A stretch of DNA of 43,985 nt, from IMG/VR virus record IMGVR_UViG_3300043406_000109, positions 1-43,985 of that record. One strand, 5' to 3'. Positions 1-43,985 of this stretch are shown here, in pieces; position 1 is the stretch's first letter; the number at the start of each line of letters is the position of its first letter. The notes below the pieces were generated by a model, which was given only the letters and a program-made list of their open reading frames with translations, did no database searches and was not told the DNA's origin. The DNA comes from a virus. The translations under genes and the position numbers were made by a program.

Positions 1-127
1 CCGATCCTGTCCGGGGGTGATCCGTACACGATCATCGCACCATGGGCGGAGGCGGACTTGGCGGAAGTGCAGATGCACCAACTGCGCGACGTCGCGTACT
101 TCACCCACGGGGATTATGAGACGTACA
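1..127. repeat. Terminal overlap, copy 1 (identical to 43859-43985). Indicates a circular assembly or a direct terminal repeat
   Basis: Both ends read base by base: 'ccgatcctgtccgggggtgatccgtacacg...ggggattatgagacgtaca' is present at both termini. Unique length is therefore 43858 bp. Confidence 0.97.
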
Positions 128-2007
128 AGCTCGTGCGGCTCGCGGATGACGATTGGACGTTGGAACCGGTGGCGTGGACGCAACCGCCGATGCTGGATGC
201 CAACATTACCACAACGACGATCACACCATCCGCCACCACGGGCACCATCACGCTGGACGCGTCTGACGACCTGTGGGAAGCGGCGCACGTGGGTTCGTAC
301 TGGCGCATCGGCCACAAGCGGGCCGCCCACACCGAACCGATGGCGATCACCGGCAACGGCAACGGCACGGCCTTTGAAATTTTCGGCCCGTGGGAACTGC
401 GCACGTACGGCAATTGGGGCGCGACCGTGATCCTTGAACGATCCACGGATGGCGGCACCGTGTACGAGTCCGTGCGCCAGTGGACGGGGTTTATCACGGC
501 CGGCGTCGGATCCCGCAACGTGTCTTCCGAGGGCACCGCTGAAACGAACGCGCTTTATCGCGTGCGGATCGCGAATTTCGATTCTGCCGGCACGGACGCC
601 AAGGTGGTGCTGGAGGCCCCGCAGGCCGTCGTGTTCGGCATCGTCAAGATCACGGACGTGGACGATGCCACCAACGCGGACGCCGTGGTGATCTCCGAAC
701 TCTACGCCACGACGGCAACCACGGAATGGGCGGAGGGCGCATGGTCCGGTGTTCGTGGGTACGCGCGAACCGTCGCTTCGCACGAACAGCGGTTGCTGTT
801 CGGAGGCACCTTTTACCAGCCAAACGGCACGTGGGGATCCGCCACGGACGATTTCGAGAACTTTGAAGGCGGCACGGATGCGGACGATTCGTGGGCGTTC
901 GAGTTGGCCGGCGCAGAGTTGAATCTGATCATGTGGATGTGTTCCGCCAACGTGCTGTTGATCGGCACGTCCGGCGGAGAATGGCGCATGCGCGGCAACA
1001 GCGCGGGCGATCCGATCACGCCTTCGCGCGTCGACGCCAAGCAGTTGAGCCAATACGGATCCGCCCCGATTCCCGCGGTGCGCGCCGGCACGGCCGTGCT
1101 GTTCGTCGAACGCAAGGCGAAGCATGTCCGCGAAATCGTGTACACGCAGGACGTCGACCAACTGGAGGCGCCGGACCTGACGTTGCTTTCCGAGCACGTG
1201 GCCCGCTCCGGTGTCGTCAAGATGGCGTGGCAGGCGGACACCCGGATTATGTGGTGTGTGATGAATGACGGGACATGCGCGGCCCTCACCTACAACCGAG
1301 AAGAACAAGTGGTGGGATGGCACCGCCACGTCACGGACGGGGATTTTCTGAGCGTGACGACGGTTTACGGCCCCGACGATACGACGGACGAAGCGTGGTT
1401 CGTCGTGGAACGCACCAACGGCAAGATGATCGAACGCCTGCATCCGCAAACGTGGGAGGCGGACGGCGCCGTGAAGGCGGACGCGTTCCACGTCGATTCC
1501 GGGCTGTCGTACAACGGCTCGCCGAACACTGCGTTTGGCGGCGCCGATCACCTCGCGGGCCTCACCTGTGTGGCCCTCGCGGACGGCGTGCCGATTCACG
1601 GCGTGGCGGTTGACGACAACGGCGACTTCGTTTTGGACGAACCCGCCAGCAAGGTGCACATCGGCCTTGAGTACGTGCCCGTGCTGTCGCCGTTCCGGCT
1701 GGATTCGGACCAACTGTTGGGGATCCACCTCGGAAAAACGAAGCGCGTCGTGGCGTTGACGCTTCGCCTGCGGACGACGTTGGGCCTCACGTGCACCGTC
1801 GATCCGGAAGGGGAGGACGAGGAAGACAAACCCGTGGAGTTCCCGGACGGCGGCGTGCCGGCGAACCCGCCTTTGTTCACTGGCGATTTACCGGTGGATT
1901 TTTCCAGCGCCCACGAGTTCGATCCCCGGGTGATCATCAAACAACCGGAGCCGTTGCCGTTCATCCTCGTGGCGATGGTGGTCGGATACACCGTTTCAAG
2001 CTCGTGA
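1..2007 (+). CDS. 3' part of the same nozzle / tail tubular protein B-like gene (T7 gp12-like body)
   Basis: Frame 1 is open from base 1 to TGA 2005-2007. 'RDVAYFTHGDYETYKLVRL..W' plus the 'RFxYS..ALELG..YMRF' start match my recollection of podovirus nozzle proteins. It follows the tail tubular A-like gene and precedes the internal virion protein genes. Confidence 0.7.
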   Translation, partial: PILSGGDPYTIIAPWAEADLAEVQMHQLRDVAYFTHGDYETYKLVRLADDDWTLEPVAWTQPPMLDANITTTTITPSATTGTITLDASDDLWEAAHVGSYWRIGHKRAAHTEPMAITGNGNGTAFEIFGPWELRTYGNWGATVILERSTDGGTVYESVRQWTGFITAGVGSRNVSSEGTAETNALYRVRIANFDSAGTDAKVVLEAPQAVVFGIVKITDVDDATNADAVVISELYATTATTEWAEGAWSGVRGYARTVASHEQRLLFGGTFYQPNGTWGSATDDFENFEGGTDADDSWAFELAGAELNLIMWMCSANVLLIGTSGGEWRMRGNSAGDPITPSRVDAKQLSQYGSAPIPAVRAGTAVLFVERKAKHVREIVYTQDVDQLEAPDLTLLSEHVARSGVVKMAWQADTRIMWCVMNDGTCAALTYNREEQVVGWHRHVTDGDFLSVTTVYGPDDTTDEAWFVVERTNGKMIERLHPQTWEADGAVKADAFHVDSGLSYNGSPNTAFGGADHLAGLTCVALADGVPIHGVAVDDNGDFVLDEPASKVHIGLEYVPVLSPFRLDSDQLLGIHLGKTKRVVALTLRLRTTLGLTCTVDPEGEDEEDKPVEFPDGGVPANPPLFTGDLPVDFSSAHEFDPRVIIKQPEPLPFILVAMVVGYTVSSS

Positions 2008-2387
2008 CCCTCTCCGCCCGAAATACCAACGACGTCGCGGCCATTGCCCACGTGGTCGGACCCACCGTGGCGGATCCCGCCACGTGGATCCACCACGCCA
2101 GCGCCGTGTTGATGCTGGAGTGTGACGGCGATCCCGTGGGCGTGGTGTTGTTGGTCGACGGAGCGTTGCCGTCGATCCACCTTCACGTCATGCCGCACCA
2201 TCGCGGACGGATCGTTTTCCAGTTTCTTCCCGTGATCCGGGATTGGTTGCTCACCTTCCGGCCACGCTGGCAAAACGTGTGGACTTGGGTTGCCGATGCC
2301 GCCCACGAGCGGTTTGCGCGCCGGTGCGGATTCGTTCCGGCCTTCGCAACTGACGGTTGCCGCCACCTTTTCCACCCCCTCCACTGA
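2004..2387 (+). CDS. GNAT-like acetyltransferase-fold protein (127 aa), GTG start
   Basis: GTG 2004 overlaps the upstream stop (GTGA). 'IHLHVMPHHRGRIVFQFLPVIRDWL' and 'ERFARRCGFVP' resemble the GNAT motif A and the C-terminal 'F..k.GF'. Family call is from motifs only. Confidence 0.45.
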   Translation: MTLSARNTNDVAAIAHVVGPTVADPATWIHHASAVLMLECDGDPVGVVLLVDGALPSIHLHVMPHHRGRIVFQFLPVIRDWLLTFRPRWQNVWTWVADAAHERFARRCGFVPAFATDGCRHLFHPLH

Positions 2388-2875
2388 TGGCCTTTCCACT
2401 GGCAGTTGCTTCCCTCGTCGGCACCGGAGTCGGTACGATCGCGCAGTACCAAGGACAGAAGCGCATGGCCAAAACCACCCGCACCGTGGCGGCCTACAAT
2501 GCGCGCGTGCAGGAAAACGAGGCGATCCAAGCGGACTTGGAGGCACGGGAAGGGATCCGGCGCCAACGCGTGGCGGACCGGGCGTTTGCCGGTGACGTGC
2601 GCACGCGCGTGGCGGCCTCGGGTGTGACCACGGCCGGCTCGCCCTTGGAGGTGATGGTGAACAACGCCACCGCCATGGAACTGAGAATACAGGACGAGGC
2701 CCGCCGCGCGGAGTCGGCCCGCCGGGCCGGCGGCGCCCGTGCTCAGGCCACGCGCTACGAGGGCGCGCAGATCGCGAAGGGCTACGACATTTCCGCCTTC
2801 GGCACCATCATGTCCGGGGCCGCGAAGCTCGCGGGCGCCGGCTACAACTTCTACGACTCGGGCGCTTTTTCCTAA
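2387..2875 (+). CDS. Small internal virion / ejection protein candidate with an N-terminal TM helix (162 aa)
   Basis: ATG 2387 overlaps the upstream TGA (TGATG). Hydrophobic N-terminus 'MAFPLAVASLVGTGVGTIA', helical Arg/Ala-rich body, Gly/Ala hydrophobic C-terminus. Position corresponds to T7 gp14. Confidence 0.55.
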   Translation: MAFPLAVASLVGTGVGTIAQYQGQKRMAKTTRTVAAYNARVQENEAIQADLEAREGIRRQRVADRAFAGDVRTRVAASGVTTAGSPLEVMVNNATAMELRIQDEARRAESARRAGGARAQATRYEGAQIAKGYDISAFGTIMSGAAKLAGAGYNFYDSGAFS

Positions 2876-2876
2876 C

Positions 2877-4238
2877 ATGGCCGATCTCCCCGTTCTTCAA
2901 GCCGGCGCCCCACAGGCCGCCCCGATTGCCGGAACCACGCTCAACGCCGAAGCAGTGGGCGCCCCGGGCCGCGCGTTGGTCGGATTCGGCGACGCCATCC
3001 AATCCGCCGCGGCCGTGGCCGGCGACACGGCGTTGCACATCCAGAACGCCAAGAACGTCGCCGCGACCGCGGACGCCGCGCGCCAAATGGATGAAGCGTT
3101 CGCGCAGTACCAAGTGGAAATGCAGAAGCAGACCGACGAAAGCACGTGGACTGACGACTGGATGCAGCGGGCCGGCAAGCTCCGCGTCGACCTGCTGAAA
3201 AGCGCCGCCGGCCCGGCCGCGAAACGCGCGATCGACGAGGATCTCAAAAACTGGGCGAGCAAGACCACCACACAGGTGCGCGGCCAGCAAAGCGCCCGCA
3301 CCACGCAACGCCAACAGGCGCGCATCGGCATGGCCGCGGAATACATGTTCAAGAATGGCGACTATGAGCGCGGCGCCGCGTTCATCGACTCCGGGGAAAA
3401 GGCCGGGTTGTACTTCCCGGAGGAAGCACAGGCGTTGCGCGACAAGGGCCATGAGATTGTCGACTTCAATCAGGCCAATCGCGCCATCGGCGCGGATCCA
3501 ATCGCGGCCGGCGCCGCGCTGGATGACAAAACCCCGACCGGCCGTTGGCGCAACTTCACGTCGCTGGACGAGAACACCCGGCAGGCCTTGAAGGTCGAAG
3601 CGGAGCGGGCCACGGCGCACGTGCGCGAGGATACGTACCGTTCCGTGATCGACCGCCGGAACGCCGGTACGATCGTACCGCCCGACGAACTGCAACGCTA
3701 CGTCGACCAAAAGTTGCTCACGGCGCCGCAAATGAAATCAATTCTGGCGGAGCAACGCCGTTCCGGGGACGATCCGGAGGTGTACAACGATGCCGCGACA
3801 GCGTTCACGGCCGCGGATCACTACGTGCACAAGGACGATCCCACGAACAAACGGTTCACCGAAATCTTGATGATGGGCGCCGGCCTGCCGCCCACCCTGC
3901 GGGACGAGGTGGAACGCCGGTTGCGCGGCAAGACCGCCAAGACCGGCGAAAACACCGCGTTGAAACTCGCCAACGACTACGTGGAGGGCCAGCATCGCGG
4001 CGGGTTCTACGGCAACGCGTCCGTGATTTCGGGGCGGGCGCTCAACCAAAAAGAGTTTGAGGCGGCCAATCGCCGGCTCGTGGAACTGAAGCAGGAAATT
4101 GCCCGCTTCACCGAAGCGAACCCGACCGCCTCGGCCACGGACGTTTTGACGCACATCCAGACCTTGGACGTCAAGAAGCGCACGGACCCCACGCCAATTG
4201 TGGACGCCATCACGGGCGTGGGATCCGGGGGGTTGTAA
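2877..4238 (+). CDS. Internal virion protein candidate (453 aa, helical)
   Basis: ATG 2877 lies 1 nt after the upstream TAA; the track ORF 2739-4238 extends upstream into the previous gene. Position corresponds to T7 gp15. No catalytic motif seen. Confidence 0.6.
   Translation: MADLPVLQAGAPQAAPIAGTTLNAEAVGAPGRALVGFGDAIQSAAAVAGDTALHIQNAKNVAATADAARQMDEAFAQYQVEMQKQTDESTWTDDWMQRAGKLRVDLLKSAAGPAAKRAIDEDLKNWASKTTTQVRGQQSARTTQRQQARIGMAAEYMFKNGDYERGAAFIDSGEKAGLYFPEEAQALRDKGHEIVDFNQANRAIGADPIAAGAALDDKTPTGRWRNFTSLDENTRQALKVEAERATAHVREDTYRSVIDRRNAGTIVPPDELQRYVDQKLLTAPQMKSILAEQRRSGDDPEVYNDAATAFTAADHYVHKDDPTNKRFTEILMMGAGLPPTLRDEVERRLRGKTAKTGENTALKLANDYVEGQHRGGFYGNASVISGRALNQKEFEAANRRLVELKQEIARFTEANPTASATDVLTHIQTLDVKKRTDPTPIVDAITGVGSGGL
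3667..3678. repeat. Palindrome GTACGATCGTAC, copy 1 (inside CDS 2877-4238; encodes GTIVP)
   Basis: Read directly. The extended form GGTACGATCGTACC spans 3666-3679. Confidence 0.9.
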
Positions 4239-4242
4239 GACC

Positions 4243-7200
4243 ATGCCCAACGCAGTTCCCGCCTCGCCAGCGGCACAGGAACAGCCGCGCGACCCCCTCA
4301 CGGTGTTCGATGGGTTGTTCGCGTCGACCGATAATTGGTCGGGCGTCCTGCCGGCCTCGTCCGTCTCGCGGATCAACGCCCAACTGGCCGGATCCGTGGA
4401 CCCCAAAACGGACCGCATGCGCATGGCGAACCAAGCATGGCTGGCGCACTCGTTCAAGAAACCGGCCGGCGAAGTCGCGGATGGGTACGAGGGTTACAAG
4501 CAGGCATGGGCCAAACAGGTGTTGGGCACGGACAAGCCGATGGACGATGCCACGTTCTACGCTTCAACTGGGCAATGGATGCAGAAGCGAAAGGCGGAAC
4601 GTGTGATGCTCAACGACATGGCCGCCGGAATGTTCGACGGACTGCGCAAGGGCAAGACCTTCGATCAATCGTTTGAAGATCAGCGCCGGGCCAATTGGCT
4701 GTCGAACAAGGGGTGGGAGGCCAAGAATCAGGACCGGTACCGCGAGTTGCTCCGTTCCACGTGGAACAATATAGGGGAAACCCGGAGCCGGCTGGAGCCT
4801 TTGATTGATGAACTCGCGGGGTTTTACCGATACGCCCGTGCGGGCACCAAGCCGGGCGAGGGCGATGCGTTTGTGGCACACCGGGACGCGTTGGTGAAGA
4901 AACTGGGGGGCCTCAACGCCAACGATCGCGAAATGGCCATGGACTTCGCCTCGGGGATGGCGTCGACCGATGCGACTCCGGAAAAAGGTTTTCTGGAAAA
5001 GCTCGGTGGGCGGCTCGCGCGCGGCAGTGACACCCTCGGGTTTGAGGCGATCCAAGGTTTCCACCAACTGACCGCGCCCATGGGCGTGTCGTTCGACGTG
5101 CTCAACGGCGACGTGGAACGCTCCATGATGGCGCGCGTGACGGGCGAAGTGGATCCGCTGAAGGCGAACGGCTGGATTGCCAACGGCCTGTTGGATGCGA
5201 GCGAAAGTTTTCCGCGCATGGCGATTTCGCTCACGCCTCCGGGGATCGCGGTGAACGTGATGGCCTACAAGTCCGAACTCCGGGCGGACTTCCTCGCGCG
5301 CGGCGTCAGCCCGATGGAGGCGCAAGGCCTCTCCGCCGTGGCCGCGCTCCCCTATGCTGCGCTCGACTACGTTTCCGCGAAAATGGTGTTTGGCGGAACC
5401 GTGCCCGGGTTGGATCGCGTGTTGGCGCCGATCAAATCGGCCGCCGGCCTGACGTTCTCCGCGGGCGCGAAACGCGCGGCCGTGATCTTCGGCGTGGAGT
5501 TGGGCGAACAGTATTTGCAGGAGGCGGCACAAGACCTGACGGCGCCCACGGTCCAAGCCATGGCCGGGTTGCTTAACGACAAGATTCCTGCCGTGGACTG
5601 GCGCAAGGAGTTCGCCCGGGTGGGCGCCGCGTCGCCGCAAACGCTGGCCGCCCTGTTGCCGCTCGTGCTGATCGGTACGACCACGGCCACTTTCAAGGAA
5701 AGGGGATACGGGAAAAAGTACGTGCAACAGGTCGCCCATCTGGAGGCCTTGGGGTTCACGCCGGACGCGATTCAGGGGATCACCGCGGCCAAAACCCCCG
5801 ACGAGGCCAACGCGGTGATGGCCCGCGAGTGGAACCGGCGCAAGACCGACACGCCGGTGCAGCAAGCGGCCGTGGAAAAACTCAATCAAGACATGGCCAC
5901 CGCGGCCGATGAAGTGGGCATGCCAGCCGCGGAACCGCCCTCCGTCACGCTCAAGCCACTGCCGGCCGGCGCCACAGTGGAGTTCCAAGGCGCCAAGCAT
6001 GCGATGTTCGAAGGTGTCGGGCCGAAGGTCGACCATTGGTTGGTGAAGCTCCCGGGCGAAACCCGGGGCGAAGTGCTGACGGCCGAAGCACTGGCGAACC
6101 GCGGTTTTGTTCCACCCTCGCGCGTCCCTGATTTCATCAAGAGCATTGGCCAAGCGCAGACGATCGCGGACATGGACGCACTGGGGAAGACGAACGACGC
6201 CGGCCTGTCGGGACTCGCGCACGAAATCGGCCTCGGTGTGACGACTCCCGCGGAAGTGCGCGCGTTGGAAACGGCGGCGAAGGAATTTGCGGACGAGGCC
6301 CGCGCCGTGATGAACGGCCCCGGCTCCATCGAATCCAAGTTCGACCTTGGACAGATGTTGTCGACCAAGGCACAGCTTTTCCGGGAGGCGCACGAGGCCG
6401 CCACGGGCGAAGGATCCGCCGGCCTGCACCTGCGGACGCAAAACGAGAACTTTCGCCCGCCGATCACACGCAACGCGGATGGCACGTTGAGTGTGACGAC
6501 GGAGGATGGCACGGCGCACGTGGCGTCGACGCCCGAGGAAGCGGCGTCGATTCTTCGGGGCGTGAAACCCGGCGCCGCACCGGTCGACCTGTCCACGCCG
6601 GGCGCCTCACTGGACGCACGCGCGGCGGCCACGAACACAATTGCGACCGGCGCACAGGAAACAGACATGCCGGCGGACGCGGAGTTTACCCGCTACGGCT
6701 CGCAACCGAACCGTGCCCGACTCGCACTGACGGCACAGAACAAGGGCGGCGTGTCGGCGCCGCAAGTGATGGCGGCCTTCGGCGACATTGTGAAAGCGTT
6801 CGGCGGCCGTGGCTCACTGATGATCCGGATTGGTCGCATGGGCCGGAAGGCCAAAACCGCGCTCGGTTTCTACCGGCTCCGCGAGCGGATCATTCGCATT
6901 GGCTCCGCGAACAACCTTGAAACGGCCGCGCATGAAGTGGCCCACGCGCTGGACGATGCGGTGTTCGGCATCGGGCACGGTTGGGGCACGAAGGTGGTCC
7001 CCGCGGATGCCCACGCCGAACTGATGCAACTCGGGCGCGACCTGTACGGATCGCGAAATCCCGTGGGTGGGTATGCGTCCGAGGGTTGGGCGGAGTTCGT
7101 CCGCCTGTGGCTGTTGGATCCCGAACAGGCACAGACCAAGGCGCCGCAGTTGTGGGCGCACATGGGCACGCTGTGGGGCAAGATGGATCCGGCCGTGCAA

Positions 7201-9954
7201 CTCGCCGCGGAACGCGCGCAAAAGCTCGGCACGACGTTCTACCGTCAAGGCGCGATGGAGCGGGCGCGACAGTCCATCGCGCAACAGCCCTCGCGGTTCG
7301 CCGTGGTGGCCGAACGGGCGAAAACCGCCCTTGAAACCGTCCGGCGCAAGTGGATTGAGTCCGCCCAACCGATCAAGGATTTCGTCGACGCGGCCGTGGA
7401 AAGTGGCGGACCGATCCCGGACGCGGTGAATCCGTTTTTCACCCTCACCGCGCGCCGGCTCACGGCGGATTCAATTGTCGATTACATGGCCCGCACCGCG
7501 ATGATCGACCACGCCGGCAACGTCACCGGCAAACCTTTGCAGGATGCGTTTGCGATCGTGAAGGACAAGCGGGACGATTTCGTGATCTACCTGTGGGCGA
7601 AACGCGCCCTCGCGCTGTGGGACACGAACCGCAATCCCGGACTGGCCAAGGCGGACGCGGAACAACTCGTGGCCGAACTCGAAACGCCGGCCTTTGAACT
7701 CGCGGCCCAACAGGTGTACGACTGGAACAACGCCGTGCTGGACTACGCGGCACAGGCCGTGCCGGACTTCCGCGAAGTGGTGAAAAAGATCCGCGCCGTG
7801 GATCCCGGGTTCTACATTCCACTGTTCCGCGAGTTCACCGCGCTGGATGATCGTTACGGCGGCGGCGGCGTGGCCGGCGGGAAAAACCTCGTCAAGCGGT
7901 TGAAGGGATCCGGCCGGCGGATCAAGGATCCGGTGGAGTCCATGATCGCACAGGCGAAGGCCATCGTGCTGAAGACCCAGCAAAAAATCGTGCTGGATCA
8001 AATCTTGAAGCTGGCCCAACGCACCGAAGGCATGGGCGCGTGGGTGTCAGAGGTACCGCAAAACCAAGTTCCCGAACGCGTGGCTGGCTGGCAGGTGGCC
8101 AAGCAGGTGAAAAAGTTCCTCGAATCACAGGCCAACACCCCGGAGGCGAAGGCCCTCGCCCAACAGATTGGCGACACCCTGAAGGACGAACTCGACGGCG
8201 CCGCGCTCACGTTTTTTATCCCGGCGCACCAGCCGAAACAGAACGAGGCGCCCATCCTGCCCGTGATGAAGGGCGGCGAGGTGAAGTGGTACGAGATGGA
8301 TCCGGAGCTTTACAAGGCACTGTCCGGAATGGATCTAGCGAAGCTCCCGGCCGCGCTGGATTTGTTCCTCGGGTTGCCGGCGCGCATGGTGCGACTGGGG
8401 ACCACGGGACTGCGCGCCGCGTTCTCTCTCGTCACGAATCCACTGCGCGACTTCCGCACGCTGCAAATGAACAGCACCGCGAGTTCCAACTCCGGGCAGT
8501 TGTTCGGCCTGTGGTTGTCGTCGATGCGGGAAATGGCCGTGGAGGCGATGACGTTCGGCAAGATCCGCTCGCAATGGGCGGACGTGGCGGACCGGCTCGG
8601 CATCGAAATGGCGCAATCGCTCGGACAGGACACGCGGCCGTTGCAGCGGGCCGCCCGCCGGGTGAAACGCGGCGGGGCGTGGGCACCGCTGGACATGGCG
8701 GACAACTTCGATTTGTTGCGCGAGCTTTTGCAATTCCCCGAGACGGCCGCTCGCCTCGCGGAGATCCGGGCCGTGGCGAAAGACCTTGGGTGGGATCCCT
8801 CGCAACGACTCACGCCCGCGATCGCCGCGAAGTTGATCGTGGCCGGTAAACAGGTGACAACGGATTTCACCGCGGCCGGGGAATGGGCACGCCTCTACAA
8901 TCAGGCCGTGCCGTTTTTCAATGCCGGGATCCAAGGCCCGCGCGCCCACGTGCGCGCCTTTCAGCGGGATCCCCACAAGTTCGTTTTGCGCGGCCTGATG
9001 GGCACGGCGCTGGCACTGGCCCTGTGGTGGCGGAACAAGGACGAGCCGTGGTGGCAGGAAATGAGCAGCAAGGAAAAGTACCTGTTCTCGTACATCCCGG
9101 CCGGGGATGAACTGATCCGCCTCCCGCGCTCGTTTGAAGTCGATGGCCTGTTCATGGCGTCGACGGAGGCAATGTTGGATGCGTGGTACCAGAACGATCC
9201 GGCGGCCGTGAAAGATTGGTTCGGCAACTTCGCGTCGAACATCACGCAGATCGACAGTGCCGGCGGCGTCCCGGTCCCGCCGGTACCGGTACTCACCAAG
9301 CTGGCCGCGGAGCAACTGGCGAACCGCGATTTCTTTTTCAACCGGCCGATCGTACCGCGGGGCGAACTGGAAAATGTCCGCCCGGAGGAACAGTACAACG
9401 AGTTCACCACGGCCGCGGCGATCGCGGCCGGCGGCATCCTGAAGATTTCCCCGCGGCGGATCGACCACACCATCCGCAACCTGTTCGGCCCGGTGGGCAT
9501 CGACCTTGTGGGCCTGTTCGGCCACGGCGACGGATCCGCCACGACCACGCGCGAACTGGAGGCCGCGGACACGCCGGTGTTGGGCGTCCTGTTCCAGCGC
9601 GGCGGACAGGTGGCCCGTAACCCCAAGTCCGTGGAGGCCCTGTACGATCGTTATGAGGATGCGCTCAAGATCCAGCGCAGCAAGCGCGAGCAGGAAACGG
9701 ACGAACAGAAACAGGTCCGCCTGATGTTGCAGGACGCGGTTCGCGCACAGACGGCGCTGGCGATGATTCAAAAGCACACGGCCGGACGCGAGGAACGCCG
9801 GCAACTAGCGTTGACGCGCATCGCCGTGGCGCGGAGTGCGGTGAAGATGGCGGACAGTGGCGAGGTGGACCGCGCGCAAAACCTCGAAATCTTGGGCGAG
9901 GCCAGACAGTCGCTCATGGATGAAATGCAGGACAGCGAACCGCCAGCGCCATGA
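4243..9954 (+). CDS. Giant virion-associated (ejection / polyvalent-type) protein, 1903 aa, with a zincin-like HExxH motif
   Basis: ATG 4243 lies 4 nt after the upstream TAA. It is the longest ORF in the window. 'AAHEVAHALDD' (HEVAH codons at 6931-6945) is followed by 'GYASEGWAEF'. It is the last gene of the structural arm, the T7 gp16-like position. Confidence 0.7.
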   Translation: MPNAVPASPAAQEQPRDPLTVFDGLFASTDNWSGVLPASSVSRINAQLAGSVDPKTDRMRMANQAWLAHSFKKPAGEVADGYEGYKQAWAKQVLGTDKPMDDATFYASTGQWMQKRKAERVMLNDMAAGMFDGLRKGKTFDQSFEDQRRANWLSNKGWEAKNQDRYRELLRSTWNNIGETRSRLEPLIDELAGFYRYARAGTKPGEGDAFVAHRDALVKKLGGLNANDREMAMDFASGMASTDATPEKGFLEKLGGRLARGSDTLGFEAIQGFHQLTAPMGVSFDVLNGDVERSMMARVTGEVDPLKANGWIANGLLDASESFPRMAISLTPPGIAVNVMAYKSELRADFLARGVSPMEAQGLSAVAALPYAALDYVSAKMVFGGTVPGLDRVLAPIKSAAGLTFSAGAKRAAVIFGVELGEQYLQEAAQDLTAPTVQAMAGLLNDKIPAVDWRKEFARVGAASPQTLAALLPLVLIGTTTATFKERGYGKKYVQQVAHLEALGFTPDAIQGITAAKTPDEANAVMAREWNRRKTDTPVQQAAVEKLNQDMATAADEVGMPAAEPPSVTLKPLPAGATVEFQGAKHAMFEGVGPKVDHWLVKLPGETRGEVLTAEALANRGFVPPSRVPDFIKSIGQAQTIADMDALGKTNDAGLSGLAHEIGLGVTTPAEVRALETAAKEFADEARAVMNGPGSIESKFDLGQMLSTKAQLFREAHEAATGEGSAGLHLRTQNENFRPPITRNADGTLSVTTEDGTAHVASTPEEAASILRGVKPGAAPVDLSTPGASLDARAAATNTIATGAQETDMPADAEFTRYGSQPNRARLALTAQNKGGVSAPQVMAAFGDIVKAFGGRGSLMIRIGRMGRKAKTALGFYRLRERIIRIGSANNLETAAHEVAHALDDAVFGIGHGWGTKVVPADAHAELMQLGRDLYGSRNPVGGYASEGWAEFVRLWLLDPEQAQTKAPQLWAHMGTLWGKMDPAVQLAAERAQKLGTTFYRQGAMERARQSIAQQPSRFAVVAERAKTALETVRRKWIESAQPIKDFVDAAVESGGPIPDAVNPFFTLTARRLTADSIVDYMARTAMIDHAGNVTGKPLQDAFAIVKDKRDDFVIYLWAKRALALWDTNRNPGLAKADAEQLVAELETPAFELAAQQVYDWNNAVLDYAAQAVPDFREVVKKIRAVDPGFYIPLFREFTALDDRYGGGGVAGGKNLVKRLKGSGRRIKDPVESMIAQAKAIVLKTQQKIVLDQILKLAQRTEGMGAWVSEVPQNQVPERVAGWQVAKQVKKFLESQANTPEAKALAQQIGDTLKDELDGAALTFFIPAHQPKQNEAPILPVMKGGEVKWYEMDPELYKALSGMDLAKLPAALDLFLGLPARMVRLGTTGLRAAFSLVTNPLRDFRTLQMNSTASSNSGQLFGLWLSSMREMAVEAMTFGKIRSQWADVADRLGIEMAQSLGQDTRPLQRAARRVKRGGAWAPLDMADNFDLLRELLQFPETAARLAEIRAVAKDLGWDPSQRLTPAIAAKLIVAGKQVTTDFTAAGEWARLYNQAVPFFNAGIQGPRAHVRAFQRDPHKFVLRGLMGTALALALWWRNKDEPWWQEMSSKEKYLFSYIPAGDELIRLPRSFEVDGLFMASTEAMLDAWYQNDPAAVKDWFGNFASNITQIDSAGGVPVPPVPVLTKLAAEQLANRDFFFNRPIVPRGELENVRPEEQYNEFTTAAAIAAGGILKISPRRIDHTIRNLFGPVGIDLVGLFGHGDGSATTTRELEAADTPVLGVLFQRGGQVARNPKSVEALYDRYEDALKIQRSKREQETDEQKQVRLMLQDAVRAQTALAMIQKHTAGREERRQLALTRIAVARSAVKMADSGEVDRAQNLEILGEARQSLMDEMQDSEPPAP

Positions 9955-10073
9955 GCCCGGCCAGATAGACCGCGACCACGAGCAAGCGCCACCATGTGCG
10001 GCGCACGGCCGCGGAGTCGAACGCGGCGCCAAGACCCAACAGCAACAGGCCGGCAAGGATGTACTCGGGTACC

Positions 10074-10104
10074 AAAACGGCGGCCATCCGTGGACGGCCG
10101 CCGT
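10074..10104 (-). terminator. Rho-independent terminator of the minus arm, in the convergence zone
   Basis: 9-bp GC stem ACGGCGGCC (10077-10085) / GGCCGCCGT (10096-10104) with a 10-nt loop. On the minus strand it is followed by TTTT (complement of 10074-10077). It lies 24 nt downstream of the stop at 10128. Confidence 0.7.
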
Positions 10105-10127
10105 GCGGGTTCAAGGTGTAAGTCGGC

Positions 10128-10556
10128 CTACTTATAACGGCCCGGCACGTCGATCTTGAGAAATCCGTACTCAACGAACAGCCGGACCGGGATTCCCTGC
10201 GCGCGCAACAGTTCGGCGGCGGCGTTGATGTGCGGTTCGTGCCACGCCTTGGCCTTCGTGGTCCACGCATCGACGGCGGCCCGGTAGGCGGGTTTATCAA
10301 ACACTCCGTTGACACGGAACTGGCGGCTCACGGGGCACCGACCCACGGCCTCCAATCGCGCCTTAGACATTTGCGTGTCGATGTGCACGTGGCCCGGGGT
10401 GAAATCAATCCCACCCTTTGAACTGAAACCCATGTACATTCCCTCCAACGCACGAGCAGGATTGCCCGCGGCCTGAAGGATCCCATTGATACGATCGCAG
10501 ACGGCCCGGCCGTCCACGAGATTACTGATCACTTTGCGTTGTGTTTTGGTGTTCAT
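10128..10556 (-). CDS. Hypothetical protein (142 aa) in a self-contained promoter-gene-terminator cassette
   Basis: ATG 10556, TAG at 10128-10130. Bracketed by a TGnTATAAT element upstream and a hairpin plus T-tract downstream. Contains 'KGGIDFTPGHVHIDT'; no family assigned. Confidence 0.7.
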   Translation of the reverse strand: MNTKTQRKVISNLVDGRAVCDRINGILQAAGNPARALEGMYMGFSSKGGIDFTPGHVHIDTQMSKARLEAVGRCPVSRQFRVNGVFDKPAYRAAVDAWTTKAKAWHEPHINAAAELLRAQGIPVRLFVEYGFLKIDVPGRYK

Positions 10557-10565
10557 ACCGGCGCC

Positions 10566-10574
10566 ATTATATCA
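10566..10574 (-). promoter_or_regulatory. Extended -10 promoter element TGATATAAT (minus strand)
   Basis: Reverse complement of 'attatatca' is TGATATAAT, a perfect TGnTATAAT. It ends 9 nt before ATG 10556, which implies a near-leaderless mRNA. It sits in an AT-richer intergenic gap. Confidence 0.55.
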
Positions 10575-10642
10575 AACGCAAAACGACCACACCGCCGGAT
10601 TCGCCGGACCGCTATATGCAAACCGCTGAATGATAGATCGCG

Positions 10643-10666
10643 AAAAAAAACCCTTGACGGGTTTTT
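10643..10666 (-). terminator. Putative intrinsic terminator directly after the RusA-like gene
   Basis: Minus strand reads TGA-AAAACCC-GTCAA-GGGTTTTTTTT: a short stem with an 8-T tract. The stem is weak (3 GC pairs plus A:T pairs). Confidence 0.45.
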
Positions 10667-11076
10667 CAGTCAAGCGGTTCGATCACGATTTCGCACCCCT
10701 CCTCCGCCCGCGTAGGCACCCTCTTTTCTTCAACCCGCAATTCGATCTCGCCGGCCGTGTCGTCACGTAAGAGTCCAGCGTGGCGGAGGCAGTCGATAAA
10801 GTATTTCGGAGCCACGTTGTCCGGGTCACAGAGGTGTCCGCAACGGTAGCTCGTAACGCGGAGGCGAACACGTCTTGGATACGCTGCTTGAGGCGCTGGC
10901 GGGTGAGCCGGTGCACGCCTAGCAGTTGGTTTAACGACGGGACGCGGTGCGGGATCCACAGGCGGAGCACCTCCGGGGCGTTCGTGTGGGGCGTATCCGT
11001 CAAGTAAATGGGCATTCTTTGCGATCGTGTCTTGCGAGGCATAGGGAAAGAGGGCGAAGAAATCGGCGCGGTTCAT
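10666..11076 (-). CDS. rusA: RusA-like Holliday junction resolvase with a Pro-rich N-terminal extension (136 aa)
   Basis: 'CDPDNVAPKYFIDCLRHAGLLRDDTAGEIEL' aligns with the E. coli RusA core '[25 protein letters not shown]' (D.DN..K..D.L...G...DD). Confidence 0.6.
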   Translation of the reverse strand: MNRADFFALFPYASQDTIAKNAHLLDGYAPHERPGGAPPVDPAPRPVVKPTARRAPAHPPAPQAAYPRRVRLRVTSYRCGHLCDPDNVAPKYFIDCLRHAGLLRDDTAGEIELRVEEKRVPTRAEEGCEIVIEPLD

Positions 11077-11444
11077 GGGAGGATCAGAGTCGAACCGTCA
11101 GTGCAACGCCACACCTGTGCGCCTTCAATCTGGCCGATCAAAGTTTTCCGCACGAGTGGAGGCAAGGCCGGATCCCGCGGCGTGCACGCCAGCACGGCGG
11201 CGGCCTGATCACCATGGACGCGCGCGAAGCTGGCGGAGAAATCAATCACCATGGTTTTGCCCGAACGGCCGCGCACGGTGACGGCCGCGGTGGGCACGTT
11301 GCCCGGCTGGCAATTGGCCATCGGCTTGACCGCGATCACCTCGCCACAGACGCGCGCCCGGCCGGGTACCGGTACGAGCATGCCGGCGGATCCGGGTTCG
11401 ACGTAGAACGAAAGCCACCGGCCCATGAGATCCTCCACGTTCAT
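11073..11444 (-). CDS. Hypothetical protein (123 aa)
   Basis: ATG 11444 overlaps the upstream stop (ATGA). In frame with track ORF 11073-11690. The downstream gene start also overlaps (11073-11076). Confidence 0.6.
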   Translation of the reverse strand: MNVEDLMGRWLSFYVEPGSAGMLVPVPGRARVCGEVIAVKPMANCQPGNVPTAAVTVRGRSGKTMVIDFSASFARVHGDQAAAVLACTPRDPALPPLVRKTLIGQIEGAQVWRCTDGSTLILP

Positions 11445-11761
11445 GCGCGCAACTTCACCGCCAGTTCGGCCAGCCAATGATTGAGGGAATAGAAGCGGGC
11501 GACTTCGACGTGGCGGCACAGCGTGTCCAGCCGGTCCCCGTTTGGCCCGGTGGTTTCGTAGGGGATGGGCTTGAAACCGTTCGCCTTCATGTTGGCCCAA
11601 CAGGTGGTTGCCCACCATCGACACGAGCACTCCCCCACGCCTTGGTTGCTGAGTAGGTCCACGGTGTGGAAAGTGTCGGGCGTGGTCCACGATTCGACGT
11701 GATACCGGAACGGCTCGCCGTCAATCGGGGCGCAACGGACCGTGCCATGATCACGGGGCAT
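11441..11761 (-). CDS. SWIM-type zinc-finger protein (106 aa)
   Basis: 'GECSCRWW...(31 aa)...TLCRHVE' fits the CxCxnCxH SWIM signature. The stop overlaps the next start. Confidence 0.55.
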   Translation of the reverse strand: MPRDHGTVRCAPIDGEPFRYHVESWTTPDTFHTVDLLSNQGVGECSCRWWATTCWANMKANGFKPIPYETTGPNGDRLDTLCRHVEVARFYSLNHWLAELAVKLRA

Positions 11762-12138
11762 CAGGCCAAACGCTCCAGCGCCAACAGTTCGTCCAGTCGC
11801 GCCACGGTTTCCTCGCGGGTGAGTTCAAGTTTCAAGTACTTGAAGGCGTAGAACCCGGCCACATAGGGTTTGTACCAATCCGAGTGTTCCAGCACGAACA
11901 CCACGTGGGGATCAACGGTAGCTTGGAAGCGGAGGTGGCACCGCTGGCACAGGGCGAGCAAGTTCCACCACGCGCAGTTCGATTTGTTCCCGTCGGCATG
12001 GTGCACCGTGAGCACGTGCCCAGACTTGAGATCGTTCGCGTGATTGCACCGGATGCAACGCCACCCGGCCGCGGCCTTGACGTCCTGTGCGATCGCTCGC
12101 CAGTGCGGTGGGTACTCCCCGGAAATCGTGAGGCGCAT
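11761..12138 (-). CDS. HNH endonuclease (125 aa)
   Basis: ATG 12138 shares 1 nt with the primase-helicase stop (TGATG). 'CIRCNH..(12 aa)..LTVHHADGNKSNCAWWNLLALCQRCHL' is a classic HNH/zinc-finger core. Confidence 0.8.
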   Translation of the reverse strand: MRLTISGEYPPHWRAIAQDVKAAAGWRCIRCNHANDLKSGHVLTVHHADGNKSNCAWWNLLALCQRCHLRFQATVDPHVVFVLEHSDWYKPYVAGFYAFKYLKLELTREETVARLDELLALERLA

Positions 12139-13988
12139 CAGAAAAATTCCTTTTGTTCCTCGGCCTTCACCACGGGCGGCGTGGCCGGGGCGAGGGTATC
12201 CCGGAAACATCGTGTGTCCGAGTCGAACCACAGTTTCAAGCGGTACACCTTGCCATTGTGGCGTTGCTTGCTGATCACAAGGAGGCCGTCCGGGAGTTGC
12301 TCCGCTTCCTTCAGCTTTGTTTGATCGTCCGCCTCCCGGGCCTTTTCGATCTTCTCGTGTTTTTCCGGGTTGCGCCACAGGGTGAGGATGTTGTCGGGTG
12401 GCTTCGTGATGCCGCCGGATCCTTCGACGTCCATCATGCCCGGAACTTTTTTGGGATCATCCTTCCCGGAATGGCACACGAGGCCCACGTGAATGTTGAG
12501 CAGGCCGGCGAGCTTGTAGAGGGTGAGGGCCACGCGGTCCTGCGCTTCGTAGTCCTCTTTCGACGCCAGATGGTGCAGCGAATCGACAAACGCCCGAGTG
12601 ACGCCAAACCGTTGCGCGGCGTACGTGAGATCGGCCACTAGATCCGGGACGAAATACTTTTCCGGCGGCCGGACGAACCACAGCTTGCCGTTGAGCCAAT
12701 TCATCGCGCTGTTGGCCTCGTCCACCGATGGCGTGTGCCCTGTGAGCATGTGGCAGAGTTCCGCGATCATCTTGGCCGGCTTGATCTCGAACGAACACCC
12801 CAACACCCGGCGGCCGTGGCGCATTTCGTGGAGGTGGGATTGATAGCAGAACGTCGACTTGCCGCCGAACGGGTACCCGGTGAAAAGCGACATTTCCCCG
12901 TCCCGGAACTGGAAAGGCACGCGCGGGAACAGGAACGTGTTCACCTCGTCCGCGTCCCGCTCCCGGCGCATGAGTGCGTGCACATCCTCCCGGAGATCGT
13001 TGACGCCGCACAGGGCCGGCGGATCAAACGTGTACGAGTTTTCCAGCCACGTGGCGGGTTCGAGGTGGTCCGGGTCCACATGCGTGCACAACAGGTGATT
13101 CGAGTCCTTGTACCCGGCCCGGAAGGGCACCCGCCGGCAACGGGCCGGGCCAAGCCGGTTGGCGGCCAGTTTCGCGGCGGCCTCGCCCTCCGGATCCATG
13201 TCCGTGAACAGCAGGATTTGCTCGAACCGCTGAAGCGCGTCGAAATCGTTTTCGATCCACTCCATGTTCTGCGCGCCGGACGGCAGCGACAGCACAGGCA
13301 CGTCCCAATCCGCACCGAGCATTTGCCGCAAGCTCATGGCGTCAATCTCGCCCTCGGTGATCGCGAGGCGCCGGTGATGGGGTTTCACGAGCCACCAACC
13401 CCACAGGGTCCACCACGGCCGCGAACTCCAGATTTCCTTTTTGCCGTTGGCCTTCCGGTGAATGCCCACGGTCTTGATCATTACCGGTTCGCCATCGGGG
13501 GACACGAACCCCCACGCGATCCAGTCGCCCGGCTTGTTCACCTCGCCCGCGCGGGCGTAGCCGCGCACCTTGTAAAGTCGCAACGTGTCTTCCGTGATGC
13601 GGCGTTCGACAAGGTAGGCCATGGCCGGCGTGTCGCGCATGGCGATCACGTCCGCCATGTCCGGCGCCGGTGGCTTTGGTTTCAGCGCCGGGCGGTCGAC
13701 GTGAGTCACGCCCAACCACGAACAGGCCTCGCGGAACGCGGTTTTGAAATCCACGCCCTTGACCGCGGCCCACAGGTCGAACACGTCGCCGGCTCCGCCG
13801 GTGGCAAAGTCTTTCCAGACGCCGCGGCGATCCCCCCGCAGTTCAACCTTGAGGGATTCGCCGGCCTCGCCGGCCGTGGATCCCACGCAAAACTCGTGGC
13901 CCTTGGACTTGCCCGCGGGTAACAGGAAAGCCAACACACCCTCCAGTTGCGTGAGCAACCGGCCCTTGATTGCGGCGGCATCGTGCAT
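12138..13988 (-). CDS. Bifunctional primase-helicase (T7 gp4-like; 616 aa)
   Basis: TOPRIM 'LAITEGEIDAMSL' and 'FTDMDPEGE'. Walker A-like 'TGYPFGGKSTF'. DnaB-type motifs 'HVGLVCHSGKDD' and 'VISKQRHNGK'. Primase-like N-terminus 'GVWKDFATGGAGDVFDLW'. Confidence 0.85.
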   Translation of the reverse strand: MHDAAAIKGRLLTQLEGVLAFLLPAGKSKGHEFCVGSTAGEAGESLKVELRGDRRGVWKDFATGGAGDVFDLWAAVKGVDFKTAFREACSWLGVTHVDRPALKPKPPAPDMADVIAMRDTPAMAYLVERRITEDTLRLYKVRGYARAGEVNKPGDWIAWGFVSPDGEPVMIKTVGIHRKANGKKEIWSSRPWWTLWGWWLVKPHHRRLAITEGEIDAMSLRQMLGADWDVPVLSLPSGAQNMEWIENDFDALQRFEQILLFTDMDPEGEAAAKLAANRLGPARCRRVPFRAGYKDSNHLLCTHVDPDHLEPATWLENSYTFDPPALCGVNDLREDVHALMRRERDADEVNTFLFPRVPFQFRDGEMSLFTGYPFGGKSTFCYQSHLHEMRHGRRVLGCSFEIKPAKMIAELCHMLTGHTPSVDEANSAMNWLNGKLWFVRPPEKYFVPDLVADLTYAAQRFGVTRAFVDSLHHLASKEDYEAQDRVALTLYKLAGLLNIHVGLVCHSGKDDPKKVPGMMDVEGSGGITKPPDNILTLWRNPEKHEKIEKAREADDQTKLKEAEQLPDGLLVISKQRHNGKVYRLKLWFDSDTRCFRDTLAPATPPVVKAEEQKEFF

Positions 13989-13991
13989 GGT

Positions 13992-14279
13992 TCAAACGTC
14001 GATCACTGAAGGATCCACGGGCGGCAGTCGGCGCACCCGGTGGAAAACGTAGCGGTAATGCGTGAAGGGCGGTACGCGGTCAATCGTGTAGCCGTACCCC
14101 AGATCGTGGAGCCGAGTGCAAAAGCGTGTCAGTGCCCGGACCTTCGCAAAGGCTTGCGCTACGCTCGCGCAGTTGTCCGTGAAGCCGGTCGACAACAGAA
14201 ACTCGAACTCGTCCGGGAGACGCGCAATGGCCTCGTCGGTGAGCGTGAACGGGTCAACGGGTACAAGTTCGCCGCTCAT
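13992..14279 (-). CDS. Hypothetical protein (95 aa; start could instead be 14321)
   Basis: ATG 14279 ('MSGELVPVDPF...') is in frame with track ORF 13992-14321. It overlaps the preceding gene by 26 nt. Confidence 0.5.
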   Translation of the reverse strand: MSGELVPVDPFTLTDEAIARLPDEFEFLLSTGFTDNCASVAQAFAKVRALTRFCTRLHDLGYGYTIDRVPPFTHYRYVFHRVRRLPPVDPSVIDV

Positions 14280-14502
14280 ATTTTCGGGCGCGTTCGCGAA
14301 CCATGCCGGACAGCGTGCCACGGATCTTGCGGAGGTGTCCGGGTGGTCCGCCGTGGTAGGTCAGGCGAATCGAACACGCATCAGTCAACCCCGACATGGT
14401 GTACGAGAGTTGGATTGGCGAAGTTTCCTTGCCGTGGACCCAGACGGGATCCGAGTCGCTTCCGTGGGCTTCAAGCCGGCGGATGGCGTCCGCCACACTC
14501 AT
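14254..14502 (-). CDS. Hypothetical protein (82 aa)
   Basis: ATG 14502 ('MSVADAIRRLEAHG...') lies 11 nt after the upstream stop. The track start at 14541 would overlap the glycosyltransferase-like gene. Confidence 0.5.
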   Translation of the reverse strand: MSVADAIRRLEAHGSDSDPVWVHGKETSPIQLSYTMSGLTDACSIRLTYHGGPPGHLRKIRGTLSGMVRERARKYERRTCTR

Positions 14503-14513
14503 GCGCTCACGCT

Positions 14514-15269
14514 TCACGGTACGAATCCGAGGTGTTTCCATTTTTGTTCCCCGTGGAGGTGGGCGATGAAAACGCCCGGGTGCACCGGCCCGAGGTGTTC
14601 CGGCGTCCAGTTGAAAGTTTGCGGGAGATCAATCCCCCCGAGTTTGTGCCACGCGAGCGACCACCCTTTTTGCTCCGCGAACTCGTCGCCCGGGTTGATG
14701 TAATCGGCTTCGCGCATGCCGGTGGCGTACGATCGCAACAGGGCGTTGCGCCGGAACGCCTCCACGGCCGGGAACCACAGGACGCCGGCACAGCGCATGC
14801 GCATGGCGTCCGCGGATGGCACCTTGAACAATCGCGGGTCCACGTCCTGCACCATGCCCACCACGCGCGGTTCGCCGTTCTCATTCCGGAATCGGTGCGT
14901 GATCGCGCGCAATTCTTCCGTCGGGTCACGCTTCAAGAATGCGTCCGTGTCGACCACCAGCAAATCGTCCGACAGGATCCGGAGGGCGGCGGCGATCAGT
15001 GCCCCCTTGCGATCGAACGCGCGGCCGTTGATGTGAGGCCACGCCACCGATGCGGCCGGCGTGGTCTTGCGGTAAGTGAACCGGGCGCGGAGATCCACAT
15101 GGAGGAAGTCCACGCCCGGGGGAATGCGCACCGTGCCGTCCGTCAGCAGCAACACGTGGGCGCCGGTGTCCGCCGCGTGCACGTGGTCCAACCACGCGCC
15201 CAACAGCTTGGGCCAGCGTTCCGCGTGGCGGCCGTGTTCGGGTCCGAAAAACGGTGCGGCAATGATCAC
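14514..15269 (-). CDS. DXD-motif glycosyltransferase-like protein, paralogue B (251 aa, GTG start)
   Basis: GTG 15269 overlaps the upstream TGA (GTGA). 'RAFDRKGALIAAALRILSDDLLVVDTDAFLKRDPT' and 'IAHLHGEQKWKHLG' are paralogous to 24648-25442. A hydrophobic strand followed by DxD suggests a GT-A fold. Confidence 0.6.
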   Translation of the reverse strand: MIIAAPFFGPEHGRHAERWPKLLGAWLDHVHAADTGAHVLLLTDGTVRIPPGVDFLHVDLRARFTYRKTTPAASVAWPHINGRAFDRKGALIAAALRILSDDLLVVDTDAFLKRDPTEELRAITHRFRNENGEPRVVGMVQDVDPRLFKVPSADAMRMRCAGVLWFPAVEAFRRNALLRSYATGMREADYINPGDEFAEQKGWSLAWHKLGGIDLPQTFNWTPEHLGPVHPGVFIAHLHGEQKWKHLGFVP

Positions 15270-15799
15270 TTTTTTTTCCCGGTGGTCTTGCCGCCGATGC
15301 CCGGCAGTTCGTCCCCACCGGCGGGTTCGGTGGGCTGTTTCGGATCCTCCATCGGCAGGATCAACTGTTGCCGCTGGCCGGCGATGTACTTTTCCGTTTC
15401 CTTGATCACGCGTTCGATCTTTTCGGCATCGCCCGGCGTGCACTCCATGCGGCCATCCTCACCGCTGGCCGGTTTCTCGAACCGGAACGACGGCGTGGAC
15501 ATGCGGTGTTCCACCTCCGGGTTGGACAGGGACTTGTCGAACGTGATCACCGCGGATCCCGTCCCGGACTTGGTGAAGCTGAAGGACACGGACAACACCA
15601 CGAGGGTGTCGCTCCAGTCCTTCGGCAGTTCGAGGATGCGCGCGGCCGTGGGCGCAAGTTCCTGCAACGCCTTGTCGAAGGACGCCATTGGCGCCTCGCG
15701 GCATGTGACGTCAACGGATTCCTCCGCCTGATGGCCTTTGCGCGTGATCCGGTATTCGATGAATTTCCGGTCACGGATGATCTTTAGCAGTTTTGGCAT
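15266..15799 (-). CDS. Hypothetical protein (177 aa) ending in an A8-encoded KKK
   Basis: ATG 15799. The C-terminus '...GKTTGKKK' is encoded by GGGAAAAAAAAGTGA. No family recognised. Confidence 0.65.
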   Translation of the reverse strand: MPKLLKIIRDRKFIEYRITRKGHQAEESVDVTCREAPMASFDKALQELAPTAARILELPKDWSDTLVVLSVSFSFTKSGTGSAVITFDKSLSNPEVEHRMSTPSFRFEKPASGEDGRMECTPGDAEKIERVIKETEKYIAGQRQQLILPMEDPKQPTEPAGGDELPGIGGKTTGKKK

Positions 15800-15809
15800 G
15801 TTGGGTTGG

Positions 15810-16538
15810 TTACTTCCGCTCCGTCAGGCCGAACCGTTCGGCCATTCTGGCGCAGATTTGAAGCTGGGTTGAGAGGTGCGCGATCGCTTCCGGCCGCGTG
15901 GCCGGATCATCCCACAATCGCGCGAAGTGCTCGCCGCTGGATTCGTAGGTGCCGAGTCCGAGGAAGGCCCCCACGGTGGCAAGATTCCCGGCCGGTTGCG
16001 GGTATTCACCGGCGGCCCACACCTGACGGAGATCCAGCAACCACGGCGGCCAGTAGAACCGCGAGTGCCCGTTGGGGAGCATGCCGGCCGGGACTTTCAT
16101 CCCGTGGAACATCAGCCGGCGGACGATGAATTGATTGTCGAAATCGTGGTTGTTCCACCCCACGAGCTTGAAGTGGGCGCCTTGTCCGGCCGAGTCAATC
16201 ACCCGGCAGATGACGGCAAGGAGATCCTTTTCCGTGGAGGGTTGGCCGCTCGCGACGTGAATGTGTTGCGGCCCGCTGGCGTTCGAGTCGCCCACAAGAT
16301 CCGCGAGCGTGAGTTTCGTCAGGTTGACCGTGCGCAGGCCGATGGCGAACACCTCACCCGTCAGGGGCGATTTTGCAGCGTTGCCCAACCACGTGCGGCG
16401 TTGGTTCGATTTCGCCTCCGCGATCTTGTCGGGATCCTTGTAGTTCGACGGGGCCTCAAACGTGGGCATCACAGCGCGGAGTTGATCCTCCGGGCGCGGG
16501 CGGGTTTCAATGTCGTAGATGACGAGCGGCTGAATCAT
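15810..16538 (-). CDS. 3'-5' exonuclease related to the PolB exonuclease domain (242 aa)
   Basis: Exo I 'VIYDIETRP' and Exo II 'GWNNHDFDNQFI' (DxE / NxxxFD). Size and motifs fit stand-alone PolB-exo-like proteins (recollection of PF10108). Confidence 0.7.
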   Translation of the reverse strand: MIQPLVIYDIETRPRPEDQLRAVMPTFEAPSNYKDPDKIAEAKSNQRRTWLGNAAKSPLTGEVFAIGLRTVNLTKLTLADLVGDSNASGPQHIHVASGQPSTEKDLLAVICRVIDSAGQGAHFKLVGWNNHDFDNQFIVRRLMFHGMKVPAGMLPNGHSRFYWPPWLLDLRQVWAAGEYPQPAGNLATVGAFLGLGTYESSGEHFARLWDDPATRPEAIAHLSTQLQICARMAERFGLTERK

Positions 16539-16539
16539 A

Positions 16540-16884
16540 TTAACCTTCCTCCCCTTTGTCCGAGTTCTCGAACTCCGTGGGCGTTTGTGCTGGCGGTTCG
16601 TGTGGCGCGATCTCGCCGGCCAGCAAGGCGAGTTCGCGCATGATGCGGCCCGGGACCACGTGGAGATCCCGGCGTTCGCGGAGAGCTTGCAAAACGGCCA
16701 CGGCGAGCCGGTCCAGCGCCGGTCTGAGTCCGGCCAGTGCCACTTTGGGCGCGATGATTCCTTCGGCCACGAGTCGATCCAGAATCACGGCGGCGATCTC
16801 GCGCGTGGCGACGTTGCGGACTTCGGCCGGGCGGCCGGGTTTGCCGCCTTTGTCGATGCGGGTGACGGGACGTTTAGTTGACAT
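16540..16884 (-). CDS. Hypothetical protein (114 aa), basic N-terminus
   Basis: ATG 16884 ('MSTKRPVTRIDKGGKPGRPAE...') overlaps the upstream gene end by 11 nt. Its stop lies 1 nt before the exonuclease ATG. Confidence 0.55.
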   Translation of the reverse strand: MSTKRPVTRIDKGGKPGRPAEVRNVATREIAAVILDRLVAEGIIAPKVALAGLRPALDRLAVAVLQALRERRDLHVVPGRIMRELALLAGEIAPHEPPAQTPTEFENSDKGEEG

Positions 16885-17242
16885 GTGGGTTTGGGTACAA
16901 CTCGGTTTGCACAATGTCGCGGACAAGGATTGCCACGCCTGTGGGGACGTCGTGGCGCAGGATGGTTTCGGCGTCGTGAGCGGCGAGACAGACGGCCACA
17001 TGGGTGGCAAACAGGTCGATGCCGCACACGGCGCACACGTCCGCCGGGCCGCGGCAGCAATGGGCGAACACTGCATCCCACCCGCCGCGCGCCTCCACGG
17101 CCGCGCAGATCACGGCATACTTTGCGGTGTGAAATTGTGGGCGCGGGCCGCCGCGGGGATAGAGTTTGAACACGCGGCGGATGGCGTTGCGTGCCACGGT
17201 CCGCGCTTCCTCCAACGTGATCGGATCGAGTTCCTCGGGCAT
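16874..17242 (-). CDS. Cys-rich hypothetical protein (122 aa)
   Basis: ATG 17242 lies 2 nt after the SSB-like stop. Contains 'FAHCCRGPADVCAVCG'. Confidence 0.55.
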   Translation of the reverse strand: MPEELDPITLEEARTVARNAIRRVFKLYPRGGPRPQFHTAKYAVICAAVEARGGWDAVFAHCCRGPADVCAVCGIDLFATHVAVCLAAHDAETILRHDVPTGVAILVRDIVQTELYPNPHVN

Positions 17243-17244
17243 GG

Positions 17245-18030
17245 TCAAAACGGTACGTCCTCCATGTCGGAAGGGTTGGGGCGGTTGCCGAAGGCCGAAC
17301 CGTCGTGCGTGGGCGGATTCTTGCGGTCCGCGCCCGTGGGAGGTGGCGCCGGCTCCGGTTTCTTTTCCGGTGGGGGCGGCTCCGGGGGTTTGGCCGGGGC
17401 CGGTGCGGCCGTCACGGGCAACAGGTTGCCGTCCTTGTCGAACTTCGCCAGTTGTCCGGCCTCCAAGCGATCACCGGCGCGCATGATCCACGAGGCGGTA
17501 ATCCACACGTCTTGCGCAAATTTCTTGGAAAGCAAATAGGCGGGATCTTCGTCCGCGGAAAAAGTTTGGCCGATCAGATGGCATGCGTTCGTCAGGGCGT
17601 TGCCGATACGCTGGCCCATGGCGCCGGCGCCGTAGGTGTCTTTCGACTTGCCGGCGGGTGGCGCGGAACCACCTCCCGCCGGTGGCGCACTCGAACCACC
17701 GGCCTTGCCCACGGAGTTGATCAGATACCGGCCAAACGCCTTGAACTCCGCCACGTTGTTGTATTCGCCCCGGACGATGGCGCCGGAAATCTTCACGATG
17801 TGGCCTTCAAACGGGAACGCCTTGCGGCCGAAAAATGTCCCGCGCATCGTGATGCCGGGGTTGTCCGGGTCCGACAGCTTGGCCACGAAGAACGGGCCTT
17901 TCTGGCCGCTCTTTTCCTCCACGTGGGAAATCGCCACCGTCAACACGCCGTTGATGAAGTTTTTCCCGCCGTCCTCGTACGGCTGTTCGATGACCTGTGC
18001 CAGTGTGATGGGTGAATTTTTTTCGCTCAC
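17245..18030 (-). CDS. SSB-like protein: OB-like N-domain, Gly/Pro linkers, acidic C-terminal tip (261 aa)
   Basis: GTG 18030 overlaps the upstream TGA. The C-terminus '...PSDMEDVPF' resembles the bacterial SSB tip 'DDDIPF'. Tandem 'GGSSAPPAG/GGSAPPAG' and a Pro-rich tail look like an intrinsically disordered linker. Confidence 0.5.
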   Translation of the reverse strand: MSEKNSPITLAQVIEQPYEDGGKNFINGVLTVAISHVEEKSGQKGPFFVAKLSDPDNPGITMRGTFFGRKAFPFEGHIVKISGAIVRGEYNNVAEFKAFGRYLINSVGKAGGSSAPPAGGGSAPPAGKSKDTYGAGAMGQRIGNALTNACHLIGQTFSADEDPAYLLSKKFAQDVWITASWIMRAGDRLEAGQLAKFDKDGNLLPVTAAPAPAKPPEPPPPEKKPEPAPPPTGADRKNPPTHDGSAFGNRPNPSDMEDVPF

Positions 18031-19331
18031 TTGGAATCCTCCGGGGGTTGTACTGCGCCGTCCTCAATGATGATCGCGGGGGCGGTGTCCTTACCGACCA
18101 CCTCCAGCCACACCTGCAAATTGTGTTCCTGTGCCAGTTGCGCCAACAACGTGCGCGCGTCGACGTCCAACAGGGATCCTTCGCGGACGATCATCACGCG
18201 CAACCCCGGGTTCGTGGCCGCTCCCATGAGCACGGAGGAACGAAGGCGCACACTGGCGGCGGCCTGTTCGTAGGGCAGGCCGTCGATCGTCACGCCGTCC
18301 TTCGTGAACGACATGCCCGGCACCGGGAACTTGGCGGCGGCCAGCTTCGTTTCCTTGTCCTTGGCCAAGTGTTCAAGGGCGGCCGTCAATTCCTCCGCCT
18401 TCGCGGACAGATTGCGCGCGTCCTGTGCTTTCCGCCCGCGGGCCACGTTCTCCGCCACTCGGCGGTTGTGCGCACGGGCGGCCTCCAGCTTCGTGGCCAC
18501 GTCCGCCGGATCCGTGCGCGGGGCGCGGTTTGCCGCCTCGCGCGCCTGTGTCGCGGCGTCCTCCCGGGCCTTGACCACGTTTCGGCCGGCGACAATGCGC
18601 GCATCCAGCGTGGCGAGTTGGTGCGCGACCTGTTCGCGCTGGCGCTGGAGTTCGCCAAGGAACACCCGATGGTTCTCCGCCTCGTGTTCGACGCCGAGCG
18701 CAGCGGACACGAGCTTGCTTGCCTCGTCGTTCACCGCGTTGGCGTCCGCCATGGCGGTTTCCAGCGGGCCAAGGTCCACGGCCGTGCGCGCGTCCGGGTG
18801 AAGCGGCATCGCTTCGGCCTCCACGCGCACGCGCTCGGCGTCGCGCTTCACGTCGCGCCGTTCGGCGAACAGTTTCGCGGCGTCGTCGTCGTGTTCCGTG
18901 AAGTCCAGTCCAACGAGTTGTTGCACGAACTCCAGCCGGCGCCGGGCGTCCATGCGGTCGAACGACAGCGGATCGAACACGGCTTTGCCCGTCAGCCGGT
19001 CAAGGAACTGTTGCGGCCCGGTCACGAGGTGCCCTTTCCTGTCGCGGATGATCAGTTCCGTGGCGCCATCCTCGCGCAGCGTGCGTTTGATCATCGTGCC
19101 ATCGTCCAGCGTGAGAATGATCTTCCCATACCGCTCGCCCCGGCGCACCGGGATGGCGTCGACCGCATCCTTGCCCCCGAGGGCGTAACAGATGGAATCC
19201 AGCACACTGGATTTCCCCTGTCCGTTGCGGCCGGCGATGGTGACGAGTGCCCCGGTGGGCGTGATGTGGACGGCGCGCAGACGTTTGATGTTCTCCGCGG
19301 TGAGTTCGACGATGTGGTGGTTTGGATTCAT
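18027..19331 (-). CDS. SMC/SbcC(Rad50)-like ATPase with a coiled-coil insert (434 aa)
   Basis: ATG 19331 ('MNPNHHIVELTAENIKRL'). Walker A 'GRNGQGKSS'. Long Ala/Glu/Arg-rich helical middle. C-terminal 'RVMIVREGSLLD' is Walker B/D-loop-like. Confidence 0.7.
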   Translation of the reverse strand: MNPNHHIVELTAENIKRLRAVHITPTGALVTIAGRNGQGKSSVLDSICYALGGKDAVDAIPVRRGERYGKIILTLDDGTMIKRTLREDGATELIIRDRKGHLVTGPQQFLDRLTGKAVFDPLSFDRMDARRRLEFVQQLVGLDFTEHDDDAAKLFAERRDVKRDAERVRVEAEAMPLHPDARTAVDLGPLETAMADANAVNDEASKLVSAALGVEHEAENHRVFLGELQRQREQVAHQLATLDARIVAGRNVVKAREDAATQAREAANRAPRTDPADVATKLEAARAHNRRVAENVARGRKAQDARNLSAKAEELTAALEHLAKDKETKLAAAKFPVPGMSFTKDGVTIDGLPYEQAAASVRLRSSVLMGAATNPGLRVMIVREGSLLDVDARTLLAQLAQEHNLQVWLEVVGKDTAPAIIIEDGAVQPPEDSK

Positions 19332-19651
19332 GGTTGTGGAACAAAGGTGTGTTGCTGGCCGAAGATCACGAGTTGGTCCAACACGCGGCCGTTGGTGAGG
19401 CCACAGGCGGTTTGCCACGCTTCGATCGCGGCGAGCGTTTCCGGGCGCACGAGCGGCCCGCCATTGAGCCGGACCGTGCCAATCTTCGTGGTGGGCAGGA
19501 CACGTCCGAGGCATGGGTGATGCCGCGGGCGCATGCGCGCGTCGTGATCCGCGATCATCCGCGCCACGGCGCGGCCTACGCGCGTGGGGATTTTCGTGCG
19601 GGTGGGTTTGTCGGGCATCGGCTCAATCGTCGTGAGGGTTGGGGAGTTCAC
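19328..19651 (-). CDS. Hypothetical protein (107 aa from GTG 19651; alternative ATG 19618 gives 96 aa)
   Basis: The stop overlaps the ATPase start (ATGA). The start codon is ambiguous. Confidence 0.5.
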   Translation of the reverse strand: MNSPTLTTIEPMPDKPTRTKIPTRVGRAVARMIADHDARMRPRHHPCLGRVLPTTKIGTVRLNGGPLVRPETLAAIEAWQTACGLTNGRVLDQLVIFGQQHTFVPQP

Positions 19652-19802
19652 TGAGGGGACACGAGGGCGCCCGGCCTTCCGTGCGCAGTTCTTCGATCAC
19701 CGCGGGATCCGGCGGCCGGTACTCGGGTACGATCGTACCGGCGGCCCGCATCCGGGCCTGTTGCATCGCCAGTTCGCACATCGCGCGGCCGTAGCTGTTC
19801 AC
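19623..19802 (-). CDS. Small hypothetical protein (59 aa, GTG start); contains the 20-mer GTAC repeat
   Basis: GTG 19802 overlaps the upstream TGA (GTGA). Translation '...RMRAAGTIVPEYRPPDPAVIEEL...'. Confidence 0.45.
   Translation of the reverse strand: MNSYGRAMCELAMQQARMRAAGTIVPEYRPPDPAVIEELRTEGRAPSCPLSELPNPHDD
19719..19738. repeat. 20-mer GTACTCGGGTACGATCGTAC, copy 1 (includes palindrome copy 2; inside a minus-strand CDS)
   Basis: Identical to 39020-39039. Flanked by the 9-bp direct repeat CCGGCGGCC (19709-19717 and 19738-19746). Confidence 0.9.
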
Positions 19803-20017
19803 GCGTCTTGCCAGTTGTTGGGAATCGAATTTAGCAGCGTTTCCCCTGAGCGTGGCTTGGCGGCGTGGTCGATGGCCTCGGAGTAATGGTAACGGGAGCA
19901 CACCAAGCGCAGATAAACCCGGCCGCCGGGTGTTTCGACTGCAAGCCTTGTGCCCGGTCCCGGTTTCGCACGGGTGTAACCCGCACGGCCATAGATGACG
20001 AACGATTTTGTTTTCAT
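19799..20017 (-). CDS. Small hypothetical protein (72 aa)
   Basis: ATG 20017 'MKTKSFVIYGRAGYTRAKPG...'. Its stop is coupled to the next start. Confidence 0.5.
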   Translation of the reverse strand: MKTKSFVIYGRAGYTRAKPGPGTRLAVETPGGRVYLRLVCSRYHYSEAIDHAAKPRSGETLLNSIPNNWQDA

Positions 20018-20029
20018 GGGAAAGAGTGC

Positions 20030-20245
20030 TCAGGGCCGAAGCTCGCAAAAAACCCACTGGCCCTTCGTGTGGGCTGTGCGGGCAACTTTAATTTCGCGGC
20101 CCAACGCTTTGTTGACGTCGGCGAGTGCCCGCGGTTCACCCGGGATCAACCGGCCTTTTTTGTGGCTTGAAGTTTGACCCTGTTCGATGCGTGTGCGGAA
20201 GGCGTATTTGGAACGCCGGTGCTTTAGGTATTTGGTGGATTTCAT
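20030..20245 (-). CDS. Small basic hypothetical protein (71 aa)
   Basis: ATG 20245 'MKSTKYLKHRRSKYAFRTR...', in frame with track ORF 20030-20677. Preceded by an 86-nt gap that contains a hairpin. Confidence 0.4.
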   Translation of the reverse strand: MKSTKYLKHRRSKYAFRTRIEQGQTSSHKKGRLIPGEPRALADVNKALGREIKVARTAHTKGQWVFCELRP

Positions 20246-20331
20246 GGGAGAGAGATCCCGGGGGCGGGGAGCGGCGCGAAGGCCGGGGCGAACGGCACGG
20301 ACGCGCGAGACGTTCCGCCCCCGGGGAAGAT

Positions 20332-20952
20332 TCAGGGTTGCAGCAACAGACGGCCACTGTCCGCGGCCTTCAGGAGTGCTCCCGGTTTTGTGTCGATCTC
20401 GTGAAGATCCAGCGCAATGCGCTGGATGGCCACCACGAGGCGGGCGAAAAACGCCTCGCGCTGTTCGGACCACGGCAGGCACGTGGAACGATTTGACGAG
20501 GGGGTGGCTCGCCACGGGGACGCCTTGCTGCCGGGCGGGTCCGGAATCGTGGAATCCAAAAGCACATACTTGAACGTGGTCTTGCCGTTCAACGTGATCT
20601 TTTGTTCGGTGGCAACGGAGGCGCACACCTCCACGGCGTGGCCATCGACGAAGGACATTGATTTCGAGAGCAGGCATTTCCCCGTTTGCTCGTCCATCAC
20701 GTAGGCGTTGGCGTGGAACCGATAGAGGATCACCTTCGATTCCACCGTGGCGGCGGCCGTGTAATCAGTGTTCGCGGTGTTCCACAAGGCCAACACCGCG
20801 GCCAGCCGGTCCGCGCGCACGTTGTCGCATCCCAATACGGCGGCCCATTCTTCGGGCAGGCTGATTGTGAATCCGCCGTTGGGGTTGAACTTCACGACGC
20901 GCCGGAAATCGCGGCCGTTGATCCTGAGAGTGTCTGTCTTTACGGTTGGCAT
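20332..20952 (-). CDS. Hypothetical protein (206 aa)
   Basis: Clean ORF from ATG 20952 in the minus-arm gene series. No motif recognised. Confidence 0.65.
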   Translation of the reverse strand: MPTVKTDTLRINGRDFRRVVKFNPNGGFTISLPEEWAAVLGCDNVRADRLAAVLALWNTANTDYTAAATVESKVILYRFHANAYVMDEQTGKCLLSKSMSFVDGHAVEVCASVATEQKITLNGKTTFKYVLLDSTIPDPPGSKASPWRATPSSNRSTCLPWSEQREAFFARLVVAIQRIALDLHEIDTKPGALLKAADSGRLLLQP

Positions 20953-20991
20953 GTTGGTTTTGGTTGGCGAAGGCGTTCATCGCGGAGCCGT

Positions 20992-21240
20992 TCACGGGTG
21001 GGGCATCGCTCGCGTGTGGGCAACCCCCTTGGTTGCTTTTGGTTGGTTTGACTCCGACCACTGCCGGGGAAATTCCATCGCTTGCACGACCGTGCCACTC
21101 TCGCGCATCGCTCGCACTACCGCGTCCAACTCCGCCCACACGCACCCAGTGACGGCCACGGTGATGCGCCCGGCGCCCGGGGCATGCACTTCGCGGGCGA
21201 GCGTGAACACGGCCCACAGGAAACGGGCGCGCAGCGTCAC
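20992..21240 (-). CDS. Hypothetical protein (82 aa, GTG start)
   Basis: GTG 21240 overlaps the upstream TGA (GTGA), the coupling pattern used throughout this genome. Confidence 0.5.
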   Translation of the reverse strand: MTLRARFLWAVFTLAREVHAPGAGRITVAVTGCVWAELDAVVRAMRESGTVVQAMEFPRQWSESNQPKATKGVAHTRAMPHP

Positions 21241-21551
21241 GGACGGAGGGCCTCAAGTTCGCGCTGGAGTTGGGCGCGACGTGCGTCCCGGGCGCGACTA
21301 TCGTCGACAAGCCGGCGGAGCGACACGAGGGCGACGAGTTGCAACAGGGCCGCCGCGGACACGGCGAACAACCACGCCCACGCCGTCAGTGCCCACAGGG
21401 CCACGCCCACGGCCACGACGGTGCCCGCGGTGGTCACGCTCACCACGCGGCGATGCGCCCGCTGTTGCTCGCGGCCTTGGCGGCCTTCGCGATAAAGGGC
21501 GCACGCCAGCAAGTGGCGTTCGCGCGTTGTTCCGGTGGGGTCAATGCTCAT
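21237..21551 (-). CDS. Membrane protein (104 aa, 1-2 TM helices plus a charged helical tail)
   Basis: 'VVAVGVALWALTAWAWLFAVSAAALLQLVALV' followed by 'RRLVDDSRARDARRAQLQRELEALRP'. Confidence 0.6.
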   Translation of the reverse strand: MSIDPTGTTRERHLLACALYREGRQGREQQRAHRRVVSVTTAGTVVAVGVALWALTAWAWLFAVSAAALLQLVALVSLRRLVDDSRARDARRAQLQRELEALRP

Positions 21552-21614
21552 GGGGTGGCGTTGGTGGGACTGCTATCCCCCGGGCGCCCGTGCCCCCGGG
21601 GGAACGCGGTCACA

Positions 21615-22754
21615 TCAGTTCGCGGCCGTTTCCACGCTGCGCAGGATCTTGCCCGCGCGCGTTTCCAAATCCACCCGTGCGTCCAGATAGTCGAATCCGC
21701 GCGCGTATGCCGTCAGGCCTTGCACGAGATCCCACACCGTGGCGCACTGGCCCTCCTCCGCCTTGGCGAAGTCGACCGCGGATTTCAGTTCCGCCCGGGT
21801 GATGTTGAACTTCGCCGCGAACGACAGGCGATCATCGTCCGCGGACGGCAGGGCCTTCGCCATGGCCGCGCGGATGGTGGTTTCTTCCGTGATCGCGGAA
21901 GACTCCATGTATCGGTTGAGCACGGGCGTGGCCTCCAAGTCGAAGCGCGAAGGACCGCCGGCCGTGTGACGGATGAGCAACTGATTCACGTCCCGGGCGC
22001 CGTAAATGATGTGGTTTCCACAACATTCGTTGAAAAGGAACGTCGTCAGTGAGAACGTGGCCGCTCCCACCTCAGAGTTTTTCACGATGAACCCGCGGTT
22101 CAACTGCGCTCGCGGGCCAACGTCCAACCGGGATCCGCCGTCGATCATAAACATGAACACGTCGCGGTCACTGGCATAGAGGCCGGCCGGCGCCGTCGTG
22201 GTGCCCGAGAACTGGCCGGCGGAATAGGCCTTCGGATTGTAGAACTTGCCCCCGGACCGTTCGACGAGCCGGGCCACGCCGTCGACCACATCGGCGTCCC
22301 AAATGCGCCCATATTTCGTGGACGTGACCGCCTGAAGCGTGTTGAGCGGATCCAAGTTGGACACATCGGTGTTTTCCGCGGCCTGAGTCATAAACTTGAC
22401 CGCCTCCCGCGGCGTGTTTCGGATCCCGTGATTGAGGTTGTCCACGAGCAAGTCCGTGGGGAGCTTGCGCAGATACGCGGCCGGCGCACCGATCAAACCC
22501 GCAATCTGGCCGAAGGCCCAGTGTGACGGCGTGCACGCCGAGATCGCGTGATTGATCACGAGGGATCCATCGCCCCGTTCCGCGAAACTCACCCGGTCGC
22601 TGTCGAGATCGACGGACCGCGAGCGCATCCGGCGCCCTTTCACCTTCGCGGACAATTCCGCCAGCGTTTGGAAACGCTGATCCGCCGGCCGGCTCGCCCA
22701 CTCGCGCGAGGCCTGCATGGAGTCGAAGGAACCACTGATGTTTGACGTTTGCAT
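21615..22754 (-). CDS. DUF932-like (phage/plasmid TIGR03299-type) protein, first gene of the minus arm (379 aa)
   Basis: 'NSEVGAATFSLTTFLFNECCGNHI...LLIRHTAG' matches my recollection of the DUF932 signature (NSHDGS...RxVCxNT...RHT). Confidence 0.65.
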   Translation of the reverse strand: MQTSNISGSFDSMQASREWASRPADQRFQTLAELSAKVKGRRMRSRSVDLDSDRVSFAERGDGSLVINHAISACTPSHWAFGQIAGLIGAPAAYLRKLPTDLLVDNLNHGIRNTPREAVKFMTQAAENTDVSNLDPLNTLQAVTSTKYGRIWDADVVDGVARLVERSGGKFYNPKAYSAGQFSGTTTAPAGLYASDRDVFMFMIDGGSRLDVGPRAQLNRGFIVKNSEVGAATFSLTTFLFNECCGNHIIYGARDVNQLLIRHTAGGPSRFDLEATPVLNRYMESSAITEETTIRAAMAKALPSADDDRLSFAAKFNITRAELKSAVDFAKAEEGQCATVWDLVQGLTAYARGFDYLDARVDLETRAGKILRSVETAAN

Positions 22755-23688
22755 GTTTTGAGACGGTCAAACCAGCCGGACACGGCAGGACGTGGCCCCG
22801 GGAATTTCCGGGGTTGCTCGCCCGGTGCGCGGTGGTTCAAACCGGCCCCCAAGAACTCAGGAACACGCACGCCGTGCAAGCACGGATCCGCCCCAACGCG
22901 TTGCACCGTCCAACAAATGCGCCTTGCGCCCTCCCACCCCACGCCCCACACGTGTTTCCGCATGAGGTTCAAACCCCCCGGGGAGGTGTGATCTCTGATC
23001 CGCTCCCCGGGGTGTACCCCATAGGGTAAAATACTTCAGCCCCACCCCACGCCGTGGTTGACACGTCGCGACGTTGTTCACAGGTTGTGCACACGATTGT
23101 CCGAGAAACTTTCGCCCCCCGGGATGCGCAATGCCCACCGTTTCGATTTGCGCAGGCCCGGGGGTTTTCCTTTTGGTGCCCCAGTCTTCTCGGACAATCG
23201 CACGTGCGCGAAACACGCTGGCACGCCCTCCGCCCCCTTGAAGCTGGCCACGCCAGTGGGGACCGCGAGGTGATCACAGTCCCGGGCCTGCCCACCACCC
23301 CGGGTTCAATCATGGCCGCCACAAGCGGGAGGCCGTGACGCGCACGGATCCGCCGTGCACCGGGAATCGGTCCAATGCTGCCGGCATGCGTCACGGACAA
23401 CGTGCACACGCATACGCACACCGGAGCCGTAACGCTCCCACCTCAACCCCCACCGGGGTGAGGTGTGCCCGCACCGCTCCCGGATCCGGTACGCTCGCGC
23501 AGCGTGCCGGACAGTGTACGCCAGTGCGTAGCAAACGCCGGATGCAGAAACGATCGTGTACGCGTGCCCCGTGCTCCGTGTCCGGGGTGGGGGGTACGGG
23601 GGGAGGCCGCCCCGTCGTGTCCGCGTCCGTGCACCGTGCAACGGTGCCCGCGTTGCGCGGGGAAAGTGGCCGGCTGAGAGTGCCCGCG
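22755..23688. promoter_or_regulatory. 934-bp non-coding divergent control region between the two arms (promoters, origin or structured RNA candidates)
   Basis: No convincing ORF in a genome where genes otherwise overlap. Dense in CCCCGGGG-type hairpins, an exact 13-mer direct repeat, and GGTTCAAACC repeats. Confidence 0.6.
22933..23053 (+). repeat. Pair of exact 13-mer direct repeats CCCACCCCACGCC (22933-22945 and 23041-23053)
   Basis: Read directly. Spacing is 108 bp. Each copy is followed within 15 nt by ACACGT. Confidence 0.8.
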
Positions 23689-23979
23689 ATGAACTCATTC
23701 GATGAAAGCGTTTCGGCCGCACACATTGCCGAACTGCAACAGCAACTCGTGGACGTGACGCGCGAGCGTGACGCCCTGTTGGCAAAAGTGAACGCACACC
23801 CGCGGGCCTTGCTGGACGCGGCGTTGACGGTGCGCGAGAAATTGAAACCGTGTGTCGACGCACTGCGCGCGATACGCAACAACGTGGACGTATCCACAAT
23901 CCGCAACACCGGGCCAGTGACCGCGCGTTGGACGGAACTGAGCCAACGGGCGGACCGCGCATTGGAGGTGCTCAAGTGA
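23689..23979 (+). CDS. Small coiled-coil protein, first gene of the plus arm (96 aa)
   Basis: ATG 23689 'MNSFDESVSAAHIAELQQQLVDVTRERDALLAKV...', in frame with track ORF 23335-23979. Confidence 0.6.
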   Translation: MNSFDESVSAAHIAELQQQLVDVTRERDALLAKVNAHPRALLDAALTVREKLKPCVDALRAIRNNVDVSTIRNTGPVTARWTELSQRADRALEVLK

Positions 23980-24173
23980 ACGCCAAGGATCCCGCGCGCG
24001 GCATGGACGTGCGCACGCTCGCCGTGATCACGGCCGCGCGTGATCGCCTGTTTCGCCAGTGCCACACTGGCCGGATGACGCAAGCGAAGTTCCGCCGGAT
24101 CAACGAACGCACCGGCGCCGTGTCCGCGATGCGCCACCTGTGCGGCGTTACGCTCCCGGAGGTGTCGCCATGA
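23976..24173 (+). CDS. Small hypothetical protein (65 aa, GTG start)
   Basis: GTG 23976 overlaps the upstream TGA (GTGA). An alternative ATG lies 9 codons downstream. Confidence 0.45.
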   Translation: MNAKDPARGMDVRTLAVITAARDRLFRQCHTGRMTQAKFRRINERTGAVSAMRHLCGVTLPEVSP

Positions 24174-24541
24174 ACGCGCACACGCTGCCGGCCTTGCCTC
24201 CCGGGTGGCACTGGGAACGGTCGACCGGTTGGCTCGTGGATCCGGACGGCGTGGTGCGTTACATGTACGACGCCACCGGCCGGGTTGACCGGGCCAAGGT
24301 TGCGCTGTGCATGAGCAACCACGGATTCGCGGACCACGCGGAGTGGTGGCGCACTGGATCCGCTCCCATGGCACTGGCCACGCCGGAACCCTCCAAGCTC
24401 ACGGTGGCGGCAACGCGGTTGCTCAACGCCGTTGACGCCGTTGACGCGATTGGCCTGCGTTTGGATTTGCTCCCGGGCAAACGCGTGCACGAACTCCGCG
24501 AGGCCGCGAACGCATTGCGCGACGTTTTGCCCGCGATGTAG
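24170..24541 (+). CDS. Hypothetical protein (123 aa)
   Basis: ATG 24170 overlaps the upstream TGA (ATGA). 'MNAHTLPALPPGWHWERSTGWLVDPDG...'. Confidence 0.55.
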   Translation: MNAHTLPALPPGWHWERSTGWLVDPDGVVRYMYDATGRVDRAKVALCMSNHGFADHAEWWRTGSAPMALATPEPSKLTVAATRLLNAVDAVDAIGLRLDLLPGKRVHELREAANALRDVLPAM

Positions 24542-24559
24542 TCGCGGGGTTCATCAGCC

Positions 24560-24594
24560 GGCCCGGGTGGCGTGCATTACCACGCTCCCGGGCC
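24560..24594 (+). terminator. Strong hairpin, possible terminator or attenuator
   Basis: About 14-bp stem GGCCCGGG(T)GGCGTG / CACGCTCCCGGGCC with one bulge and a 6-nt loop. Followed by GTGCTGTTTCTG, a weak T tract. Confidence 0.4.
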
Positions 24595-24647
24595 GTGCTG
24601 TTTCTGAAGGTTGACAGTCGGGCCCCACAATCGGAGCGTGCGGGCCT

Positions 24648-25442
24648 ATGGTGCCACCTCTCACCGTGTTTGTCGTGTACTTCGCGGGGAAGGATCCGCG
24701 TTTCCGTCCGTTGCTCCGTCTGTGGCTGGAGTACTTCCAACGCTCCGGATGCCGCCTGCCGTTGCGCATCCTCACTGACGTGGCCACGGTGCGCGACCAC
24801 TCCGCCGGGCCTTGGGTTGTGGCCGACAAACTCCACGACGAAACGCGCTTGCTTGGCTTGCCGTGCACGGTGGTCGACCCTTTCGAGTTCACGGACTTGA
24901 TGCGCGAGGGCAACGCGTTCGACCGTAAGTCGGCCATCATTTGCGCCGCGTTGCCGTTCCTCCCATCGTGCGTGATCGTGGACACGGACAGCTTTTTCGT
25001 GCGCGATCCCACGGCCGCGTTGCTGGCCAACGCCGTGCACGAGTTCGCCATGGCCCCCGATGCCGGGCGCCGGATGATTCCACTGATCGGCGACATGGAA
25101 CAAAGCTCCAGCGTGATGGTGTTCGGCAAGGCCGTGGATTACGTGGCGCCGCGCGGCCTGCCGTCACTGGGCATGACGAAGGCCCGCCGGTTCTACGGGG
25201 CCGCGTATCGGCGCGCATGGCACGCGCTGGCCGATCACCCCGACGAGCAACACGGTTTGCTGTCCGACATACGCGAGCAACGCGCGTGGTCCGTGGTGCG
25301 TTTCAACGACGAGGCGCCGTTGCTGCCGGACACCCTGAATTGGTCGCGGTTTTGGGGCGACGATCACGGCCGGGCGTTGATCCATCACGCCCACGGGCGT
25401 GAGAAATGGGAGTGGCTTGCGGGCCGCGGCGTGCACGTCTGA
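24648..25442 (+). CDS. DXD-motif glycosyltransferase-like protein, paralogue A (264 aa)
   Basis: 'NAFDRKSAIICAALPFLPSCVIVDTDSFFVRDPT' (20/34 identical to paralogue B), 'EQRAWS', 'IHHAHGREKWEWL'. Confidence 0.6.
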   Translation: MVPPLTVFVVYFAGKDPRFRPLLRLWLEYFQRSGCRLPLRILTDVATVRDHSAGPWVVADKLHDETRLLGLPCTVVDPFEFTDLMREGNAFDRKSAIICAALPFLPSCVIVDTDSFFVRDPTAALLANAVHEFAMAPDAGRRMIPLIGDMEQSSSVMVFGKAVDYVAPRGLPSLGMTKARRFYGAAYRRAWHALADHPDEQHGLLSDIREQRAWSVVRFNDEAPLLPDTLNWSRFWGDDHGRALIHHAHGREKWEWLAGRGVHV

Positions 25443-25445
25443 GCC

Positions 25446-26042
25446 ATGGGCGCCCGGACCACAATCCACCCGTGGGAAGTGATCTTTGCGAACGCCGTGC
25501 TGGCCGGCGCGAACAGTGCGGACGCGTTGCGCCTGTCCCGGCCGGACGTGGCCACGTGGAAACCGGCGAGCGTCGTGCGCGTGGCCGCGCGCGTGCGCCG
25601 CGGTCCATGGGTGTCCGGTTACATCCAGACGGAACTGGCCCGCGTGGAAAACGAGCGGCGCGAACGCGAACGCGTGATCCTGTCGCGCATGGACAAGCGG
25701 GCGTTTCTCGGCCGCGTGGTCCGTGCCCACGACGGCGAACAGTTGCCGAAACGGTATCTCAACCACGATCCGCTGATCGCGCTGAAGCTGGACAACGAAA
25801 TGACGGGCGACAATGCGCCGGTGCGCGTTGAAGGGGAGGTTACGCTCGGACTGATCATGGCCGCGCTCGCGTCGACCACGGGCCTGCCGGCGCCGGGCGA
25901 AATGGCGGACGGCGAAGCACTGGAGGTTGACGCGCGTCCCGTCGCGGCCTTGGCTTTGCCGGCGCCACAGAAATCCCACGCGAATGGAAACGGAAAGCAC
26001 AGCAACGGAGCCAACGGCAACGCCCGACAGTACGCCGATTGA
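25446..26042 (+). CDS. terS: Terminase small subunit-like protein (198 aa)
   Basis: The N-terminus 'EVIFANAVLAGANSADALRLSRPDVATWKPASVVRVAARVRRGPWVSGYI' resembles the Terminase_2-type HTH region (recollection). It lies 6.3 kb upstream of terL. Confidence 0.45.
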   Translation: MGARTTIHPWEVIFANAVLAGANSADALRLSRPDVATWKPASVVRVAARVRRGPWVSGYIQTELARVENERRERERVILSRMDKRAFLGRVVRAHDGEQLPKRYLNHDPLIALKLDNEMTGDNAPVRVEGEVTLGLIMAALASTTGLPAPGEMADGEALEVDARPVAALALPAPQKSHANGNGKHSNGANGNARQYAD

Positions 26043-26049
26043 CCGGGCC

Positions 26050-26301
26050 ATGTTGGAGCGGTGCGCGGCAATCTTGAACGGGGCGCCCGTGCCCACGGTT
26101 GACCGGCATTACTTGCCGCCACCGGGCGTGGCGCCAACTCACGGCCTCGTTTTCGCATTCGGGATCTACTTGGCCGTGCCACTGCGCGACCTGCGTGGCC
26201 GGTGGGTGAACCTCGCGGCCGTCCCCAAGTGCCCCGCGGATCCATTGCCGTGCAAGCGCCGCCAGTTGGTCGCGAAGCGCGGACACGAGGTGTGGTGTTG
26301 A
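26050..26301 (+). CDS. Hypothetical protein (83 aa; alternative start 25984)
   Basis: ATG 26050 lies 7 nt after the upstream stop. In frame with track ORF 25927-26301. Confidence 0.45.
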   Translation: MLERCAAILNGAPVPTVDRHYLPPPGVAPTHGLVFAFGIYLAVPLRDLRGRWVNLAAVPKCPADPLPCKRRQLVAKRGHEVWC

Positions 26302-26540
26302 GCTATCGCGCACAGGACCGCACGGAGATTTGCCGCGGGATCATGTTGGAACGCGTGCGCGACGCGGGCGCCTACGTCGACGACGCGGCGGCCGTGGAGG
26401 CGATGGAAAGCGGGGAAATGCGCCCGCTGCTGGAACGGTTCGCGGCCGGCGGCGTGATCGTGTTCGCGCGCACCGTGCTGCCGGACGCGAAGGGCAAACT
26501 CGAAAACGTCGTGACATGGACCGCGCACCGGCCGCACTAG
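26292..26540 (+). CDS. Hypothetical protein (82 aa from GTG 26292; 65 aa if from ATG 26343)
   Basis: GTG/GTG/TTG cluster overlapping the upstream TGA. Start uncertain. Confidence 0.4.
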   Translation: MVLSYRAQDRTEICRGIMLERVRDAGAYVDDAAAVEAMESGEMRPLLERFAAGGVIVFARTVLPDAKGKLENVVTWTAHRPH

Positions 26541-26761
26541 ACGCACGCGAGTGGGATCCGTGGGCGTGTCGCGCACAGTGGCACGTGATCGGCGCCGAAC
26601 GGTTCGAGGTGGGCGAGGTGATGCGCACGCCATGGCCGGCGGATCCGGCCTTCCCCGTGGTCGAAACGGTGTGCGTGGCCGTGTTCCCCTCGTGGTCCGT
26701 GTGGCGCGTGACGCGGGGCGCAAAGGACTTGCCGGCCGGTTCGTTCGTGGCATGCCTTTGA
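26516..26761 (+). CDS. Hypothetical protein (81 aa)
   Basis: ATG 26516 'MDRAPAALDAREWDPWACRAQWHV...'. 25-nt overlap with the previous ORF. Confidence 0.4.
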   Translation: MDRAPAALDAREWDPWACRAQWHVIGAERFEVGEVMRTPWPADPAFPVVETVCVAVFPSWSVWRVTRGAKDLPAGSFVACL

Positions 26762-26764
26762 AGC

Positions 26765-26974
26765 GTGCCCAACCCGCCACAGGAACCCCCGATCGCGAGC
26801 ACGGCGCCGAACTTCACGACGCGCGACGATCGTACGCCGGTGCACCAACAGGTGTTGGAGTCGACGTCACTGCCGGCCACGAAACCGCGTGCCCTTGGTG
26901 ATCGCGAGGCGCCCGAGGTGACGGATCTTGTCGGGCCAAGCGTGCCCACCGATTGGTTCGGCGTCCCGCTGTGA
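26765..26974 (+). CDS. Hypothetical protein (69 aa, GTG start), low complexity
   Basis: Track ORF; GTG lies 3 nt after the upstream TGA. Weak support only. Confidence 0.3.
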   Translation: MPNPPQEPPIASTAPNFTTRDDRTPVHQQVLESTSLPATKPRALGDREAPEVTDLVGPSVPTDWFGVPL

Positions 26975-27153
26975 GCGCATGCCCGGCCTGTGCCCGACCG
27001 ATGGAAGCGAACACCCTGTTCGTGTGCCGGACTTGCTGGCCGCGCGTGCCGGCGGTTGAACGTCGCGCCATCGCGTCGATGCACCTCAACCGGCAGGACA
27101 CCACCACGAAGCTGGCCAAGATTGTGCGGATCCTGAAGGCCGCGAACCCATGA
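26971..27153 (+). CDS. Zinc-ribbon protein (60 aa, GTG start)
   Basis: GTG 26971 overlaps the upstream TGA. Two CxxC pairs: 'CPAC...(12 aa)...CRTC'. Confidence 0.5.
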   Translation: MSACPACARPMEANTLFVCRTCWPRVPAVERRAIASMHLNRQDTTTKLAKIVRILKAANP

Positions 27154-28664
27154 GCGCACGCGGGCAATCGTCCAACCCGGACAACACGACGTCGAAGGAC
27201 ACGAAAACCACCGGCGCCCCGGCCGATGGTGCGCCCTACGGGTCCAACGTGCCGTTGTCGTCCCTGACGGGCGCCGATGATCTCAAGGCCATCGAAGCAC
27301 TGACGGGCACGAGTGGCCTACTGGCCAAAACGGCCGCGAACACGTGGGCACTGCGCACGCTGGCCAGTGCATCCGCCGGCCTGACGTGGACCAACGGCGA
27401 CGGCGCGGCCGGAAACCCCACGCCCGTGCTCGCCAACGACCTTTTGGGCCTTGAGGGCCTCGCGTCGACCGGCTTTGCCGTGCGCACCGCAACGGACACG
27501 TGGGCACAGCGCAGTCTCACACTCGCGGCGAGTGCTGACGTGTTGTTGGGGATCACGAATCCCGCGGGCGTGGCCGGGGATCCGCAGTTCACTCTCGACA
27601 CGCAAACCGCGAACCGCGTGTTTGCCGGCCCGACGAGCGGCGCCGCCGCGGCGCCCACGTTCCGGGCCTTGGTGGCGTTGGACGTGCCCGACCTGTCGGG
27701 GACGTACCAACCGCTTGACGCGGATCTCACGGCGATTGCCGCCCTGACCACGACCGCCGCGGCGCGCGGGGTGCTCACGTTGGCGGCGACGGCCAATCGA
27801 CTATATGGGAGCGACGGCAGCGGGAACGCTTCGCTCGTCACGCTGACAGCGAACCTCGCCCTCGCCGCCGCCGCCCTCGACACGGTGCAAGGAATCCAGA
27901 CGACGAGCACCCCACAGTTTGCGCGTCTTGGTCTTGGCACCGCGGCTGACGGAGCGGCGTTGTTGAAGGTGGGCACGGCCCTGACGGGTATCGGCAAGTT
28001 TGCCGCGGGCGTGTTGTCGGCGTCAGCCGGCGTCACGGATCTCGCGGCGACAACCGCGAATCGGTTGTTCGGCACCGATGGCAGCGGGGTGAGCGGGCTC
28101 GTTACGCTGTCCACGGGGTTGGCGTTGGCCGCGGCGTCGTTGGGCTTGGATGTGAACGCGCTCACGGCGGACGCAACGCCGGATGAATCGGCCGACTACT
28201 TACTCGAGTACGACGCAAGCGCGAGCGCCCACAAAAAGGTTCTGATCCGCAATCTGTTTCAGGCCGGCACCTTCACGCCCACCGTGACCTTTGCGACTGC
28301 GGGGGATTTGTCGGTGAGCTATAGCACGCAAACGGGGGCGTATCTGCGTCTAGGCAGTGCGATCATCGTTTCGATCGTCGTCGGCTTCACCCCCACCTAC
28401 ACCACGGCAAGCGGGGCGATTCGCATCGCGGGCCTGCCGGTCAACGCGACGACGCCCAACGCGCGGTTGATCTGCGTCCTAACCGCGGGTTCAATCACTT
28501 TTCCGGCCGGCGCGACTTATTTGGTGGGAAACACGAACAGCGGTACGGCGTATTGCACCGTTGGTTCACTCGGCAGCGCAGTGGCCGGGGCATTGACCAC
28601 AACGACGGAGTGGACTTCGGCGGTGGCGCGCACACTGGCGTTGTCGGGCATTTACTACGTGTGA
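27150..28664 (+). CDS. Tail fibre protein (504 aa)
   Basis: Ala/Thr/Gly-rich with internal repeats ('TANRLYGSDGSGNASLVTLTANLALAAAAL' / 'TANRLFGTDGSGVSGLVTLSTGLALAAASL'; 'TAANTWALRTL' / 'TATDTWAQRSL') and 'FRALVALDVPDLS..YQPLDADLTAIAAL', typical of phage fibre repeats. Confidence 0.75.
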   Translation: MSARGQSSNPDNTTSKDTKTTGAPADGAPYGSNVPLSSLTGADDLKAIEALTGTSGLLAKTAANTWALRTLASASAGLTWTNGDGAAGNPTPVLANDLLGLEGLASTGFAVRTATDTWAQRSLTLAASADVLLGITNPAGVAGDPQFTLDTQTANRVFAGPTSGAAAAPTFRALVALDVPDLSGTYQPLDADLTAIAALTTTAAARGVLTLAATANRLYGSDGSGNASLVTLTANLALAAAALDTVQGIQTTSTPQFARLGLGTAADGAALLKVGTALTGIGKFAAGVLSASAGVTDLAATTANRLFGTDGSGVSGLVTLSTGLALAAASLGLDVNALTADATPDESADYLLEYDASASAHKKVLIRNLFQAGTFTPTVTFATAGDLSVSYSTQTGAYLRLGSAIIVSIVVGFTPTYTTASGAIRIAGLPVNATTPNARLICVLTAGSITFPAGATYLVGNTNSGTAYCTVGSLGSAVAGALTTTTEWTSAVARTLALSGIYYV

Positions 28665-29653
28665 CGCCCATCGACGTTTTCGCCATTGGCGGACAAAGCA
28701 ATGCTGTCGGCTACGGCACGGGTGGTCCGCCGATTCCGCCCGGCGTGGCATGGCAATGGTGGGCCGGGGCACTGACGGCACTGACTGGCGATCCGGTGGG
28801 CGGATCAAGCGGCAGCGCGTGGCCGGCGTTTGCGTTGCGCTGGCGCGTGATCACCGGGCGCGCGATTTGTTTCGTGCCTTGTGCTGTCAGCGGCAGTGCG
28901 CAAACCGCCGCGGCCGACACCGGAGCGGGCAACTGGAGTGGGACCGGCGCTTTATTCAACGCCATGCTGGGGAGCGTGGCTGACGCACTGGCGGCGCTGA
29001 TCGCGGCGGATTTTCAGCCGTTGTTCCGCGGTATGATCTGGACGCAGGGTGAGGCCGACGCCGTGGCCATCGCGGGCGGGTTGCAGACGTCGGTTGATTA
29101 TCTGGCGGAACTGATCGCGATGGCCGATCGCTTTCACGACGAATTTGCGTTGGCCACTTTGTTTCTCGTTGAAACCGGCACGCGATCCGGCTCCAGCGAT
29201 GGGCCGTACGCCGCGATTCGCATCGCTCAGGAAACCGCACCGGCGGGCCGGGCGGACGTGGCCATGGTCCATTTTACCGCCAGCGAATTTGTGGACGCGG
29301 GTTGGCTGGCCCCGGGTAGCGACATTCATTGGTCGCAAGCCGGACTGGACCACGTGGGACGATTCAGTGCCGAAGCGATCGCCTCGGGCGCGGCGTTCAA
29401 CAAGCAATGGGCGCGCATGGTGGCGGCGAAAACCACCGGCGGCGCATTGCCGTGGGTGCAGTTGATCGTGGGCACCACGGGGAAGATTTATTTTGGCGCG
29501 GGACTGAATTTCATTGCGAGCGGCAGCGGTTCGCCCAACGCCGTGGTGGCGGCTCCGGTCGGAAGCATCTTCTTGCGTCGCGATGGCGGGCCGAGCACAA
29601 CACTCTACGTGAAAGAATCCGGCACCGGAACGACGGGATGGAACGCCAAATGA
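28661..29653 (+). CDS. SGNH / sialate O-acetylesterase (SASA, CE6-like) family esterase with a fibre-type C-terminal module (330 aa, GTG start)
   Basis: GTG 28661 overlaps the fibre TGA. 'FAIGGQSNAVG' (GQSN catalytic Ser block) and 'IWTQGEADA'. C-terminus 'GSIFLRRDGGPSTTLYVKESGTGTTGW' is a motif I recall from phage fibre/spike proteins. Confidence 0.7.
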   Translation: MTPIDVFAIGGQSNAVGYGTGGPPIPPGVAWQWWAGALTALTGDPVGGSSGSAWPAFALRWRVITGRAICFVPCAVSGSAQTAAADTGAGNWSGTGALFNAMLGSVADALAALIAADFQPLFRGMIWTQGEADAVAIAGGLQTSVDYLAELIAMADRFHDEFALATLFLVETGTRSGSSDGPYAAIRIAQETAPAGRADVAMVHFTASEFVDAGWLAPGSDIHWSQAGLDHVGRFSAEAIASGAAFNKQWARMVAAKTTGGALPWVQLIVGTTGKIYFGAGLNFIASGSGSPNAVVAAPVGSIFLRRDGGPSTTLYVKESGTGTTGWNAK

Positions 29654-29808
29654 CGACCGCTGAAGCACTGATGCTGCTCAACCATGCCACGCAACCGCAG
29701 AACGCGGGCAAGATCACGCGCGAGGGTTACGCGCAGTTGCAAATCGCTTTGGAAGTGATCGCCGAAGCGATCAAGCCTTCCGCCTCACCGTCACCGGAGA
29801 CAAAATGA
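29650..29808 (+). CDS. Small hypothetical protein (52 aa)
   Basis: ATG 29650 overlaps the upstream TGA (ATGA). Its stop is coupled to the next ATG. Confidence 0.45.
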   Translation: MTTAEALMLLNHATQPQNAGKITREGYAQLQIALEVIAEAIKPSASPSPETK

Positions 29809-30521
29809 TGAACGCAAATGCTTGGGCCTTCCTGCTCGCCGCGTCCGTCCTGCTCAGTTGGCAGGACAACTCGAACAACGAGGATGGGTTTCGTTTGGAG
29901 CGGTCGACCACGAGCGCGAGCGCGGGGTTCGTCGAAATCAACGGCGCGATCCCGGCCAACGCGACCACCTTCAGCGATGCGCTCGTGGCGCCGTCGACGG
30001 CGTATTGGTACCGCGTGCGCGCGTTTAACACTGCGGGCAACTCGGCGTTTTCCAACGTGGCGCCCGTCACGACCCCGCCGGCCGTGGTGATCCCGGTCGC
30101 ACCGGGCGGGGCGGGCGCGACGATCGCGGGCACGCTGACGAACGTCAGCAACCGCGGCCTCGTGACCGCGAACGACACGACCACCATCCCCGGGTTCACC
30201 GTCAGCGGCGGGCCGGTCAAGGTGCTCGTGCGCGCGATCGGGCCCGGCCTCGCGGCCTTCGGTGTGCCGGGCGTGTGCGCGGATCCCGTGATTTCGTTGC
30301 GCAACCAGACGGCGCCGACGGTGGAAATTGCCGGCAACGACAATTGGAGCGGACAGGCGTTGGTCGACGCGGCCGTGGCCGCGGGGGCGTTTCCGCTCGT
30401 GGCCGGGAGCAAGGACGCGGCGCTGTTGCTCACGCTGGCCCCGGGATCTTACACGGCCGTGATCACGGGCGTGGGCGGTGCCACGGGCGTGGCGCTGGCC
30501 GAAGTGTTCGTTGTCCCATGA
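29805..30521 (+). CDS. Secreted FN3-domain protein with a C-terminal beta-rich domain (238 aa)
   Basis: Signal-like 'MMNANAWAFLLAASVLLS'. FN3 hallmark 'WQDNSNNEDGFRLERS...TAYWYRVRAFNTAGNSAFSN'. The C-domain 'VLVRAIGPGLAAFGVPG..DPVISL...GAFPL..GSKDAALLLTL.PGSYTAV' is like a domain I recall in secreted Verrucomicrobia/Planctomycetes proteins. Confidence 0.65.
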   Translation: MMNANAWAFLLAASVLLSWQDNSNNEDGFRLERSTTSASAGFVEINGAIPANATTFSDALVAPSTAYWYRVRAFNTAGNSAFSNVAPVTTPPAVVIPVAPGGAGATIAGTLTNVSNRGLVTANDTTTIPGFTVSGGPVKVLVRAIGPGLAAFGVPGVCADPVISLRNQTAPTVEIAGNDNWSGQALVDAAVAAGAFPLVAGSKDAALLLTLAPGSYTAVITGVGGATGVALAEVFVVP

Positions 30522-30763
30522 AAGTGGACACCTCCACGCGCGTTTTTCTCGTGGCCGCCATTCCCGTGCTGTGCGCGGAACTCATGCGCTGGACGGGTGG
30601 GGCCTACGATTCCAAGCCGGCCGAAAAGATCGCCGGCCTGTTCGTGCTCGCCATTCTCAACGCGGTGTTGAACGGCCTCGTGTCGACGGCCGCGCTCAAC
30701 ACGCAACCCATCCGGTCGGGCGACATACTGCCCCGCCGGCCGGACCAACCGAAGGAACCATGA
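30518..30763 (+). CDS. Holin candidate (81 aa, two TM helices, charged C-terminus)
   Basis: ATG 30518 (ATGA overlap). TM1 'VFLVAAIPVLCAELM', TM2 'IAGLFVLAILNAVLNGLVSTAAL', tail 'RRPDQPKEP'. Confidence 0.45.
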   Translation: MKVDTSTRVFLVAAIPVLCAELMRWTGGAYDSKPAEKIAGLFVLAILNAVLNGLVSTAALNTQPIRSGDILPRRPDQPKEP

Positions 30764-31254
30764 AGAAACACGATTCGCCCTTGCCCTTGCTGTTCGTTGT
30801 CCTGCTGGCGTGCATGGCCGCAACCATGCCGCTCGTCGGGCCGGGCTGTGCCCACCCGACCGCCCTCGAAGCCGGCTCCGTTTTCGGCGCCGACGTTCTG
30901 TTGTACCAAGTCGAAAAGGAAGTGCCGGCCGCGTTCCACGTGGTCGACGCGTTCCTGTTGTTTGAACACGCTCAACACGCAACCCTGCCGGAAGGTGTGC
31001 GCACGGCCGCGGCCGAGATTCGCGCCAAGGCGCCCGACGTGTTCACGACGATGAACACCGCGCGGGACGAATACGTGGCCGCCAAGGCCGCGGTGGCCGC
31101 GGTGCGGGACGAGGCCGCCCGCACGGCCGCCGAGTTGCAACTCTCGGCGAGCACGGCCGCACTCAATGAAAAGCTCGCGCTGGCGACGTGGGCGTTGCAG
31201 ATGGCCAAGCCATGGGTGGCGAAATACGCGGTCAAGGTGGGAGGTGCGCCATGA
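30760..31254 (+). CDS. Lipoprotein (lipobox LLAC), spanin-like candidate (164 aa)
   Basis: ATG 30760 (ATGA overlap). 'MKKHDSPLPLLFVVLLAC' has an n-region, an h-region and L-L-A-C. The mature part is Ala-rich and helical. Confidence 0.5.
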   Translation: MKKHDSPLPLLFVVLLACMAATMPLVGPGCAHPTALEAGSVFGADVLLYQVEKEVPAAFHVVDAFLLFEHAQHATLPEGVRTAAAEIRAKAPDVFTTMNTARDEYVAAKAAVAAVRDEAARTAAELQLSASTAALNEKLALATWALQMAKPWVAKYAVKVGGAP

Positions 31255-31613
31255 GCGGAGGCATCCCACTCAATCAGCCCATGGGCGCACCGGCCGCGGA
31301 CGAACCGAAACCGCTGCTCGTGGGAACCCCGCCCGCGCCCCCGACCGCCACGAGTGTGGCCGCGTCGCCGTTGCTCGCGTTCGCCAACTCCATGTTGGAT
31401 CTCGTTTCCCTCGTGTCGCCGAAGGTGGCCATGGGCAATGCGGTGATCGTCGCCGGACTCACGGTGTTGCACGAGGAAATCATTCCGTCGATCCGCGACG
31501 CGTTCGCCAGTGGCCACGTGTCCGTCGCCGATGCGAATCAGGTCCGCGCCCGGTACGAAACGTATCGCGCGAACTTCGCCGAACGAATCTCCGCGCCGCA
31601 CTGGCGCGAGTGA
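31251..31613 (+). CDS. Membrane-associated hypothetical protein (120 aa)
   Basis: ATG 31251 (ATGA overlap). Pro-rich N-terminus, hydrophobic segment 'VAMGNAVIVAGLTVL'. Confidence 0.5.
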   Translation: MSGGIPLNQPMGAPAADEPKPLLVGTPPAPPTATSVAASPLLAFANSMLDLVSLVSPKVAMGNAVIVAGLTVLHEEIIPSIRDAFASGHVSVADANQVRARYETYRANFAERISAPHWRE

Positions 31614-31626
31614 ATGGTTGATGAGG

Positions 31627-31662
31627 GCCGGCGTCCGTTTTGCCCCGGGCGCCGGCTTTTTT
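31627..31662 (+). terminator. Hairpin plus T6: intrinsic terminator/attenuator abutting the next start codon
   Basis: Stem GCCGGCG (31627-31633) / CGCCGGC (31650-31656), then TTTTTT (31657-31662). ATG 31664 follows after 1 nt. Confidence 0.55.
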
Positions 31663-31663
31663 C

Positions 31664-32353
31664 ATGCGCAACCCCGTTGCCGTTCTCTGTCCCGGCCCGC
31701 GCTCACTGTCGAAGGTGTGGTGTGACGATCTTTTCGACTGTTACGCCCTCGTGGTCGCGGTGAATACCGCGGGATGGTTGTTCCGGTGCCATTGGCTGGC
31801 CGGGGTGGACGATCACGTGATCCGCCCCGTGATGGGCGGAACCAAACGCCGGCCGTTGCGCGGGATCCTGTCGAACACGGGATGGCGCACCGAGATTGTG
31901 CACCGCCGGTTCGGGTGGGAGTGCTTGGGCCGGTTCTACGAAATGGGCGAGAACGAGCGGTGGGCGGCCGTGGTCGAAAAGGATGACGGAAAAAAGGTGG
32001 GCGTGTTCCGGTTCACCTTCCCCAACGCACTGGCGTGGGCCTTGGCCCACTCGCCGGCCTCCGTCGACGTGTTCGGCGTCGACTGGAGTTTCGACCGGCT
32101 GGACGCGGCCGGCGATGATCGCGGGGACCACAAGGAACTGCGTTGGATGCAAGAGGCCGAGGAATTGCGCCGGCTGATCCGCGATCTTGCCCCGCACCAA
32201 CGCGACGGCCTGCGGATCCACGGCGAAGCGCCCGCGGCCGTGCGCGATTACATCATGGGGCGCCGGGACACGTGGGAGCACGTCAACCCGGTGGCGGCGG
32301 CCGAGCGCGAGCAACGCGCGCGTGGCCGGCTCCGCCTGCGTCTGCCCGTATGA
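31664..32353 (+). CDS. Hypothetical Rossmann-like protein (229 aa), possibly DUF115/MptE-like
   Basis: ATG 31664; the track start at 31640 lies inside the terminator stem. 'VAVLCPGPRSL', 'VVAVNTAG' and 'VDVFGVDWS' loosely recall nucleotide-binding transferase-like folds. Weak call. Confidence 0.5.
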   Translation: MRNPVAVLCPGPRSLSKVWCDDLFDCYALVVAVNTAGWLFRCHWLAGVDDHVIRPVMGGTKRRPLRGILSNTGWRTEIVHRRFGWECLGRFYEMGENERWAAVVEKDDGKKVGVFRFTFPNALAWALAHSPASVDVFGVDWSFDRLDAAGDDRGDHKELRWMQEAEELRRLIRDLAPHQRDGLRIHGEAPAAVRDYIMGRRDTWEHVNPVAAAEREQRARGRLRLRLPV

Positions 32354-33984
32354 GCGACCAACCGATTGCTCCGGAACTGGCGTACCTCGAACCGCGGTTG
32401 TCGAACCGCTGGTGGCGGCTGAATAATCTTTACTGGATCCGTGACGCGCATGGCCACGTGATCAAGTTCCGCGCGAACTGGGCGCAACGCCTGTTCTACG
32501 CGTCGATGTGGTGGCTCAACGTCGTATTGAAGGTCCGGCAGATTGGGGTGTCGACGTTCATTGGCCTGATGCAGTTGGACCGGGCGTTGTTCAACAAGAC
32601 TCAGGCGTGCGGGATCATCGACCGCACGGACCCCGACGCGGTGAAAAAGCTCAAGAAAATCGAGTTCGCCTACGACAATCTCGACAACCCCGCGGATCCG
32701 CGCACGGCCGCGCTCGGACAGGCGATCAAGCAGGCCGTTACCAAGGTGAAATCGAACGACCATTTGTTGGAGTTCGGCAACGGTTCGCAAATCTGGTGCG
32801 GTGTCACGCTGCGCGGCGACACGATCAACTTCCTGCACGTGTCGGAACTCGGATGGATCGCGCACGAGGATCCACCGAAGGCGGAGGAAATCGCCGCCGG
32901 CTCGTTCAACACGGTCCACGCCGGGAATGTGATCGTGGTCGAAGCGACGCACGAGGGTGGCCGGTTCGGCCTGTTCTACGAACTTGTCCGGCTGGCACAG
33001 GCGTGCCCGGAACTGAAGTTCCGCACCATGCTGGACTGGCAGTTTCACTTTTTCGCATGGGTGTACGAACCATCGTACCAATTGCCGCTCGCCGGCCCGC
33101 TCAACCTCACCACGGACGAAGTGCGGTACTTCGATAACTTGGAGCATGTGACGGCCGTCACGCTCACGTCCGAACAAAAACATTGGTGGTCGAAAAAGTC
33201 GCGCATGCCGAAGATCGACATGGCCCGTCAGTACCCGGGCACGGTGGAGGAAGCGTTGACGGCACAGGTGGCCGGGGCGATCTATGGGAAAGAGTTCAAC
33301 GCGTTGCGCGCGGCCGGGCGGGTGCGCGACTTCGTGCCGGACGGATCCGCAGGGCTGTTCGCATTTTGGGATCTCGGCCAGTCGGATTATGTGGCGATCC
33401 ACTTCGTGCAGTTCGTCGGGTTGGACATTCTGTGGTGGGACTATCACACGGCACAGGGTGAGACGGTGGCGCAATCAATCGGGGCATGTCAGGAACGTGA
33501 GCGCATGTTTGGCCGTCCGATCCGCCAACACTTCGTGCCCCACGACGCCGGCAGCAAGAATCTCGAAGGCCGGACCTACCTGCAAGGCATGGCGGAATGC
33601 GGCGTGCGCAACGTGACGCGCGTCCCGATCACGCCCGACGTGTGGATCGGCATCAAACACCTCCGCACGCTCATTCCACGATCCTACTTTCACGCGACGA
33701 ACTGCGAGCGCGAGGTGGTCCTGCCGCGCGGTCGGCGCCTGCCGTCGTGTCTCGGGGCGCTGGAGGGGTATCATTCCAAACTGGAGGCGGTGGGCGGCCG
33801 GGTGATTGAGGCGCCGGTGCACGATCAATCCAGCCACGGCGCCGACGCCGCGCGCACGCTGGCCGAAGCGGACGAACGCGGCATGCTGGACGACTTCCGA
33901 ACCACGGCCGTGATGACCCCGGCCCGGGTCGTGCGGGTGATCACCGGCCACGGTAATACGCAGGTGATCACGGCCCGCCGGTGA
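32350..33984 (+). CDS. terL: Terminase large subunit (544 aa)
   Basis: ATG 32350 overlaps the upstream TGA. Walker A-like 'LKVRQIGVSTF', Walker B-like 'INFLHVSELG', C-terminal nuclease-type 'DxGxxDY' ('FWDLGQSDYVAI') and 'HDQSSHGADA'. Confidence 0.85.
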   Translation: MSDQPIAPELAYLEPRLSNRWWRLNNLYWIRDAHGHVIKFRANWAQRLFYASMWWLNVVLKVRQIGVSTFIGLMQLDRALFNKTQACGIIDRTDPDAVKKLKKIEFAYDNLDNPADPRTAALGQAIKQAVTKVKSNDHLLEFGNGSQIWCGVTLRGDTINFLHVSELGWIAHEDPPKAEEIAAGSFNTVHAGNVIVVEATHEGGRFGLFYELVRLAQACPELKFRTMLDWQFHFFAWVYEPSYQLPLAGPLNLTTDEVRYFDNLEHVTAVTLTSEQKHWWSKKSRMPKIDMARQYPGTVEEALTAQVAGAIYGKEFNALRAAGRVRDFVPDGSAGLFAFWDLGQSDYVAIHFVQFVGLDILWWDYHTAQGETVAQSIGACQERERMFGRPIRQHFVPHDAGSKNLEGRTYLQGMAECGVRNVTRVPITPDVWIGIKHLRTLIPRSYFHATNCEREVVLPRGRRLPSCLGALEGYHSKLEAVGGRVIEAPVHDQSSHGADAARTLAEADERGMLDDFRTTAVMTPARVVRVITGHGNTQVITARR

Positions 33985-34334
33985 ATGCGTTCGCGAAAGC
34001 ATTGCTGGTTTACTCGGCGGAGCCGTGCGCCCGGACGTTCGACGCCGATTTGCATGCCCACCTTTTGCACGGCGGGTTCGTGCTGTGCCGGCCGGACGTG
34101 TTCCTGATGGCCCGGCCGGTGGCACGCACCGCCGAACGGGCCGCAATCGTCAATCCGTTCGTCGTGTTCCCGCGCGCGCAATGCGATTGCTGGCACGTGT
34201 ACCTTGTCGCCGGCAGCGTGGGCGAGGCGTTGCGGTTCATGCCCCACCCGCTGGAGTGGGTGAGTTGGGAACGAGAAAACGTGTTGCGGTTTTACCGGCT
34301 GGAGTCCATCAGGCGAAGGATTCCAGTTCCCTAG
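33981..34334 (+). CDS. Hypothetical protein (117 aa, GTG start)
   Basis: GTG 33981 overlaps the terL TGA (GTGA). Confidence 0.55.
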   Translation: MNAFAKALLVYSAEPCARTFDADLHAHLLHGGFVLCRPDVFLMARPVARTAERAAIVNPFVVFPRAQCDCWHVYLVAGSVGEALRFMPHPLEWVSWERENVLRFYRLESIRRRIPVP

Positions 34335-34346
34335 GAGTTTCCCGCC

Positions 34347-34643
34347 ATGGCCATCGAACAAACCTTCATTCCGCGCCGCGGTACATCCCGGCGCTTTGCA
34401 CTGGCCCGCCGGTGTCACAAGGGCGGCGGCGGCGCCAAGGCCGCGATGCCACCCCCGCCGGCCCCCGTGGCCCCGGCCGCGTCGACGGACGCGGAAGTGC
34501 TGGACGCCGGCATGGCCGCCCGCCGCGCCGCGGCCAAACGCTACGGCCTGCGGAAGACCATCATGGCCGGCGAAACCGGTTCGATCGGCTACGGCGGCGG
34601 CAAACCCACAGGGCTGACACCGCGCACGGTGTTGGGCGGCTGA
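34347..34643 (+). CDS. Small basic Gly-rich protein upstream of the portal gene (98 aa)
   Basis: ATG 34347 is preceded by AGGAG (9-nt spacer), one of the few SD-like sites. Contains '...KRYGLRKTIMAGETG...'. Confidence 0.6.
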   Translation: MAIEQTFIPRRGTSRRFALARRCHKGGGGAKAAMPPPPAPVAPAASTDAEVLDAGMAARRAAAKRYGLRKTIMAGETGSIGYGGGKPTGLTPRTVLGG

Positions 34644-34644
34644 C

Positions 34645-36336
34645 ATGCCCGCGGATCCCAAGGCCATCCGACTGTTGGCCAGATACGACCGGCTCAAGGC
34701 GCAACGGACTGCGTTTTGGGACGTGCTGTGGCAGGCGATCGCGAATTACATGCTGCCGCGGAAGTCCGAAATCACCACGGACAAATCGCCGGGGGTGGAG
34801 GCGTACACCCTCGGGCTGTTCGACACCACGGCGATGGAGGCCAATCAGGTGTTGGCCGCCGGCATCGCCACCAACACCATGCCATCGACCGAACGGTGGT
34901 TCGCCTACGAGGCGCCCACGTCCGTGAAAAACCAGTGGGGCGATCTTGGCGCCGCGGCGGCGTGGTATCAGGATTCCTCGGACGTCATTGCGCGCCTGCT
35001 GGCCTCGTCAAATTTCTACCAGCAAACCCACGAGGTGCTGTTGGAGCGCAGTCCGTTCGGCACGGGCAACCTGTACTCGGAACCGGGCCGGGAAAACGCG
35101 TTCAATTTCAAGGCGATCCCGATTGGATCGTTCGTTTTCACGGAAGACGATCAGGGGAAACCCACGACGTGCATCCGCGCGTGGAAGTGGACCGTGGCAC
35201 AGGCCGCGGCGAAATGGGGCGAGGACAAACTTCCGCCCAAGTTGCGCTCGCAATACTCCAGTGGCCAAGCCAAGGACTTGGATTGCGAATACGAGTTCAT
35301 CCATGGCGTTTTCCCGCGTGAACACGCCGAACGCCAGCCGGGCGCCGAAAACCCCGCCAACAAGCCGTTCGCATCCCTGTGGGTGTGCCGCGAGGAAAGC
35401 CACCTGATCGACGAGGGCGGGTACGACGAGAATCCGTACGCGATCTCTCGTTTCCTATGCTGGCCGGGCGAGGTGTGGGGTTGGGGTCCGGGCATCGTGG
35501 CCCTTCCGACGACGCGGCAGGTGAATCACATCGAACGCCAGATGGACGCGCTCGCCGAAGTGAAGGCGTTTCCGCGCACGCTGATCCCGTCGAACCTCAA
35601 GGGCGCCGTGGATCTCCGCCCGGCCGGCGTCACGACGTGGGACGTGAACGTGCCGCAGGGAAAACCTGAGACATGGGCGGATCAAGGTGAGTACGACGTC
35701 GGCGAAGTGCGCACGCAGCGCAAGCAACAGGCGATCCGCAAGGCGTTTTTCAACGACCTGTTCGCCATGTTGCAGGGCATCGAACCCGGGAAGGCCACGT
35801 GGGGCGAAATCCAACTGCGCGTGCAGGAAAAGCTGGAGTTGTTCAATCCCACCTTCAACTCGTGGACCAACGAGTGTCTGTCCCCGACGTTGATCCGCTG
35901 TTTTTGGATGGCGTTCCGCCAAGGACTGTTACCGGACCCGCCGCCCGAGGTGATGATTGTCACGGGTAGCGAAGTTTCCGTGGCCGGGCCGGCGGTGTCG
36001 TACACCTCCAACATGGCGCTGGCGTTGAAACGCCTTCAGAACCGGTCGACCATCGACACGATGCAAACGCTCGCCCCGCTGGCGGAACTCCGTCCGGACA
36101 TTCTGGACGTGTTCAATCTCGACACCGTGGCCATCCGGATCGCGCGCAACAACGGCATGGCGCCGGGCGACATTCGCGAACCGGAGGAAGTGGCCGCGAT
36201 TCGCGAGCAACGCGCGCAGCAACAGGCCGCCGCGGAAAACATCGCCGCCGCTCAGGGTGTGGCCAAGGCCGGCGCCGATGCCGCCAAGGCCACGCCGGAA
36301 ATGCGCCGGCAGATGCAGGACGCAATCAACGTCTGA
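34645..36336 (+). CDS. Portal (T7-like head-to-tail connector) protein (563 aa)
   Basis: The size, the N-terminus 'RYDRLKAQRTAFWDVLWQAIANYMLPRKSE' and 'FDTTAMEANQVLAAGI' match my recollection of the podovirus Head-tail_con family. Position is after terL. Confidence 0.85.
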   Translation: MPADPKAIRLLARYDRLKAQRTAFWDVLWQAIANYMLPRKSEITTDKSPGVEAYTLGLFDTTAMEANQVLAAGIATNTMPSTERWFAYEAPTSVKNQWGDLGAAAAWYQDSSDVIARLLASSNFYQQTHEVLLERSPFGTGNLYSEPGRENAFNFKAIPIGSFVFTEDDQGKPTTCIRAWKWTVAQAAAKWGEDKLPPKLRSQYSSGQAKDLDCEYEFIHGVFPREHAERQPGAENPANKPFASLWVCREESHLIDEGGYDENPYAISRFLCWPGEVWGWGPGIVALPTTRQVNHIERQMDALAEVKAFPRTLIPSNLKGAVDLRPAGVTTWDVNVPQGKPETWADQGEYDVGEVRTQRKQQAIRKAFFNDLFAMLQGIEPGKATWGEIQLRVQEKLELFNPTFNSWTNECLSPTLIRCFWMAFRQGLLPDPPPEVMIVTGSEVSVAGPAVSYTSNMALALKRLQNRSTIDTMQTLAPLAELRPDILDVFNLDTVAIRIARNNGMAPGDIREPEEVAAIREQRAQQQAAAENIAAAQGVAKAGADAAKATPEMRRQMQDAINV

Positions 36337-36635
36337 TGCCGTTCCGCCCCGCAAGGTTTCTGCCGTCGCGCACCGAGCGCACGGCCCGCAAGCTCTACTC
36401 CGCCAAGGATGACGCGGACAAGCGGGAGTTTATCAAAACTCTGTTCAATCTCGCACCTTGCGTGCACGTCGGCGAGTTCGTCATGGTCGACGCGCGCGAG
36501 TTCCCGCGCATCGCGAAGTCCGTCGTGTTCCACGTGCCCACCGGGAAATTCCGCACGGACAACCGCACGCCGGACGTGATCGTGCCGTGGCTCACGACGA
36601 ACCTGCTGGCGTTGCAGGTGGCTTTCCGCAAATGA
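36336..36635 (+). CDS. Hypothetical protein (99 aa)
   Basis: ATG 36336 shares a base with the portal TGA (TGATG). Confidence 0.55.
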   Translation: MPFRPARFLPSRTERTARKLYSAKDDADKREFIKTLFNLAPCVHVGEFVMVDAREFPRIAKSVVFHVPTGKFRTDNRTPDVIVPWLTTNLLALQVAFRK

Positions 36636-36943
36636 GCGAACCCGCCAAGCTGTCCGAGGAACAGAAGCAGGCCCAACTCGCCGCCATGCGGATCGTGCGC
36701 GCATACCGCGCCGTGCTTGGCACCAACGGCATGCGATCGTCGGCGCAACTGATCGTGCTCGACGACATGAAAAAGCGTTTCGGCTATCTGGCGCCCGCTT
36801 TCCAGTTGAACGACCACGGCGACATGCCCGCGATGCCGGCCGCGTTCCGCGACGGCCGCCGGTCCGTCGTGGTCGATCTTTTTGAGATTTTGGACCCCGT
36901 GAGTGAAGATGATCAGACAACCCAACCCGAAGTCATAAAATGA
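36632..36943 (+). CDS. Hypothetical protein (103 aa)
   Basis: ATG 36632 (ATGA overlap), in frame with track ORF 36458-36943. Confidence 0.55.
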   Translation: MSEPAKLSEEQKQAQLAAMRIVRAYRAVLGTNGMRSSAQLIVLDDMKKRFGYLAPAFQLNDHGDMPAMPAAFRDGRRSVVVDLFEILDPVSEDDQTTQPEVIK

Positions 36944-37557
36944 CCACACCTGCCGAACCGAATCCGCCCAACAGCAAGCCGAAGCGCCTCCGTCCATCGC
37001 GCGCGAAACCCGCGCCCGTGAATCCGCCCGCGCCCGCCGTCACCGTACCCGCCGCACAGGCCGTCCAGTACTCGCGCGACACTGACGGAAACATTTTCCG
37101 CACCGAGGCGGAAGGATCCCCGCAACACCTCGCCACCATCGTGGACGGCATCGTGACGGTGTTGGCGGGCGCCGAAAAGTACGTGCCACGGATCGTGCGT
37201 TATCTCGACGACGTGGGTGAGGAGGTGCTGGACATGGTTTTTGCCCACGGCGCCGCGCCCGTGATCGCGGGCGTGACCGAGGGCGAGTCGATCCCGCCCG
37301 CACCGGCACAGACGATCCGGGACGGCGACAAGACGCCCGCTTTCGTGGAGTGGTTGAAAAAGTACCACCCGGACAAGTACGCGACAAAGTTCGGGATCAT
37401 CGGTCCGGGCACCGTCACGAAGTGGGCCGAATCGAAAGAGCCGATCACGGGCAAGCCGATCCGCACGCCGTACACCGAAACGGCCATCCTCTCCCACCGG
37501 AAGACGCACCTGACTGAGAAACCGGACGCCAGCACGGGAGGCGGCCAACCCGCATGA
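36940..37557 (+). CDS. Hypothetical protein (205 aa), Pro-rich N-terminus
   Basis: ATG 36940 (ATGA overlap). Confidence 0.6.
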   Translation: MTTPAEPNPPNSKPKRLRPSRAKPAPVNPPAPAVTVPAAQAVQYSRDTDGNIFRTEAEGSPQHLATIVDGIVTVLAGAEKYVPRIVRYLDDVGEEVLDMVFAHGAAPVIAGVTEGESIPPAPAQTIRDGDKTPAFVEWLKKYHPDKYATKFGIIGPGTVTKWAESKEPITGKPIRTPYTETAILSHRKTHLTEKPDASTGGGQPA

Positions 37558-38558
37558 TGCAGAGATTTTTTCCATTGATGGAAGCGGCCGGCGGCGGTGG
37601 ATCCGGTGGGGGCGGCGGTACCGGTACCGGCACGCTCATGTCCGGTGCGGCCGGCGGAGGCGCGGGCGGATCCGGGGGGGGCCAAGGCGGCGCCGGGGGA
37701 CAGGGCGGCGCGGGGGACGCCGGAACCTCTACGCCGTGGTTTCGCGGCCTCTACGACGAGGCCGGAAAACTGGACCACGGCGCGTTCGACCGCCTGCCCG
37801 AACACCTGAAACCGGCCGCGGATTCCTTCAAGAAGTACCCCACGATCGACGCATGGGCCGGGGCCTCGTGGCACGCCATGGGCCTTGTCGGCAAAAAAGG
37901 GTTGATGCCGCTCCCGGACAATCCGAGTCCGGAAATGGTGGCGGAGTTCAACACGCGGTTGCGCGAGGTGTTGAAAGTGCCGCCAGAGCCGAACGGCTAC
38001 GGCGTGAAGAAACCGGAGGGCGTGCCGGAAACGCTGTGGGATCAAGGATACGTGGACTCAGTGTTGAAGGTGTTGCACGAGCACAACGCCCCGCCGGGCC
38101 TCGTCAAAAAGCTGATGGAAGTCGACGCCGCGGCTACGCAGGCCCGCCTGCAAAAAGCGCAGACGGAGGAAACGGCGACGTACACGAGGGCCGTCGATGA
38201 ACTTAAAACCGAGTACGGCGCGGCCTTCGCGAAAAACGTCGCCGCGGCCACGGCGATGGCGACCAAAGTGGGACTGGATCCGAAAGATCCGGCCATCGGC
38301 AACAGCCCGAAGTTGATCCGCGCTTTCCACCGCATGGCCGTGCTGATGGGCGAGGATCGTTTGGCCGGGGCGGGCGAGGATGGCGCCGGTGGCACCGCGA
38401 CCACGCCGAAACAACAGGCGGACGATGTGGTGAACAACAAGGGCAACCCCGATCACGCGGCGTATTGGAACGGATCGGACCCACGCCACCGTCAGGTCAC
38501 GGAACGCGTCAAGGAACTGTTCCGACAGGCCACGGCGGCCGGCAAGGCGGGTGTCTGA
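37554..38558 (+). CDS. Scaffolding protein candidate (334 aa) with a Gly-rich N-terminal tract
   Basis: ATG 37554 (ATGA overlap). Helical and charged, located between the portal and capsid genes. Carries an about 45-aa Gly-rich low-complexity tract 'GGGGSGGGGGTGTG...GGQGGAGD'. Confidence 0.55.
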   Translation: MMQRFFPLMEAAGGGGSGGGGGTGTGTLMSGAAGGGAGGSGGGQGGAGGQGGAGDAGTSTPWFRGLYDEAGKLDHGAFDRLPEHLKPAADSFKKYPTIDAWAGASWHAMGLVGKKGLMPLPDNPSPEMVAEFNTRLREVLKVPPEPNGYGVKKPEGVPETLWDQGYVDSVLKVLHEHNAPPGLVKKLMEVDAAATQARLQKAQTEETATYTRAVDELKTEYGAAFAKNVAAATAMATKVGLDPKDPAIGNSPKLIRAFHRMAVLMGEDRLAGAGEDGAGGTATTPKQQADDVVNNKGNPDHAAYWNGSDPRHRQVTERVKELFRQATAAGKAGV

Positions 38559-38962
38559 TGCCGGCGCCGGAACACAACTCACCGATGGATCTCCGCGAAC
38601 GGGGGTTCGAGTTTCAGGGCGTGTGCACGGTGGGCATGGAAAAAGTGGAGTACGCGCGTTCTGAGGAGGAGGCGCGCAAACGGATCGTGCATACCCTGTC
38701 CGGTCGCGTGCTCATGCAGCGACAGGCGCCGTTTGTGGTCCGGTGGTACGAGTACTCGAATTGGTGGGATCACTTCCGGGGCACGTACTTTCCGGCGTGG
38801 GCCTTGGCCCGCTGGCCGGTGAAGAAACGCGAGCGGACGCGCGAACTGGACGTGAAGGTGCTTTACCCGGTGATCACGATCGTGAAACATCCCGGCCGCG
38901 TTCCCGGCGTGTGCACCGTGACGGTCGAAGACTGGCCCGTGTTCTCGACGCGAACGCCCTAG
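38558..38962 (+). CDS. Hypothetical Trp-rich protein (134 aa)
   Basis: ATG 38558 (TGATG overlap). It is the last gene before a strong terminator. Confidence 0.55.
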   Translation: MPAPEHNSPMDLRERGFEFQGVCTVGMEKVEYARSEEEARKRIVHTLSGRVLMQRQAPFVVRWYEYSNWWDHFRGTYFPAWALARWPVKKRERTRELDVKVLYPVITIVKHPGRVPGVCTVTVEDWPVFSTRTP

Positions 38963-38978
38963 GCGTTTCGATGGTTTC

Positions 38979-39011
38979 CCCCGGGGGTGTTGGCCGCCCC
39001 CGGGGTTTTTT
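38979..39011 (+). terminator. Strong rho-independent terminator
   Basis: 9-bp all-GC stem CCCCGGGGG (38979-38987) / CCCCCGGGG (38997-39005), 9-nt loop, then TTTTTT (39006-39011). Confidence 0.8.
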
Positions 39012-39019
39012 CTTGTGCC

Positions 39020-39039
39020 GTACTCGGGTACGATCGTAC
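39020..39039. repeat. 20-mer GTACTCGGGTACGATCGTAC, copy 2 (includes palindrome copy 3; intergenic, upstream of the capsid gene)
   Basis: Identical to 19719-19738. Starts 9 nt after the T tract of the 38979-39011 terminator. Confidence 0.9.
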
Positions 39040-39185
39040 ACCGGCCCAAGCACAGACACCCGGCGAGGTAGCAATCCCGGCCTGACCGCTCCACTCCAAG
39101 CGCACAGGCCCGGAAATCCGGACACCCTGAGACGCGAGGCCCATCCTCGGTTTCACCTTCAACGCCCCGCACGGGGTTTTGTCAC

Positions 39186-40097
39186 ATGCCCGGTCAAATT
39201 CTCACGGAGATTCCTGAGCACTACGTAACCCAGTTTTCCACCAACTGGGAGTTTTTGCTCCAGCAAAGCGATTCCCGGTTTCAGTCGCGCGTCCGCGTCG
39301 AAACCGTTTCCGGCAAGGAACGCCGGTTCTCACAGTTGGGCGCGGTCGGACCCATGCGCCTGATCACTACGCGCAACGGCCAAACGATCCCCGCAGATTC
39401 GCCGATGGCGAACCGGTGGGTGCGCCCGTCCGGATACGATTTCGTGACGTGGATCGACGAATGGGACCAAGAGGCCCTCGGCGAACTGCCCGATTCGCAA
39501 TCGGCCCACGTCAAGGCCCACGCCATGGCCGCGGATCGAAACATCGACGACGTGATCATTGAGGCGGCCGTGGGTACGGCCTACGTCGGCGAACAGGGGA
39601 CCACGGCCGTGGACCTTGGCAGCGGCCAGCAAGTCGCGGTCGGATACGTGGAAAGCGGGACCACGGCCAACAGCGGTTTGACGATCGCGAAACTCCGCCG
39701 CGCCAAGTACATCATGGACGTGGCCGAAGTGCCCGATGACAACCGATTCATCGCGGTGGGCGCCAAGCAGGTGCAAGACCTGTTGCGCACGACGGAGGTC
39801 ACTTCGTCCGATTACAACACCGTGAAGGCCCTCGTGGATGGAAACATCAACACGTTCCTCGGCTTCACGTTCGTTCGTTCGCAACGCCTGCCCCACGTGG
39901 TTGCCACCGATGTGCGCACCGTCGTGGCATGGCATCGTGACGGCGTGCTGCTCGGCCGCGGCCAAGGCCGCAAGGTCCGCATCGACATTCTGCCCACGCA
40001 GAACCACACCATCCAGATCCGGACCACGGAAGTGGTCGGGGGCACCCGGATGGAGGAAGAACGCGTAGTGGAAATCTTTTGCGACGAGTCGCCGTAA
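39186..40097 (+). CDS. Major capsid protein (303 aa)
   Basis: Position is after the scaffold candidate. The gene has its own terminator-bounded unit and a long leader. 'FSTNWEFLLQQSDSRFQSRV..VSGKERRFSQLG' resembles podovirus capsid N-termini (recollection). Confidence 0.8.
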   Translation: MPGQILTEIPEHYVTQFSTNWEFLLQQSDSRFQSRVRVETVSGKERRFSQLGAVGPMRLITTRNGQTIPADSPMANRWVRPSGYDFVTWIDEWDQEALGELPDSQSAHVKAHAMAADRNIDDVIIEAAVGTAYVGEQGTTAVDLGSGQQVAVGYVESGTTANSGLTIAKLRRAKYIMDVAEVPDDNRFIAVGAKQVQDLLRTTEVTSSDYNTVKALVDGNINTFLGFTFVRSQRLPHVVATDVRTVVAWHRDGVLLGRGQGRKVRIDILPTQNHTIQIRTTEVVGGTRMEEERVVEIFCDESP

Positions 40098-40134
40098 CCC
40101 GCGCCGGTCAACCCAGTAGGAAGAAAGCACTAAA

Positions 40135-40623
40135 ATGAGTGTTCGATTTGTTGACGATCTCCAGTTGTCCGGATCCCCCACGATTCAAGGCAACCGTTCC
40201 ATCGGCGAGCGCATCCCCGCGCAGACCGAACAAAACCGCGTTTCGTATGTGCGCAAAACGTACACGATGCTCGGCACCGAGGCCGCGGCCGACACGGTGA
40301 AAATCTGCCGCATGGCGGCCGGTTGCGTGATCCTGCCGCATGCCTCAATGGTCTCCTCGTCCGGGTGCGCCGCCACGCTCACGCTGGACGTGGGCGACGA
40401 TGACGTGGCGGGCGTCGGGGCGGCGGTCGATGCCGATCGCTACGCCGACGGCCTCAACGTGGCCGCGGCCGGTGAAGACCTGTTCAGCGCCAACGCGTGC
40501 GCCGCCCTGCGCACTCCGTACGTGCTTGGCGCCGACTCGTGGATCATCGGTTTGTTCGCCACGCTTTCGACGCCGACGGCGGCCGGGAAACTGCGTTTCC
40601 TGATCGCGTTTCTCGGCGCCTGA
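40135..40623 (+). CDS. Virion-associated hypothetical protein co-transcribed with the capsid gene (162 aa)
   Basis: ATG 40135 is preceded by GGAAGAAAG. Could be a decoration or minor capsid protein on positional grounds only. Confidence 0.6.
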   Translation: MSVRFVDDLQLSGSPTIQGNRSIGERIPAQTEQNRVSYVRKTYTMLGTEAAADTVKICRMAAGCVILPHASMVSSSGCAATLTLDVGDDDVAGVGAAVDADRYADGLNVAAAGEDLFSANACAALRTPYVLGADSWIIGLFATLSTPTAAGKLRFLIAFLGA

Positions 40624-40650
40624 GCGGCAGCGTTGGGTTTCTGATCATAC

Positions 40651-40686
40651 GGCCGCTCGGGTGTCACTCCCCGGGCGGCCTTTTTT
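40651..40686 (+). terminator. Strong rho-independent terminator
   Basis: 11-bp stem GGCCGCTCGGG (40651-40661) / CCCGGGCGGCC (40670-40680) with one G:U pair, 8-nt loop, then TTTTTT (40681-40686). Confidence 0.8.
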
Positions 40687-40692
40687 CTTTCC

Positions 40693-41337
40693 ATGGCCAT
40701 CACGAAACTGAAAACCATCAATGCCGCCCTCCACATGGTGGGCGAACCGTCGATCACCTCACTGGAGGCCACGTCCGCACGCGCGTTGGTCACGCTGGAG
40801 GAATGGGAGTTCGCGCTCGATCAACTCTTGCGCTCCGCGTTTTGGAACTTCGCCCGCAAGCGGACCACGCTCGTGGTCCAATCCCCGGCGCCGGACTTCG
40901 GGTGGGATTTCCGTTACGCCCTGCCCTCGGACTACGTGCAGATGTTCAAACTCAACGGGGAGGAACCCGGCGAGCCGGGCGAGTGGTGGGTGATTGAGTC
41001 CGGGTACCTGCTCACGGACGAAAGTGAGGCCAACGTCGAATACACCGCCCGTCCGGATGACGCCGCGACCCCCGTCACGGGCACCTTCACCACGGCGGAA
41101 CTACTCGCGCGCATGGATCCCAACGCCGTACAGGCCCTCGTGACCGGGCTCGCGGTCAAACTGGCCACGCCGTTGAACAAGGACGAGGCCGCGTTGATGT
41201 TCCAACTCGAACAACTTCACGCACGGCACCTGTCGGCCGCGATCACAGACAACGCCAACGAGGCCAAACGGCCGCGGCGGGATCCCGCGTTGGAATCCTC
41301 GTTTGTCGTGGCCCGCATGTGGGGCCGGCTGGGGTGA
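40693..41337 (+). CDS. Tail tubular protein A / adaptor-like protein (214 aa)
   Basis: 'KTINAALHMVGEPSITSLE....LEEWEFALDQLLRSAFWNFARKRTTL....FRYALPSDYV' matches my recollection of the gp11-like N-terminal pattern. It precedes the nozzle-related ORFs. Confidence 0.6.
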   Translation: MAITKLKTINAALHMVGEPSITSLEATSARALVTLEEWEFALDQLLRSAFWNFARKRTTLVVQSPAPDFGWDFRYALPSDYVQMFKLNGEEPGEPGEWWVIESGYLLTDESEANVEYTARPDDAATPVTGTFTTAELLARMDPNAVQALVTGLAVKLATPLNKDEAALMFQLEQLHARHLSAAITDNANEAKRPRRDPALESSFVVARMWGRLG

Positions 41338-41340
41338 ACG

Positions 41341-41547
41341 ATGGCGAAGCAGAAAACGGAGAGGGCGTGGCTGGCGTTCACGGCCGGGGAACTGTCGCCG
41401 TTGCTGGAGGGCCGCGCGGACGTCGACAAGATGGACCGGGCGGCGGCCACGCACGAAAACATGGTGCTTGAAACCACCGGGCGATCGCTCGCCCGCCCGG
41501 GATTGCAGTTCATCGCGCTGGCCAAGGAATCGGAGCCGGACCCCTGA
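41341..41547 (+). CDS. Stand-alone copy of the nozzle N-terminal module (68 aa)
   Basis: 'MAKQKTERAWLAFTAGELSPLLEGRADVDKMDRAAATHENMVLETTGRSLARPGLQFIA...' is 37/59 identical (ungapped) to the N-terminus of the next ORF. Its stop overlaps the next ATG (TGATG). Confidence 0.5.
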   Translation: MAKQKTERAWLAFTAGELSPLLEGRADVDKMDRAAATHENMVLETTGRSLARPGLQFIALAKESEPDP

Positions 41548-43751
41548 TGGGCAAGCAACGCTCACAACGTGCCATTCTCGCCTTCAATGCCGGCGAGTGG
41601 TCCCCGCGGATGGAGGGCCGCGCGGATCTGGAACGCTCCCACCGCGCCGCGGCCACGCTGGAGAACGTGCTGGTGGAAACCTACGGCCGCGCGCGTGCCC
41701 GGCCCGGCCTCCAGTACATTGCCGGCGTGCGGATCCCGATTCCCCTCACCTACGTGAGCCGGGAGGGCGTGGCGCGCATGTACGGGATCACCGAGTTTGG
41801 CGATTTGTCGGATCCACCGAAGAAATACCTCGAACTTATTTCCAATCGCGCGGAGATCAACCGCAGCGGGGCCACGCCGGCCTTCAGCTACGTGCGCGCA
41901 CCGCAGTTGGTGCGGTTCACCACGTCCGGCACGAAAACCGTGCAACTCGCCGCGGACGCCGAACGGCCCGGAGTCTCGGGCATCGCCGCCAGTGACACGC
42001 TGGAATCGTTCGACTTCACCGGCGATTACACGGCCAAGCCACTGGACTGGACGAAGGCGAAGCGCCGGAAGTACACGACAGGCGCCGCGGCGCTCGCGGC
42101 GGGCGAGGCGGCCGTGGATTTCTCACTGCACACCGGCAACCAAGGGGACACGACGACGACGACCGGCGACACGCTGTTGCGGATCGCGTGGCCGGTGTGG
42201 AAAGGCACGTATTGGGAAATCACCGGCACACTTTCGTCCGCGGCCTCGGTTGGGACGCTGCGCATGGCGTTGCGCACGGGGAACGCGGATCCCGGCGACC
42301 CCGAGACGGCCGGCGTGTTGGTTTCGCCGGAAGGCGCATTCACCATCTACGTACCGCCGGATTCGTCCGTGCGGTTTTGGGTGCGCGCGTCGACGTGGGG
42401 CACCGAGTGGAACGGCTCCGCCTTCCCGCCCAACTTCGTCGAACTCTACCCGGCGCCGTGGTCCGTGGCGGGCATGGCGGACGCGGAATTGCCTATGTGG
42501 TTCTATTTCCCCGCCGGCACCGGTTACGCGGTCAACGACAAGATGGAGTTGGACGATGGCGTGCAACGCTACGAGGAACGCCTTGCGCTGGAGGATACGT
42601 TGACGGCCGCGATTCAGCGCGGCTCCGAGGGCGTCGACTGGATCGAAGGCGTGGAATCCGTGGCCACCACGATTTCGATCACCGGCGGAACCACGGCCGA
42701 ATCACACTCCCCGATGGATTGGGAGGGCCGCATCGTCACGGCCTCGCGCACGTTCACCGGTTTGACCGCGGGCAACCGCTACTCGGTGGACGTGCTCGTG
42801 CGCACCAACACGATTGGACTCACGGACTACGCTTTCGCCACCGAGTCTTTTGAGTTCGTGACCGGGGCGGCGTCCTATGCGTTCGACTACGAAACGATTG
42901 CGGCCGTGGGGCAGGACAAACGGGCGATGACGATGACGGCGACGGACCTTGGCGCGGATCCCGTGGCGCCGTCCGCGTTGGATCCGGACGTGATGCTGTG
43001 GTACGGCCGGATCCTTCAGGCCGGCGGCACGATCACCGGCGCGTCCCTGACCATCGCGAACGATCTCGTGTTGGCGCTCAAGGCGGCGTCATTGTGGGAT
43101 AAAATCACCTACCTGCTGCCGCTGTTGGGCGATTTCGCGGCCATCCTCGTTCCGCTCCGCGATCGCAACAACGAGGGCAACGCGACGAACACCGCATTCG
43201 TGGCCGGGGATTTCTCGGAGGCCACCGGGTTGCAGGGCAATGGATCGTCGAAGTACCTGATCTTTCCCTTTTCGCCCAACGACCTTGGCACCTCGCAAGT
43301 CGGCGGCCTGTTTTGGTGGGAACTCGGGTTCACCGGATCCGGCAACGTCGAACCGATCGGCTGTTACAACAACGCGGCGAACCGCCGGTTCGTGCTGGAT
43401 TTGCGGTCGACGCTGGAGGCGTTCCGGTGGGGCACCGCGGGCACCGATGCCGCGATCACGGCCGTGGCCGCCACGAGCAAATTCTACCACGGCGAACGAC
43501 GTTCATCGACCGACCGGGAGTTGTACCGCAATGGCGCGTCCATCGCCACGGATGCCGGCGCCGACTCCACCACGGGGATTGCCGACAACAACATCATCGC
43601 ATGGGGGAATGACCTTGGCGCGTCGATCGCGCCGTGGCCGGGCCGTGGTGGTTGTGCCGGATGCACGAACGGCACCATGTCCGACGCGGACGCGCTCGCC
43701 TTGTACGAAATCTTGCGCGATGAACTGATGACGCCCACCACACGAATCTGA
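41547..43751 (+). CDS. Nozzle-N-module fusion protein with a LamG/ConA-like C-terminal domain; probable tail spike/fibre (734 aa)
   Basis: N-terminus 'MGKQRSQRAILAFNAGEWSPRMEGRADLERSHRAAATLENVLVETYGRARARPGLQYIA'. The C-terminal about 250 aa ('...LVLALKAASLWDKI...GLQGNGSSKYL...FYHGERRS.TDRELYRNG...') resembles the Laminin_G_3-type domains of phage fibres (recollection). Confidence 0.65.
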   Translation: MGKQRSQRAILAFNAGEWSPRMEGRADLERSHRAAATLENVLVETYGRARARPGLQYIAGVRIPIPLTYVSREGVARMYGITEFGDLSDPPKKYLELISNRAEINRSGATPAFSYVRAPQLVRFTTSGTKTVQLAADAERPGVSGIAASDTLESFDFTGDYTAKPLDWTKAKRRKYTTGAAALAAGEAAVDFSLHTGNQGDTTTTTGDTLLRIAWPVWKGTYWEITGTLSSAASVGTLRMALRTGNADPGDPETAGVLVSPEGAFTIYVPPDSSVRFWVRASTWGTEWNGSAFPPNFVELYPAPWSVAGMADAELPMWFYFPAGTGYAVNDKMELDDGVQRYEERLALEDTLTAAIQRGSEGVDWIEGVESVATTISITGGTTAESHSPMDWEGRIVTASRTFTGLTAGNRYSVDVLVRTNTIGLTDYAFATESFEFVTGAASYAFDYETIAAVGQDKRAMTMTATDLGADPVAPSALDPDVMLWYGRILQAGGTITGASLTIANDLVLALKAASLWDKITYLLPLLGDFAAILVPLRDRNNEGNATNTAFVAGDFSEATGLQGNGSSKYLIFPFSPNDLGTSQVGGLFWWELGFTGSGNVEPIGCYNNAANRRFVLDLRSTLEAFRWGTAGTDAAITAVAATSKFYHGERRSSTDRELYRNGASIATDAGADSTTGIADNNIIAWGNDLGASIAPWPGRGGCAGCTNGTMSDADALALYEILRDELMTPTTRI

Positions 43752-43985
43752 TGACGCCCACCCTCCACCGTTTTCAGTATTCCACCACGACCACCTTCGC
43801 GCTGGAGTTAGGTTCGGACGATGGCGGCGGGTACATGCGGTTTTTTGCCGGCGGGCAGCCGATCCTGTCCGGGGGTGATCCGTACACGATCATCGCACCA
43901 TGGGCGGAGGCGGACTTGGCGGAAGTGCAGATGCACCAACTGCGCGACGTCGCGTACTTCACCCACGGGGATTATGAGACGTACA
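43751..43985 (+). CDS. 5' part of the junction-spanning nozzle / tail tubular protein B-like body gene (continues at base 128 of the window; 704 aa in total)
   Basis: ATG at 43751 overlaps the TGA of the upstream ORF (TGATG). Translation 'MTPTLHRFQYSTTTTFALELGSDDGGGYMRFFAGGQPILSGGDPYTIIAPWAEADL...' runs in frame into the 127-bp overlap and on into frame 1 at the window start. Confidence 0.75.
   Translation, partial: MTPTLHRFQYSTTTTFALELGSDDGGGYMRFFAGGQPILSGGDPYTIIAPWAEADLAEVQMHQLRDVAYFTHGDYETY
43859..43985. repeat. Terminal overlap, copy 2 (identical to 1-127)
   Basis: Same 127-bp string as the window start. Confidence 0.97.

What the first reader, a model, noticed from the sequence alone, without database searches (positions are those of the whole stretch)
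2433..39039. Iterated palindrome GTACGATCGTAC (three full copies plus five half-sites), far above chance and spanning coding and non-coding DNA
Seen in sequence: the 12-bp perfect palindrome GTACGATCGTAC occurs at 3667-3678, 19727-19738 and 39028-39039. Half-sites GTACGATCG / CGATCGTAC also occur at 2433-2441, 9347-9355, 9642-9650, 14727-14735 and 26827-26835.
A zero-order estimate for this 9-mer on both strands of 44 kb at about 62% GC is about 0.3 occurrences. I count 11 half-site hits.
Two full copies lie in unrelated genes on opposite strands, and both are read as G-T-I-V-P. They use GTA, a Val codon that looks rare in this GC-rich genome, which argues for selection on the DNA rather than on the peptide. 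The third copy is intergenic.
The pattern is reminiscent of highly iterated palindromes such as cyanobacterial HIP1 (GCGATCGC). It could be a protein-binding or methylation/restriction-related site, or a recombination or packaging signal.
Basis: seen in the sequence. Interest (0 to 1): 0.68.

Follow-up and report, generated by a model that had tools for sequence, protein, structure and literature searches.

The report
Dispersed palindromic DNA word in phage
A 44-kb uncultured podovirus genome carries nine copies of a short two-fold-symmetric DNA word, kept at the DNA level and not by protein coding; it is most likely a protein-binding site whose strongest copy lies at the start of the capsid transcription unit, but its function is unproven.

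Summary
GTACGATCGTAC occurs three times and GTACGATCG eleven times counting both strands (8 loci). Markov models expect about 1 hit, and synonymous-codon resampling expects about 0.5 coding hits against 9 seen.

- Two copies (19719-19738, 39020-39039) share a 20-mer, GTACTCGGGTACGATCGTAC.
- Its left half, GTACTCGGGTAC, has a third copy at 10061.
- 3659-3678 is a degenerate copy of the 20-mer.

The word is read in all three frames. In g3 and g4 it coincides with amino-acid replacements relative to homologues, so the constraint acts on the DNA.

The window is a complete circular genome distantly related to HTVC010P-type Pelagibacter podoviruses. The intergenic copy lies 9 nt after a strong terminator. 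It occupies the position where relatives have the -10/transcription-start region of the capsid operon plus short palindromes of their own.

Best reading (about 0.35): recognition sites for a dimeric DNA-binding protein, like other dispersed dyad repeats in phages. No binding protein or methyltransferase was found, and there are no close relatives or known host.

It is too sparse to be HIP1-like. However, the genome shows strong selection on palindromes in general: GATC and GGATCC are enriched and many hexamers are absent.

The parts
39020..39039 (+). Composite 20-mer GTACTCGGGTACGATCGTAC (three GTAC cores spaced 8 bp apart), intergenic. It starts 9 nt after the terminator T-run and ends 147 nt before the capsid ATG.
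   Evidence: It aligns to the -10/TSS/5' leader region of relatives.
19719..19738 (+). Second exact copy of the 20-mer, in the same orientation, inside the weak minus-strand ORF g20 (read as G-T-I-V-P-E-Y). It lies 68-87 nt upstream of the g19 start.
3659..3678 (+). Degenerate composite GAACGCCGGTACGATCGTAC (3 mismatches to the 20-mer). It contains the full 12-mer at 3667-3678, embedded in the 16-bp palindrome CGGTACGATCGTACCG (3665-3680), in g4.
   Evidence: The homologues have AG-R-I-Y where the window has AG-T-I-V-P.
10061..10072 (+). Third copy of the left 12-mer GTACTCGGGTAC without the GATCGTAC extension. It lies at the convergent junction of the late (+) and replication (-) gene blocks, inside a possible 57-aa membrane ORF (9914-10087, minus strand).
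2433..2441 (+). 9-mer GTACGATCG in g3 (G-T-I), 46 nt after the start codon.
   Evidence: Homologues have G-(S/T)-Y-Q where the window has G-T-I-A.
9347..9355 (-). 9-mer in g5, the large polyvalent virion protein; read as P-I-V-P.
9642..9650 (+). 9-mer in g5, read in a different frame (Y-D-R).
14727..14735 (+). 9-mer in the minus-strand gene g12, read in the third frame (R-S-Y).
26827..26835 (-). 9-mer in the small ORF g32 (D-D-R-T), 62 nt after its start.
38979..39011 (+). Intrinsic terminator (11-pair G+C stem plus T6) ending the scaffold-side transcription unit, immediately before the 20-mer.
   Evidence: The same layout is seen in relatives.
39040..39185 (+). Capsid 5' leader. Its fold is more stable than shuffled versions.
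   Evidence: z = -2.9.
39186..40097 (+). Major capsid protein gene (g51).
   Evidence: Pfam Phage_capsid_2; 42-44% identity to HTVC010P-type capsids.

Best explanation
The words are recognition sites for one sequence-specific, two-fold-symmetric (dimeric or multimeric) DNA-binding protein, encoded by the phage or its host.

The full site is three GTAC cores phased 8 bp apart (GTACTCGG-GTACGATC-GTAC). There are two perfect composite sites, one degenerate composite, one left half, and five GTACGATCG partial sites that would bind weakly.

The strongest intergenic site overlaps the place where the capsid operon is started in related phages. There the protein would switch late transcription on or off. 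The second perfect site lies in the head of the leftward replication operon, where binding could block or autoregulate it. The intragenic partial sites would be auxiliary, roadblock or looping sites, as in other phages with dispersed operator-like repeats.

Shown: non-random occurrence, DNA-level constraint, and position relative to the terminator and to the relatives' promoter. Inferred: protein binding, the identity of the binder, and the regulatory outcome.
For: 1. The excess survives all nulls.
2. Two copies share 20 nt. The halves recur separately at 3667 and 10061, against expectations of 0.005 and 0.0035. This graded family of perfect, partial and half sites is typical of operators.
3. 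The word is read in three frames on both strands with rare codons: GGT is 10% of Gly codons and GTA is 2.6% of Val codons.
4. In g4 and g3 the word is made by replacements at positions where homologues keep other residues, R-I-Y and (S/T)-Y-Q.
5. Site 39020 follows a strong terminator directly.
6. Relatives with 70-79% identical capsids have the same terminator there, followed by TTGACA-N16/17-CA(A/G)(A/T)TT, then a short palindrome of their own, then the conserved GATTAGATACCGG that aligns to the window's GATCGTACACCGG. The palindromes are TGCCTAGGCA in L016 and TAGGCAaattcTGCCTA in L015, with a further TTGCCTA copy near the portal gene.
7. The window has no sigma-70-like promoter at that place, so a factor-dependent start is plausible.
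8. Precedents exist. Cluster O mycobacteriophages have a 17-bp dyad repeat in more than 30 copies, intergenic and intragenic (PMC4351075). Cluster A phages have stoperators (PMC9283540).
Against: - No DNA-binding protein was identified. Pfam and PHROGs scans of 43 of about 60 predicted proteins (mainly the non-structural and small ones) gave no repressor, RHH, HTH or ParB hit. The neighbouring g19 has no relatives at all and its structure model is uninformative (pLDDT 43).
- Seven or eight of nine loci are in coding DNA, about what random placement gives in a genome that is 91% coding. A classical operator family would instead be concentrated between genes.
- Half-site orientation shows no relation to transcription direction (3 sense, 2 antisense).
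- No relative carries the word, so conservation could not be tested.
- The 8-bp phasing puts successive GTAC cores on different faces of the helix. That fits only some protein families, such as MetJ-like ribbon-helix-helix proteins; this last point comes from my own knowledge and was not tested.
Confidence: 0.35

Rival explanations
1. A methylation- or restriction-linked iterated palindrome, HIP-like. The word concatenates three 4-bp palindromes that are typical methyltransferase or restriction targets (GTAC, GATC, GTAC, with a CGATCG core). It would be created and kept by methylation-directed repair bias, or by selection linked to a host or phage modification system.
For: - Palindromes in this genome are clearly under DNA-level selection. 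GATC is 397 against 276-279 expected (z about 11), enriched in all three codon phases. GGATCC is 76 against 26 (z about 14). GAATTC, AGCGCT, CAGCTG, CTGCAG, GAGCTC, GCTAGC and ATCGAT are absent.
- The closest relatives have zero GTAC in 20 kb, so GTAC is a restriction target in this clade.
Against: - GTAC (125 against 122) and CGATCG (39 against 36) are individually neutral. The excess begins only at ACGATCGT and longer.
- A 6-bp-specific enzyme does not explain a 12- to 20-nt word or the asymmetric 8-nt extension.
- Density is about 100 times lower than HIP1.
- No methyltransferase was found in the phage proteins scanned.
- Restriction pressure normally depletes a word.
Confidence: 0.18
2. 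No function. A chance palindrome was multiplied by short templated copying (template switching or short-patch conversion at palindromes). The 9-mers are the tail of a genome rich in GATC words.
For: - Some 12-nt palindrome with three or more copies arises in 2% of codon-shuffled genomes.
- CGCGAGCAACGCGCG also occurs three times at P about 3e-8 with no obvious role.
- Tandem (GTACGATC)n arrays exist in unrelated metagenome contigs, so the unit is prone to slippage.
- Placement is indifferent to coding status.
Against: - Joint improbability: the 20-mer pair is about 0.02 genome-wide; extra copies of both halves multiply to about 2e-5; five extra 9-mers against 0.5-0.8 expected give about 1e-3.
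- Copying cannot place the word in three different frames without frameshifts.
- It needed non-conservative amino-acid replacements in g3 and g4.
Confidence: 0.15
3. A host-type signature word (REP-like, uptake-signal-like or host-factor site) that the phage shares with its host genome.
For: In a capped scan of 185,579 species genomes for GGTACGATCGTACC, 8 of 120 rows came from one MAG (Betaproteobacteria SAR238) and 4 from another (s10_2). There the word is the core of an intergenic 22-26-bp palindrome, AAAAT(C/G)GGTACGATCGTACC(G/C)ATTTT, within a longer repeated element.
Against: - Those MAGs do not look like the host. Tetranucleotide correlation is 0.39-0.41, the same as for other high-GC genomes.
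- Palindrome profile correlation is only 0.32-0.33. They are rich in AGCGCT, CTGCAG and GAGCTC, which the phage avoids completely, and are not enriched in GGATCC.
- The phage copies lack the A/T flanks and are intragenic.
- With this many genomes, one repeat family sharing a given 14-mer is not surprising. The host is unknown.
Confidence: 0.1
4. A transcription-start or RNA element. TACGAT inside the word would act as a -10 hexamer (TANNNT type), or the palindrome would form a 5' stem-loop that replaces the leader hairpin of relatives. The other copies would be internal or antisense starts or processing sites.
For: - The 39028 copy aligns with the relatives' transcription-start region, whose GATT(A/C)G...C(U/G)AGUC hairpin shows compensatory changes.
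- A perfect palindrome gives the same RNA whichever strand is transcribed.
Against: - No shared -35 or other upstream element exists among the 11 oriented sites.
- The scan found no sigma-70-type match at that position.
- RNA folds around the sites are no more stable than shuffled sequence: z is -0.2 at 39012-39090 and 3640-3700, and +0.15 at 10040-10095.
- The half-sites lie in both orientations relative to the mRNA.
Confidence: 0.1

Closest known systems
Cluster O mycobacteriophage 17-bp dyad repeat, TGTTCGGNNNCCGAACA (PMC4351075)
   Same: - An invariant short inverted repeat dispersed through one phage genome.
- Lies on both sides of gene boundaries, including inside ORFs.
- No orientation rule.
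- Function unknown but presumed to be protein binding.
   Different: - Cluster O has more than 30 copies, mostly intergenic or near gene 5' ends, conserved in all five cluster members.
- Here there are only 3-4 full and 5 partial sites with no spacer, an asymmetric 8-nt extension, a different host type and phage morphotype, and no relative carries it.
Stoperators of Cluster A mycobacteriophages (PMC9283540, PMC6550527)
   Same: One repressor recognises many 13-14-bp sites spread over the genome, including coding DNA, in addition to the true operator at a promoter.
   Different: - Stoperators are asymmetric, bound by a monomer, oriented with transcription, and number 20-35 copies in temperate phages with an identified repressor.
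- The present word is a perfect palindrome, and neither a repressor nor an integrase was found.
HIP1 (GCGATCGC) and alternate highly iterated palindromes of cyanobacteria
   Same: - A palindrome with a GATC/CGATCG core.
- Found in coding DNA in all frames.
- Excess not explained by codon usage.
   Different: - HIP1 occurs about once per kb genome-wide, with cognate orphan methyltransferases.
- Here there is one full site per 15 kb, a 12-20-nt word, CGATCG not enriched, and no methyltransferase seen.
- HIP1 itself is only 8 copies here and 0-2 in the relatives.
Dispersed palindromic centromere/operator sites of ParB-type proteins (KorB OB sites of RK2, sopC-like sites of prophage N15); from my own knowledge, not checked here
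   Same: Perfect 13-16-bp palindromes, a handful to a dozen per replicon, some in promoters and some inside genes.
   Different: These need a ParB/KorB/SopB protein and usually a partner ATPase. None was detected, and the genome looks like a lytic podovirus and not a plasmid prophage.

Membership tests
HIP1-type highly iterated palindrome | Palindrome with an internal GATC/CGATCG methylation core. | tested here: met
   GTA-CGATCG-TAC.
HIP1-type highly iterated palindrome | Very high genome-wide density (about one per kb). | tested here: not met
   3 full and 5 partial sites in 43.9 kb.
HIP1-type highly iterated palindrome | Cognate orphan methyltransferases present. | tested here: inconclusive
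   None among the phage proteins scanned with Pfam or PHROGs. The host is unknown.
HIP1-type highly iterated palindrome | The same excess in the host chromosome. | not testable with these tools
   Host not identified. The two MAGs with iterated copies do not match the phage's composition.
Stoperator system (Cluster A type) | Asymmetric site oriented with the direction of transcription. | tested here: not met
   Perfect palindrome; half-sites are 3 sense and 2 antisense.
Stoperator system (Cluster A type) | Encoded immunity repressor and a temperate lifestyle. | tested here: not met
   No repressor or integrase hit.
Cluster O-type dispersed dyad repeat | Invariant inverted-repeat arms, many copies across the genome, intergenic and intragenic. 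| tested here: inconclusive
   Dyad symmetry and dispersion are met. Copy number (9 loci) is far below the more than 30 in Cluster O.
Cluster O-type dispersed dyad repeat | Conserved in related genomes. | tested here: not met
   Absent from all capsid relatives fetched and from IMG/VR as a multi-copy word. The nearest relative has only 79% capsid identity.
ParB/KorB-type centromere-operator sites | Cognate ParB-fold protein, with or without a ParA ATPase, on the same replicon. | tested here: not met
   No ParBc or ParA hit. The only P-loop proteins are the primase-helicase and an SMC/SbcC-like ATPase.
Sigma-70 promoter family | -35 and -10 hexamers at 16-18 nt spacing, shared by the copies. 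| tested here: not met
   No match at 39006-39045. No conserved upstream positions among the 11 oriented sites.
Restriction-site avoidance | Depletion of the word relative to expectation. | tested here: not met
   The word is enriched. Real avoidance is seen for other hexamers.

The most novel reading that the evidence does not exclude
The word is a genome-wide, orientation-free mark selected purely at the DNA level in a lytic podovirus, strongly enough to force amino-acid replacements. It could be a loading or condensation site, a self mark read by a phage or host system, or a decoy for a host defence. It would then be part of a wider and so far undescribed habit of this phage clade of both purging and hoarding specific palindromes (GATC, GGATCC and CTCGAG enriched several-fold; GTAC and many hexamers removed).
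Probability: 0.12. Interest if true: 0.7.

Novelty: new member of a known kind. Interest (0 to 1): 0.4.

Why it matters
Dispersed short dyad repeats are known in a few phage groups, and mostly their function is still unknown. This is a clean, statistically solid example in a very different and uncultured lineage, a high-GC relative of HTVC010P-type podoviruses.

One copy sits exactly at the capsid-operon start, where each relative has its own palindrome. That makes the late-gene switch of this abundant environmental phage group experimentally approachable: a 20-nt bait is available for pull-down or DAP-seq.

The wider palindrome landscape (GATC and GGATCC hoarding, complete loss of several hexamers, zero GTAC in relatives) may say more about phage-host conflict than the word itself.

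Tried and rejected
- **Peptide explanation.** Rejected. Three frames are used, codons are rare, and resampling gives 0.5 against 9.
- **GTA-CCN codon-pair bias.** NNA before Pro is generally favoured about 2-fold. Outside the motif and the GTACCGGTAC sites, GTA-CCN is 6 against about 3, so this is not the cause.
- **GTACCGGTAC x3.** Explained as (Val-Pro)2 or (Gly-Thr)2 hexamer repeats, probably unrelated to the family.
- **Assembly artefact.** Rejected. ORFs stay intact and an independent Logan contig is identical.
- **Close relatives for a conservation test.** None found. There was no megablast hit. The best capsid is 79% identical, with different GC and no motif. The replication-module ATPase is at most 43% identical and sits in other phage types.
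- **Collection scans for the 20-mer.** Absent from the viral, genome and metagenome collections.
- **Host identification via the 14-mer.** Two MAGs have iterated copies, but their composition and palindrome profiles do not match the phage.
- **Cyanobacterial host or HIP1.** Relatives have 0-2 HIP1 copies.
- **Rfam.** No match in the window or in the MAG loci.
- **RNA structure at the sites.** Not unusual.
- **Candidate binder g19.** It has no relatives at all, and its AlphaFold model has pLDDT 43.
- **Literature.** The 12-mer appears in no relevant paper.
- **Metagenome scan for GTAC-N4-GTACGATCGTAC.** Only chance hits and tandem (GTACGATC)n arrays.
- **The 2433 / 23488 near-repeat** (21 of 24 nt). 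Within chance expectation by my own estimate, about 4 such pairs expected.
- **L013 'repeat' GGGCGCCGGAAGAC.** A by-product of a duplicated gene N-terminus.

Full report
**What the window is.** The first and last 127 nt are identical, and one gene runs across the junction. The window is therefore a complete, circularly assembled genome of 43,858 bp with 64.5% G+C.

My own gene call gives about 60 genes (extended by eye):
- A rightward block runs from 23680 through the junction to 9954. It holds small early genes, tail-fibre-like genes, terminase, portal (Head-tail_con in relatives), scaffold-like genes, capsid, tail tube-like proteins and a 1883-aa polyvalent protein.
- A leftward block at 10128-22754 holds a Toprim/DnaB-like primase-helicase, an SMC/SbcC-like ATPase, an HNH protein and many ORFs with no relatives.

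The capsid is 42-44% identical to those of Pelagibacter podoviruses of the HTVC010P type. It belongs to a large uncultured family of 40-43-kb contigs whose nearest member is 79% identical. There is no nucleotide-level relative in INPHARED. No integrase, repressor or methyltransferase was found among the 43 proteins scanned with Pfam and/or PHROGs.

**The observation.** The expected number of 9-mer hits on both strands is:
- 0.30 at zero order;
- 0.27-1.5 for Markov orders 1-5;
- 0.19 in dinucleotide shuffles.

Shuffling synonymous codons within genes gives a mean of 3.5, of which 2 are the untouched intergenic copy. The rest is partly an artefact, because very small genes keep their few rare codons in place. 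The maximum in 1500 shuffles was 8.

Resampling synonymous codons from genome-wide usage gives about 0.5 coding hits against 9 observed, and about 0.0005 coding 12-mers against 2 observed. Neither count was reached in 2000 trials.

One caution applies. A triple of some 12-nt palindrome turns up in 2% of shuffled genomes. An unrelated 15-mer, CGCGAGCAACGCGCG, also occurs three times. The triple alone would not be convincing.

- The copies at 19727 and 39028 are preceded by the same eight bases, giving an exact 20-mer GTACTCGGGTACGATCGTAC on the same strand.
- Its left 12-mer, GTACTCGGGTAC, has a third copy at 10061.
- The copy at 3667 is preceded by GAACGCCG, a degenerate version of the 20-mer, and lies in a 16-bp palindrome.

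The full element is three GTAC cores phased 8 bp apart. Adjacent GTAC pairs at 8-bp spacing occur 6 times against about 0.4 expected.

Taking the 20-mer pair as a seed (about 0.02 genome-wide), three further observations stack up. Extra copies of each half have expectations of 0.005 and 0.0035. Five further 9-mers compare with 0.5-0.8 expected. Chance is therefore untenable.

GTACCGGTAC (three copies) is best explained by tandem Val-Pro or Gly-Thr codon pairs, and I leave it out of the family.

**DNA and not peptide.** The sites are read as:
- G-T-I-V-P (twice), G-T-I and P-I-V-P in one frame;
- Y-D-R and D-D-R-T in the second frame;
- R-S-Y in the third frame.

They lie on both strands. GGT is 10% of Gly codons and GTA is 2.6% of Val codons.

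Aligning g4 and g3 with their homologues in two relatives shows that the word coincides with replacements. AG-R-I-Y in the relatives is AG-T-I-V-P here. G-(S/T)-Y-Q is G-T-I-A here. With only 27-42% overall identity this is suggestive and not proof.

**Position.** The intergenic copy starts 9 nt after the T-run of a strong intrinsic terminator (38979-39005) and lies 147 nt before the capsid start.

Three relatives (L013, L015, L016) have the same arrangement:
- a terminator;
- then TTGAC(A/T), 16-17 nt, CA(A/G)(A/T)TT;
- a short palindrome or repeat specific to each phage that overlaps this promoter;
- then, 6-9 nt after the -10 element, a conserved GATT(A/C)GATACCGG. This forms a leader hairpin with compensatory changes.

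The window's GATCGTACACCGG aligns with that conserved element. Its GTACTCGG takes the place of the -10 region. No sigma-70-like promoter is detectable there.

In L016 the phage-specific word TTGCCTA recurs at a second locus near the portal gene.

The second perfect 20-mer is in the weak ORF g20, near the head of the leftward operon. The left 12-mer at 10061 lies where the two gene blocks converge. The remaining sites are scattered in g3, g4, g5, g12 and g32 with no orientation rule. Overall, the share of sites in coding DNA is what random placement would give.

**Wider palindrome landscape.** Against synonymous shuffles:
- GATC is 397 against 279 (z = 11), enriched in each codon phase.
- GGATCC is 76 against 26 (z = 14).
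- GTCGAC, CCGG and CGGCCG are also high.
- GAATTC, AGCGCT, CAGCTG, CTGCAG, GAGCTC and ATCGAT are absent. GCTAGC is also absent against a zero-order expectation of 15, and GGGCCC is nearly absent.

Relatives are even more extreme. L013 and L015 have no GTAC in 20.9 kb each. L009 has neither GTAC nor ACGT. L013 has CTCGAG at 49 copies against 6 expected.

GTAC and CGATCG are neutral in the window. The studied word is therefore not simply the tail of the GATC excess, although the two phenomena may be related.

**Search for host and relatives.** The 20-mer is absent from IMG/VR, from 185,579 species genomes and from the JGI metagenome set. The 14-bp palindrome GGTACGATCGTACC occurs once in each of 44 IMG/VR contigs and never twice.

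In the genome collection (capped at 120 rows), 8 rows come from one MAG (Betaproteobacteria SAR238) and 4 from another (s10_2). In those MAGs the word is the core of an intergenic 22-26-bp palindrome with A/T flanks, inside a longer repeat.

These MAGs are related to each other but do not resemble the phage. Tetranucleotide correlation is about 0.4, as for any high-GC genome. Palindrome profile correlation is 0.32-0.33, and the hexamers the phage lacks are abundant in them. I treat this as a coincidence or at most a lead. The second refutation condition (equal enrichment in the host) remains untested.

**Other tests.**
- RNA folds around the sites are ordinary, with z about -0.2 to +0.15 on the coding-strand RNA.
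- Rfam finds nothing.
- g19, just downstream of site 19719, looked by eye like a ribbon-helix-helix protein. It has no relatives at all and its model is unreliable.
- No paper reports the word.

**Verdict.** This is a real, DNA-level, two-fold-symmetric repeat family of nine loci. The best-supported reading is a set of binding sites for one symmetric DNA-binding protein. The main site would be at the capsid-operon start and a second in the head of the replication operon. This is comparable in kind to the Cluster O 17-bp dyad repeats and, more loosely, to stoperators.

I put this at about 0.35. The rivals are:
- methylation- or restriction-linked selection, 0.18;
- non-functional copying, 0.15;
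- host signature, 0.10;
- promoter or RNA element, 0.10.

It is not a member of the HIP1, stoperator or ParB-site families on the features that could be tested.

Noticed in passing
window 1-127 and 43859-43985: Exact 127-nt terminal overlap, and one gene (g56/g1) continues across it. This is a complete circular or circularly permuted genome of 43,858 bp.
   Followed up: yes
whole window: GATC (397 against about 278 expected from synonymous resampling, in all three codon phases) and GGATCC (76 against 26) are strongly enriched at the DNA level. GTCGAC, CCGG and CGGCCG are also high. This enrichment is more pervasive than the reported word.
   Followed up: partly
whole window: Complete absence of GAATTC, AGCGCT, CAGCTG, CTGCAG, GAGCTC, GCTAGC and ATCGAT, near absence of GGGCCC and TTCGAA, and AGCT at half its expectation. 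This is a classic restriction-avoidance signature.
   Followed up: partly
L013, L015, L009, L002, L003 (capsid relatives): Zero GTAC in up to 20.9 kb, plus zero ACGT in L009. Other hexamer palindromes are 5-8-fold enriched (CTCGAG, TCCGGA and GGATCC in L013). Each relative has its own purge-and-hoard palindrome profile.
   Followed up: partly
L009 2932, 4164, 6672, 8832, 9804, 9944 (+) and 6104 (-): The motif (TT)TTGACTGATACC(A) is repeated 7 times in 21 kb, mostly 3-35 nt upstream of start codons. It looks like a start-associated or promoter-like repeat in a distant relative.
   Followed up: partly
L040, L052, L062, L063, L090, L097, L102, L106 (MAG SAR238); L039, L056, L101, L123 (s10_2): An intergenic repeated element whose core is the palindrome AAAAT(C/G)GGTACGATCGTACC(G/C)ATTTT, often preceded by CTGGAA(A/C)AGGGGCG-like sequence. 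It resembles a REP or bidirectional terminator and has no Rfam match.
   Followed up: partly
window 25272-25286, 32306-32320, 36202-36216: CGCGAGCAACGCGCG occurs three times, always on the plus strand and always read as R-E-Q-R-A with identical codons, in three unrelated genes (g28, g41, portal). Markov expectation is about 0.005.
   Followed up: partly
window 41341-41547 and 41547-41760: The small gene g54 is a duplicate of the N-terminus of the 734-aa g55 that follows it (72-76% nucleotide identity over about 130 nt). The same arrangement is seen in relatives.
   Followed up: partly
window 14514-15269 (-) and 24666-25442 (+): g12 and g28 are paralogues (30% identity, E = 8e-14). They share a VVDTD/IVDTD motif and have no Pfam or PHROG family. 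They are possibly nucleotide-sugar transferases, one in each gene block.
   Followed up: partly
window 39040-39185; L013 9883-10000, L015 9875-10000, L016 8900-9008: The capsid 5' leader is unusually stable in the window (z = -2.9). In the relatives the leader begins with a conserved hairpin, GATT(A/C)G...C(U/G)AGUC, that shows compensatory changes.
   Followed up: partly
window about 19800-21500: A segment with lower G+C and lower third-position G+C (about 0.64 in its two small ORFs). It has no GTAC, no GGATCC and few GATC, and may be a recent acquisition.
   Followed up: no
window, gene starts: Most genes lack a Shine-Dalgarno sequence and have C/A-rich upstream regions. A minority (g14, g17, g26, g27, g44) have GGAGG. 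g6 is preceded by a perfect extended -10 element (TGATATAAT).
   Followed up: no
L185, L189, L227, L241, L270, L292, L293 (metagenome contigs): Tandem arrays of the octamer GTACGATC occur in unrelated environmental contigs.
   Followed up: no

Follow-up and report, generated by a model that had tools for sequence, protein, structure and literature searches.

How does a short-tailed phage build its tail nozzle when the nozzle gene lies in pieces, and why should the smallest of these pieces be present twice? The question is raised by IMG/VR record IMGVR_UViG_3300043406_000109, from an uncultured short-tailed phage, the whole 43,985-nt stretch of which is referred to here as the window. By direct sequence comparison, the first 127 nt of the window recur as its last 127 nt (43859–43985). 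This is an assembly overlap rather than a biological repeat, and the record thus represents a circular podophage genome of 43,858 bp.

The nozzle locus

The locus, which lies entirely on the plus strand, starts with the gene for a 214-aa tail adaptor, or gp11-like connector (40693–41337). The adaptor matches PHROG 394 ('tail protein', E 6.5e-32), the 'Connector Protein' chain 8ck1_E (E 1e-6) and orf17 in 9efk_T (12 chains per entry), and presumably forms the ring under the nozzle platform. It is followed by three ORFs. ORF1 (41341–41547, 68 aa) is made up of a nozzle N-terminal module and a short linker, and nothing else. ORF2 (41547–43751, 734 aa) carries a second copy of the module (aa 1–61, 41547–41729) ahead of its cargo. 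ORF3 starts at the ATG at 43751 and crosses the circular junction (43751–43985, continuing at 1–2007, where bases 1–127 duplicate 43859–43985) to a stop codon at 2005–2007; once the 127-nt overlap is removed, it encodes 704 aa with the N-terminus MTPTLHRFQYSTTTTFALELGSDDGGGYMRFF. Both junctions are TGATG stop/start overlaps (41545–41549, consistent with translational coupling, and 43749–43753), and upstream of the ORF3 start there is no Shine-Dalgarno-like motif. The first-pass annotation had read these ORFs, their overlaps and the passage of ORF3 across the junction correctly.

Downstream of ORF3 are the internal virion (ejection) protein genes, with a gp14-like protein (2357–2875, PHROG 418) followed by a 1918-aa protein; the order adaptor, nozzle, internal virion proteins is that of the PHROG 376 family. 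The same synteny around the nozzle is found in eight related loci (L001–L008), and in each of a set of eight loci compared there are stop/start overlaps or gaps of ≤6 nt at both junctions.

By its profile matches, ORF3 is the rest of a Carin-1/LME-1-type nozzle (PHROG 376) after an N-terminal module of about 60 aa: residues 5–701 correspond to positions 68–709 of the 712-position profile (E 3e-150), and the protein matches residues 75–821 of 8ck1_A (E 2e-58). The missing part is found in ORF1, residues 12–65 of which correspond to PHROG 376 positions 10–63 and match 8ck1_A residues 16–65, so that in the coordinates of the family (10–63 in ORF1, 68–709 in ORF3) nothing is lost by the split. Members of this family are annotated as 'tail tubular protein B' (Pelagibacter podophages), Bbp13 (BPP-1) and gp12 (BcepC6B). 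The nozzle had originally been assigned by reference to T7 gp12; the assignment holds for the Carin-1/LME-1/BPP-1-type family, but not for T7 gp12 itself, which was not reached from either ORF3 or the module profile in searches of the PDB. Nor did ORF1–3 give any Pfam match. The canonical nozzle is nevertheless a single chain, as had been supposed: in PHROG 376 and in the nozzle structures 8CK1_A and 9EFK_M, the module (residues 10–69 and 6–57, respectively) and the body are on one polypeptide. ORF3 is a full-length homologue of the Carin-1/LME-1 body with its propeller, platform and tip, and ORF1 and the ORF2 N-terminus are equivalent to the first ~60 residues of that family; however, the Carin-1/LME-1 nozzle has one module per genome, whereas in the window the module is detached and exists in two copies, one of them on a 670-aa cargo.

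Two copies of one module

The first 59 residues of ORF1 and ORF2 align without gaps with 37/59 identities, as first reported for this pair, and the relationship extends to the nozzles proper. An HMM trained solely on the N-termini of single-chain nozzle homologues finds both copies, with E-values of 2.6e-18 for ORF1 and 2.4e-20 for ORF2, a likeness beyond chance. In ORF2, residues 12–62 correspond to PHROG 376 positions 10–60 and match 8ck1_A residues 16–63, and the resemblance to the nozzle ends near residue 61. The ~60-aa family motif can be written F-N-x-G-E-x-S-P ... R-x-D ... N ... G ... R-R-P-G, and the positions that vary little or not at all in fused nozzles (F13, G16, P20, R25, D27, N40, G47, R52 and G54) are kept in both window copies.

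At the DNA level the copies match at 114/177 nt, with 41/59, 47/59 and 26/59 matches at codon positions 1, 2 and 3. The corresponding dN of 0.31, against a dS of about 1.5, indicates an old duplication that has been maintained by selection. ORF1 has a GC3 of 0.88, equal to or above that of the neighboring genes. Orthologous mini-ORFs of 61–71 aa are present in nine related loci (L001, L004, L005, L006, L009, L027, L091, L109 and L167) and are under purifying selection, with dN/dS of about 0.06–0.25 (for example, dN 0.20 and dS >3 for L005/L027; dN 0.32 and dS 1.28 for L001/L004). In L006, an HNH endonuclease gene adjoins the mini-ORF.

The ORF2 cargo

Beyond the module, ORF2 has a β-rich core (aa ~63–470) with the conserved motif YGITEFGDLSDPPKKY, followed by a C-terminal region (aa ~470–734, 42954–43748) for which structure comparison of the predicted model indicates a ConA-like/LamG-like jelly-roll. 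The AF2 monomer model has a mean pLDDT of 80 and a pTM of 0.74; the N-terminal module has a pLDDT of only 34–59, while the remainder is confident. In this model, then, the module is not confidently folded by itself.

Foldseek comparison of the C-terminus with the PDB returned, at a probability of 1.0, CBM40 (2v73, TMt 0.55), AbnA domain 4 (5hon, TMt 0.64), the Hc lectin domains of clostridial neurotoxins and the Pan3 tailspike, the likeness to the PDB carbohydrate-binding modules being modest (TMt 0.5–0.64). Against BFVD, the matches were to phage proteins of 260–280 aa (TMt 0.74–0.78) and also to entries described as ConA-like/LamG and tail fibre. The description of ORF2 as LamG-like therefore stands at the level of the fold for the C-terminal ~260 aa, but does not extend to the rest of the cargo, and a Pfam scan of ORF2 gave no family at E≤1 and no LamG model. 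The modeled C-terminal domain is a putative glycan- or receptor-binding part, probably directed at a host surface glycan. No T7 gp17-like fibre gene (anchor PF03906) was found in ORF2 or the other window proteins scanned; the proteins encoded at 27150–28661, 28553–29650 and 29805–30518 could be alternative candidates for the real receptor-binding proteins.

Full-length ORF2 orthologues occupy the equivalent position in L004 (54% identity) and in L006, L005 and L027 (28–33%). The C-terminal domain is more widespread. There are 337 relatives of ORF2 at E<1e-10, and most of the 150 listed match this domain only, which often stands alone or behind other N-termini. In four proteins (P0137, P0143, P0175 and P0262), the ORF2 core itself has a different N-terminus, showing that such cassettes move.

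Split and fused nozzles among relatives

All genomes compared here are metagenomic assemblies. Among the best 120 ORF3 relatives, 96 are unsplit, with a fused module, and about 19 begin at the split point; the split nozzles group together in an NJ tree. A body-only nozzle accompanied by two module ORFs occurs in at least 11 distinct loci (the window, L001, L002, L004, L005, L006, L009, L027, L091, L109 and L156). Homologues that begin at the 'RFxYS' segment thus do exist, yet the idea of a split nozzle is not refuted by them, since in every one examined the module is encoded separately just upstream. Conversely, none of about 140 loci has an extra module beside a fused nozzle, and 79 GenBank records of deposited phages gave one module match each, the split or duplicated arrangement being found in none. 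No paper describing this split and duplicated module was found in the literature searched.

In L001, L002 and L004, the modules fall into two orthologous groups according to their first or second position, with 55–62% identity across genomes versus 46–51% within one genome; identity between the two copies reaches 60–74% in the window, L005, L009 and L027. L009 has its mini and cargo genes in the reverse order. The cargo has been exchanged, as the domains attached to the module are unrelated: some are of the ORF2 type, others are Laminin_G_3, a DUF5122 propeller and others still. In L002 both module proteins bear cargo domains (294 and 195 aa), and the 294-aa protein has a Laminin_G_3 match of 47 bits.

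Four relatives are especially informative. L007 (P0024), which is placed within the split clade in the NJ tree, has on a single chain the module (aa 1–60), an insert homologous to the lectin domain of ORF2 (E 9e-18 against the window protein and 1.5e-20 against that of L006) and then the body. By these matches, it is a "Rosetta stone" fusion of module, ORF2-type lectin domain and body. L167 has a 61-aa mini-module as its only module, while L008 has only a module-cargo protein and no mini-ORF; on gene content, then, either a plain or a cargo-bearing module appears to suffice alone in some relative. Finally, L156 is split about 35 aa further along than the window, with a plain N-fragment of 110 aa and a cargo-bearing one of 569 aa, the cargo entering at the same module boundary. 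The nozzle genes of L156 and L167 were split independently of the window clade.

How might the nozzle be assembled?

What does the module do? In the four-domain fold of T7 gp12, three of the nine strands in the jelly-roll barrel of the platform come from the first 45 residues, and this platform binds to two adaptors (PMC6702177). The tail proteins of LME-1 and Carin-1 structurally resemble those of T7 (PMC12407071). This is the basis of a fragment-complementation model, in which the module's role is extrapolated from T7 gp12: an N-terminal piece supplied in trans would fill out the platform in all six ORF3 subunits. We infer that the module probably completes the adaptor-binding platform of the nozzle in this way and so acts as a portable docking tag, with plain and cargo versions sharing the six subunits. 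As a separate gene, the module could be duplicated and put to use as such a tag. ORF1 would yield a plain nozzle subunit, and ORF2 a subunit with an appendage of ~670 aa ending in the ConA-like lectin domain. This appendage would project at the shoulder of the tail, the place at which side fibres are docked in T7-like phages (in P-SCSP1u, the fibre trimers touch the nozzle platform; PMC10575957). Plain and cargo modules would divide the six sockets between them or compete for them, and translational coupling of the three ORFs may help to fix their ratio. Two of the explanations offered by the first-pass annotation, a portable adaptor common to two proteins and a nozzle put together from a small fragment and a body, are compatible with each other. 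Both draw support from the comparison.

It may further be, although this is somewhat less probable than the tag model as such, that the nozzle is deliberately mixed: a single body gene would be served by plain and cargo-bearing N-fragments whose strands enter the platform, a "tag and socket" arrangement with at least three origins (the window clade, L156 and L167). Such a system would set the number or pattern of the appendages, for example as an alternating 3+3, and would allow cargo to be swapped without altering the 2.1-kb body gene. Competition for sockets alone leaves unexplained why nearly all split genomes retain a plain copy.

The tag model assumes that each body offers a single socket, for which two ligands compete. 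Alternatively, there could be two non-equivalent sites, both filled, such that each tail holds six ORF1 and six ORF2 proteins, one set on the platform and the other on, e.g., the six adaptor subunits left 'spare' in the 12-mer, or else augmenting a neighboring platform. This would accord with the presence of exactly two module genes in nearly all split genomes, with the 12:6 ratio of adaptor to nozzle in T7-like tails (8CK1 has two connector chains per nozzle chain) and with the position-specific orthologous groups of L001, L002 and L004, which are compatible with sub-functionalization. It is nonetheless unlikely, since a fused nozzle brings a single module per subunit, with no extra one in any of the ~140 loci, the canonical structure implies no second socket, and L007, L008 and L167 get by with one module per body; moreover, the two copies keep the same conserved residues and, in the window, L005, L009 and L027, are 60–74% identical. 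A transient role for ORF1, as a socket placeholder or chaperone or as a limiter of ORF2 copies that is absent or sub-stoichiometric in the finished tail, would account for a plain copy being kept even though ORF2-type proteins could in principle occupy all six sockets, and ORF1 does come first in translation within the coupled unit. We consider this distinctly unlikely, however, because the mini-protein of L167, which has no other module, must be permanent, provided that the platform requires these strands, and because the two cargo-bearing proteins of L002 look more like a pair of structural appendages than like a chaperone.

Is ORF1 simply left over? If a receptor-binding cassette with a nozzle-like 5' end had recombined into the locus, only ORF2 might complement the body and the mini-ORF would be a decaying remnant. 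The mobility of the ORF2 core, the variable order of mini and cargo genes and the lack of a mini-ORF in L008 are all in keeping with this. Against it, mini-ORFs are intact in at least nine genomes whose nozzle bodies are only ~45–50% identical, with purifying selection and all conserved module residues kept; the high GC3 of ORF1 and its tight coupling to its neighbors argue the same way, as do the L167 mini-ORF, which is the sole module there, and the plain N-fragment that L156 evolved independently. Decay is therefore very improbable. A chimeric assembly, or an ordinary nozzle gene broken up by sequencing frameshifts, might be suspected of a single metagenomic contig, but the architecture recurs in independent JGI, ENA and Logan assemblies, one of which has at the same position an orthologue of ORF2 (54% identity); the copies differ at 63/177 nt, distributed over the codon positions as is typical under selection; and a 2.2-kb intervening gene cannot arise from a frameshift error. 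Such an artefact is hardly credible.

How did the arrangement arise? Insertion of a receptor-binding gene by recombination at the shared 5' module, as first suggested, is possible. Another route, from in-frame insertion of cargo to fission of the gene and then duplication of the N-fragment, would fit the gene structures of L007, L008 and L167 at least as well.

Comparison with known systems

The window nozzle would share with T7 gp12 its position in the tail and, through the published LME-1/Carin-1 and T7 structures, its architecture; T7 gp12, however, is a single chain, and its sequence similarity to the window proteins is undetectable. A podovirus nozzle made from the products of two genes has a precedent in PhiXacm4-11, whose neighboring genes gp30 and gp31 are reported to yield a hexamer of heterodimers that has additional surface domains and no sequence homology to T7 gp12 (bioRxiv 10.64898/2026.02.16.706137). 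At the level of the genes, this nozzle is divided as in the window, but by description the pieces are large (gp30 has >400 aa), unlike the ~60-aa module and body of the window, and the preprint describes neither a duplicated fragment nor a fragment that serves to tag other proteins.

Receptor-binding proteins of modular build, in which the N-terminal anchor is conserved, are also known from the anchor and branching systems of Klebsiella podophages (PMC13352976, PMC12692247), and in T7 the fibre gp17 is held by a separate folded N-terminal domain between adaptor and nozzle. These share with the window proteins a constant N-terminal element joined to exchangeable distal domains, and the same logic of host-range modularity. 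The T7 gp17 and Klebsiella anchors are, however, regarded as self-folding domains that take the surface of the tail or a second receptor-binding protein as their docking site, whereas the window anchor is homologous to the nozzle N-terminus, would be a piece of the nozzle's own fold and has a cargo-less copy alongside.

Phage 'genes in pieces' are a further precedent, such as the split NrdA of Aeromonas phage Aeh1 and the split DNA polymerase genes of T4-like phages. Here, too, an essential protein is made as separate fragments, which reassemble non-covalently after insertion of DNA. These are, however, enzymes split by homing endonucleases and are not known to involve duplication of a fragment or a new function, whereas the window fragment is duplicated and cargo-bearing.

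Implications

For the annotation of related phages, nozzle genes that appear 'N-terminally truncated', and the ORFs of 60–70 aa adjoining them, should not be written off as pseudogenes or noise. If the tag model is correct, short-tailed phages would have a new way of mounting host-recognition proteins, in which the appendage donates part of the nozzle fold rather than docking through an anchor domain of its own. A compact tag of ~60 residues and a defined display site, at the junction of module and body, which also tolerates in-frame insertions, would then be available for host-range engineering. Gene fission, together with duplication of a tiny fragment, would have provided these phages with a cheap route to a tail hub of mixed subunits.

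The nozzle gene and its neighborhood

The tail nozzle of this podophage appears to be encoded in pieces. Three ORFs, ORF1 (41341-41547, + strand, 68 aa), ORF2 (41547-43751, +, 734 aa) and ORF3 (43751 across the circular junction to 2007, +, 704 aa), are linked by TGATG stop/start overlaps, as the first-pass annotation had described. The window is a circular assembly, since its last 127 nt (43859-43985) are an exact copy of its first 127 nt (1-127), giving a true genome of 43,858 bp, with a GC content of 64.6%. (Assembling a circular or terminally redundant genome with k=127 typically leaves an exact terminal overlap of this length.)

All three products match PHROG 376, a "tail protein" profile of 712 positions: ORF1 aa 12-65 fall on profile positions 10-63, ORF2 aa 12-62 on positions 10-60, and ORF3 aa 5-701 on positions 68-709 (E 3e-150). 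In PDB searches, ORF3 matches the Carin-1 "Tail Nozzle" (8CK1_A, E 2e-58), with an alignment that spans residues 75-821. A profile built from 35 modules, the N-terminal ~60-aa piece of this nozzle family, matches the same chain at residues 10-69 (E 2e-15) and the LME-1 nozzle 9EFK_M at residues 6-57 (E 3e-10). Judged by these ranges, ORF1 and ORF3 make up one complete canonical nozzle with no residues lost. ORF2 lies in the nozzle break and bears a further copy of the ~61 N-terminal nozzle residues. These matches bear out the original claim that a normally single-chain nozzle is split here, with its N-terminal module present twice. Its description as T7 gp12-like stands only in part: the family reached is that of the Carin-1 and LME-1 nozzles, which includes the Pelagibacter podophage "tail tubular B", BPP-1 Bbp13, BcepC6B gp12 and epsilon15-like tail proteins, and T7 gp12 itself gave no sequence match to the window ORFs or the module profile, PDB searches included. 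With a profile of nozzle N-termini, the nozzle similarity of ORF2 ends at about aa 61; a tblastn hint that it reached aa 109 was rejected, as the second stretch scored -2.6 bits against that profile.

The surroundings are those of a tail gene cluster. Directly upstream of ORF1 is the adaptor gene (40693-41337, +), matching the 8CK1_E connector and 9EFK_T, which is present in 12 chains. On the 3' side, a gp14-like internal virion protein is followed by very large ejection-type proteins; a 1918-aa protein (4198-9954) with an LPD38 domain (PF18857, E 4e-25) and a HEVAH (HExxH-type) sequence occupies the position of the large internal virion or ejection protein. Shine-Dalgarno-like motifs are absent before ORF3 (43726-43750), the adaptor gene (40668-40692) and the major capsid gene (39161-39185). 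Several structural genes seem to start by coupling or by Shine-Dalgarno-independent initiation, a possible clue to the host group. In the window (41335-41343) and in three relatives (L001, L002 and L004), the first module ORF continues the frame of the adaptor gene, with one stop codon and 1-4 sense codons between the two. The shared frame is probably chance, since it is not kept in L005 and L109.

A conserved architecture

Unsplit orthologues, which the first-pass annotation had proposed looking for, are common: the module is fused to the body in 96 of the 120 best ORF3 relatives. About 19 of the 120, however, are proteins of 694-725 aa whose first residues lie exactly at the split point ("M..RFQFS"), and these body-only nozzles group together in a neighbor-joining tree. 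GC content in this clade runs from 52% to 66%. Among the contigs of body-only relatives and in scans of IMG/VR and metagenome collections, 11 distinct loci have two module-bearing ORFs 5' of a body-only nozzle. Most resemble the window, with a first, cargo-less module ORF (mini-ORF) and a longer second one: 71 and 306 aa in L001, 71 and 737 aa in L004, 64 and 777 aa in L005, 65 and 749 aa in L006, 64 and 788 aa in L027, a mini-ORF and ~790 aa in L091, and ~66 and 430 aa in L109. L002 carries cargo on both (294 and 195 aa), the order is reversed in L009 (425 and 63 aa), and L156 (110 and 569 aa) is split at another point. In the eight loci compared, both junctions, module ORF to module ORF and module ORF to body, are always an overlap or a gap of <=6 nt. 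By comparison, none of ~140 fused-nozzle loci has an extra module, and each of the 79 GenBank phage records matched by the module has exactly one. The split with its duplicated module is a conserved architecture and no accident. Phage genes can be split by homing endonucleases, and in L006 (JGI 3300021339, Ga0193706_1000181) the adaptor gene and the mini-ORF are separated by a gene for a 164-aa HNH/NUMOD4-type homing endonuclease (3056-3550), which could bear on how the region rearranges.

How old is the duplication? ORF1 and residues 1-59 of ORF2 are identical at 37 of 59 positions without gaps, so the paralogy first noticed from the sequence alone holds. Both copies keep F13, G16, P20, R25, D27, N40, G47, R52 and G54, which are invariant or nearly so across fused nozzles. 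At the DNA level, 114 of 177 positions are the same, but only 26 of 59 third codon positions, and dN is 0.31 against a dS of ~1.5. The duplication is therefore old and kept by selection, rather than a recent repeat or an echo of the assembly. In L001, L002 and L004, the first-position modules are mutually orthologous, as are the second-position ones, with 55-62% identity across genomes versus 46-51% within one genome; the duplication is therefore older than those genomes. Mini-ORF orthologues have a dN/dS of ~0.06-0.25, and their synonymous sites are close to saturated. The likeness of the paralogues does not stem from recent gene conversion, since synonymous differences between them are likewise near saturation (pS 0.61-0.77). 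A programmed -1 frameshift fusing ORF1 to ORF2 is not supported: ORF2 does lie in the -1 frame, with a CCCGGGA heptamer at 41496, but this heptamer simply represents the conserved R-P-G codons, and the junctions of relatives vary (ATGA, TGATG, TAATG or short spacers).

Natural variants of the split

Four relatives serve as natural controls. In L007, inside the split clade, a single chain (P0024) runs from the module (aa 1-60) through an insert (aa ~60-322) into the body, and the insert is homologous to the C-terminal domain of ORF2 (E 9e-18 with the window, 1.5e-20 with L006). By the classical Rosetta-stone argument, ORF2-type proteins and the body would form one working unit with the module as the joint. 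In L008, the sole module gene encodes a 409-aa module-DUF5122 propeller protein. The low-GC relative L167 (SDBU01014921.1, 2929-7551) has only one module, as a 61-aa mini-ORF, followed by two small ORFs and an 1132-aa protein in which a ~345-aa extra domain precedes the nozzle body; this body is nearest to those of fused nozzles, so L167 is probably another independent fission. L156 (Ga0307376_10000584, 3862-8013) appears to be an independent split of the same family, broken ~35 aa further along, after "RLxPFEYS..GFYR", into a 110-aa plain and a 569-aa cargo-bearing N-terminal fragment, with the cargo at the same module boundary. (All three L156 pieces begin with signal-peptide-like hydrophobic leaders, as do the 572-aa ORF upstream and two relatives, P0106 and P0119; such leaders are odd for phage tail proteins.) Taken together, these loci suggest that a detached module is functional, that one flavor alone, plain or cargo-bearing, can suffice, and that extra domains are repeatedly displayed at the module/body junction, apparently in cis or, on either side, in trans.

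The cargo of ORF2

An AlphaFold2 model of ORF2 built on an alignment of 150 relatives is confident, with a mean pLDDT of 80 and a pTM of 0.74, except for the module (pLDDT 34-59); on a two-sequence alignment, the mean pLDDT was 30.6. The relatives come from an exhaustive HMMER search, as a word-indexed protein search gave almost none. In the model, the C-terminal ~260 aa resemble ConA-like lectin and carbohydrate-binding-module jelly-rolls and a cyanopodophage tailspike chain, and match small uncharacterized phage proteins at TMt 0.74-0.78; the earlier label "LamG-like" thus fits this predicted region, and only this region. ORF2 has 337 matches at E<1e-10, and most of the 150 listed cover the C-terminal domain only, among them stand-alone proteins of 265-350 aa (hundreds exist), tandem copies (P0131, P0137) and many differing N-termini. 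The domain (42954-43748, aa ~470-734) is widespread and modular; it belongs to a large family without a Pfam model and is partly spanned by PHROG 17104 ("unknown function").

Other contigs encode the ORF2 core, starting at the conserved "YVSYEGSG..YGITEFGDLSDPPRKY", without the nozzle module (P0137, P0143, P0175, P0262; locus L088:5270-7408). In these homologues, a different N-terminal element of ~30 aa ("TLRIxSNDPxSPR") precedes the conserved "YGITEFGDLSDPPRKY" motif, which implies a putative second attachment system for this cargo family; two of the contexts, L088 and L089, have no PHROG 376-type nozzle. Conversely, the module of split genomes is also found before Laminin_G_3, DUF5122-propeller or unassigned domains. 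A constant anchor with an exchangeable, lectin-like distal part has the look of a receptor-binding protein, making these proteins putative binders. No T7 gp17-like or other fiber gene was recognized among the window proteins scanned, several of which are still unannotated. Two uncharacterized proteins could be extra virion or host-recognition components: one of 238 aa (29805-30521), which has an FN3-like domain and a hydrophobic N-terminus, and one of 504 aa (27150-28664), for which the match to a "structural protein" is weak.

How could a detached module work?

The platform barrel of T7 gp12 has nine strands, three of which come from the N-terminal 45 residues, and the platform touches two adaptor subunits (PMC6702177). 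In P-SCSP1u, fiber trimers also contact the nozzle platform (PMC10575957), and the LME-1 and Carin-1 tail proteins have a T7-like structure (PMC12407071). By analogy with these structures, we propose that the module docks in trans onto the body platform. Each detached module would complete the platform of one body and thereby anchor any cargo fused to it, so that ORF1 would give plain and ORF2 decorated subunits, sharing six sockets.

Rival readings would have the two module proteins fully occupy two distinct sites, or the mini-protein act as a chaperone or placeholder. That the mini-ORF is a functionless remnant, or that the split and duplication are an artefact, is poorly compatible with the conservation data.

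Modularity of N-terminal anchors is well known in tail fibers and spikes, which use a docking domain of their own; here, by contrast, the proposed anchor is part of the fold of the hub protein itself. One recent precedent for a split nozzle is gp30/gp31 of PhiXacm4-11, in which, according to the preprint, both pieces are large and no fragment is duplicated (bioRxiv 10.64898/2026.02.16.706137), whereas the window has a ~60-aa module in two copies. No description of a split nozzle with a duplicated module was found in the literature searched, and the arrangement is absent from the deposited phage genomes with a module. It bears on phage structural biology and on phage engineering.
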